41,483 nt of DNA, taken from assembly GCA_049969855.1 (NCBI GenBank), contig JBMFOB010000013.1, positions 1 through 41,483 on the forward strand, in the 5' to 3' direction. Every line of letters begins with the position of its first letter. The first letter of the stretch is position 1. The notes under the pieces were generated by a model. It searched no databases, had not been told where the DNA came from, and saw only the letters and a list, made by a program, of their open reading frames with translations. A program made the position numbers and the translations under genes. This document shows positions 1-41,483 of this stretch, piece after piece. Source of the stretch: Candidatus Bathyarchaeia archaeon. GTDB lineage: Archaea; Thermoproteota; Bathyarchaeia; Bathyarchaeales; Bathycorpusculaceae.

Positions 1-219
1 GTTAATATGCCAACAGAAGCCACAGTAGAAGATGTGAGAATGGTTTACGAGCTTGCTTGGAAATTAAAATGTAAGGGCGTAACCGTTTTCAGGTATGGAA
101 GCAAACCAGAACAAGTCTTATACATAGGAGAAATAAAAACCAAGGAAAGACAATTTGTCACGGCTGAATCTGAATATGCCGGCGGCTGCCCAACAAAGAC
201 ATGTCCATTTCCAGGCTAA
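1..219 (+). CDS. nrdJ: Class II (B12-dependent) ribonucleotide reductase, C-terminal fragment (5' partial)
   Basis: VNMP..ATVEDV...YELAWKLKCKGVTVFRYGSK..QVL motif and a C-terminal Cys pair (CPTKTC); frame is open to the window edge. Confidence 0.85.
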   Translation, partial: VNMPTEATVEDVRMVYELAWKLKCKGVTVFRYGSKPEQVLYIGEIKTKERQFVTAESEYAGGCPTKTCPFPG

Positions 220-261
220 AAGAAAGATAATTCTTTGGTCAAATGATGCAGGCGATTTGGG

Positions 262-678
262 TTATGGCATTGTTTTCATTTTGTAGCTTGTTTTAACTCC
301 AGCTTTTTCAAAAAGTTTTCCAACTGGACAATTTTCTAATGTTAGCTTGAAAATTCTTTGAATTTTATCTTCTGAAGCTTCAGCTTTAACGTGAATATCA
401 AAATCAGCTTCGGTTATTGTTCCAGCTTCATCTGACTTTGTGGCTTCCAATTTAACATCCAAATCTTTTAATGGAACACGCATTTTCTTGGCTGTCAAAG
501 CGAAAATAGTTGCAAAACATCCAGCATAACTCATTACAGCGCATTCAAGGGCTGTTGGTCCCATGTCTGAGCCAAGTTCTGGGGGAAGGTCAAGGCATAT
601 GCTGTGGGCTCTTCCATCGTCAACCGCTACTCTTAACTCTTTAACCAACTTTGCATTTGCATGAAGTTTTTGTGCCAA
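262..678 (-). CDS. OsmC/Ohr family protein
   Basis: GPTALE...AGC and ENCPV two-Cys pattern; SD GGAGGTG upstream. Confidence 0.85.
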   Translation of the reverse strand: MAQKLHANAKLVKELRVAVDDGRAHSICLDLPPELGSDMGPTALECAVMSYAGCFATIFALTAKKMRVPLKDLDVKLEATKSDEAGTITEADFDIHVKAEASEDKIQRIFKLTLENCPVGKLFEKAGVKTSYKMKTMP

Positions 679-715
679 ATTTTCACCTCCTTTAAACTAT
701 AAAAAATAAGGAAAT

Positions 716-1357
716 TTAGGGAATTTTCTTTTTGCATAGGAACCAGTCTACGCATTCGTAGCCTTCCTGCAAACGCTTTTCAGCTCCATCTTGCGTGAGA
801 GGCGGTGGGACAATAACTGCGTCACCTAGACGCCAATTGGCTGACAAAGCAACCTTGTATTTGTCGGCTGTTTGCAGGGCGTCAACAACCCTTAAAATTT
901 CGTCCATGTTTCTTCCAACATTTAATGGATAATATATCATGGCTCTCAGCGTCATTTCTGGGTCTATGAAGAACACTGCACGCACGGCAGAGGTGGCGCT
1001 CATGCCTGGATGAATCATGCCGAAAAGTGTGGCAACTTTCATGTCTAAGTCGGCTATTACTGGAAATGGAATTTCTACACCTAACTTTTCTTTTATTCGT
1101 CTAACCCATGCTATGTGGGAGTAAACGCTGTCTATGCTTAAACCGATTAGTTGAACGTTTCTTTTCACAAGTTCATCGTGGATTTTTGCAAAAGCAACAA
1201 ACTCTGTTGTGCAGACAGGTGTGAAATCTGCTGGGTGAGAAAATAGAATAATCCATTTTCCCTTGAAATCTGAAAGCTTAATCTTTCCATGCGTGGTTAT
1301 TGCTTCAAAATCTGGAACTGGTTCACCAAGTCTCAATAAAGGTCTTTTTTCTTCCAT
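716..1357 (-). CDS. Peroxiredoxin (archaeal Prx6 type)
   Basis: [14 protein letters not shown] active site, [10 protein letters not shown]-terminal CVDWFLC; start placed at ATG 1357 after GGAGG (track start 1372). Confidence 0.95.
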
Positions 1358-1420
1358 TTTATCAACCTCCATTCGTTTTTCGGAACAAAAAACTTTTATC
1401 TCAGACTATTTTATATACAT

Positions 1421-1461
1421 TTCGGATAAAAATAGACGAAATTCAGATAATAAATTACGAA
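1421..1461 (+). promoter_or_regulatory. Tandem TTCR-N12-CGAA boxes upstream of lrpA (putative operator)
   Basis: TTCGGATAAAAATAGACGAA (1421-1440) and TTCAGATAATAAATTACGAA (1442-1461), just downstream of TTTTATATA. Confidence 0.45.
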
Positions 1462-1468
1462 AATAGGA

Positions 1469-1912
1469 ATGACGCAAATGTCAACTTTAGATAAAATTGA
1501 CGCGAAAATTCTTCAAATGCTAGAAGAAGATGGGCGAAGGTCCTTCACCGAAATAGCTGAAAAACTGAAAATAAATGAGTCAACGGTCAGAAAAAGGGTT
1601 TTAGCCATGCAGAAAGAAGGAGTAATAAAAAGGTTCACAGTCCAGGTTGACCCAAGAAAACTGGGAATAAACACTGTTGCCATAGTGGGATTGGAAACTG
1701 ACCCACCCAAACTTTTAGAAGTAGCCCAAAAACTCTGCGAATTTTCAGAAATTAAATGCGTTGCTACCTCCACTGGAGACCACATGATAATGACGGAAAT
1801 CTGGACAAGAGACGGAAGGGAACTTACAAAACTTATATCCGAGAAAATTGGAACTATGGAAGGGGTAAAGAGGGTTTGCCCAGCAATAATTTTAGAGAAA
1901 TTGAAAGAATAA
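1469..1912 (+). CDS. lrpA: Lrp/AsnC regulator, LrpA-like
   Basis: N-terminal HTH; STGDHMIM and C-terminal VCPAIILEKLK as in Pyrococcus LrpA. Confidence 0.85.
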   Translation: MTQMSTLDKIDAKILQMLEEDGRRSFTEIAEKLKINESTVRKRVLAMQKEGVIKRFTVQVDPRKLGINTVAIVGLETDPPKLLEVAQKLCEFSEIKCVATSTGDHMIMTEIWTRDGRELTKLISEKIGTMEGVKRVCPAIILEKLKE

Positions 1913-1933
1913 TAAAATGGATGGTGAGCCTAA

Positions 1934-2581
1934 GTGAGTTTGATACCTGAAGAACATAAGGAGCACATTAAAGCCGAACTTCGAGAGAAAATGGAGAATC
2001 CAGTGAAAATTATCATGTTCACCCAAGAAGTTGAATGCCAGTTCTGCGCGCAGACAAGACAGTTAATCAATGAGTTGGCAGCCTTAAGTGATAAGATTAA
2101 AGTTGAAATTTACGATTTCCTCGCGAATGCTGAGAAGGCTAAAGAATACGGCGTTGATAAAGTTCCAGCATTAATCGTTATGGGCGAAAAAGATTATGGG
2201 ATAAGGTTTTATGGAATGCCCTACGGTTATGAATTCCAAACCATTCTTGAAAGCATAATAAATGTTTCGAGGGGAAGAACAGATCTTTCAGAAGAAACAA
2301 AGAATAAGCTTAAAGAAATCAAAAGCCCAGTTCACATTCAAGTTTTTGTAACCTTGACATGTCCATACTGTCCAATGGTTGCAAGCACAGCCCAAAAATT
2401 TGCCATAGAAAACGATATGGTAAGGGCAGATGTGATTGATATAAGCGAATTCCCTCACTTAGCCCTAAAATATGCTGTCATGGGAACACCAAAGGCTGTC
2501 ATAAATGAGAAGGTGGAATTTGTTGGAGCCTTTCCTGAAGACTTATTCTTGGAACATGTGCTGCTTGCCACCACCACCTAG
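1934..2581 (+). CDS. Protein disulfide oxidoreductase (PDO, two thioredoxin folds)
   Basis: CQFC and CPYC motifs, GIRFYGMPYGYEF. Confidence 0.9.
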   Translation: MSLIPEEHKEHIKAELREKMENPVKIIMFTQEVECQFCAQTRQLINELAALSDKIKVEIYDFLANAEKAKEYGVDKVPALIVMGEKDYGIRFYGMPYGYEFQTILESIINVSRGRTDLSEETKNKLKEIKSPVHIQVFVTLTCPYCPMVASTAQKFAIENDMVRADVIDISEFPHLALKYAVMGTPKAVINEKVEFVGAFPEDLFLEHVLLATTT

Positions 2582-2584
2582 GTT

Positions 2585-3382
2585 TTGAACTTGACAAACA
2601 AAGAAATCTTAAACCTAACTTTCATTTATAGCGGAGAATTTGCAGAACGGGTTATAAGAAACTTGATAAATGACCCGAGCTTCTGCAAATCTTGTGGACT
2701 TTACTGCGACTCTTGCAAATACAATGTTTACAGTTTCGTCCGCAACATTCGGGCAGCAATACAACTTCCAAAGCCTTCTGAACTGCCAGCGTTTATAGAT
2801 AATCCCGAAGAGTATATGCCAAAGAAGATTCCGAAAGCCGATTTATGCGTAGCATCCGGACTGCACAAAGACTTGCTTTTGGAACTGCCAAAGCACATAC
2901 AAAAAGTTGGAATTAAAGGGTTGATTGCACCCATTGAAGATTTTAATGAGGTCCCCTCTGGCTTGAAAAAGCAAGTGGAAGAAAGATGTTTAGATTTTGG
3001 ATTGGAAAATGCTTTTCCGAAACCTTTCTGTTCTTTGGAACCTTCAAGAGACAAGCCGACAATTTCAAGGTTTATAGATGAAATGAAAATTGGAAGACCA
3101 TCATTAGAAATAGCAGTTGCGAAAAGAGGCAAACAAGACTTCATCGAATCTGCAATTGTGAGGCGGAGTGCCCCATGCGGTTCCACATGGTACATAGCAA
3201 AAAAACTCGTGGGAGTTGAACTGAAAAAAGATATCCTTTACGACGCAATAGCAAAAGCTCATCACAGTTACCCATGCACGGCAACGATGAATATTGACCC
3301 TGAAGTTGGAGAGCCCATACTTCACATGGGTGGTTACATCATACGGGAAGAAGTGGAGAAAGCCTTGAAATGGTTGGGATAG
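2585..3382 (+). CDS. DUF166 family protein
   Basis: PKPFCSL, RSAPCGSTW and HHSYPC motifs; N-terminal Cys cluster. Confidence 0.75.
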   Translation: MNLTNKEILNLTFIYSGEFAERVIRNLINDPSFCKSCGLYCDSCKYNVYSFVRNIRAAIQLPKPSELPAFIDNPEEYMPKKIPKADLCVASGLHKDLLLELPKHIQKVGIKGLIAPIEDFNEVPSGLKKQVEERCLDFGLENAFPKPFCSLEPSRDKPTISRFIDEMKIGRPSLEIAVAKRGKQDFIESAIVRRSAPCGSTWYIAKKLVGVELKKDILYDAIAKAHHSYPCTATMNIDPEVGEPILHMGGYIIREEVEKALKWLG

Positions 3383-3412
3383 TTTTAAATTAGGCTTTGA
3401 GAAGGCTTTGTT

Positions 3413-3811
3413 ATGCATGAATGGGCTTTAGCAGAGGCAATTGTCACAACAGCTTCTCAAATAGCGGAAAAGGAAGGATTAAGCGAAGTTACAGAAGTGA
3501 AAATAAAGATTGGCGAACTGCAGCAAGTTGAGTCTGACATTTTGGAATTCGCTCTCTCGCAACTTAAAAGTGGAAAACTCAAAAAGGCAAAATTTCAAAT
3601 AGAAACTATGAAGGCAAAATTGAAATGCAGAGTCTGTGGAAACCAATGGTTCTTTAGCAAAGAAAATTTGGACGAAAAAACGGCAGAAGCCATTCATTTT
3701 GTTCCAGAAATCGCCCACACGTACATTAGATGTCCAAAATGTGGAAGCCCAGACTTTGAGATACTAGAAGGACGCGGAATTTGGCTTGAAAGTGTTAAAG
3801 GACTGAAATAG
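3413..3811 (+). CDS. hypA: Hydrogenase nickel metallochaperone HypA
   Basis: MHE N-terminus, two CxxC motifs, Thermococcales-type insertion. Confidence 0.93.
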   Translation: MHEWALAEAIVTTASQIAEKEGLSEVTEVKIKIGELQQVESDILEFALSQLKSGKLKKAKFQIETMKAKLKCRVCGNQWFFSKENLDEKTAEAIHFVPEIAHTYIRCPKCGSPDFEILEGRGIWLESVKGLK

Positions 3812-3812
3812 C

Positions 3813-4535
3813 ATGACTGACCCAAGAATCAACATAATAAACGAGAGGATTAGGCAAATTCGCAACATAATCGCTGTTTCAAGCGGCAAGGGCGGAGTTG
3901 GCAAAAGTTTAGTGGCATCGACCCTCGCGTTAACTCTGGCAAAAAATGGTTGCAGTGTTGGTCTCTTTGATTTGGATTTTACAAGTCCATCAACACATGT
4001 AATATTAGGCATTGAGGGCGTACAACCTAAAGAAGATAAGGGTTTGGTTCCGCCCCTTGTGTATGGTTTAAAGTATATGTCGATAGTTTATTATTCAGGC
4101 GAATATGCATCGCCATTAAGAGGGGTGGATGTTTCCAACGCTTTAATTGAGTTACTTGCAATCACAAGGTGGGATAAGCTTGATTTTCTGGTTGTGGACA
4201 TGCCACCCGGTATAGGGGACGCAACCTTAGACCTATTACGGCTAATCAAAAACATAAAATTCTTAATCGTAACTACTTCTTCGCTTTTAGCTTTTGAAAC
4301 AGTTAGAAAATTGGTAAGCTTATTGAAAACGCTGAAGGTTCCCATATTGGGCGTTGTTGAAAACATGAAAATGAATAATTCTAAGGCTATACAGCAAGGG
4401 GTCCAAAATTTGGGTGTCACATTTTTGGGTGAAATTCCCTTTGACGTCAAAGTTGAAGAATCAATAGGAAAAACAGACAAGCTTTTAAAAACGGTGTTTG
4501 CAGAAAAAGTTGGCGAAATAGTTTCGAAAATTTAG
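3813..4535 (+). CDS. Mrp/MinD-family P-loop ATPase, probably ATPase-type HypB
   Basis: SGKGGVGKS, DMPPG, VENM; lacks the ApbC CxxC; directly follows hypA. Confidence 0.8.
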   Translation: MTDPRINIINERIRQIRNIIAVSSGKGGVGKSLVASTLALTLAKNGCSVGLFDLDFTSPSTHVILGIEGVQPKEDKGLVPPLVYGLKYMSIVYYSGEYASPLRGVDVSNALIELLAITRWDKLDFLVVDMPPGIGDATLDLLRLIKNIKFLIVTTSSLLAFETVRKLVSLLKTLKVPILGVVENMKMNNSKAIQQGVQNLGVTFLGEIPFDVKVEESIGKTDKLLKTVFAEKVGEIVSKI

Positions 4536-4921
4536 GCTTTTACTTTTTTCTTTTTAGGCGTGTTTTTTGCAGATTTGCCTTGCATCATGGCATCTTCCAG
4601 AGAGTTTGCCTTACGAAGCTCTTGCATGTACCAGTTTCTATCTCTGGAATAGTTTATGCCAGAAGCTATCCCAAAAAACATTAAAGATAAACCACTAATT
4701 ATCATGGCTAATCCTAAGACTGCGCCTGGATGTGCCTGTGCGTAGTATGGTATGAAAAAGAACCAGTCTGGTTCTCCGAGCAAGATTACTTTAGCCAAAC
4801 TTATGGTTTCTAGCATTCCACCCACAAAGAACATTACTCCAGCCAGAAACATGAGATATGCTACAGATTCATTGTGCCTTGACTCTTCAGCTTTCTCATG
4901 TAAATAATCTCTGAATGACAT
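4532..4921 (-). CDS. Hypothetical membrane protein (2 TM segments)
   Basis: Two hydrophobic segments and a basic tail. Confidence 0.7.
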   Translation of the reverse strand: MSFRDYLHEKAEESRHNESVAYLMFLAGVMFFVGGMLETISLAKVILLGEPDWFFFIPYYAQAHPGAVLGLAMIISGLSLMFFGIASGINYSRDRNWYMQELRKANSLEDAMMQGKSAKNTPKKKKVKA

Positions 4922-5029
4922 AAGCGTTCAAATATGTCAAATTATCGAACGTGTACGTAAATATTATTATGTGAAAATAAACATTGCACATATGAATTAG
5001 TAATAAGCGCAAACGAGAGGGATGGTGTC

Positions 5030-5776
5030 TTGCCGTTGATTAAAGCAATTATTTTCGATTTCATCGGCACATTAACAAATGTTAAAAATTACAGTTTAGA
5101 AAATTCGAAAATGAAGCTGTATCGGGCTATAGTGGACGCAGGCTTTAATGTTGACGTTAAAAGTTTTCTGGATGCTTACAGTCAAGCCCATGAAAAATAC
5201 CGTGTCATAAGATACGAAAAATTGGTGGAAGTGACAAACGCCGTTTGGATTTCAGAAGCCTTAAACAGTCTAGGGTTCAAAGCAACACCCGAAGATTCAC
5301 GCGTAAAAACAGCCGTTAACATGTTCTTTGAAGATTATTTGAATGGGCTGGAGCTTAGACCTTGCGTAAAAAGACTCTTAGAGAAAGCTTCAATAGAATA
5401 TAAGTTGGGTATGATTTCAAATTTCACATATGCACCTGTAATTTATGCGGGTCTCAGAAATTTGGGCATAAGCCAGTTTTTCAATGTTGTTTTGGTTTCG
5501 GAAGAAGTGGGCTGGCGAAAACCTCACATAAAAATCTTTCAAGAAGCCTTAAGAAGGCTTGGAGTGACAGCGGAAGAGGCAGTTTATGTTGGAGACAGCC
5601 CAGCAGAAGATATTATGGGCGCGAAAGCTGTGGGAATGGAAACAGTCTTTGTCTTATCGCAGTTTTATTCGCTTAACGACTTGAAGGAAAACCAACAAAA
5701 ACCAGACTTCATCACAAAAGACATATGCACACTTTACACAATGTTTCCTAAATTTTTGAAACAAATAAACCGTTAA
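5030..5776 (+). CDS. HAD-superfamily hydrolase
   Basis: IIFDFIGTL, ISN, RKP, VGDS...D motifs. Confidence 0.9.
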   Translation: MPLIKAIIFDFIGTLTNVKNYSLENSKMKLYRAIVDAGFNVDVKSFLDAYSQAHEKYRVIRYEKLVEVTNAVWISEALNSLGFKATPEDSRVKTAVNMFFEDYLNGLELRPCVKRLLEKASIEYKLGMISNFTYAPVIYAGLRNLGISQFFNVVLVSEEVGWRKPHIKIFQEALRRLGVTAEEAVYVGDSPAEDIMGAKAVGMETVFVLSQFYSLNDLKENQQKPDFITKDICTLYTMFPKFLKQINR

Positions 5777-6011
5777 TTTTGTTTTCGTCCATTTTAGGTG
5801 TAAAAATCAAAACCAATAGGAGCCATATCTTCCAAGATTCTGCCCGTGCACTTGAGCTTATGAAGCAATGAAATCGAGGAAATGTTAGCTTAAAGTTATG
5901 TGGTTTTTGCTGCTTGTAAAGCGTAAAATAGGCTAAAAACAACTTTAAACGACGGAAAACCATATAAATCGCTATAACGCTGTTCAATTGCACAGTTGGA
6001 GTGAATACGAA

Positions 6012-6494
6012 GTGCCAAAATGGGGATACTCAATAACAGAAGAATTAGACCCAGAAAAAACCGTTAAGGTAAGCGGAAGAGAAGTTAGGGTATCCCATAA
6101 ATCGGCACGAGAAATATGTAGAACAATTAAGGGGATGAACCTTACCCAAGCAAAGCAATATTTAAAGGGTGTCATGACCAAAAAGAGAGCCGTCCCCTTC
6201 AGAAGGTTCAAGAAGAAAGCTGGACACCGCCATGGATTAGAAAAAGCTTATGCTGGCAGATACCCAGTGAAAGCCGCAAAACATATCCTTAAACTATTGG
6301 AAGGCGCAGAAGCAAACGCTGAATATAAAGGCTTAGACACAGATAGAATGCGAATAATCCACGCAGCAGCCTATCCGGGAATGAAAATGAAACGTTTTAT
6401 GCCGAGAGCCCATGGAAGAGCAACACCAGATTTTGAAACCCTCTGCCACATAGAACTTGCCCTAGAAGAACAACCAGAAACAGGGGAAACTTGA
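6012..6494 (+). CDS. rpl22: 50S ribosomal protein L22
   Basis: PKWGYS, GRYPVKAA, PRAHGRA; GTG start at 6012. Confidence 0.95.
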   Translation: MPKWGYSITEELDPEKTVKVSGREVRVSHKSAREICRTIKGMNLTQAKQYLKGVMTKKRAVPFRRFKKKAGHRHGLEKAYAGRYPVKAAKHILKLLEGAEANAEYKGLDTDRMRIIHAAAYPGMKMKRFMPRAHGRATPDFETLCHIELALEEQPETGET

Positions 6495-7159
6495 TGTCTG
6501 CCGTCCAACATTTTATAATCGAATCAAAAAAGAAAACAGAAATCGACGAATTTCTGCAGAAGAAACTTGAAAAAGCAGGCTACGGCGGAGTATCCATATC
6601 AAAAACTCCCTTAGGAACACACATCGTAATTTACGCGATGCGTCCTGGTTTGGTGATAGGACGCGGCGGAGAAACAATAAAAGAACTTGCAAGCACATTG
6701 GAAGAGAAATTTAAAGTTTCAAATCCTCAAATTTCCGTTTCAGAAATTGAAATTCCAGAACTGAACGCTTATGTTGTTGCTTCGCGTGTTGCTTCAGCCC
6801 TTGAAAGGGGCGTGCATTTTAGGCGGGCTGGTTTTTGGGCTTTAAACCAAGTTATGGAAGCTGGAGCCTTAGGTGCAGAAATAATCATAAGCGGCAAATT
6901 GCGAACTGAAAGGGCGAGGTTTGAAAAGTTTAGGGCTGGATACATGCCGAAATGTGGAGACCCAGCATTAAAGTATATGCGGAAAGCTGAAGTTCACGTT
7001 CAACTGAAACCAGGCATATTCGGCATAAGAGTTAGAATAATGCCTCCAGACGCAGTTTTTCCAGACAAAATCCAAATAGCTGAAACCATGCCGCCAGAAG
7101 GGCCAACAGAAACAGCTCCTGAAGAGAAAAAAGAAGAGGAAAAGGAGGAAAGCGAGTAA
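6494..7159 (+). CDS. rps3: 30S ribosomal protein S3
   Basis: KH domain RPGLVIGRGG; acidic tail. Confidence 0.96.
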   Translation: MSAVQHFIIESKKKTEIDEFLQKKLEKAGYGGVSISKTPLGTHIVIYAMRPGLVIGRGGETIKELASTLEEKFKVSNPQISVSEIEIPELNAYVVASRVASALERGVHFRRAGFWALNQVMEAGALGAEIIISGKLRTERARFEKFRAGYMPKCGDPALKYMRKAEVHVQLKPGIFGIRVRIMPPDAVFPDKIQIAETMPPEGPTETAPEEKKEEEKEESE

Positions 7160-7396
7160 ATGCCAATAATGCGCCTTAAAGAAATACGCGACATGTCCTC
7201 TGATGAGCGAATGAAAAAGCTCACAGAGCTAAAAACAGAGCTTCTAAGGTTAAAAACCATGGTCAAGGCAGGCGGCACAGTTGAAAATCCAGCGAGAATG
7301 AAGGAACTGCGCAAAACAATCGCCCAAATACTAACCATAGAAAGGGAGCAAAAAATTGGAACCAAAGAAGCCGAAAAAGGAGAGAAAAAGAAATGA
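7160..7396 (+). CDS. rpl29: 50S ribosomal protein L29
   Basis: ENPARMKELRKTIAQILT; operon position. Confidence 0.95.
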   Translation: MPIMRLKEIRDMSSDERMKKLTELKTELLRLKTMVKAGGTVENPARMKELRKTIAQILTIEREQKIGTKEAEKGEKKK

Positions 7397-7674
7397 AAAT
7401 AACCCCCGACATAATCCGCGGCGAATTCATTGGGACAGAAGCCAAAATTTCTAAAAGCAAACATTCAGGTTATGTTGGGTTGTCAGGCAAGATAATAGAT
7501 GAAACCCGAAACACCTTCACAATTCTACATGAAGGAAAAAGGAAAAAAATCGTAAAAAATTCAGCCATTTTTCACTTCAAGTTTTTTGATGGGACCATCG
7601 TTGAAATTGACGGAAAACTTCTTTTAGGAAGACCCGAAGACCGTCTCAAAAAACATGTTAAGAGGTTATGGTGA
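7393..7674 (+). CDS. rnp1: RNase P protein component 1 (Rpp29)
   Basis: [21 protein letters not shown]. Confidence 0.92.
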
Positions 7675-7991
7675 TGCCGCTGTCCTTTAAGAAACCTAAG
7701 AAAACTTGTGACGATAGAAATTGTCCTTTTCATGGAGACCTTCCAGTAAGGGGTCGCATACTGGATGGTTATGTTGTAAGCGCAAAAATGGATAAGACTG
7801 TCATAGTGAAGAGGGATTATCTCCATTATGTTCCAAAAGTTATGAGGTATGAAAGGAGACACAGCCGCATTCCATCCCACAATCCGCCTTGTATAGATGC
7901 AAAAGAGGGAGACCGCGTGATAATCGCCGAATGCAGACCCATAAGCAAAACCGTATCCTTTGTTGTTGTGGAAAAGATGGAGGAAAAGTAA
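7668..7991 (+). CDS. rps17: 30S ribosomal protein S17
   Basis: [13 protein letters not shown]. Confidence 0.96.
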
Positions 7992-7992
7992 A

Positions 7993-8433
7993 GTGGCGGC
8001 AAAGGCGAAACAAAGGGCGTTAGTTGCAAAGGGAATGATTGGATTTGGACCGAAAATTTCAAGGGAACTTCCAGTTGGTTCAATTTTAAGATGCGCCGAT
8101 AACACAGGCGCCAGAGAACTAAGATTGGTTCAAGTTATGGGATATAAGGGAAGACTACGTCGTTATCCATCCGCAGCCGTCGGAGACAGAGTTGTAGTTT
8201 CTGTTAGACATGGAACGCCAGACATGAGAAAGAAAATTTTCCAAGCAGTAGTCGTAAGACAAAGAAAGCCCTTCAGAAGAGATGACGGCGTTTGGGTCCA
8301 ATTTGAAGACAACGCTGCAGTAATAATAACCCCAGACGGAGAAATGAAGGGTTCAGAAATCCGTGGACCCGTGGCAAAGGAGGCTGCTGAAAGATGGCCA
8401 AGAATAGCAAGCGCCGCCAGCATAATAATATAA
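7993..8433 (+). CDS. rpl14: 50S ribosomal protein L14
   Basis: [26 protein letters not shown]; GTG start at 7993. Confidence 0.96.
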
Positions 8434-8444
8434 GGTGAAAGTGC

Positions 8445-9056
8445 ATGCAAACGGTAAAGACTGTAACAAAACCGGCAAAGCAGAGAAAAATGGTTTTCCA
8501 GGCTCCAGACCACATACGCTACAAACTCTTTGCTGCTCCAGTTTCGCCGGAACTTAGAAAATCTCATGGAGTAAAAAGTATCCCTGTCAGAAGCGGCGAC
8601 ACCGTGCGAATTATGCGAGGAGACCACAAGGGATTTGAAGGAAAAATTGCGAGGGTTGACCGAGAAAAATATAGGATTTATGTTGAAGGCTTAACGAGAG
8701 AAAAGGTTGATGGAACCACAACATTTGTTCCAATTCACCCATCAAAAGTTATGATTACACGCTTAAATCTTGACGATAAATGGCGAAGAAAAATCTTAGA
8801 AAGGAAAAAAGAAGCGAGAAAGAAGTTAGAAGAGGCTGCAGAAAAAAAAGTTCCAGAAAAAGTTGAAGAAATTAAAGAAGAGGTTATTGAGGAAAAAGTT
8901 GCTATTGAAGAAGAAAAACCGAAAAGAAGAAGGAGAAAGGCGCCTAAAAAACCAACTGCAAAAGAAGCTGAAAAGGTAGAGAAAGAAGAGAAACCGAAAG
9001 CAAAGAAAACAAGAGCCAAACGCAAGGCTTCAAAGAAAACTGAAGGAGGAGAATGA
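8445..9056 (+). CDS. rpl24: 50S ribosomal protein L24 with long K/E-rich tail
   Basis: KOW motif GDTVRIMRG, IHPSKV. Confidence 0.95.
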   Translation: MQTVKTVTKPAKQRKMVFQAPDHIRYKLFAAPVSPELRKSHGVKSIPVRSGDTVRIMRGDHKGFEGKIARVDREKYRIYVEGLTREKVDGTTTFVPIHPSKVMITRLNLDDKWRRKILERKKEARKKLEEAAEKKVPEKVEEIKEEVIEEKVAIEEEKPKRRRRKAPKKPTAKEAEKVEKEEKPKAKKTRAKRKASKKTEGGE

Positions 9057-9817
9057 TTTTGGGCAAGAAAGGAGAATCAACAGGGCTGAAGCGCAAACCA
9101 GCGCCGAGATTTTGGCCAATCCACAGAAAAGAGTTCGTTTGGGTGATAAAACCGTCTCCAGGACCGCATTCTCTTGAAAGTTGTCTGCCGTTAACCATAA
9201 TATTACGTGATATTCTCGGATTCGCCAAAACAAGGAAAGAGGCTAAAACAATAGTTTCTCAAGGAAAAATGTATGTGGATGGAAAGGTTAGACGCGAAGA
9301 CGATTTTCCAGCGGGTTTGATGGATGTCATTTCCGTGCCAGACGTTGATAAACACTTTCGCATATTACCATCCAAGAAAGGCTTAATGCTCCATCCAATC
9401 ACCAAGGAGGAAGCAAGCTTCAAGCTTTGCAGAATAGAAAACAAAACAACAGTAAAAAATGGGCATGTTCAGCTTAACCTTCATGATGGTTCAAACATGT
9501 TGGTAAAGGTGGCTGACCCAAAAAATCCGCAAGAAGACGTTTACGAAACTTTTGACACTGTGAAGATGAATCTTCCAGATAGGCAAATTCTTGAGCATAT
9601 AAAATTGAAGGAAAAGAGTTTCGTCATAATAACTGGTGGAAAAAATATTGGAAAATATGGCAGAGTAATCACAATTGAAAGTGTAAAGGGGAAGAAGCGA
9701 AGAAATGCTCTTGTCGTAATAGAGGACGAAAAGGGCAACCGTTACCAAACAACGTTGAACTTCGTTTTTGCAATAGGCGAAGAACAACCACTAATATCAG
9801 TTCCGGAGGCAATTTAA
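9053..9817 (+). CDS. rps4e: 30S ribosomal protein S4e
   Basis: PSPGPH, GLMDVI, QLNLHDG. Confidence 0.96.
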   Translation: MILGKKGESTGLKRKPAPRFWPIHRKEFVWVIKPSPGPHSLESCLPLTIILRDILGFAKTRKEAKTIVSQGKMYVDGKVRREDDFPAGLMDVISVPDVDKHFRILPSKKGLMLHPITKEEASFKLCRIENKTTVKNGHVQLNLHDGSNMLVKVADPKNPQEDVYETFDTVKMNLPDRQILEHIKLKEKSFVIITGGKNIGKYGRVITIESVKGKKRRNALVVIEDEKGNRYQTTLNFVFAIGEEQPLISVPEAI

Positions 9818-9818
9818 G

Positions 9819-10358
9819 TTGTCTGAAGATGAAATCCGCAAAATGTGGGAAGAAAATCCAACGCTTAAACCTAAAATCGAAAAGGTCGTTGTAAACATTA
9901 GCGTTGGAAAATCTGGAGATCCTTTAGAGAAAGCCTCAAAAGTGTTGAAGGAATTAACAGGCCAAACTCCATGTAAAAGAAAAGCAAAGAAAACCATAAG
10001 GGATTTTGGAATAAGAAAGGGCGAACCAATATCGTGCATTGTAACACTTAGAAAACAAAAAGCAACAGAATTTTTAAAGAAAGTTTTGCCAGTAATCGAC
10101 AACAAAATCCCAAAGGAACACTTCGATGAACACGGCAACTTCTCTTTCGGCATAAAAGAACACATTGAAATTTCAGGAGTAAAATACGACCCAGAAATAG
10201 GCATATTCGGCATGGACATATGCGTCTCTCTAAGCCGTCCAGGATATCGGGTTAAAAACCGTCGAAAAAGAAAAACGCAGATTGGTGCAAAACACATCCT
10301 AACGCCTCAAGAAGCCATGATTTTCGTTAAGGACAGTTTAGGAGTTGAAATAGTATAA
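9819..10358 (+). CDS. rpl5: 50S ribosomal protein L5
   Basis: FGIRKGEPI, GNFSFGIKEHI, YDPEIGIFG. Confidence 0.96.
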   Translation: MSEDEIRKMWEENPTLKPKIEKVVVNISVGKSGDPLEKASKVLKELTGQTPCKRKAKKTIRDFGIRKGEPISCIVTLRKQKATEFLKKVLPVIDNKIPKEHFDEHGNFSFGIKEHIEISGVKYDPEIGIFGMDICVSLSRPGYRVKNRRKRKTQIGAKHILTPQEAMIFVKDSLGVEIV

Positions 10359-10375
10359 ATTAGGAGAAAATAAGC

Positions 10376-10540
10376 ATGGGCAAACAAAAACCTAAAAAGG
10401 AAAGAAAACATGGAAAGGGAACAAGACCATGCAGCCGATGCGGCTCCTATGGACCTGTTATTCGACGCTACAATTTATATTTATGTCGCCATTGTTTTAG
10501 GGAGGTAGCCAAAAAACTCGGTTTCAAAAAGTATGAGTGA
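10376..10540 (+). CDS. rps14: 30S ribosomal protein S14 type Z (54 aa; not in ORF track)
   Basis: Manual translation [54 protein letters not shown]; SD AGGAG; lies between rpl5 and rps8. Confidence 0.95.
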
Positions 10541-10546
10541 TCGGAA

Positions 10547-10930
10547 ATGGATACGTTGGCAAACGGTTTAACAACAATCATGAACAATGAGATGCGAAAC
10601 AAGCGGGAATGCGTAATCAGTCCTGCCTCTAAACTTTTGGGAAGAGTCTTAAGAATTATGCAGTTAAACGGTTACATTGGAGAATTTGAATTCGTGGATG
10701 ACGGACGTTGTGGAAAATTCAAAGTTCAGCTTCTGGGAAGAATAAACAAGTGCGGCGCCATCAAACCCCGCTTTGCAGTTAAAGTAGACGAGTTTGAAGA
10801 GTGGGAGAAAAAATTCCTTCCCTCAAGAGAAGTTGGCATACTAATAATTTCAACACCAAAAGGAGTGTTATCCCACCGGGAAGCAAAAGAAAAACGCATG
10901 GGAGGCAGACTAACAGCATTCGTTTATTGA
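10547..10930 (+). CDS. rps8: 30S ribosomal protein S8
   Basis: [24 protein letters not shown]. Confidence 0.96.
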
Positions 10931-10946
10931 AGAGGGAGCTTTTAAG

Positions 10947-11495
10947 ATGCGGGCAATAGAGATCTCAAGAACCATCCAAATTCCAGAAGATGTGGAAGTA
11001 ACCATTCAAGGAAGAAAAGTCACAGTTAAAGGCGCCAAGGGAACATTAACCCGTGAGTTTTCATACGCTCCCATATCCATTCAGCTTGATGGTAAAACTA
11101 TACGCATTTGGGCTGAATGGCCACGGAAAAAGGAAGCGGCTCTCGTTGGCACAATTTATTCGCATATTCAAAACATGATTACTGGGGTTAGAAAAGGTTT
11201 TACGTGCAAGCTTAAGATAGTTTTCTCGCATTTTCCAATATCAGTTAAGGTTAAGGATAAAACGGTTTTAATTGAAAATTTCACAGGCGAGCGAAATCCA
11301 AGAAGAGCCAAAATAGTTGGCGACGTGCAAATCAAAGTTCAAAGCGAAGACATAATCATTCAAGGAATAAATCTTGAAGATGTAAGCCAAACAGCCGCAA
11401 ACATTGAACAAGCCACCAAAGTGAAAAGAAAAGACCCACGCGTCTTCCTTGACGGCATATACATATATGAAAGAATTGAGGGAATGGAAAAATGA
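10947..11495 (+). CDS. rpl6: 50S ribosomal protein L6
   Basis: SHFPI, KDPRVFLDGIY. Confidence 0.96.
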   Translation: MRAIEISRTIQIPEDVEVTIQGRKVTVKGAKGTLTREFSYAPISIQLDGKTIRIWAEWPRKKEAALVGTIYSHIQNMITGVRKGFTCKLKIVFSHFPISVKVKDKTVLIENFTGERNPRRAKIVGDVQIKVQSEDIIIQGINLEDVSQTAANIEQATKVKRKDPRVFLDGIYIYERIEGMEK

Positions 11496-12022
11496 CCAAG
11501 CCACCTGAAGCTGCCACAGAAAAAGCATTAAAACTAAGAGCGCAAGTGAAGAGGAGAAAGCCAAAATTTGTAAGACAAGAAAGTTGGCGGTATAAACGCC
11601 TAAAAGAAAATTGGCGTAGACCAAAAGGTTTAGACAACAAAATGCGAAGGAAAATAAAAGGATGGCCGCCAACAGTAAATGTTGGATATAGAAGCCCAAA
11701 GGTTGCAAGAGGGCTTCATCCATCAGGCTACAGAGAAGTTTTAGTTCATAACGTTGAAGAAATCAAAAAGGTTAATCCAAAAACACAAGTGGTGCGGATT
11801 GCCCACACTGTTGGTAGGAGAGAGAGAGCCAAAATCCTTACTGAATCCAGAAAAAGGAAGATAACTGTTCTGAACATCAAAGAAATCAAGGAAGTTGCCA
11901 AAGAAGAAAAAGAAAAGAAAGAGGAGAAACCGGAAAAAGAGGAAGAGGCTGAAGAGAAGGAAAAACCAAAAAGAAAGCGAGAGAAAAAAGAGAAAACTAA
12001 AAGGAGAGCAGAAGAGCAATGA
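11492..12022 (+). CDS. rpl32e: 50S ribosomal protein L32e with K/E-rich tail
   Basis: WRRPKGLDNKMR, RGLHPSG. Confidence 0.96.
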   Translation: MTKPPEAATEKALKLRAQVKRRKPKFVRQESWRYKRLKENWRRPKGLDNKMRRKIKGWPPTVNVGYRSPKVARGLHPSGYREVLVHNVEEIKKVNPKTQVVRIAHTVGRRERAKILTESRKRKITVLNIKEIKEVAKEEKEKKEEKPEKEEEAEEKEKPKRKREKKEKTKRRAEEQ

Positions 12023-12474
12023 CGGGTCTTAAAAGTCAGCGGCGGCTAGCAGCCGAAATATTGAAAGTTGGACAAAATCGTGTGTGGATAGACCCAAATA
12101 GGATGGAAGATGCAGAAACTGCAATAACACGGGAGGAAATCAAGAAACTAATCCATGAAGGAGTCATAAAACCGCTGCCAGAAAAGGGCATAAGCCATGC
12201 AAGAGCAAGGATTTTACATGAGAAGAAAAAGAAGGGTCGAAGACGGGGTGTTGGTAGCAGAAGCGGGTCAGCGCATGCGAAAATTTCTAAAAAAGAGGCT
12301 TGGATGAGCAAGATTAGAGCTTTGAGAAAGAGACTTCGTGAACTGAAAGCAAGCAAAACCATTACTGAGAATACGTACCGAAAATTGTACAGAATGGCCA
12401 GCAGTGGAAGATTCGGGTCCGTTGCCGATTTAGAACGTTACCTTAAAGCCCACGAACTTTGGAGGAAGCGTTAA
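12019..12474 (+). CDS. rpl19e: 50S ribosomal protein L19e
   Basis: [21 protein letters not shown]. Confidence 0.96.
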
Positions 12475-13085
12475 TGGCTAAAAACTCACGCTATTGTGTC
12501 CCGTTTCGAAGAAGAAGAGAAGGAAAAACAAATTATAAGTCGAGGAAGGCGTTTGTGCTTTCTGGAAAACCTCGATTAGTAACCCGCATCACACTTAAAA
12601 ACGTAATAGCCCAAATAATCACGGCAAAACCCCACGGAGATGAAGTTTTAGTTTCAGCCCACAGCAGAGAACTAACAAAAACCTACGGGTGGAAAGCATC
12701 TAGAAAAAATCTTCCAGCAGCCTATCTAACTGGACTTCTTTGCGGATTAAAAGCCAAATCAAAAGGAATAAAAGAAGCAATTTTAGACATCGGATTACAT
12801 TCGCCCTCTAAAGGAGCAAGAGTCTTCGCCGTTTTAAAGGGAGTTTTAGACGCTGGAATAAATGTGCCATATAGCGAAGAGAAACTGCCAGACGAAAAAA
12901 GAGTGAAGGGCGAACATATTGCCCAATACGCCAAAAGCTTAGCATCAGCCAACCCTGAACAATATCAAAATAAATTTTCGCAATGTTTAAAACAGAAAAT
13001 CCCACCGGAAAACATCAATGAACATTTTGCAAAGGTTAAAGCTGACATAATTGCCGCATTTAAGAGTGGAGGTAAGAAGAAGTGA
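12474..13085 (+). CDS. rpl18: 50S ribosomal protein L18
   Basis: [20 protein letters not shown]; ATG at 12474. Confidence 0.96.
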
Positions 13086-13723
13086 CGTCTAGGGAAAAAT
13101 CTTCAGGAAGTTTAGAACATTGGGTTCCAAAAACCCGCCTTGGAAAAATGATTCAGGAAGGTAGAATCACATCCATTGAAGAAATTTTTACGGGTGGCTT
13201 ACAAATCCGCGAGCCACAGATTGTGGATGCCTTACTTCCAGACATACAAGAAGAAGTTATAAACATAAACTTGGTTCAAAAACAAACAGACGCTGGTGAA
13301 AAATCAAGATTTAAGGCTATAGTGGCTGTTGGAAACAGAGACGGCTACATAGGCTTAGGCGCTGGAAAAGCAAGCCAAGTGCGAACAGCCATAGAGAAAG
13401 CAGCCGCAGACGCTCGCCTAAACCTCATCCCTGTGCGAAGAGGATGTGGAAGTTGGGAATGTGGCTGCGGAAAACCCCACTCAGTGCCCTTTCAAGTTGA
13501 GGGAAAAACTGGAGGAGTAAAAATAGTAATTATTCCAGGACCAAGAGGCTTAGGTCTTGTTGCAAGCGAAACTGCAAAGGTAATTTTGGGTCTTGCAGGC
13601 ATAAAAGATTGTTGGACGAGAAGTTACGGTTCAACAAGAACAATTCCATCTTTTTCCTATGCGATTTTTGATGCTTTGAAGAAAACCTACAGCCTCATAA
13701 CTCCGATGGATTGGGTGAGGTAA
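13082..13723 (+). CDS. rps5: 30S ribosomal protein S5
   Basis: [25 protein letters not shown]. Confidence 0.96.
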
Positions 13724-14212
13724 GTGAGCGAAAAGAAGCAAGAACGCAAATGCTTGGCAGTTGTAAGAGTTCGGGGAACAATAAGTGCTCCACGCCATGT
13801 CAGAGAAACGCTGCAGATGCTTAACCTCACAAGAAACAATTATGCAGTGCTAATTGATAACCGTCCATCTTTTCTTGGAATGTTAAAAACAGCGCAAAAC
13901 TTTGTTACATGGGGTGAAGCCTCAAAAGAAACCGTAAACGAGCTCATAAGGGAAAGGGGAAAACTCGCTGGAAACAAGAAGTTGACAGATGAATATGCGC
14001 AAAAAGTTGGCTTTAAGTCGTTAGAGGAGCTTGCAGAAGCGGTTTTTAATTGTAAAATTGAATATTGGAAGTTGCTAAATGTGCAACCAACCTTTAAGCT
14101 GCATCCGCCAACAAAGGGATTTAAAGGAAAAATTAAAAAGGGTTATGGCGCTGGCGGCGAAGTAGGATATCGGGGAGAAAAAATAAACGAACTAATAGGG
14201 CGAATGATATAG
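13724..14212 (+). CDS. rpl30: 50S ribosomal protein L30
   Basis: AVVRVRG, FKLHPPTKG, GYRGEKINELI. Confidence 0.95.
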   Translation: MSEKKQERKCLAVVRVRGTISAPRHVRETLQMLNLTRNNYAVLIDNRPSFLGMLKTAQNFVTWGEASKETVNELIRERGKLAGNKKLTDEYAQKVGFKSLEELAEAVFNCKIEYWKLLNVQPTFKLHPPTKGFKGKIKKGYGAGGEVGYRGEKINELIGRMI

Positions 14213-14283
14213 GCTTTTAAACTTTTTGCGATATGTTTTATAATTGCTTTTGAAATGCCATTGTATCTAAGGAGAAGGAGAAC

Positions 14284-14739
14284 TTGAGCGTAAAATGGCG
14301 GAGAAATAAAAAAGTTACGAAAAAATTCAAAATTATAAGCACACTAAACAAGGTTAAAGGCAAAAACGCTCCTCCGACATTTCCAATAAGAAGCTCAAGA
14401 AATAAAAAATGGAAGCATCCTCAAAAACTTGAGTTTCAAAAGATTTCAAAAGGAAGAAAATGGAAGGAACTTGAGCCTTTAATCGATGTTTTAGAAGAAA
14501 AGGATGAAGTAATAGTTGTTGCTGAGGCTCAAGGGTTTAATAAGGAAAAATTGAAAATTCAAATAGAAAATCAACGTTTAAATTTGTCTGCTGAAGCTTT
14601 AGAGCGGAGATACCGTAAAAGTTTAAATCTTCCCGCAAGAGTGATTCCAAACACGATGCGCACAAGATATAAGAATGGTGTCCTTGAAATAAGGTTAAAA
14701 AAGGCCGTTGAAGAAGTCGCTAAAAGAGTAGCTGATTAA
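14284..14739 (+). CDS. Hsp20/alpha-crystallin domain protein with basic N-terminus
   Basis: EPLIDVLEEKDEVIVVAE, RYRKSLNLP, YKNGVLEIRLKK. Confidence 0.8.
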   Translation: MSVKWRRNKKVTKKFKIISTLNKVKGKNAPPTFPIRSSRNKKWKHPQKLEFQKISKGRKWKELEPLIDVLEEKDEVIVVAEAQGFNKEKLKIQIENQRLNLSAEALERRYRKSLNLPARVIPNTMRTRYKNGVLEIRLKKAVEEVAKRVAD

Positions 14740-14740
14740 A

Positions 14741-15178
14741 ATGCCCCATAAACTGAGAAAAATAAGAAAGAAACGCGGTTCCAGAACAGTAGGTTACGGA
14801 AGGGTGGGTCAACATAGAAAATCAGGGTCTCAAGGAATGCGAAAGGCTGGAAGACATAAACACTTATGGTCCTACGTATTAAGATATGAACCAGACTATT
14901 TTGGCAAAAAGGGGTTCACCTCACCAAAAAGCCTCAAACAAAAACCAAAAGTCATAAACATTGGAAAACTTGAAGAATTAGCCCACAAAACTTCAGAGGA
15001 AAAAGAGGGCAAAATTTTCCTAGACTTAAAAAGCCTCGGCTACACCAAACTATTAGGTACTGGAAAAATAACAAAACCATTAATTGTAAAAATAACATCA
15101 TGTTCAAAATCTGCAGCTGAAAAAATAAAAGAAGCAGGCGGACAAATCTTAATGGAAACCCAAGAACAAGGAGAGTAA
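14741..15178 (+). CDS. rpl15: 50S ribosomal protein L15
   Basis: RGSRTVGYGRVGQHR, FGKKGF, KLLGTG. Confidence 0.96.
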   Translation: MPHKLRKIRKKRGSRTVGYGRVGQHRKSGSQGMRKAGRHKHLWSYVLRYEPDYFGKKGFTSPKSLKQKPKVINIGKLEELAHKTSEEKEGKIFLDLKSLGYTKLLGTGKITKPLIVKITSCSKSAAEKIKEAGGQILMETQEQGE

Positions 15179-15187
15179 CGGCTAAGC

Positions 15188-16594
15188 ATGGCTGGCAGAT
15201 TCCTAAACCTTTTCAAACCCATCGCAAGAGCAATACCCGAAATAAAGGCTCCAGAACGCAGAGTCCGATTTAACGAGAAAATCTTCTGGACAGCCATCGT
15301 GTTAGTAATTTATTTAGTAATGTCTGAAGTCCCATTATACGGAATTCCCGCCTCAACCCAAGAAAGTTTCAGCGCTTTAAGGATAATCTGGGCTTCCCAC
15401 CGCGGAACTCTTATGGAGCTTGGAATAGGCCCCATAGTCACAGCGGGATTAATACTTCAGCTTTTAGTTGGTTCAAATATGATAGAATGTGACATGACAA
15501 ACCCTGAAGACAGGGGTTTATTTACGACGGCAAGCAAAGTCTTTTCCATAGTTCTAACAGGAGTTCAAGCTTTCGCTTACATAGTCAGCGGAATGTATGG
15601 CAGCACTTCAAGCGTAATTGCGATTATTGTTTTCTTACAGCTTTTAGCCTCTGGAATCATTGTTTTGCTGATGGATGAGCTTGTTCAGAAAGGCTGGGGA
15701 TTAGGAAGCGGAATAAGCCTCTTCATTATGGCTGGTGTTGCACAACAAATCATATGGCAATGCTTCAATCCGTCAACAGGGCTCTTTGTCGGAGCGCTCA
15801 CGATGTCCTTGAGTCAAGGAACTTTAACCCCATGGATTGTTGGAACTGGCGCATATCCATCCCTAATTGGGTTTATAGCCACAATTGCTGCTTTTCTCAT
15901 TATAATTTACATGGAAGGCGTAAGAGTTGAACTGCCACTCTCTTACGCAGGTTACAAGGGTTACCGAAGCCGATACCCCATAAAACTCCTTTACGTGTCT
16001 AACCTTCCAGTGATTTTTGCTTCAGCCCTATTCGCCAACATTTATCTCTTTTCACAACTTTTCTGGAGCATGTACAATCGAAGTAACACAAACTTTTGGC
16101 TTAACCTTTTGGGACAATATCAGTGGACTGGAACATCGCCAAATCAGCAACTTGTACCAATAGGAGGCCTTGTGTTTTATGTGACTCCACCCAATAGCCT
16201 TGCGAGCGCTCTGGAACGTCCAGATAGGGCCTTTGGTTATATGGGAATCCTTATTGTTTTCAGCGTTATCTTTTCGCTTACGTGGCTTGAGGTTGGCGGA
16301 TTAGGACCATCAACAGTGGCTAAACAGCTTGTTGATGCTGGCATGCAAATTCCAGGATACAGACGCTCGGGAAAAGCCGTTGAGTCCATTCTTAAACGTT
16401 ACATTCCAACAGTAACCATTCTAGGCGGAATAATTGTTGGGTTAATTGCTGCAGTTTCAGATTTCTTCGGAGTTTTCGGTTCTGGAATGGGCATTCTGCT
16501 TTCTGTGGGAATAATTTATCAGTACTATGAACTGTTAATGCAGGAAAGGGCAGCAGAAATGTATCCAGCTTTTAGGCGACTATTGGGAGAATAA
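15188..16594 (+). CDS. secY: Preprotein translocase SecY
   Basis: MELGIGPIVTA, GLGSGISLFI, YPIKLLYVSNLP; about 10 TM segments. Confidence 0.97.
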   Translation: MAGRFLNLFKPIARAIPEIKAPERRVRFNEKIFWTAIVLVIYLVMSEVPLYGIPASTQESFSALRIIWASHRGTLMELGIGPIVTAGLILQLLVGSNMIECDMTNPEDRGLFTTASKVFSIVLTGVQAFAYIVSGMYGSTSSVIAIIVFLQLLASGIIVLLMDELVQKGWGLGSGISLFIMAGVAQQIIWQCFNPSTGLFVGALTMSLSQGTLTPWIVGTGAYPSLIGFIATIAAFLIIIYMEGVRVELPLSYAGYKGYRSRYPIKLLYVSNLPVIFASALFANIYLFSQLFWSMYNRSNTNFWLNLLGQYQWTGTSPNQQLVPIGGLVFYVTPPNSLASALERPDRAFGYMGILIVFSVIFSLTWLEVGGLGPSTVAKQLVDAGMQIPGYRRSGKAVESILKRYIPTVTILGGIIVGLIAAVSDFFGVFGSGMGILLSVGIIYQYYELLMQERAAEMYPAFRRLLGE

Positions 16595-16702
16595 AAAGCA
16601 GATTTTTATAAATATGAATATTTAGAAATAGCTTGTGAAAATAGTTATTAATACGGAAATGAAAAGAGAAGGAAAAGATAAAGGCGATTGAGGAGAGAGC
16701 TT

Positions 16703-17176
16703 ATGGACTTAATCGAATGGTTAACCATGCCAACAGCACCCGGAGCCACCATAACAATAATGTTAATTTGTTTTGTTATTTCATTCCTAAACTCCTCAAT
16801 TAATCGTCTTTTAATTCATCGTTTTGTAGGCTGGTCACAGTATAAAACGATGCAGAAAGAAATTGCAGAATATCGCACTCAAATGATTCAAGCGCAACGT
16901 GCACAAGATAAGAAGCTTCTTGAGAAATTGAAAAAGAAGGAAACTCAAATTCTTAACATGCAGAAACAGATGGCTAAACCCCAACTGGTTCTTTTCGGAA
17001 TTTCCTTCAGCTATATTTTAATCTGGTGGTTTGTGTTGGGACCGTTGTATGGAGCAAACATCGTTGCATACATTCCTGGAATTGGACCCCAATATCTATT
17101 CATATGGTACCTCATCTGCTCCCTACTTTTTGGGACTCTTGCATCCCGTATAGTGGGTATAATGCCAATAGAGTAA
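16703..17176 (+). CDS. DUF106 (EMC3/TMCO1/Oxa1-superfamily) membrane protein
   Basis: TM, coiled coil, 2 TM, WYLICS; conserved position before rpl34e (track start TTG 16688). Confidence 0.85.
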   Translation: MDLIEWLTMPTAPGATITIMLICFVISFLNSSINRLLIHRFVGWSQYKTMQKEIAEYRTQMIQAQRAQDKKLLEKLKKKETQILNMQKQMAKPQLVLFGISFSYILIWWFVLGPLYGANIVAYIPGIGPQYLFIWYLICSLLFGTLASRIVGIMPIE

Positions 17177-17190
17177 AGGAGAGTTAGAGA

Positions 17191-17460
17191 ATGCCGCAAC
17201 CACACTTACGCACAAGAAGCCGAAAACGCCAAAAAACTAAATTGCCTGGCGGCAGAAGCCAAATTCACTACAAAAGAGAAAAGACGCCAGCACCTTCATG
17301 TTTCGTATGCGGTCAACCCTTAGCTGGCATCCCACAAACCATTCCTTCAAAAATGCGTAAACTTAACCGAAGCAAAAGAAGAATTTGGCGCCCCTTCGGC
17401 GGACAAATATGCCACAACTGCCTCAAAAACGCCTTAAAACAGGCTGCAAGAACAATCTAA
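17191..17460 (+). CDS. rpl34e: 50S ribosomal protein L34e
   Basis: LPGGR, CxxC, RPFGGQICHNCL. Confidence 0.93.
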   Translation: MPQPHLRTRSRKRQKTKLPGGRSQIHYKREKTPAPSCFVCGQPLAGIPQTIPSKMRKLNRSKRRIWRPFGGQICHNCLKNALKQAARTI

Positions 17461-17480
17461 ACCTAAATTGAGGAAAAACA

Positions 17481-18074
17481 ATGAACAAAAGCAAAAAATC
17501 TGTAGTTATCTGCATATGTGGAATGGCTGGAAGCGGAAAAAGTACACTGGCAAAAAAGCTTGCAGAAAAATATGGACTTAAATATTATTCTGGCGGAGAT
17601 GCATTAAAAGCCCTAGCCCTTGAAGAAGGTTATAAAACATTTAACAGCGGATGGTGGGAAAGCGAAGAAGGAAAACGTTTTCTAGAAAAAAGAGGAAAAG
17701 ACCCGAAATTTGATAAAGCTGTTGACAAAAAACTTTTGGAACTTGCAAAGCAGGGAAATGTGGTTTTGGACAGTTGGACGATGCCGTGGCTTCTAAAAAA
17801 AGGTTTTAAAGTTTGGCTAGAGGCTTCTCCAGAAAAAAGAGCTAAGCGAATAGCCATTAGAGATGGAATAAGCATCGCTGAAGCTTTTAACGCTTTAAGA
17901 AATAAGGAAGAGCAGACAAAGGCTATATACAAAAAACTTTACGGTTTCCGCTTAGGAGAAGACCTCTCACCATTCCACTTGATTTTGGACACAGAATGTT
18001 TAGAGGCTGAAGAAGTCTTCCAAGTTCTATGCATGGTTGTGAACAATCTAATCTTCAATTCCAAGAATTATTAG
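17481..18074 (+). CDS. cmk: Cytidylate kinase (archaeal)
   Basis: GMAGSGKST, SGG, YKKLYG; follows rpl34e. Confidence 0.88.
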   Translation: MNKSKKSVVICICGMAGSGKSTLAKKLAEKYGLKYYSGGDALKALALEEGYKTFNSGWWESEEGKRFLEKRGKDPKFDKAVDKKLLELAKQGNVVLDSWTMPWLLKKGFKVWLEASPEKRAKRIAIRDGISIAEAFNALRNKEEQTKAIYKKLYGFRLGEDLSPFHLILDTECLEAEEVFQVLCMVVNNLIFNSKNY

Positions 18075-18109
18075 AAGCCCCTTATTACGCATAAAATAAT
18101 ATTATCTAG

Positions 18110-18797
18110 GCACGAGTAACAGATTTTTGTGCAAGTTTTCAAGAGCCTACTCTTCTTTCTGAATGGGCTATTCCGCTATTCAAACTTGGTAAAGAAAGGG
18201 GAATAAAATATTGCTGTTACGTATCAAATGGCTGCATGACATTGGAGGTTCTCAAAGCGCTTTTTGATGCTGGAATGGATGGACTAAAAATTGATGTGAA
18301 AGGCAAAACTGAAACTTACATGCAATATTGCGGAGACGCCGACGCAGAAAAAGTTTGGAAAAATGCGAGAGAAGCTAAAAATTTGGGTTTGCATGTGAAA
18401 ATTGTAAATTTGGTTGTTAGCGAAGTTAATGATGACAAGGAAACTTTAAGATGGGTTATCCAGAAGCATTTGGAAACTGTTGGACCAGAGACGCCATTAC
18501 ATTTTACACGTTATTTTCCAGCCTACAAATTCAACAATCCGCCAACAAAAATTGAAACTTTGGAACGAGCCTATGAAATGGCAAAGAAGGCTGGAGTTCT
18601 TTATCCATACATTGGGAATGTTAACGGTCACAAATATGAAAATACTTATTGTCCAAACTGTGGAGAAAAGCTGATTAGAAGGTTTGGACCACAAGTGGTA
18701 GCTTATTCCATTACCGAAGAATAAGAAGTGCCCAAAATGCGGCACACCCGTGCCAATAAAGGGAAGGTATAAGCAGCGTTCGCATTGGAGCTTTTAA
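18110..18797 (+). pseudogene. AmmeMemoRadiSam-type radical SAM pseudogene (5'-truncated, 3' frameshift)
   Basis: Frame upstream of ATG 18236 reads CASFQEPTLLSEW...VSNGCMT back to TAG 18107, with no CxxxCxxC; contains LHFTRYFPAY and ENTYCPNCG; after the stop at 18722 the +1 frame continues KKCPKCGTPVPIKG to TAA 18797. Confidence 0.8.
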
Positions 18798-18799
18798 TT

Positions 18800-20026
18800 T
18801 TACTTCTTTAGGGTTTCTTTGAGCCTTAAGTATAATATTGCGCCTATTACTCTGCCAACCAATGAAATCATGTAAACAATTTGCAATCCAACAATTAAGC
18901 CAAAAGCATCAATCGTATAAGCGGATAGATATCCTCCAATAAGGGAGCCAACGAAGGAACTCATACCCAACACCAAATTGAATACTGCCGTGAAGCTTCC
19001 GCGATACTCTGGCGGCGAAATGTCTAAGAGATAAGCGGTTATCCCTGCTTGTCCAAGGGCTGTAACTAAACCCCAAAAGGCGCCTATACCTATTAGTACG
19101 TTAATGTCCGGTGCGAAGGCGTAGGCTATTGGCACAGTTATCAGGCTGAACTTGTACAGGATTAGGGCTGGCTTCCTTCCAACAGTGTCTGTAAACCTTC
19201 CCGCCCAGCCTTGAAAAATTATGGTTAGCAAAGACTGCACCACGGAAAGTAAAGCTATTTGCAGCATCGAAGCGCCAAGCACATCCACTTGCGTTCTTGG
19301 AAGGAGAGGCCAACAGATTGACATTGAGAATTCAAAGAAGCCTGCAATAGTGCAGTATTTGACGAATTCCGGGCTTTTTCTTGCATATTTTAGAGTGCTA
19401 AAAAAGTCTGAGGCAAATTCCTTTGTTAAGTTTAGTTTTTCGCCATTTTTCTTTTCTTTTATGGAAACCATCGGCAAGCATGACGTTATGCCGCAGAAAA
19501 TTGCAATTAACAATGGCAGAAACATCATTTCTTGCGGTGTCCCTCCAATGCTTATCATAAGCACTCCAGAGGCTATGGTGGCTATGAGGCTTCCAATAGA
19601 AACCCACAGGTTTATGTTAGCGTTTGCCCTTCCAAGCTTGGACGATGGAACCAAATCGCCTATGAGCGCTGTTAAAGCGGGAGTTGCCATAGAACCCAAA
19701 ACTGCTTGGACGGCGATTAATATTATCAGTTGGGTTGCATTCGCCACGAAAATCATTGGAATCCAAAGCAAAGCCATCGTCAACGTGCCTATGATTATGA
19801 AGGGTACTCTGCGTCTTACTTTGTCGCTTAGTATCCCCCAGAAGACTTGCATTACATTGTTAGATATGTTCGATGACGATTGATACCATCCCATTTCTGC
19901 GGATGAAGCGCCAAGTTTTACAGCGTAGGCTCCCATGAATGGGCTAACCATTCCACTGCCCAAGGAGTTAACTACTGAGCGTACATAAAGTGGTTTCAGA
20001 TTCGCTTCTTTCGCATCCTCTTCCAA
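18800..20026 (-). CDS. MFS transporter
   Basis: About 12 TM segments; GILSDKVRRR and GRFTDTVGRK motif A. Confidence 0.92.
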   Translation of the reverse strand: MEEDAKEANLKPLYVRSVVNSLGSGMVSPFMGAYAVKLGASSAEMGWYQSSSNISNNVMQVFWGILSDKVRRRVPFIIIGTLTMALLWIPMIFVANATQLIILIAVQAVLGSMATPALTALIGDLVPSSKLGRANANINLWVSIGSLIATIASGVLMISIGGTPQEMMFLPLLIAIFCGITSCLPMVSIKEKKNGEKLNLTKEFASDFFSTLKYARKSPEFVKYCTIAGFFEFSMSICWPLLPRTQVDVLGASMLQIALLSVVQSLLTIIFQGWAGRFTDTVGRKPALILYKFSLITVPIAYAFAPDINVLIGIGAFWGLVTALGQAGITAYLLDISPPEYRGSFTAVFNLVLGMSSFVGSLIGGYLSAYTIDAFGLIVGLQIVYMISLVGRVIGAILYLRLKETLKK

Positions 20027-20219
20027 TTTTGGGTCACGCTTGCCAGTCTGTTTAGATTTTTCAATAAAGCATATGGGAAGCTTAAAAACTAATCGTGCGC
20101 TTTAGCTGAGGATTCGCATGTTCTTTTTAGAATTTTTGCAGCGAAAATTATATTTGAAAGTTCTTTTTGCCTTTCAATCTCGGTTCGGGGTTCAGAATTT
20201 TGGGCGAAAACTTGGATAC

Positions 20220-20516
20220 CTACTTTTTCTTTTTGCGCTTCTTAACAACCGTTACGGTGGATGTTTGACTTAGTTGCCGAATTTTTGCGTTTGGGAATAT
20301 GCGTTCAATTTCTTTTCGGAGCCTTGTTAAGTTCACTTCACCATAGGTTTTCACGTCTATTACTGGTTTTTCATTTTCGTCATAACTCACAGACACTGTG
20401 TATCCCGAACCAACCTCAACTTGTGTTGGTTCCAAAACAAAACCTGATTCTTCAGCTTCCATTTCAATAATGCCTTGAGCCTCATGTTTTTGTTTACGCT
20501 CTGCCATTTCAACCAC
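20220..20516 (-). CDS. Hypothetical protein
   Basis: 98-aa ORF co-oriented with trmY, plausible composition. Confidence 0.6.
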   Translation of the reverse strand: MVEMAERKQKHEAQGIIEMEAEESGFVLEPTQVEVGSGYTVSVSYDENEKPVIDVKTYGEVNLTRLRKEIERIFPNAKIRQLSQTSTVTVVKKRKKKK

Positions 20517-20554
20517 AACATTCTAAAAATGCCATGTTTACAATTAAAGGATTG

Positions 20555-21130
20555 CTATGTTTCAATACTGATTTGCGTTCTGTCTAAGAGATAATTTAGA
20601 ACTGTTATACAAGAAGCCGCCAAATAGGGCTTCTTACCCAAAGAAACTTTTTCACCATAACGCAAAGCGAAAGCCTCAACCCTTCTAGGTAAACCCACAT
20701 GATCTCCTAAAACAAAAACTGGATTTTCGCCAATTTTCGTCTCAAATATATCCTTTCCGCCCTCCTCCAAAACATAAATTTCCGATTCCTCAGCCTTAAC
20801 CTTCACTAACGCTTCAAAACTCACTTTGGACAGGCTTATGCCCGGATGCGCTTTTCCAGCCAAAACCTTTCTTAGAATTTGCTTCCATGTTTCCTGGTCT
20901 GTGCGGACATCGTGAAGGGTTGCGCCATCTATTTTCAAGTGAAGCGGCGGTTTCGGCGGACCATTTAAAACTGCGTGGAAGGCAACATCTTTGCGGATGG
21001 CATGGGATAAAAAGAGGCTTGCAACAGCACATTCGTAAACTATGTCCAAGCGCCCAGCATCATGCAAATTCTCCCAGTTCGAATCCGTCCTGCCCAAACG
21101 AGAATACAAAACAAATTCCCGCATCAACAT
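20555..21130 (-). CDS. trmY: tRNA pseudouridine(54)-N1 methyltransferase (SPOUT)
   Basis: AGRLD, LFLSHAIRKD, FVLGDHVG, VSLG, ASCIT. Confidence 0.9.
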   Translation of the reverse strand: MLMREFVLYSRLGRTDSNWENLHDAGRLDIVYECAVASLFLSHAIRKDVAFHAVLNGPPKPPLHLKIDGATLHDVRTDQETWKQILRKVLAGKAHPGISLSKVSFEALVKVKAEESEIYVLEEGGKDIFETKIGENPVFVLGDHVGLPRRVEAFALRYGEKVSLGKKPYLAASCITVLNYLLDRTQISIET

Positions 21131-21365
21131 TCCCTCATAGCACTATAGGGTTCGTGAAAATTATCATTTACTGTTCGCCAAAACACCAGTGTAAGCGCTT
21201 TCATTTACAAAAAGAAAAGATGATTCGATTAGATTGTTAATAATTGACAAGACAAGAATAAAACCTAGAGGGGAAGGGGCTAGAGAAACCTAGGGAGCCT
21301 ATCCTAACTTAACAATATTAACCAAACCATAAATTAACATAAATGCAACCCCACATTAAAGAAAA

Positions 21366-21439
21366 AGCCTCGGGCGGGATTCGAACCCGCGACCACCGCC
21401 TTACCAAGGCGATGCCCCACCAGGCTAGGCCACCGAGGC
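21366..21439 (-). tRNA. tRNA-Thr(GGT)
   Basis: Reverse complement GCCTCGG...TCGCC TTGGTAA GGCGG...GGTTCGAATCC..CCGAGGC folds as a cloverleaf. Confidence 0.95.
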
Positions 21440-21524
21440 ATACTAACAACATGAGACAAATAATTTTATTATTTAGGTGTTATTTTAGGATTCTTCACAT
21501 CTAATAATTAAAAGCTTAAAACGC

Positions 21525-21609
21525 GCGGGGGTCGCCGAGCCTGGTCAAAGGCGCAAGGCTTAGGACCTTGTCCCGTAGGGGTTCGTGGGTTCGAATCCCA
21601 CCCCCCGCA
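21525..21609 (+). tRNA. tRNA-Leu(TAG)
   Basis: GCGGGGG...CAAGG CTTAGGA CCTTG, long variable arm, GTGGGTTCGAATCCCAC CCCCCGC A. Confidence 0.96.
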
Positions 21610-21696
21610 CTGAATCTCACTTGAAAGTTTAAAAATGTCAGCTTCAAGATGTGGGAAACATTTGAATTCTAAATACAAACCAGCGTATCGTAATGT

Positions 21697-22068
21697 TTAA
21701 TATACTGGTTCCAATTCGCTCTCGCTTGGAATGAAAGGAAGTTTCTGCTCAACCATAAACTTTAGCAATTCAATATTTAACCCTTCCATGCGAAGATAAT
21801 CTTTGAAAGCGTCAAACACCAAATCCTTTACTCCACCACCATAATTCACAGTATTTAAGAAGTTAATAACTGATTCTGGGTTCAAAGTAACACTATGCCT
21901 CAACAAGTTTTTTCAAAGCTCTAACCTTACGCTCCACAGTAGAAGCCTTCAAACTCTTTAAACCCAAAAGAAAACCAAGATGTTTAGCTAAAACCTCACT
22001 ATGCTCAAAGGGAGTTAATAAAAACCTACTGTTCTTATAATGGTGCGGGGGGTGGGATTCGAACCCAC
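21697..22068 (-). pseudogene. Decayed split-type (tRNA-att-containing) integrase fragment
   Basis: Reads GFESHPPH through the att copy, then a SAM-like segment; frameshift in the T6 run at 21908-21913; ends at KLPFIPSESEL with no catalytic domain. Confidence 0.7.
22043..22068 (-). repeat. 26-bp perfect inverted copy of the tRNA-Leu 3' end (att-like)
   Basis: GTGCGGGGGGTGGGATTCGAACCCAC is the exact reverse complement of 21585-21610. Confidence 0.95.
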
Positions 22069-22122
22069 CACATCGTGGCGATATCTCCCGCAAATCCCCT
22101 CTTTTTCTGTTTTTGGGTTTAA

Positions 22123-23079
22123 TTGGTGTTTCTTTTGCTTTTAAAGTTTGATTCTGAAGTTTCTGAGTTTCTTTCTGTTTTGAAGGGTGGAACGCGTAAT
22201 GTTTATCGTCGGGGTTTAGCGTCTTTTCAAGAGTTTTATTCAAGTCACGGTTCTATAAAGGATTTCTTAGATCGTGTTGAAAAAGATAGGTTTTTGCCGA
22301 GAAATCAGAGAGAACGTGTGGATCGCTTAACGCTTAATGGTTTTGTGGCTTGGCTTCAGGATAGAGGCTACAGCCCAAAGACAGTTAGGATTTATGTTGG
22401 GGCTGTTCAAAGTTTAGCCAAATATTTTGACGTTCCAATTAGCTTACGCTACGTGCAATTGCCGACATCTCAGCCAGTTAGCAAAAAACACCCATGGACA
22501 ATTGAAGAAGTATGCTATTTCATAGCCTTAGTGGATAAGCCACTGTATAAGAGTATAGCAGCCTCAATCCTTCAAAGCGGCTTAAGCCTTTCCGATCTTT
22601 TATCCCTAAAATACGGCGACATCAAAGAAGAATTTGAAAGGGGCATAGCGCCTATATGCCTAAGTTTGACACGAAAAAAGACAGGTATAGCCTTCACAAC
22701 GTTCTTGGGCGACTGGGCTGTTAAGTTGCTTACAGATTATTTAGCCGATCGTAAACTTGAGGAAGAAACACCAATTTATCAAGTATCATCGAGGGCTGTC
22801 CTCGCCTATTTCCATAAAACAGCCCAAAAGTTTGCTGGAAAATTTAAAGGCAGAAACCCATACAGCCCTCATTCGCTTAGAGCAGCCCTCCGCACTTTTC
22901 TAAGCGACCACAAAGTTGATCCGCTATATATAGAGTTCTGGATGGGCCATAAAACGCCGGAGCAGCAAAGCGCATACATTAATAAAAGCATTGAAAGCTG
23001 GCGCCAAACATACCGCGAACAAGCAGAACCACACCTAACACCACCACAATATAAAACGACATCATTTAGCAGCAACTAA
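22123..23079 (+). CDS. Tyrosine recombinase (Xer/integrase-like), atypical box I
   Basis: SAM-like N-domain (YSPKTVRIY), QSGLSLSDL, RKKT, PHSLR, WMGH, SAY. Confidence 0.88.
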   Translation: MVFLLLLKFDSEVSEFLSVLKGGTRNVYRRGLASFQEFYSSHGSIKDFLDRVEKDRFLPRNQRERVDRLTLNGFVAWLQDRGYSPKTVRIYVGAVQSLAKYFDVPISLRYVQLPTSQPVSKKHPWTIEEVCYFIALVDKPLYKSIAASILQSGLSLSDLLSLKYGDIKEEFERGIAPICLSLTRKKTGIAFTTFLGDWAVKLLTDYLADRKLEEETPIYQVSSRAVLAYFHKTAQKFAGKFKGRNPYSPHSLRAALRTFLSDHKVDPLYIEFWMGHKTPEQQSAYINKSIESWRQTYREQAEPHLTPPQYKTTSFSSN

Positions 23080-23085
23080 CAGAAA
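23060..23085 (+). repeat. dif-like site S1
   Basis: CATCATTTAG-CAGCAA-CTAACAGAAA; right arm 10/10, left arm 6/10 to consensus; contains the recombinase stop codon. Confidence 0.6.
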
Positions 23086-23139
23086 GTCCTTCAAGCTTAG
23101 GAGTTTGGCTTCTTTTTTAAAACTAGATTAAACGTTTAA

Positions 23140-24231
23140 TTATAATAATATGCTTCCGGATTTCTTGTTAAATATGTATATTTTGTCTTTTCTAATGGTC
23201 ATCCAGATTTTTTCTCCTATTTTTGCCCTAAATGTTGCATTCTCTTTTACTTTGAAAATTGTTTCGCCCATCTTTATGTCTACAATTACTTCAGATCCTA
23301 GTGGTTCTAAGGTGAAGATCTCGCCTTGTATGGCATCTTTCTTTTCCTTTTTCTCTAATGTTATGTCTTCCGGTCTGATTCCAAGGACTAATTCTTCGTC
23401 GATGTTTTTGTCTTTAAGTACTTCAACCAGATAATCTTCAAGTGGTAATTTGAATATGCCTGTATCAAGATAGAGTTTTTCTGCTTCTTTTGTTAAATGA
23501 CAGTCGATGAAGTTCATTGGTGGGCTTCCGATGAATCCTGCTGTGAAAATGTTGCTTGGATGTTGGTATAATTCTTCTGGTGATCCTACTTGCTGAAGTA
23601 TGCCTTGATTAAGGAGGGCTACTCTGTCTGCCATTGTCATGGCTTCGACTTGGTCGTGGGTGACGTAAATTGTTGTTATTCCCAAGTCTTTTTGGAGCCT
23701 TTTTAGTTCAGCTCTCATGTATATTCGCAGTTTTGCGTCTAAATTGCTTAGAGGCTCGTCCATGAGGAATGCTTTTGGCTCGCGAATGAGGGCTCTGCCC
23801 AAGGCGACTCGCTGGGCTTCTCCACCGCTTAATTGTTTTGGTTTTCTATCTAATAAGTGGGCGATTTTTAGTAGCTCGGCAACTTTTTTAACCCTTTGAT
23901 CTATTTCCGAGTTTGCGACAGCTTTAACCTTTAAAGGGAAGGCTATGTTTTCATAGGCTGTCATGTGTGGGTAAAGGGCATAGCTTTGAAAAACCATGGC
24001 TACGTCACGTTCTTTTGGAGGCAAATCGTTGACTAAGGTATCTCCAACATAGATTTCGCCTTCGTCTTGTGTTTCAAGTCCGGCTATGCAACGGAGTACT
24101 GTTGTTTTTCCACAGCCAGAAGGCCCGAGTAGCACCAAAAATTCTTTGTCTTTAACCTCTAAACTTAGATTGTTTACTGCTACAACGTTTCCGAAACGTT
24201 TTGTCAAGTTTTTAAGCAAAATTCTTGCCAT
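23140..24231 (-). CDS. malK: Sugar ABC transporter ATPase MalK
   Basis: GPSGCGKTT, VFQSYALYPHM, LSGGE, DEPLSNLDAKLR, TOBE tail. Confidence 0.95.
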   Translation of the reverse strand: MARILLKNLTKRFGNVVAVNNLSLEVKDKEFLVLLGPSGCGKTTVLRCIAGLETQDEGEIYVGDTLVNDLPPKERDVAMVFQSYALYPHMTAYENIAFPLKVKAVANSEIDQRVKKVAELLKIAHLLDRKPKQLSGGEAQRVALGRALIREPKAFLMDEPLSNLDAKLRIYMRAELKRLQKDLGITTIYVTHDQVEAMTMADRVALLNQGILQQVGSPEELYQHPSNIFTAGFIGSPPMNFIDCHLTKEAEKLYLDTGIFKLPLEDYLVEVLKDKNIDEELVLGIRPEDITLEKKEKKDAIQGEIFTLEPLGSEVIVDIKMGETIFKVKENATFRAKIGEKIWMTIRKDKIYIFNKKSGSILL

Positions 24232-24261
24232 CTTTCCACCTCTTTCTACTTGGGGAGATGT

Positions 24262-25113
24262 TCACCGCTTAACCCCTCCCATTGCCAGTCCCGCCTGCAA
24301 ATACCTTTGAGCAAATAGGTACATAACTATCACCGGAATAGCGTAAAGAAGGGATGTGGCGGCGAATACATTCCAATTGGTTGCTGGGCTTGCGAGGAGC
24401 TGGTTGAGCTCAAGTGGGAGGGTGTAGTTTTCATCACTGAGAAGGATTGTTTGAGCAATTATAAATTCGCTCCAGCTTCCCATAAAGGAGAAGACGGCAA
24501 CTGTAGCTATGCCTGGTTTGGCTATTGGTAACAAAACCTTAAACATAATGTCTAAGTAAGATGCGCCGTCCACGAGGGCTGCTTCATCGAAATCTTTTGG
24601 AATGGTATCAAAATAAGTTTTTAGAAGCCATGTGTTAAATGGCACTCCGCCTGAAGCATAAATTAAAGCAAGTATTACGAGGGAATTAAGGAGATTGAAG
24701 TAGTTAAGGATTGCATAAAGAGCTATAAGCCCAGCGAGTCCCATGCCCCCGGCAAACTGGTTAAAAGCAAAATAACCGTAGAGAAGAGAGCTTCTTCCAA
24801 CAAATTTGAACCGTGAAAAGGCGTAGGCAGAAGGTATGACAAGTATTAATGTTATCGCAAGAGATAGCAGTGAGACGATTAGACTATTAACAAGTCTCGG
24901 AATGAAACGAGATGTAGAACCAAACAAAACATCATTGTATACTTTAAGGGTTATTTCATGAGGTATAAACTCGAATGGTTGAAAAACACTTGTTTTAGGG
25001 CTAAAGGAAGAAATTATAATAACGTAGATGGGAAAAACAAGTATTGCCACTATGACTACTGCAATAAAAGTTGTGAGCACCATCAAAAGTTTCTTATCAA
25101 TCCCTATCTTCAT
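24262..25113 (-). CDS. malG: Maltodextrin ABC permease MalG
   Basis: DEAALVDGA EAA loop; 6 TM segments. Confidence 0.9.
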   Translation of the reverse strand: MKIGIDKKLLMVLTTFIAVVIVAILVFPIYVIIISSFSPKTSVFQPFEFIPHEITLKVYNDVLFGSTSRFIPRLVNSLIVSLLSLAITLILVIPSAYAFSRFKFVGRSSLLYGYFAFNQFAGGMGLAGLIALYAILNYFNLLNSLVILALIYASGGVPFNTWLLKTYFDTIPKDFDEAALVDGASYLDIMFKVLLPIAKPGIATVAVFSFMGSWSEFIIAQTILLSDENYTLPLELNQLLASPATNWNVFAATSLLYAIPVIVMYLFAQRYLQAGLAMGGVKR

Positions 25114-25114
25114 T

Positions 25115-26044
25115 TCACTCCACCGTTATTTTACCCAATTTTAACCCAGCATATGAAAAAGCCAAAATTATTAGCGAAACCAAAACGAAAAAGGTAGCTG
25201 CAACTCCCATCGAGCCGTATATCCCAGGATTTTGGAACGCTTGCTTGTAGCCCCAAACCATTACCAATTCATTTTGGTTTGCGGGTCCCCCGGAGTTGAG
25301 CAGGTATGGAACCATGAACGCTTGGAAGGATGCTCCTGATGTTAGAACTATCCCGAACAATAAAGGTCTCCATATTAGTGGAATAGTTATGTATCTAAGT
25401 CTCTGCCATGCTGATGCTCCATCAACTCTAGCTGAATCGTGAAGTTCGAGTGGTACACTTTGAAGGGCTGCTAGGATGACCGTCATCATAAATGGATATG
25501 CGAGCCATACTTCAACAATGTTGTAAGCTACGAAGGCATTAGTGGCATCATTAAGCCAGTTAACCCTTGGAAGCCCTATCGCTTGCAATATTCCATTTAT
25601 TGCCCCGAAATCATAGTAAAAAAGTCCTCTCCAAGTTAAGATTGATAACACTGCAGGTAACGTCCATGGAAGAATAAGCAGCGACCTTAGAACGCTACGA
25701 CCTTTTATTGTTTGCAGGTTAAAGAGTACTGCCAGTGCTAAGCCAAATAAGACTTTTAATGGAACGCTTGTGGCTACAAATAGGAAAGTTCTTCCGAGTA
25801 CATAATAGAATCTCGTATCTCCGCTGAATAATAATTTTTCAAAGTTTCTTAAGCCTATAAATTGATATTTTCCAGTTATGTTGCCAAAATATGCATCTGT
25901 GAAGCCCAAATAAATAGAGAATATGATGGGATACAAATTGAGAACAAAGAAAATAAGCAGTCCGGGAATTATGAATAGGTATGCCTTATTGGTCTTCCAG
26001 GTGCTTCTCGCTTTGACCTTTCTTTCAGGTTGTTTTTTTCCCAA
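25115..26044 (-). CDS. malF: Maltodextrin ABC permease MalF
   Basis: LILPW, DSARVDGASAWQRLRYITIP. Confidence 0.9.
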   Translation of the reverse strand: MGKKQPERKVKARSTWKTNKAYLFIIPGLLIFFVLNLYPIIFSIYLGFTDAYFGNITGKYQFIGLRNFEKLLFSGDTRFYYVLGRTFLFVATSVPLKVLFGLALAVLFNLQTIKGRSVLRSLLILPWTLPAVLSILTWRGLFYYDFGAINGILQAIGLPRVNWLNDATNAFVAYNIVEVWLAYPFMMTVILAALQSVPLELHDSARVDGASAWQRLRYITIPLIWRPLLFGIVLTSGASFQAFMVPYLLNSGGPANQNELVMVWGYKQAFQNPGIYGSMGVAATFFVLVSLIILAFSYAGLKLGKITVE

Positions 26045-26048
26045 TTTA

Positions 26049-27287
26049 TTAACCCTGATGTTCAGCTAAAGCACTAAGCGCCTTCCCTTGCGCTTCGCTT
26101 AATACAACTTCAGGAGTTCTATCCCCAAAGTTTGGATACAACAGAAACAGCTCATTTATGGCATCTGTTATAGGGGTCCAAACTAAAGCCATTTCGCTGC
26201 TCTTTGGCATGGGTATACCCATTTCAACTTGTTTAGCGAAAGTTGACACTATTTCGTCTGCTTGAATTTCAGGCAATTCAAGAACTTCTTTAAGAACTGG
26301 GATGAAACCAAACTGTAAAGCGCGTTGCTTTATGAACTCCGTGTTTGTCGCAAACCACTTCATAAAGGTGAAAGCCTTTTGTTTATCATACACGGAACTT
26401 GACATCCAAATAACTTTAATTCCAGTGTAAGGCTTGGGCCATGCGTCTATCTCGTCTATCTTTGGTAATGTTGTAATTCCAAAGTTCATATTTAAGCCTT
26501 TGAGGTAGCCTATTCCCCAGGGGCCGTCTACAAGAAACGGCGTTTGGTTTCCAGTGAAAAGTGCAACTTGCGCATCTCGACCAGTATCTGCTGACATGTA
26601 AGGCTGAAACTTTTCCAAGAAATAAGTTATTCCGTTGATGGTTCCCGTGGTGTTCAACCCAGGAGTTTTAGTTGTATCATTAAAGTAGTATCCTCCGAAG
26701 CCGTGGGGCCATGCAGAAACATAATAGGGGTCAACGGGATAAGCTATGCCATACTTGCCCTGATTATTCCAAAAACTTTTCATCATGTCCTCAAGCTGGC
26801 TCATGTTTTGAGGAGGTTCAGAAACCATATCCTTGTTATATAACAAGGCCACAGTTTCTGCAGCATATGGCAAGGCATAAACTGAACCATTGTAAGTGCA
26901 AGCGTCCCATGCAGCATCCAAGAATTTAGATTTTAACTCCTCTGTAACAAATTCGTCTATAGGCGTTATGTATCCCGGTTCAGCTATGGTTCCAACCCAA
27001 TCATGAGCCCACATAAAAAGGTCTGGACCCTTACCTGTTGGCAAAGCCGCTAGAAGTGCGGTTTTCAAGTCTGCCCTGTTGAGAATTTCGACGGTAATAT
27101 TTGGGTAAATCTGCCTAAAGGATGAGTTGACGAAGGATTTTATGAATTGCTCTTCTTCGGGGAGCACTTGAATCCAAACTATAACATCCGCTCTGGTGCT
27201 TTTGGGCCATAGAAAATAAGTTGCAACTCCAGCTACAACTATTATGGCAATTATAATAGTGATTTTCAATTTTCGAGTTACAGTCAA
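26049..27287 (-). CDS. malE: Maltodextrin-binding protein MalE
   Basis: N-terminal anchor, GPDLFMWAHDW, ALPYAAETVALLYNK, DGPW, PMP. Confidence 0.9.
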   Translation of the reverse strand: MTVTRKLKITIIIAIIVVAGVATYFLWPKSTRADVIVWIQVLPEEEQFIKSFVNSSFRQIYPNITVEILNRADLKTALLAALPTGKGPDLFMWAHDWVGTIAEPGYITPIDEFVTEELKSKFLDAAWDACTYNGSVYALPYAAETVALLYNKDMVSEPPQNMSQLEDMMKSFWNNQGKYGIAYPVDPYYVSAWPHGFGGYYFNDTTKTPGLNTTGTINGITYFLEKFQPYMSADTGRDAQVALFTGNQTPFLVDGPWGIGYLKGLNMNFGITTLPKIDEIDAWPKPYTGIKVIWMSSSVYDKQKAFTFMKWFATNTEFIKQRALQFGFIPVLKEVLELPEIQADEIVSTFAKQVEMGIPMPKSSEMALVWTPITDAINELFLLYPNFGDRTPEVVLSEAQGKALSALAEHQG

Positions 27288-27412
27288 CCGTTTTCACCGT
27301 CAATCTTTAATTATCTCGCAATAAGTTTTTATGTGTTTCTTATCCGTTGTATATGTGGAGAGAAACAATTTTAAGATAACTAATGATATAACTTGTAAGC
27401 AGAGGGAAAAAC

Positions 27413-30400
27413 ATGAAAAAAATAGTCTTTACAATACTTTCAATAATATTGGCGCTTAATGTGTTGAACTGTTTTTATCCGGCCTCTGCTGCTGAACAAC
27501 CGTTAAACCTTATTATAATCTGGCACTTCCATCAACCATTCTATTTCGATCCGTCACAAGGAGTTTACATGCTGCCATGGGTTCGGATACATTCCGTATC
27601 CAACTATTACAAAATGGCTCAAATAGTGTCAAATTATCCTCAAATAAAAGTGACATTCACGTTCACTGGTTCTTTGTTGATGCAGTTAAACGATTATGTG
27701 GTAAATAATGCAACTGACATTCACGAGGAGATATCGCAAAAAATTGCAAAGAATGAAAGCTTGACGGTTGACGAGAAATTTTTCATGCTTAAAATCCCAG
27801 GAGGCTTCTTCGACATAAACTGGAACAATATCGTTATGGAGTACGCACGGTACAAAAATCTGAAAATTAAAAGGGACAGTCGCTTCAATCTTTTTAAAGA
27901 TTTGCCACTAGACGAAATGAAACAGCGGATAGTTGAACAATTCAGCGATCAAGAGTTCATAGATTTAGCAACACTCTTTAATCTATTATGGATAGACCCA
28001 GAAATCCGAAACGCTGATTCAACACTTAGTAACATGACGACACGTGCGAATACAGCAAATCCGCTTTTTACAAGGGATGAACTTGCATATGTTTTAGAAA
28101 AACACAAGGAAATAATGGCTATGGTGATACCCGCCCACAAAGCATTACAAGATGCAAACCAAACAGAGACCATACCATCGCCATATACGCACCCAATCAT
28201 GCCTTTACTAGCTGATTTTGGTTGGCAAGATGACTTGGATGCACAAATAAAGAAGGGCATAGAACTTTACGAGACCTACTTTAATAAGACTCCAGCGGGA
28301 ATGTGGGCTCCCGAAATGGCTGTAAACGAGGAATCTGTAAGAATTATGGCTGAAAACGGAATTTTGTGGACTGCAACAGATCAAAACGTTTTGGAGTTGG
28401 CAGGCGTAAACATAAGCGACCCAATAGAATTATATGCTGGATACAAGGTTGACGTAACCCCCAACATAAATATTCTATTTAGGGACACCGATCTTTCAGA
28501 CTCCATAGGTTTTAGATACGCCAGCAAAACCACAAGCGAAGCCATCGACGATTTCGTGAACAGAATACTCACCATCGAACAGTACAACACTGATGGCAAA
28601 ATGGTGCTCACAATAGCCCTTGACGGCGAAAATCCGTGGGAGAGCTATATTAACAATGGAGACGATTTTCTACATGCTCTATATGCAAACTTAACGCAAC
28701 TTCAAAACGAGGGCAAAATAAGAACCATAACCCCTCACGAATATTTTGCAACATACACAATAGATAAGGTTGTGCCTACAACCACACAGGAAGTTCTCAA
28801 CCTAACAACATTAGACATATCCAACATAACCAGATACGAACAACTGCCCTTCACAATCAAGAACCAAAAACTACCAGAAAGCTCCTGGTCGGGAAAAGAC
28901 ATGCGCTTAAGAATTTGGATAGGGGATAAGCAAGAAAACGTAGCCCACATGTGGGTAAAGGCTGCCAGAGAAAACCTAACAGCATACATAAATGCTAATC
29001 CTGGATGGAATTCAACAGAAGCCATGGACGCTTTATATCGTGCCGAAGCCTCTGATTGGTGCTTCTGGTATGGTCATGACATGGGAAGCCCAGAAACCTT
29101 TGACCCGATTTTCAAAGTTTATTTGAAAAGAATCTACGAACTTATTGGACAAACGCCTCCAGACTATTTAGACGCAAAATTCTATCCGGATGGAGAACCA
29201 AAGGCGATAATAGAAGCAAAACCATCGCTGGCAACGCCTACAATTGATGGAATAATGGAAGCTTTGGAATGGAAGGGAAACTTCACACTTTCAGTAAATG
29301 GAACTTGGATGGACAAGGTGGTGATAAGCATGGATTATGAAAATTTATATCTGGCAATTATACCACAAGCTAATGTAAATATAACAGAACAATTCGGGAA
29401 AGAACTTTTCATAGGAATTTACACCTCAAGCCCAAGAATAAGCTATAGTCCATATAAGCTTGAGTATAACGTTTGGGCAAGATATCAGACTCTACGAAAT
29501 GAAACGCTTGGATTTGCCATATACACAGAGGCCAGCATATGGTTTAATGAAACAACCCAAATCAGCCAAAAGTTAAAGCTGTCAATAGCAGATGGAAAAG
29601 GCAATTTTACAACAATAGGCGAACTCAACACAGTTGCAATAAACGAAACTATTGAAATGGCTATTCCTTTTGCAAACTTGACACTTCAAGGAAAAGACCC
29701 AGCCTATTTGGGTGTGGTTGTGGCAGAAAACCAGACCATAATCGATATGTCTTCAAAATACGACACGCCAGTATATTTCCAAGTGGCAAGCGCTCCAGTG
29801 TGGGGTGAAATCATATTCCAATATCCAGACCCAGAGGGCGACGATTACGGCCCTGGAACTTACACCTATCCAACAAGTTCCGAGTTTGTTGATGGATGCT
29901 TTGATCTGCTCAACTTTACCGTAAGCAAACTGGATACAAACAATATGTTTAAGTTCAAATTCAAAGTTTTAGGCGGCAACCCATGGAATGGCCCCTACGG
30001 CTTCTCACTACAATACATACACGTATACATCGACACGGATGGTGTTAGCGGTTCCGGAAGAACAGATACCTTCGGAGCAAGAGTTAACGTATCAGCTGCT
30101 GATGCATGGGAGATCGCTTTACGAATAGGCCCAGGCTGGTCTGGAAGCAACATAGTAACTTTTGCCAACGGCACCGAATTAACCGAAGTCATGGCAATCG
30201 AGCCGGAAGGAGAAGACACTATTGTGGCGAAGGTTCCTATGGACATTATTGGAGAGGTTAATGAAACCTGGAAATACGTTGTATTAGTGCTTAGTTGGGA
30301 TGGATACGCCACAAACAAAATACGAGAAATAGGCGTGACAGCCCAAGCCTATCTTGGAGGGGGAGCTGAAGCGGATGCTGTCATTGCCGGCGTTCAACCA

Positions 30401-30634
30401 TACGTTTATGATCTCCTCGCACCACAAGGCAAGAACCAAACAGACATCCTCAAGTCTTATTCCATTGCTGAAACAAAATATGCCACAGTTTATGCTGTTG
30501 GAATTGAAGCCGCACCGCCACCTTCACAACCACCTACTATACCCACAGAGTGGATCATCGCAGTAATCGTAGTGATTTTGGTTATAGTCATTCTATCTGT
30601 CACAGTGTGGCTTAGGAAAAGAAAGAAAAAGTAA
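27413..30634 (+). CDS. apu: GH57 amylopullulanase, membrane-anchored, with glucodextranase/DOMON-like C-domains
   Basis: Signal peptide, WHFHQP, WAPE, ALDGENPWE, AEASDWCFWYG, DPEGDDYGPGTYTYP, C-terminal TM plus basic tail. Confidence 0.92.
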   Translation: MKKIVFTILSIILALNVLNCFYPASAAEQPLNLIIIWHFHQPFYFDPSQGVYMLPWVRIHSVSNYYKMAQIVSNYPQIKVTFTFTGSLLMQLNDYVVNNATDIHEEISQKIAKNESLTVDEKFFMLKIPGGFFDINWNNIVMEYARYKNLKIKRDSRFNLFKDLPLDEMKQRIVEQFSDQEFIDLATLFNLLWIDPEIRNADSTLSNMTTRANTANPLFTRDELAYVLEKHKEIMAMVIPAHKALQDANQTETIPSPYTHPIMPLLADFGWQDDLDAQIKKGIELYETYFNKTPAGMWAPEMAVNEESVRIMAENGILWTATDQNVLELAGVNISDPIELYAGYKVDVTPNINILFRDTDLSDSIGFRYASKTTSEAIDDFVNRILTIEQYNTDGKMVLTIALDGENPWESYINNGDDFLHALYANLTQLQNEGKIRTITPHEYFATYTIDKVVPTTTQEVLNLTTLDISNITRYEQLPFTIKNQKLPESSWSGKDMRLRIWIGDKQENVAHMWVKAARENLTAYINANPGWNSTEAMDALYRAEASDWCFWYGHDMGSPETFDPIFKVYLKRIYELIGQTPPDYLDAKFYPDGEPKAIIEAKPSLATPTIDGIMEALEWKGNFTLSVNGTWMDKVVISMDYENLYLAIIPQANVNITEQFGKELFIGIYTSSPRISYSPYKLEYNVWARYQTLRNETLGFAIYTEASIWFNETTQISQKLKLSIADGKGNFTTIGELNTVAINETIEMAIPFANLTLQGKDPAYLGVVVAENQTIIDMSSKYDTPVYFQVASAPVWGEIIFQYPDPEGDDYGPGTYTYPTSSEFVDGCFDLLNFTVSKLDTNNMFKFKFKVLGGNPWNGPYGFSLQYIHVYIDTDGVSGSGRTDTFGARVNVSAADAWEIALRIGPGWSGSNIVTFANGTELTEVMAIEPEGEDTIVAKVPMDIIGEVNETWKYVVLVLSWDGYATNKIREIGVTAQAYLGGGAEADAVIAGVQPYVYDLLAPQGKNQTDILKSYSIAETKYATVYAVGIEAAPPPSQPPTIPTEWIIAVIVVILVIVILSVTVWLRKRKKK

Positions 30635-30666
30635 CATACACAATAAACACATTCCCCTTTTTTTAA

Positions 30667-32823
30667 GTGAGTGAAATGATAAGGGATTTAGGGCAAGCAT
30701 TTGATCCACAATTTAAATCAAGAAAACATCTAGTAGAGCTTACATTAAATGGCTATTCACAAGCGAAAAACGTTTACGTTGTAGATGATTTTTGCTGCTG
30801 GTTTCCAGGCGCTCAACCAATGCAGAACGAGGAAGGACGATGGAAGTTCATCATTCCTCTTTATGAGGGAGAGTATCGTTACGCATTCATTATTGACGGT
30901 TATAAGTGGCTCATTGACCCAGATAATCCCAAAAAAGCAAAAAATCCTTACAGCATGGATTGCTCGTTCTTTGAAGTAGATAAGGAAATGTTGAAAACAC
31001 CCACAGCCAAAATGGATGGCAAAATATTTTTGAGAGCTCTATACCATGACCAAACGCCTAGATATTTGGACGTAAATAAAGAGCATGCACATTTCAAGTT
31101 CAGAACAAAAAAGAACGATATTACTGACGTAAGATTGATTGTGAGAGGAGAGAAAAAATCCGAAAGAAAAATGAAAATGACTAATGCATGGGAGGACAAA
31201 TATTTTGAATATTTCGAATGTTTAGTGCAGGTAACACAATATCCTTTAAGATATTTTTTTGAGGTGAGGGATGGAAACGCTACTGCCTACTTTTCCAGTT
31301 TTGGCGCTTCTTACAACAAAAAAGATGTACAAGAATTTGTTTTAACCGAGGAACACAAGAACATCTTTCAAGTTCCAGAATGGGCTAAAGGTGCAGTATT
31401 TTACCAAATATTTCCGGACAGATTTTTTAACGGTAACAAAAGGAACGACCCGCCTAAAGTTGCTAAATGGGGTGGCAAACCCAAGCGAAATAATTTTTTC
31501 GGAGGCGACTTACAAGGAATAATTGAAAAGCTCGACTACATCGAAAGCTTAGGTGTTAACGCAACTTACCTAACACCGATTTTCAGCTCAATTTCAAACC
31601 ACAAATACGATATTTATGACTACTTTAATGTAGATCCGCATTTCGGCAACAATGAAACACTAAAGAAACTAGTCAACGAAGCTCACAAGAGGCGCATCAA
31701 AGTTATTCTCGACGCTGTCTTCCATCACACTTCAGACAGATTTTGGGCTTTCGAAGACGTATTGAAAAATCAAGAAAAATCTAAATACGTCAACTGGTAT
31801 TTCATAAGAAAGTTTCCAGTCAAAAGAAGGAAAATGATTAAAATACTGTTTAAGTTGCCGTTACCCAAAAAATTTTGGCATCTACTGAGATTTCAAATTT
31901 TACCTGATTATGAAACCTTTGCTGGTGTGCCCTACATGCCAAAATTGAATTTATCAAATCCTGAAACAGCCGAGTATTTCATGAAAGTTGCAGAGTTCTG
32001 GGTTCGAGAGCATGACATTGATGGTTGGAGATTTGATGTAGCCTTCGGAATTCCTTTCAAATTTTGGAAAGAACTCAGAACTAGACTTAAACAGATAAAG
32101 CCAGACCTGTATTTGCTTGGCGAATTTGGAAACGGCAACCCAGATCCATCAGCTTGGGTTGGACCCGAGACATTCGATGCAGTCATGAATTATCCTTTAA
32201 GAAGTATAATTCTCGACTTTGTGGTTTTTGAAAGCATAAGTGTTGAAGAGTTTCATCAGAGGCTAATGGAGCTATTGGGAAAATTGCCCCATAAGGCAAC
32301 TCATTCCATTTACAACCTTCTTGGAAGTCATGACACACCTAGGCTTTTAACGATTTGTAATGGCGATATAAGAAAGGCAAAATTAGCTATATTTTTGCAG
32401 ATGACATTGCCAGGGGCTCCAGCTATTTATTATGGCGACGAAATAGGTCTTCAAGGAGGAAACGATCCGGATTGCAGAAGAACAATGCCTTGGAATTCGA
32501 AAGAATGGAACGCCAATATGCTTAGTTATTACAGAAAGCTTATTGAAATTAGAGAAAACCATAAAGCACTTACCATAGGCAATTTTAGGCCGATGCTGTT
32601 AGATAAACAAAAAAAGGTTTACATCTTTGAAAGATGCTATGGAGAAGAAGTTGCTATTGCTTGCGTAAATAATAGTCATAACAAGGAAGCAGTTTCAATT
32701 CAGACAAAAGAACCTCTTATAGACGTATTTGTTGCAAAAGTGTATAAGCCACGAAATGAAAATGTTGTTCTTGAAGTGGAACCTAAAAATGGAGTGTTAT
32801 TATTTAAAGGAGCAGTTGAATAA
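30667..32823 (+). CDS. GH13 cyclomaltodextrinase/neopullulanase with N-terminal CBM48-like domain
   Basis: FYQIFPDRF, GGDLQGI, DAVFHH, GWRFDVA, GSHD, YYGDEIG, DPDCRR. Confidence 0.92.
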   Translation: MSEMIRDLGQAFDPQFKSRKHLVELTLNGYSQAKNVYVVDDFCCWFPGAQPMQNEEGRWKFIIPLYEGEYRYAFIIDGYKWLIDPDNPKKAKNPYSMDCSFFEVDKEMLKTPTAKMDGKIFLRALYHDQTPRYLDVNKEHAHFKFRTKKNDITDVRLIVRGEKKSERKMKMTNAWEDKYFEYFECLVQVTQYPLRYFFEVRDGNATAYFSSFGASYNKKDVQEFVLTEEHKNIFQVPEWAKGAVFYQIFPDRFFNGNKRNDPPKVAKWGGKPKRNNFFGGDLQGIIEKLDYIESLGVNATYLTPIFSSISNHKYDIYDYFNVDPHFGNNETLKKLVNEAHKRRIKVILDAVFHHTSDRFWAFEDVLKNQEKSKYVNWYFIRKFPVKRRKMIKILFKLPLPKKFWHLLRFQILPDYETFAGVPYMPKLNLSNPETAEYFMKVAEFWVREHDIDGWRFDVAFGIPFKFWKELRTRLKQIKPDLYLLGEFGNGNPDPSAWVGPETFDAVMNYPLRSIILDFVVFESISVEEFHQRLMELLGKLPHKATHSIYNLLGSHDTPRLLTICNGDIRKAKLAIFLQMTLPGAPAIYYGDEIGLQGGNDPDCRRTMPWNSKEWNANMLSYYRKLIEIRENHKALTIGNFRPMLLDKQKKVYIFERCYGEEVAIACVNNSHNKEAVSIQTKEPLIDVFVAKVYKPRNENVVLEVEPKNGVLLFKGAVE

Positions 32824-32910
32824 GGGTCAAATGGCGGCTCTATTTAAATGGAAAAGGGTAAAAATTATATATGGAAAGGAAGAAAACATTAGCGCTGTGG
32901 AGATGTTAAA

Positions 32911-33750
32911 ATGAAAAACGTGAAACTTAAGTTACTGTTTACGATGGTAGTGCTTTTCTCGATTTTAACGCTTCCAACCATGGCGTTACCGAATACTGGA
33001 AGTGCAGAGTTCTCTGATGCAACAGGTGATGTCTTTACTGATTACTGCAACGATGACGGATACTTTCCGATGAGGGATATTACTGGTTTAAACGTCACAT
33101 GGGACTCGACAACACTTACCATAAAGTTATCCGTGGTAACGTTAACGAACACAACAGTTGCATGGAACAATACTGGGTTCGCAATAACCATCGGAAATGG
33201 GACTGATGGCAATGAATGGTGGCCGCAATGGTCATGTACGCATTTTAACCAAACAACAGCCGCTACTGCAAATTGGACATATACAATACTTGTACAAAAT
33301 GTGACCGCCGAAGGTGGACTTGCATACTCTTATTTATGCAACGTGACATGGCAGTATACTCCATTCACTGACTTAGGAATTACTGTAGAAATACCAGACA
33401 CGCCTGCAAACACTATTGTTGTCAGTGTACCATGGAACGCAATAGGAGGTTTTAGCGCCTACGGCGACGAATTTTATGTAAGTGCAGGATCGTTCTTCTG
33501 CTATGCATATGGACCAGCAGCGACTGGAGACATCCTAACGAAATACCTTGATCATATAGGTGCCGAAAGTGATAGGATAATTATCCCACAACCTAGCTGG
33601 GGTCACGATCCTGATGGATTTGACAAGTACGAGGTAATTATAGGTAATTATAGCGTCGTACCGGAATTTCCAATAATATGGCTCACCTACATATTATTAA
33701 TTGCCATTGCCATCCTAATGTTAGTCAAAAATAAAATCTATAAGCAGTAA
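32911..33750 (+). CDS. Secreted beta-rich (DOMON-like) protein with PEF-CTERM sorting signal
   Basis: Signal peptide, FSDATGD, many N-x-S/T sequons, VPEF + TM + basic tail. Confidence 0.75.
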   Translation: MKNVKLKLLFTMVVLFSILTLPTMALPNTGSAEFSDATGDVFTDYCNDDGYFPMRDITGLNVTWDSTTLTIKLSVVTLTNTTVAWNNTGFAITIGNGTDGNEWWPQWSCTHFNQTTAATANWTYTILVQNVTAEGGLAYSYLCNVTWQYTPFTDLGITVEIPDTPANTIVVSVPWNAIGGFSAYGDEFYVSAGSFFCYAYGPAATGDILTKYLDHIGAESDRIIIPQPSWGHDPDGFDKYEVIIGNYSVVPEFPIIWLTYILLIAIAILMLVKNKIYKQ

Positions 33751-33814
33751 CTTCCCTTCTCTTTTTAATCCGTTTAGCCTACTCACTCCGAAGAATGTCA
33801 AAGGAGGGTTTACA

Positions 33815-35089
33815 ATTAATATCCTGATGACTACGATGGAGTATGACATCATTAAGGTTGGAGGCTTATCGGCGGCGCTAACTTCTTTAGCTGATGTTAT
33901 GAAAAAATACGCGAATGTTAACATAATCCTTCCACGAAGCGGTTTTAAACCTTCATGGAAAAAATTGGAAGAAAAAGAGTATCCAGATTTAAAAATGGAA
34001 ATTTTTGACCACAACGGCGTAAAAGTTTACACGCTATCCAATGACATTCTGGATGAAGAAGAAATATATCCCGAACCAGCAAACGAAAAAGCAATTAAGA
34101 AAATTGACGAGTTTTGCAGATGCCTATGTGAGGTTGTAAACGAAATAAATTTTGACATAGTTCATATGCATGACTTCTTCACCTACAAAGCCATGGACAA
34201 ATTTAAACAGATGCACAAACCAGTACTTCTAACAATCCATAGATTACATAGAGAATACCCTAACTGGTTCGCTGGAGAAAAACTGGCCCTAGAAAAAGCT
34301 GATTACATAACAGTTGTTGGGAAATCCTATTACCAAGAAGACGAGAGGAAACTGTTTGAAAAATACGAGGGCAAGGTGACATGTGTGTTTAATGGGATAG
34401 ACACAAAATTTTGGAACACTCAAAAATCTTCGTACCCAAATGTTTCGCGGAGAGAACGCAGAAAATTAATTCTACAAAAATATGCTCTCTCTGACGGAGT
34501 CTTATTTGTTTATGTCGGAAGGTTCGACCCAGCACAAAAAGGAGTTGACATCTTACTTAATGCTAGCAATCATTTTTTGAAAAGCGAAGATGTGAGAATG
34601 ATCATTGTTGGAGTTGGAGATAAAAAACTAGAAGCGTTGTCTAAAAGCTTGGAAGCATCCTATCCGTCAAATCTAAGGGTAATAAACAAACTTCTCCCAA
34701 AAGAAGATGTGAGAGACCTATATTCCAGCGCAGACTTTGCGCTCATCCCAAGCATCTTTGAGCCCTTTGGACTTGTCCAATTAGAAGCTATGTCTTGCGA
34801 ATGCATTCCCATAGGAAGCAGAACAGGAGGAATAAAAGACACAGTGGTCTCTTACGAAGACAATAAACAAAAGGCAACAGGATTCTTAGTGGAAAAGGGA
34901 AATTCTAAAGCCCTTTTAGAAACTATGAGAAAGGCGCTGGCACTTTATAAGGAAAACCCTCAAATTATAGAAAGGATGCGAAAAAATGGACGGAAAAGAT
35001 GCGAAAAAATCTTTCAATGGGATGTTTCAAGCCGCAGGTACCTTGAGATTTACAAAAAGCTTTTAGAACAATCCAAAAGTGGTGCATAA
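33815..35089 (+). CDS. Glycogen/starch synthase-like glycosyltransferase (GT-B)
   Basis: KVGGL, HMHD, GRFDPAQKG, EPFGLVQLEAM; start ATT 33815 or ATG 33827. Confidence 0.88.
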   Translation: MNILMTTMEYDIIKVGGLSAALTSLADVMKKYANVNIILPRSGFKPSWKKLEEKEYPDLKMEIFDHNGVKVYTLSNDILDEEEIYPEPANEKAIKKIDEFCRCLCEVVNEINFDIVHMHDFFTYKAMDKFKQMHKPVLLTIHRLHREYPNWFAGEKLALEKADYITVVGKSYYQEDERKLFEKYEGKVTCVFNGIDTKFWNTQKSSYPNVSRRERRKLILQKYALSDGVLFVYVGRFDPAQKGVDILLNASNHFLKSEDVRMIIVGVGDKKLEALSKSLEASYPSNLRVINKLLPKEDVRDLYSSADFALIPSIFEPFGLVQLEAMSCECIPIGSRTGGIKDTVVSYEDNKQKATGFLVEKGNSKALLETMRKALALYKENPQIIERMRKNGRKRCEKIFQWDVSSRRYLEIYKKLLEQSKSGA

Positions 35090-35092
35090 ACA

Positions 35093-36853
35093 TTGAAAAA
35101 AGTGTGGATTTTTTCTTTTGAATGCGCAGGCATAGTCAAAGTCGGCGGCTTAGGAGAAGCCGTATATAACATAGCTAAGCATCTGGCTGATCAAAAATTT
35201 GAAGTCAAATTGTTCATGCCGAGCCATGGGGCCCACACTAATCTCAAGTTGATAAAAAGTTTACAATTTAGAAAACGCGATGTCATAATTAAAGGAGTTA
35301 TAGGAGATAAAAATTTTCTACCATATAAAGCACCTTTCCGATATAAAATTGGCGTTTACGAGGGTTTACTTAAAAACTTCAGAGTTACGCTATTTTACGG
35401 GTTAAACAATGTTACAAGCAAAATCTTGGATGACGCCATGGTTTATAGGGCAACACAAATTGAAGATAAAGCGCTTCTTCTTGCTAGAGGAATTTCCGGA
35501 TACATCGATCACCTACCTACTCTAGAAGATGGTTTCCCAGACATTATCCATGCCCACGATTACCACGCAATACCAGCCACTGTTTTAGCCAAACAAAAAC
35601 TCGAAGAATACAACCACAAAGCAGCAATGGTTCTTACAATACACCTCTTAAGCAACAAAAAAGTTTCATGGAATTACCTAGGCGAAAACTGGTGTGGAAT
35701 AAAAAATAAACCGCACCCAGTTTACCTTGATGGAACAAAAAACATTCTATCCCACAAGCAACTCTTAAAGAAAGCAAAACTGAAGCTGGAAGCCTTCGGT
35801 GCAATGGAAGCCCATGTGTTAACAAGTGTAAGTCAAAACTATTTGCATGAGGAGGTTCTACCACTTGTTGGCAGAGGTTGCAGAGAAAAAGCGAGGTTCC
35901 ACTGGAATGGTTGTGACTGGAATTTTGAGCCCCTACTCAAAGAAACTCTTAGGAAATTTAGCAACGATCTTCAAGAGATTTCGTCGCCGGCAAGTATAAG
36001 AAGGTATCATCTGAGAAAATACTTCTTAACAGAGGCTTTAGGAAAACTTAACCCAGAAGAACCAATTTTAGAGGAAGGCAAAGTTAAGGAAACCATTTAC
36101 AAGCTAGAGTATGCTCCTTTTTGTGGAAAAGGCAAAGTTGAACCCTTCAACGAAGATGGCCCAATGGTTTTAATGACAGGAAGATTAACACAACAAAAAG
36201 GTGTTGATCTTATTTTCAAGGCAATACCAAATGTTCTTAAAGATATTCCAAAAACGAAGTTTATTCTTTTGCTTTTGCCACTAGAAGAAGAAATAGGTTT
36301 AGTAAAAAAATTTGCAAAACTCACACACAAATATAACAATTCGGTAAGAATACTATTTGGCAAAGCTCCAAGCATTTACACACTAGCGCATTTATCCTCC
36401 GACGTATTTGTTTGTCCAAGTAAGTGGGAACCATTCGGCATAATGGCCCTAGAAGCAATGGCAACTGGAAACCCCGTTGTAGCAACGAAAGTTGGAGGAC
36501 TAAAAGAAATAGTTATTGATGCAAGGCGGCATCCGAAAAATGGCACAGGAATTCTTGTCCCTAAAAACGACTATAAAAAACTTGCAGTCGCCATTTCTTC
36601 ACTGCTAGCAATAATGCTAACTTCAGAAGAACTCCAACGAGAAGGTAAAGTAGACAATAAAAAATTGAATGCGCTGGCTACTCGAATAACTTACGAGAAT
36701 CTCAGAAAAGTCATTGCTAAACAACCATCCTATGGACTAATGCTAAGGGAAAATGTTATCCAGCGTGTTGAAACGAACTTCAGATGGAATAATGTTATTA
36801 AGATGATAATAAAAGCATACGAAAAAGCAAACAGAATACTAAAGCAACTCTAA
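35093..36853 (+). CDS. Glycogen/starch synthase-like glycosyltransferase, long form
   Basis: KVGGLGE, HAHDYH, GRLTQQKG, EPFGIMALEAM. Confidence 0.88.
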   Translation: MKKVWIFSFECAGIVKVGGLGEAVYNIAKHLADQKFEVKLFMPSHGAHTNLKLIKSLQFRKRDVIIKGVIGDKNFLPYKAPFRYKIGVYEGLLKNFRVTLFYGLNNVTSKILDDAMVYRATQIEDKALLLARGISGYIDHLPTLEDGFPDIIHAHDYHAIPATVLAKQKLEEYNHKAAMVLTIHLLSNKKVSWNYLGENWCGIKNKPHPVYLDGTKNILSHKQLLKKAKLKLEAFGAMEAHVLTSVSQNYLHEEVLPLVGRGCREKARFHWNGCDWNFEPLLKETLRKFSNDLQEISSPASIRRYHLRKYFLTEALGKLNPEEPILEEGKVKETIYKLEYAPFCGKGKVEPFNEDGPMVLMTGRLTQQKGVDLIFKAIPNVLKDIPKTKFILLLLPLEEEIGLVKKFAKLTHKYNNSVRILFGKAPSIYTLAHLSSDVFVCPSKWEPFGIMALEAMATGNPVVATKVGGLKEIVIDARRHPKNGTGILVPKNDYKKLAVAISSLLAIMLTSEELQREGKVDNKKLNALATRITYENLRKVIAKQPSYGLMLRENVIQRVETNFRWNNVIKMIIKAYEKANRILKQL

Positions 36854-36900
36854 ATGTTTAATAATCTATATATTACCAAAAATTAATCCTTTTGGCAAAT

Positions 36901-36926
36901 GTTCCGTTAACAGCGACTAACAGCAT
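36901..36926 (+). repeat. dif-like site S2
   Basis: GTTCCGTTAA-CAGCGA-CTAACAGCAT; arms 8/10 and 8/10. Confidence 0.7.
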
Positions 36927-37095
36927 TCTCAGGGTTGTGAAATAAAAACTGTAAGAGGGTGTTTGGAGAAATAGTGAAATGTTATTTATAACTAATTGAT
37001 GTGTCATAGTTCTGGGTTTTGGCTTTCGTTTTTATGTTCTCGCCATGATGGATGGCACAGTTATTATACATTAAATTTAGGGTTGTGTGTCAGTC

Positions 37096-37905
37096 CTACA
37101 CAAGTCTTATTTCCTCAATACCTATTCCACGCATGTTTCTTAATAGAGTTACTACGAGTATAAACATGGTAACAGTCCACGCTATCATGGAACATGCCGT
37201 TAACGTAATATCCATGAGCTCTTTCCCGCTTGTCGTAAAGAAACCTCCGGTTACGGGCTGTTTGCCGGAAAAATAATGGTAAAATAGGGCTGAGATACAG
37301 TTGAATGGCGATATGTAAGCGAATATTTTTAAGTCTATCCAGAGTGAGGAGTAGGATAGAAAGGACAACATTAGGGGGATAAATGTTACAAAAGAGGCTG
37401 ATTTTGGAGCTCTTAAAACCACAACTAAAAGGCTTAGAAAAGCTGAAAAGGCGTAGAGAAATATTGCGGTTAGAAATGTGGCGGTAAGCAGACCTAAAGG
37501 GTTTTCAGGAAGAACCAGCATTCCAAATTTGTGCCAAAACACTCCAATCATAGAGCAGAACATTATCGCAGACACTATTAGCAACGCTATAAGCGAGGAG
37601 GCCAAGTTTTCCGCTAGAAACTTTGAGGGTGAAAGCTTCGTGTATTTTGTTACAAACTTTATTGACTTTGAGGAGTGGATGAGTGCGTCCGCTATTCCCG
37701 TTGCCACAGCGGAAAGGCTTATGATGGTTAGGCTTCCATAGGCCATTGATGTATAATCTTTAACAACCTCTTCATAGGCGGGTACGTTGGCTCCAAAAAC
37801 ATACGCCCACATTAAAACCCAATACTCTACAAAGAGTATGGCCCAAAAAATGAGGGCTGGATTGAAAAGTAAAGCTTTAAGGCTTAAGCTGAAATATTTC
37901 GTCAA
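37096..37905 (-). CDS. ABC-2-type permease (6 TM segments)
   Basis: Hydrophobic profile, YISPF, coupled to the ATPase. Confidence 0.75.
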   Translation of the reverse strand: MTKYFSLSLKALLFNPALIFWAILFVEYWVLMWAYVFGANVPAYEEVVKDYTSMAYGSLTIISLSAVATGIADALIHSSKSIKFVTKYTKLSPSKFLAENLASSLIALLIVSAIMFCSMIGVFWHKFGMLVLPENPLGLLTATFLTAIFLYAFSAFLSLLVVVLRAPKSASFVTFIPLMLSFLSYSSLWIDLKIFAYISPFNCISALFYHYFSGKQPVTGGFFTTSGKELMDITLTACSMIAWTVTMFILVVTLLRNMRGIGIEEIRLV

Positions 37906-38708
37906 CTCTTTTTCGCCTCTAATGCAAGTTCATATACCTTGTCAAGGCTTTCTAAGCTTAAAATTGGTTTTCCACGGCCCTCTTTAACGAGGCTTATAGT
38001 TTTGCCTGAAACCGTCATTTTGATGAGGGGCTTGGCTTCTTCTCTAAGAGATAGCTTGGCTTTCAACAGTTCCTCGACTGAAACTGAGCCGTAGAGGGCT
38101 CCCTCAAACATAAAGAAAGCCTTCCAATCGGAGAGGTTTCTAAGGAGCCATGTTTCATGAGTGTTTAAGATTATTATTCCATCATAGTTTGCGAGGTATT
38201 CTATAAGTTTATTTTTCCTAGCAGGGTCTAATTGTTCGAAGGGTTCGTCTAAGAGAACGTGTTTTGCACGTGCGGAGAGGGCTGTTGCCGTGCAAACAGC
38301 CTTCGTCTGGCCAGCTGAAAGCTCATGCAATTTCTTGCCCTTTAAAAAGGCTTCACTTATTCCCAAATCAACCAGAATTTGGTATGCGAAGGCTTTATCC
38401 CCACCAGTTAAATCTGCGTACAACTTTATCAGGTCGGAAACTTTAATTGACAAGAGAGACAAAACCTCCGGAAAGTTTGCCATAATAACTCCCGTTTTTG
38501 CGTATATGTCCTCTACGCTAACACCGTCCACCAAGATTCTGCCTTTCCTTATACTCGTAAGCCCACACAAAGCCCTAAAAAGAGTTGTCTTTCCAGAACC
38601 GTTCGGCCCCAGAATAAGGCTTTTACAACCAAAGACAGCGTTAACATTCTTCAAGACAGGCTCCTTAAGCTTTCCATACGAAACCTCAAGATCTTCAACG
38701 TTTATCAT
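37902..38708 (-). CDS. ABC transporter ATP-binding protein
   Basis: GPNGSGKTT, LSAGQ, LLDEPFEQLD, NTH. Confidence 0.9.
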   Translation of the reverse strand: MINVEDLEVSYGKLKEPVLKNVNAVFGCKSLILGPNGSGKTTLFRALCGLTSIRKGRILVDGVSVEDIYAKTGVIMANFPEVLSLLSIKVSDLIKLYADLTGGDKAFAYQILVDLGISEAFLKGKKLHELSAGQTKAVCTATALSARAKHVLLDEPFEQLDPARKNKLIEYLANYDGIIILNTHETWLLRNLSDWKAFFMFEGALYGSVSVEELLKAKLSLREEAKPLIKMTVSGKTISLVKEGRGKPILSLESLDKVYELALEAKKS

Positions 38709-38826
38709 TTATATTCCACAACACTTTCTAATTCAACTAATCAAAATAAAAACTTATAGAGCCCAAAAAATGAAACATCAAACTATGAATGGGTGGATTC
38801 GGGAACACCTACTATATATCGATTAG

Positions 38827-38852
38827 TTTCCGTAAACGATGACTAAAAGAAG
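38827..38852 (+). repeat. dif-like site S3
   Basis: TTTCCGTAAA-CGATGA-CTAAAAGAAG; arms 8/10 and 8/10. Confidence 0.75.
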
Positions 38853-38904
38853 GGTTCGATGTATCCCCTAAGACAAAGTCAATCAAACGTGAAACTTTTA
38901 TGGC

Positions 38905-38930
38905 TCTCTGTTGATAACGTCTGACAGGAC
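38905..38930 (+). repeat. Degenerate dif-like site S3b
   Basis: TCTCTGTTGA-TAACGT-CTGACAGGAC; arms 8/10 and 7/10. Confidence 0.45.
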
Positions 38931-38945
38931 TTCGCAGATAGTTTC

Positions 38946-39677
38946 TTATTGTTTTTTATAGAGTTGCCTTCCAGTATAAGCAGCCTTCCAGTATAAGCAG
39001 CCTTCTCCTTCCTCTCCTGTATAGGGATCTCTTACACTTACGTCGATGCGAGTATACCTAATTTTTCCTTCGCTATTTGGCAGTCTTAGATGGAAAGCTG
39101 CTTGGATTAGATAGGCGATTAGTGAGCGTTTTGGCAAGGTTAATTGAGCCAGATAGGCGATTAAGGAATAAGCTCCATCTGCATATTCTTTCACTCGGTT
39201 AAGTTCGAGTATCTTAACAGGCTTATTATTGATTTTTACTTCAATGTCATCTTTTGAAAGGTCAGGCGCAATGTCAATAACCTCGATCTTTTTGCCGGTC
39301 TTCTTCTTTTCAAACTCTTGATATCTCTTCAGGCTCATGGGTCGAAAGTAAATAATCAGCGATGGATATGCCCCTTGAGGTCTAAACGCATTCATTGCAT
39401 AAACTTCAATTCCACCGATACGTGGATTTATATGTAAGTCTTGGTATGCGGGAACGTTCCAAGCCCAATATTCAAGATATTTTATCTTGTAATCTTTGTA
39501 TGCCATCAAGGCCATATACAAGCCTTTTTTCACTGAAATTTTGTATTCGCCAGCACTGTTTGTATGGGTTTTATAAACTGCTTCGAAACGGTCATTTTTA
39601 ACTTCCACAACAGCTCCTCGGAGTGGGTTATTCGCAAAGTCCGTTACTTTGCCAAAGATTCTGATTTCTTCAACCAT
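38946..39677 (-). CDS. Hypothetical protein with N-terminal carboxypeptidase-regulatory-like beta-sandwich
   Basis: GKVTD...PLRGAVV...TNSAGEY pattern. Confidence 0.75.
   Translation of the reverse strand: MVEEIRIFGKVTDFANNPLRGAVVEVKNDRFEAVYKTHTNSAGEYKISVKKGLYMALMAYKDYKIKYLEYWAWNVPAYQDLHINPRIGGIEVYAMNAFRPQGAYPSLIIYFRPMSLKRYQEFEKKKTGKKIEVIDIAPDLSKDDIEVKINNKPVKILELNRVKEYADGAYSLIAYLAQLTLPKRSLIAYLIQAAFHLRLPNSEGKIRYTRIDVSVRDPYTGEEGEGCLYWKAAYTGRQLYKKQ
38966..39005. repeat. 17-bp tandem duplication
   Basis: (GCCTTCCAGTATAAGCA)x2 plus GCCTTC. Confidence 0.9.
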
Positions 39678-39771
39678 TCATTTCGCTCTCCAGAAATTCA
39701 TTAGATATCGTTGACAAGCTTTCAAATTTACGGTTTACGAAATGAAACTTTGGATTTAACCACCAGAAGTA

Positions 39772-39797
39772 TTTCTGTTAACGATGACTAACCGAAA
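39772..39797 (+). repeat. dif-like site S4
   Basis: TTTCTGTTAA-CGATGA-CTAACCGAAA; arms 10/10 and 9/10. Confidence 0.8.
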
Positions 39798-39922
39798 ACC
39801 TAAGCAGGAAATATTGTTGCCGGTTAAATTTTATCCTAAAAATCAAAATTTTGCTCATGGAATGAATTTTATTTCAAACTTGAAAAGAAAATGGGAGTTA
39901 ATTTTTGGTTCCGATGGTTTGG

Positions 39923-40081
39923 TTATACAGCTTTTATCCGCTTGACTATGGGCGATCGCACCTTTCGTGCAACTTTGTAGAGGCAGTTTGGGCATTTCTA
40001 GTTGAGCATTTCCCACTTTTCCTTTGTAGTTTTATAACCGCAACGCACACACTCATAAATCACCCCATTAAGCTCCGACAC
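39923..40081 (-). pseudogene. rpoP: RpoP/Rpo12-like Zn-ribbon gene with in-frame TAG (not in ORF track)
   Basis: SD GAGGGTGA then GTG; MSELNGVIYECVRCGYKTTKEKWEMLN*KCPNCLYKVARKVRSPIVKRIKAV; TAG at 40000-39998. Confidence 0.8.
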
Positions 40082-40353
40082 TTTATCACCCTCAAAAGAA
40101 AGAACAGTTTCTCACACACGCTTGCCAGAAATAGACGTTCATTTTTAGAATTCGTTTTATTATTTAACTCTTTCTGCCAGATCATAAGTCGAAATAAAAG
40201 TTGTATATTGGGTCGGAAAAAGTTACGTGGTTGCAAAATGCGAATAGATAGCTCACTCTGGCTAATGCAAAAAGATGATGTAAATAAAAGTTAAAACTGA
40301 CTTTCGTCTAATTTATAAAATTTGCAGGATGTATATTACCACGGGATGAAGTT

Positions 40354-40983
40354 ATGAAAATATGTGAATATCAACATGATCCCTGCAAAGTTGAACATTG
40401 CAAGTTGGTAGAAAGCAATAAGAACTTGAAAAACTGCGCTTTGTATGACTTTCTAAAAATTATTGACGAAGAATTAAAACGTTATACGGAGGAAAAGGTC
40501 CGAATCGAATCCTTAAAGAAAAGTTTTGTTGAGGCGTGGAATAACAAAAAGGAAAAGAGAGAGTCGGTGGCTATAGGTCGAGCAACTGGGGATGCTTTTG
40601 CAAAGTGGGTCATAGAACAGGCAGGGCTTCATGGGAAAAGTGAGAAAGACAAGAAGGTTAAATTTGGCCCTGTAGATTTTACTGTGGATTATGTAATTCC
40701 TTCTGCTCAAAATCCAAAAGTAATCTTAGAGATCAAAAAGAATTCTGACATTCAGCACACATTTGCATTAAAAGGTCTTTTAGATTATTCACCAAAATAT
40801 AGGAAATTGGGTTACATTACCTTCAAAGAACGTGAAAACAGCAAAGTCGTTAAATTACTCGAAGAATTCAAAAGTGACCCTAAATACAAATCGCGATTTA
40901 ACTATTTCATTATAACGGGACCAAATGGTTGGTCAAAAACAATAGAAAACTTAAAGGTATTTTGTAACATAATTACCAGTTGA
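40354..40983 (+). CDS. Putative PD-(D/E)xK nuclease (restriction-endonuclease-like)
   Basis: TGDAF...VDYVIP...VILEIK pattern. Confidence 0.55.
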   Translation: MKICEYQHDPCKVEHCKLVESNKNLKNCALYDFLKIIDEELKRYTEEKVRIESLKKSFVEAWNNKKEKRESVAIGRATGDAFAKWVIEQAGLHGKSEKDKKVKFGPVDFTVDYVIPSAQNPKVILEIKKNSDIQHTFALKGLLDYSPKYRKLGYITFKERENSKVVKLLEEFKSDPKYKSRFNYFIITGPNGWSKTIENLKVFCNIITS

Positions 40984-41020
40984 GAAAAGACATTGATACT
41001 ATCATTTGGATTTCTTTACT

Positions 41021-41046
41021 TTTCTGTTAGGAGACATTAAAAGAAA
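41021..41046 (+). repeat. dif-like site S5
   Basis: TTTCTGTTAG-GAGACA-TTAAAAGAAA; arms 10/10 and 9/10. Confidence 0.75.
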
Positions 41047-41174
41047 CTAATTGAGAACGCTTGAGTTGGACCAGTAAGGTGAGGATGAAGCTCTCTCACT
41101 TCAGGTTGAGGAAGGGTTGGTTGCTTCTTTGAAAGAAATTTATTTTAGTGCTGCAATGTGAAATTAATGGGAGG

Positions 41175-41483
41175 CTACAATATTTCTTGTATCTTTTTTA
41201 TTAAAGCTGATGAAACTTTGTCGATATCCTTGCTGGAATAGTTCATGGTGGTAAATGGTCCTAGTTTTTTGATTTGGAGATCATATTCTAGATTTAAGTA
41301 GTTTTCATATTTGATTCCTAAAGTGTTCAATATTTTTCTTGCGCATTTGTTACGGCAGCCGTCAATAACGATGAGATGTTGAATTTTCTTAACGAGCACG
41401 GTTTGTCTTGGAATGTTGTTAGCCAATGCGGGTAATGAGCATATTCCAACTTTCTCGCTTCCAAACTTTTTAACCACTTCCAG
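41175..41483 (-). CDS. DGC-domain putative zinc-binding protein (5' partial)
   Basis: ICSLPAL...IVIDGCRNKCARK. Confidence 0.8.
   Translation of the reverse strand: MEVVKKFGSEKVGICSLPALANNIPRQTVLVKKIQHLIVIDGCRNKCARKILNTLGIKYENYLNLEYDLQIKKLGPFTTMNYSSKDIDKVSSALIKKIQEIL

What the first reader, a model, noticed from the sequence alone, without database searches (positions are those of the whole stretch)
23060..41046. Array of dif-like sites delimiting gene cassettes behind a tyrosine recombinase: candidate archaeal cassette system
Seen: five 26-bp sites with inverted 10-bp arms around a 6-bp spacer, consensus TTTCTGTTAR-N6-YTAACAGAAA. They lie at 23060 (spacer CAGCAA), 36901 (CAGCGA), 38827 (CGATGA), 39772 (CGATGA) and 41021 (GAGACA). 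Each sits at a boundary between functionally unrelated modules: recombinase | sugar cluster | ABC pair | single gene | RpoP-like + nuclease | DGC gene. I found no equally good copy by eye in the 21-kb housekeeping half. Established: arm-6 bp-arm symmetry with inner TAA/TTA is the architecture of Xer/dif sites, and dif-bounded modules are known in bacteria (Acinetobacter pdif). Inference: this is a cassette array built by site-specific recombination, catalysed by the adjacent recombinase or by host XerA. I know of no description of such an array in this lineage.
Basis: partly seen in the sequence, partly recalled or inferred. Interest (0 to 1): 0.9.

Follow-up and report, generated by a model that had tools for sequence, protein, structure and literature searches.

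The report
Archaeal gene-cassette array with recombinase sites
Five short palindromic DNA sites next to a recombinase gene in a hot-spring archaeon mark the exact points where blocks of genes are swapped between related genomes, which looks like an undescribed archaeal counterpart of bacterial gene-cassette systems.

Summary
Five about 26-bp sites, with inverted 9-10-bp arms and a 6-bp spacer, lie at the stated coordinates. All point the same way and all are intergenic, except S1, which overlaps the recombinase stop codon. The stated consensus is generous: S1-S3 each carry 4 mismatches.

The organism is a hot-spring Bathyarchaeia MAG. The motif is far above chance here and in a patchy subset of relatives, mostly one family.

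Comparative data support recombination junctions. In high-identity pairs, homology on one flank runs to the site edge and stops. Two metagenome contigs join the integrase directly to the window's 243-aa cassette. Both breakpoints lie inside the sites, and the 15.8 kb between S1 and S3 is missing.

New here:
- Spacers fall into a few discrete classes.
- Those classes occur in a conserved order and orientation across genomes, while the content between them varies from under 200 bp to 13.8 kb.

The adjacent 318-aa protein is a two-domain Xer/Cre-like tyrosine recombinase of a Bathyarchaeia-specific family, with Ser at the Arg-I position. A site sits at its 3' end or about 120 bp upstream of the gene.

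Caveats:
- There is no molecular evidence, such as circular forms.
- Several site-rich genomes lack this integrase.
- No canonical XerA was found.

I found no published description.

The parts
21525..21610 (+). tRNA-Leu(tag). It is the chromosomal anchor at the left edge of the variable region. tRNA-Thr lies at 21366-21439 on the minus strand.
   Evidence: ARAGORN and Rfam.
22041..22116 (-). Conserved 70-76-bp tRNA-like element directly upstream of the integrase. Positions 22043-22068 are a perfect inverted copy of the last 26 nt of tRNA-Leu(tag). The element also holds a half-site-like AACAGAAAA.
   Evidence: It is found directly upstream of group-A ints in 8 loci and, inverted, about 0.1-0.8 kb downstream of group-B ints in 6 loci. 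ARAGORN calls no tRNA in the 9 relatives' copies tested, nor at this place in the window.
22123..23079 (+). 318-aa tyrosine recombinase of a Bathyarchaeia-specific family. The Arg-I position is Ser155. R184, K186, H250, R253, H276 and Y285 are invariant.
   Evidence: Pfam PF00589 at 1.4e-10. 254 homologues, nearly all Bathyarchaeia where a source gives a name. Conservation. AF2 pLDDT 87.7, with top fold hits XerA, Tn1549 Int, Cre, lambda Int and XerH.
23060..23085 (+). S1, class 'a' site (spacer CAGCAA). The left arm is int coding sequence. The int stop codon TAA is positions 18-20 of the site.
   Evidence: The paralogue on contig C33 has the same geometry.
23086..36900 (.). Cassette 1. It holds 9 genes: MalK-type ABC sugar transporter (ATPase, two permeases, SBP; minus strand), GH57 with glucodextranase C-module, alpha-amylase, an unknown protein, and two glycogen-synthase-like GTs (plus strand).
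   Evidence: Pfam. In same-genus G004 the homologous block (window 23154-36855, 82-85% identity) lies on another contig in a different context.
36901..36926 (+). S2, class A site (spacer CAGCGA).
36927..38826 (.). Cassette 2: ABC ATPase (37902-38708) plus a 269-aa protein of no known family (37096-37905), both on the minus strand.
   Evidence: Pfam. About 72% DNA homologues in G026 and G037 have no site nearby.
38827..38852 (+). S3, class B site (spacer CGATGA).
   Evidence: The left breakpoint of the L071/L072 homology lies inside it, at window 38841.
38853..39771 (.). Cassette 3: a single 243-aa gene (38946-39677, minus strand; CarboxypepD_reg domain). It is flanked by two sites with the same spacer, so it is the best candidate for excision as a circle.
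   Evidence: Pfam. The protein is found in 1 of 41 genomes, G000 only. A 90%-identical copy sits directly beside the int in two metagenome contigs.
39772..39797 (+). S4, class B site (spacer CGATGA).
   Evidence: The right breakpoint of the L071/L072 homology is at window 39791.
39798..41020 (.). Cassette 4: two genes of unknown function (39905-40294 and 40354-40983, plus strand).
   Evidence: No Pfam or NCBIfam family. The start of the first gene has a 76% DNA homologue inside a cassette of another array, G004:C25.
41021..41046 (+). S5, class C site (spacer GAGACA). It is the last site of the array on this contig.
   Evidence: In G004:C34 the same class of site with the same right flank (DGC gene, 88%) has an unrelated left flank.
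41175..41483 (-). DGC-domain gene, cut by the contig end. It is the conserved right flank of the array.
   Evidence: Pfam PF08859. 88% DNA homologue in G004:C34.

Best explanation
The five sites are core-type recombination sites on double-stranded DNA. Each has two inverted 9-10-bp recombinase-binding arms around a 6-bp asymmetric spacer. They divide the 18 kb after tRNA-Leu into independently exchangeable gene cassettes of 1 to 9 genes, which carry their own promoters and run in either orientation.

The array belongs to a system confined to a few Bathyarchaeia lineages. Its most likely catalyst is the adjacent 318-aa simple Cre/Xer-type tyrosine recombinase. That gene is itself framed by the system: a site overlaps its stop codon.

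Shown by comparison:
- The sites are the exact junctions between homologous and unrelated DNA.
- A window cassette occurs elsewhere between the same kind of sites with different neighbours.
- Site spacers fall into a few classes that keep a fixed order and orientation across genomes, while the content between them changes.

Inferred:
- Recombination occurs mainly between sites of the same spacer class, within one genome or between DNA molecules.
- Two such events swap a slot.
- Two same-class sites, such as S3 and S4, allow excision or integration of a circular cassette.
- Different spacers on neighbouring sites protect the array from collapsing.
For: (1) Real, enriched and patchy.
- Pattern TTCNNTTARNNNNNNYTAANAGAA with up to 1 mismatch, forward plus reverse hits against a reversed-pattern control: G000 19 v 1, G001 19 v 0, G002 16 v 0, G004 116 v 5, G012 37 v 2, G008 18 v 4, G031 15 v 2. 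Many relatives have 0-3.
- With the exact pattern, 12 of 201 genomes sampled across the class match. Five have 4 or more hits and all five are in family f1. Controls give at most 1 per strand.

(2) Spacer classes. 105 sites were picked by their arms alone. 84 of them use only seven spacers: GAGACA 21, CAGCGA 19, CGATGA 16, ACGTTA 13, CACCTC 7, CTGCAA 5, CGTGAA 3.

(3) Order and orientation.
- 50 of 51 adjacent classified pairs have the same orientation.
- 44 pairs ascend in the order a<A<B<C<D<E/F<H, 3 are same-class and 3 descend.
- 0 of 5000 label permutations reach 44 ascending pairs.
- In genomes not used to define the order (G117, G070, G068), 8 of 8 adjacent pairs that I read from the listing follow it.

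(4) Variable content. Slots range from 97-186 bp (empty) to 13.8 kb, and their genes are mostly unrelated between arrays.

(5) Junctions exactly at sites.
- G012:C1 B v G012:C2 B: left flank 91.7% over 600 bp (100% over the last 70 bp) through site position 20, then unrelated.
- G012:C2 A v G004:C74 A: left flank 96.8% to site position 25, then unrelated.
- G004:C45 B v G004:C65 B: right flank 99.4% starting at site position 2-3, left flank unrelated.
- In such pairs the differences inside the site lie in the arm on the unrelated side.

(6) A window cassette in another context.
- Contig L072 matches window 22045-23084 (83%) and window 38841-39791 (87%).
- The two matches overlap by 11 nt inside one site. 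Its left arm resembles S1 and its right arm equals that of S3.
- L071, from a second assembly, has the same junction. Beyond its B site lies a 459-aa ORF unrelated to the window.

(7) Link to the int.
- A site lies within 50 bp of the int 3' end in 8 of 13 relatives' loci, about 570 bp after it in 2, and none at 14 bits or more in 3.
- A CACCTC-spacer site lies 120-140 bp upstream of group-B ints in 7 of 8 loci that have upstream sequence.
- At these sites the int flank is conserved and the other flank varies.

(8) The int has the two-domain fold of simple recombinases that act on such sites.

(9) The arms vary independently. Only 42 of 281 departures from consensus are matched in the other arm. 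That fits protein half-sites rather than a maintained hairpin.
Against: - There is no molecular evidence. Only assembled contigs of one study could be laid on the window. The two 'joints' seen there (36923->39774 and 36923->41020) have only 22 nt on one side and are unreliable.
- The family has Ser at the canonical Arg-I position, conserved at 98% or more in 111 sequences.
- Co-occurrence with the int is weak. Among 41 relatives the int (E <= 1e-30) is in 6 genomes. By my cut-off (5 or more hits and 3 times the control), 11 genomes are site-enriched. Only 3 of these have the int (G000, G004, and G008 with stops). G012, at 98% completeness in 2 contigs with 37 hits, has none.
- Of 5 further site-bearing genomes, 1 has an intact int, 2 have remnants with stops and 2 have none.
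- Not every rearrangement ends at a site. G004's copy of the sugar cluster has no site of 14 bits or more at either boundary. The G000/G002 difference next to tRNA-Thr ends at a site on neither side.
- Some cassettes lie between different classes in different genomes: a 145-aa gene in A|B in one and B|C in another. The L072 junction pairs an A-class spacer with the S3 right arm. Strict class specificity therefore cannot be the whole story.
- The classes and their order were defined from the data. The loci are MAG and metagenome contigs, related to one another and partly from the same springs.
Confidence: 0.7

Rival explanations
1. The sites are recombination junctions as described, but the small adjacent Int is not the enzyme. 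Another recombinase acts on them, and the small int is itself a cassette or passenger. Candidates are the 415-486-aa Xer-like integrase family found near arrays, or an unidentified host enzyme.
For: - Site-rich genomes lack the small int, including the 98%-complete G012.
- A second integrase family (40-53% identity among its members) lies 4-5 kb beyond the E-class end of two G012 arrays and about 400 bp from the 'a' site of G004:C45. G000 has two copies.
- The small int has Ser at Arg-I.
- A degenerate site-like sequence overlaps the int start, and S1 overlaps its stop. The int gene therefore looks framed like a cassette (my reading).
Against: - The geometry of site and small int is fixed in two sister groups of the family: at the stop codon in one, about 120-140 bp upstream in the other.
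- The large integrases sit at no fixed distance from the sites.
- Five of the six catalytic residues of the small int are invariant, including the Tyr.
Confidence: 0.15
2. The sites are leftover attachment sites of separate integrative elements that inserted one after another beside a tRNA gene (tandem accretion). They are not parts of one cassette platform.
For: - The array starts next to tRNA-Leu and an int. A tRNA-Leu 3' fragment lies beside the int.
- Another site pair lies 176 bp from tRNA-Thr on contig C1.
- S3 and S4 share a spacer, as expected after a circle integrates.
Against: - The sites are not tRNA-derived, and the tRNA fragment is inverted, not direct.
- Cassettes carry no integrase, replication or virion genes.
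- Neighbouring sites mostly differ in spacer and follow one order in many genomes. Serial insertion at a single att site would not produce that.
- Empty slots of 97-186 bp exist.
Confidence: 0.07
3. The sites are operators or boundary elements bound by a dimeric DNA-binding protein. The mosaic structure around them arises by unrelated processes.
For: - The 10-6-10 palindrome is typical of dimeric regulators.
- The sites are intergenic in 103 of 105 cases.
- The int-like protein could bind DNA without cutting it, given Ser at Arg-I.
Against: - The sites have no fixed position or orientation relative to gene starts.
- The asymmetric spacer falls into discrete classes that are conserved across genera, although the flanks are unrelated.
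- Homology ends at the site edge to within 0-2 nt in the high-identity pairs and in L072.
- The distribution among close relatives is patchy.
Confidence: 0.06
4. The pattern is chance similarity or an assembly artefact, with contigs mis-joined at short repeats.
For: - All the data are MAG and metagenome assemblies.
- Many int loci lie at contig ends.
- S1-S3 are weak matches to the stated consensus.
Against: - There is enrichment over simulations and over the reversed-pattern control in several independent assemblies.
- The same site classes and order occur in a 2-contig, 98%-complete genome.
- The 26-bp sites differ from one another and are shorter than the words usually used in assembly (the latter from general knowledge, not tested here).
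- L071 and L072 come from two assemblies.
Confidence: 0.02

Closest known systems
Integrons (IntI, attI, attC cassette arrays), including those reported in archaeal MAGs (bioRxiv 10.1101/2022.02.06.479319; search listing and abstract start only)
   Same: A tyrosine recombinase gene sits at the edge of a one-directional array of short palindromic sites. The sites separate unrelated accessory genes. Cassette content differs between close relatives.
   Different: - The sites are about 26-bp duplex-type sites without compensatory arm changes (42 of 281). attC hairpins are recalled as about 55-140 nt.
- A site sits at the int 3' end or about 120 bp upstream, not as an attI beside a divergent Pc promoter (recalled).
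- Cassettes hold 1-9 genes in both orientations.
- Spacers form classes in a fixed order.
- The recombinase scores only 50.9 bits on NCBIfam's XerA_Arch model (NF040815, described as 'site-specific tyrosine recombinase/integron integrase'), against a cut-off of 220. No dedicated IntI model was run.
Acinetobacter pdif / dif modules moved by XerC/XerD (PMC13141974, PMC6449649; search listing and abstract starts)
   Same: Arm-6 bp-arm sites bound multi-gene accessory modules. The modules are found shuffled between replicons. The junctions lie at the sites.
   Different: - This system is chromosomal and archaeal.
- 50 of 51 neighbouring sites are direct repeats. pdif sites alternate in orientation (recalled).
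- There is a dedicated adjacent recombinase.
- No canonical Xer was found over the cut-off in 0 of 5 genomes.
- The spacer classes are ordered.
Archaeal XerA/dif chromosome-dimer resolution (review PMC8371274; passages read)
   Same: Nearest solved structures and models are XerA: 4a8e by sequence at E 1.8e-5 and 5hxy by fold at E 9e-8. Site architecture is alike: dif is two 11-nt inverted repeats with a 6-nt spacer.
   Different: - There are 10 or more sites per genome, not one.
- The sites cluster beside a tRNA gene and an int.
- The int is far below the XerA cut-off and has Ser at Arg-I.
- The sites mark variable DNA.
Engineered recombinase-mediated cassette exchange with heterospecific lox or FRT sites (recalled; no paper read)
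   Same: Sites share the same arms but differ in spacer. They do not recombine with each other, so a segment between two different sites can be swapped without being deleted. This is the logic that the ordered spacer classes suggest.
   Different: That system is man-made and uses two sites. Here the arrangement would be natural, with up to seven or more classes in series. Class specificity is untested and is contradicted by some junctions.
Tycheposons and other tRNA-anchored islands built by tyrosine recombinases (bioRxiv 10.1101/2020.12.28.424599; search listing only)
   Same: A variable island lies next to a tRNA gene with a tyrosine recombinase and carries cargo of nutrient-uptake and surface genes.
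   Different: As recalled, the boundaries there are partial tRNA repeats and each element carries its own recombinase. Here the boundaries are palindromic non-tRNA sites and the cassettes lack recombinases.
IntDOT of CTnDOT (recalled; not found in the library)
   Same: As I recall it, a tyrosine recombinase with Ser in place of the first catalytic Arg that tolerates spacer heterology.
   Different: There is no sequence relationship shown here. IntDOT has an arm-binding domain and complex att sites (recalled).

Membership tests
Integron | attC sites: long imperfect palindromes that act as folded single strands, with structure conserved rather than sequence | tested here: not met
   The sites are about 24-26 bp with conserved sequence. 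Flanks beyond them are at background composition. Only 42 of 281 arm departures are compensated.
Integron | IntI-type integrase | tested here: inconclusive
   The best NCBIfam hit, XerA_Arch, scores 50.9 bits against a cut-off of 220. VchIntIA (2a3v) is only rank 22 among fold hits, behind XerA, Tn1549 Int, Cre and lambda Int. The IntI-specific insertion was not examined.
Integron | Mostly single, promoterless ORFs in one orientation, expressed from Pc beside attI | tested here: not met
   Cassettes hold 1-9 genes on both strands. Gene arrangements around the sites are mixed.
Xer/dif and dif modules | Site made of two inverted arms around a 6-bp central region | tested here: met
   The layout is 10-6-10, with conserved arm positions 2-10 and 17-25. 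Archaeal dif is 11-6-11 (PMC8371274).
Xer/dif and dif modules | Catalysed by the conserved host Xer recombinase | tested here: not met
   No match over the XerA_Arch cut-off in 0 of 5 genomes (G000, G001, G002, G004, G012). The best score is 173.7 bits in G004, and 110 in G000.
Xer/dif and dif modules | One chromosomal dif; in plasmid dif modules, neighbouring sites in alternating orientation (recalled) | tested here: not met
   At least 10 strong sites in G000. 50 of 51 neighbouring sites have the same orientation.
Simple tyrosine recombinases (Cre/Xer type) | Two-domain fold (core-binding plus catalytic) without an arm-binding domain | tested here: met
   AF2 model with pLDDT 87.7. Top Foldseek hits are XerA 5hxy, Tn1549 Int, Cre, lambda Int core and XerH, all at probability 1.00.
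Simple tyrosine recombinases (Cre/Xer type) | Catalytic R-K-H-R-H/W-Y | tested here: not met
   K186, H250, R253, H276 and Y285 are invariant. The Arg-I position aligned to XerA GLRVSEL is Ser155, invariant in 28 of 28 sequences and at 98% or more of 111. R184 is invariant. Whether it substitutes for Arg-I was not tested.
Classical tRNA-integrating element | Direct repeats of the tRNA 3' part at both ends | tested here: inconclusive
   A perfect 26-nt copy of the tRNA-Leu 3' end lies beside the int, but it is inverted. The far end of the region is beyond the contig.
Shufflon or invertible-segment systems | Sites in inverted orientation flanking invertible DNA | tested here: not met
   50 of 51 neighbouring sites are direct. 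The one exception has a palindromic spacer, TTGCAA.

The most novel reading that the evidence does not exclude
This is a natural multi-slot cassette-exchange platform. A series of recombination sites share their arms but carry different spacers, which are mutually incompatible, and they stand in a fixed order (a, A, B, C, D, E/F ... H). Each slot can then be refilled from another genome by two same-class crossovers, while the array cannot delete itself. It would be run by a dedicated archaeal tyrosine recombinase with an unusual active site (Ser at Arg-I). In effect this is recombinase-mediated cassette exchange, evolved in nature, and a main route of gene flow in these Bathyarchaeia.
Probability: 0.3. 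Interest if true: 0.92.

Novelty: new variant of a known kind. Interest (0 to 1): 0.82.

Why it matters
Cassette arrays built by site-specific recombination are known from bacteria: integrons and Acinetobacter dif modules. The only archaeal reports I found concern bacterial-type integrons.

This would be a lineage-specific archaeal system with a different site type, a different recombinase family and multi-gene cassettes carrying sugar-uptake, transporter and large surface-protein genes.

If confirmed, it has four consequences.
- It would explain how uncultured Bathyarchaeia swap accessory genes.
- It would explain why their assemblies break beside these integrases.
- It would give a simple marker, the site motif, for finding the flexible genome in MAGs.
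- If spacer-class specificity holds, it would supply a set of thermophile-derived orthogonal recombination sites, and a recombinase, of possible use in genome engineering.

Tried and rejected
- Strict consensus scan. It finds only S4 and S5, so I moved to PWMs.
- Weak PWM matches. At 14 bits or more with the five-site PWM there are 10 hits against 12.65 expected. Only strong sites were used.
- Reads. One study held the stretch, as Logan contigs only. Two 'joints' between S2 and S4/S5 have 22 nt on the short side and non-homologous positions within the sites. I do not count them. Loose ends at 36902 match the flank of another site on contig C1, which is repeat cross-matching.
- Presence/absence next to tRNA-Thr on contig C1. 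The G000/G002 difference is bounded by the tRNA on one side and by no site on the other, so it is not informative.
- G004's copy of the sugar cluster. It has no site at either end. This is evidence that cassettes derive from ordinary chromosomal blocks, not evidence of site-mediated transfer.
- Viral contigs. There are 0 exact matches to the A-class site. Plasmid collection: no int relative. Phage collection: only psiM2, at 21% identity.
- Hairpin or attC-like reading. Rejected because the arms do not covary.
- Rfam. Only the two tRNAs reach threshold. There is a weak tmRNA-like hit on the tRNA-like element (E 0.0015, below gathering).
- Arm-by-arm mapping of the crossover point. Only suggestive.
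- Literature. Seven searches and passages of PMC8371274 and PMC11697101 gave no description of such arrays in Bathyarchaeia. The IntDOT comparison could not be sourced.
They may list this family.

Full report
**What is there.** The window is a whole 41,483-bp contig (C13) of a 1.28-Mb, 49-contig genome with 41% G+C. Homologues of its integrase are named Bathyarchaeia wherever a source gives a name (one is labelled Fervidobacterium and one Norongarragalinales), and so are nearly all related loci. The one public run that holds the stretch is labelled a hot-spring metagenome.

The left 21 kb is housekeeping. Then come, in order:
- tRNA-Thr and tRNA-Leu(tag);
- a 76-bp tRNA-like element;
- a 318-aa tyrosine recombinase at 22123-23079;
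- five sites that cut the remaining 18 kb into a 9-gene sugar cluster, an ABC pair, a single 243-aa gene and two unknown genes;
- the DGC gene as the right flank.

**The observation.**
- Only S4 and S5 match it within 3 mismatches.
- S1-S3 have 4 mismatches each, and the arms pair at 6, 6, 5, 8 and 8 of 10 positions.

The sites are nonetheless related.
- Leave-one-out scores are 15.5-26.3 bits.
- Strong extra copies exist elsewhere in the genome: 6 at 20 bits or more, against 0.6 expected.
- Weak matches are at background: 10 against 12.65 at 14 bits or more.
- An arm-only PWM gives 10 places at 18 bits or more, against 0.08 expected. Five of them are S1-S5, and nothing in window 1-23000 scores above 8.6 bits.
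- Conservation covers site positions 2-10 and 17-25, and the flanks are at background.
- S1's poor left arm is explained by coding: it encodes the Int C-terminus, and the stop codon is the TAA of the right arm. The paralogue on contig C33 (66% identity) has the same geometry.

**Distribution.**
- A 24-nt degenerate pattern with up to 1 mismatch is strongly enriched over its reversed control in a subset of 41 relatives. Hits against control are G004 116 v 5, G012 37 v 2, G000 19 v 1, G001 19 v 0, G002 16 v 0, G008 18 v 4 and G031 15 v 2. Most other genomes are at background.
- Across 201 genomes sampled from the class, the exact pattern occurs in 12. Five have 4 or more hits, all in family f1. 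A few hits occur in f11, and site-like ones in a single f24 genome.
- A housekeeping operator would not be this patchy.

**Spacer classes and order (new).** I picked 105 sites by their arms alone, from this genome and 57 fetched loci.
- 84 of them use just seven spacers.
- Labelled a, A, B, C, D, E/F and H, the sites form colinear arrays.
- 50 of 51 neighbouring pairs point the same way. 44 pairs ascend in that order, 3 are same-class and 3 descend. None of 5000 label permutations reaches 44.
- The window reads a A B B C. G012 has a A B C ... D E on one contig and A B C D E on the other.
- The order was defined from these data. In three genomes not used for that (G117, G070, G068), all 8 neighbouring pairs that I could read obey it.
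- Between the sites the content ranges from nothing (97-186 bp) to 13.8 kb, and it is mostly unrelated from array to array.
- Where cargo could be named, it is sugar and peptide uptake, ABC transporters, methyltransferases, and large secreted or surface proteins with parallel beta-helix, CARDB or peptidase C39-like domains.

I compared 600-bp flanks of all sites.
- Many pairs are homologous on one side only.
- In the three pairs above 90% identity, homology runs to the site and stops within it or at its edge.
- The few differences inside the site lie in the arm next to the unrelated flank.
- At the int-proximal sites the int side is conserved and the other side varies, in every one-sided comparison listed.

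The strongest case involves the window itself.
- The 243-aa gene between S3 and S4 is found in no other of 41 related genomes.
- Two metagenome contigs carry 90%-identical copies.
- In window orientation, contig L072 is tRNA-like element, int, site, 243-aa gene, B site.
- Its homology to window 22045-23084 and to window 38841-39791 overlaps by 11 nt inside a single site. The left arm of that site resembles S1 and its right arm is that of S3.
- The 15.8 kb holding the sugar cluster and the ABC pair is therefore absent, with both breakpoints in sites.
- In L071 the DNA beyond the right-hand B site differs from the window.
- Thirteen more distant homologues (78% identity or less) have no site nearby. 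The cassette genes of G026, G036 and G037 likewise have none. So cassettes look like ordinary genes that were captured.

**The recombinase.**
- The family has 254 members at E <= 0.001, mostly 57-91% identical.
- It has no relatives in the plasmid collection. In the phage collection the only hit is psiM2, at 21% identity.
- It is far below the XerA cut-off: 50.9 against 220 bits.
- The AF2 model is confident (pLDDT 87.7). It has the two-domain fold of XerA, Cre, XerH, lambda Int core and Tn1549 Int. Several of these, such as Cre, XerA and XerH, are enzymes that act on arm-spacer-arm sites.
- K186, H250, R253, H276 and Y285 are invariant. The Arg-I position is an invariant Ser155.
- I recall that IntDOT has the same substitution and tolerates spacer heterology. 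I could not source this.

The link between site and int is as follows.
- A site lies within 50 bp of the 3' end of group-A ints in 8 of 13 loci, about 570 bp downstream in 2, and is absent at 14 bits or more in 3.
- A CACCTC-spacer site lies 120-140 bp upstream of group-B ints in 7 of 8 loci.
- At least six int loci end within 1.2 kb of a contig end, as expected if assemblies break in a variable, repeated region.

**Evidence against, stated fully.**
- There are no circles or empty sites from reads. Only contigs were available, and the two joints seen are unreliable.
- Co-occurrence of int and sites is weak. Three of 11 site-enriched genomes among the 41 relatives have the int, one of them with stops. 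The 98%-complete G012 has none.
- Among five further site-bearing genomes, one has an intact int, two have remnants and two have none.
- A second, larger integrase family lies near some arrays.
- No canonical XerA was found in five genomes.
- Some rearrangements do not end at sites.
- Some cassettes sit between different classes in different genomes. Strict spacer specificity is therefore not proven.
- All sequences are MAG or metagenome contigs, related to one another and partly from the same springs.

**Mechanism I commit to.** These are duplex core sites bound by a dimer of a simple tyrosine recombinase, with cleavage at the edges of the 6-bp spacer.
- Recombination between like sites on different DNA molecules exchanges the DNA to one side.
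- Two such events swap a slot.
- Like sites in direct repeat, such as S3 and S4, excise or integrate a circle.
- Different spacers on neighbouring sites keep the array stable, which would also explain why the order is conserved.

My confidence differs by step: about 0.85 that the sites are recombination junctions, about 0.55 that the adjacent small Int is the enzyme, and about 0.3 for class-specific slot exchange.

**Comparison and novelty.** In what it works like, the system is closest to integrons and to Acinetobacter dif modules. It fails the defining features of both (see the membership tests). Seven literature searches and two papers read in part gave no description of it. I rate it a new variant of a known kind, of high interest.

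Noticed in passing
window 22041-22116 (minus strand); relatives L004, L006, L008, L010, L015, L020, L022, L023 and L012, L013, L014, L018, L021, L033: A 70-76-bp tRNA-like element with acceptor-like and T-arm-like parts. In the window it carries an encoded CCA and a perfect inverted copy of the last 26 nt of tRNA-Leu(tag). It lies directly upstream of group-A ints and, inverted, about 0.1-0.8 kb downstream of group-B ints. It may mark the two outer ends of a whole island. It contains a half-site-like AACAGAAAA. ARAGORN calls no tRNA in it.
   Followed up: partly
window about 38905-38930: A degenerate site-like sequence with a D-class spacer (TAACGT) lies inside cassette 3, between S3 and the stop of the 243-aa gene. 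It scores under 9 bits on the arms. The copy in L072 scores 14.1 bits. It may be a relic of an earlier position of this cassette. The window coordinates are my reading, not a scan.
   Followed up: partly
G000 contig C1:85611-85836 (locus L065 3112-3337): An A-class site and a C-class site lie only 174 bp apart, forming an empty slot. The pair is 176 bp from the 3' end of an intron-containing tRNA-Thr(cgt). The region beside this tRNA differs between same-genus genomes.
   Followed up: partly
G000 contig C33 (6,260 bp): A second copy of the system: a 66%-identical int paralogue, a site over its stop codon, one 966-aa gene on the minus strand, an A-class site, and then the contig end. A partial third recombinase lies at C33:8-271.
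   Followed up: partly
L040 12372-12887, L041 5571-6080, L033 11892-12401, L016 5843-6253 and 6 more: A conserved protein of about 136-188 aa with no Pfam or NCBIfam family lies next to the last sites of arrays (classes H, E, F). It is the only gene that seems to belong to the scaffold rather than to the cargo.
   Followed up: partly
L033 13598-14389 (minus strand), and homologues in L031 and G000 contig C16:5076-5524: A 263-aa ORF with a weak TFIIB-type zinc-ribbon hit (below cut-off) lies between group-B ints and the tRNA-like element.
   Followed up: no
G000 contigs C15:5068-6327 and C36:3234-4352; G012:C1 about 21.5 kb and 935.5 kb; G004:C45:9184-10644: A second integrase family of 372-486 aa, with 40-53% identity among members and about 84-111 bits on the XerA model. 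It lies 4-5 kb beyond E-class sites in G012 and about 400 bp from an 'a' site in G004:C45. The G000:C15 copy sits beside another 26-nt tRNA-Leu 3' fragment.
   Followed up: partly
G000 contig C12:39329-39354: A weak site-like sequence (16.9 bits on the five-site PWM, B-like spacer) lies 4 bp from the 3' end of tRNA-Ala(ggc).
   Followed up: no
window 21611-22040: The 430 bp between tRNA-Leu and its inverted 26-nt copy holds a possible small minus-strand ORF of no recognised family. The listed ORF 21893-22243 (minus) overlaps the int start and has no Pfam hit.
   Followed up: no
window 37315-38276 in run X1: A contig about 92% identical to the ABC pair has about 6 times the depth of the window's own contigs (57.7 against about 8.8). 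A related, more abundant organism in the same sample therefore carries this cassette. Two loose ends at 38792, 35 bp before S3, may mark the end of its homology; which contigs they belong to was not shown.
   Followed up: no
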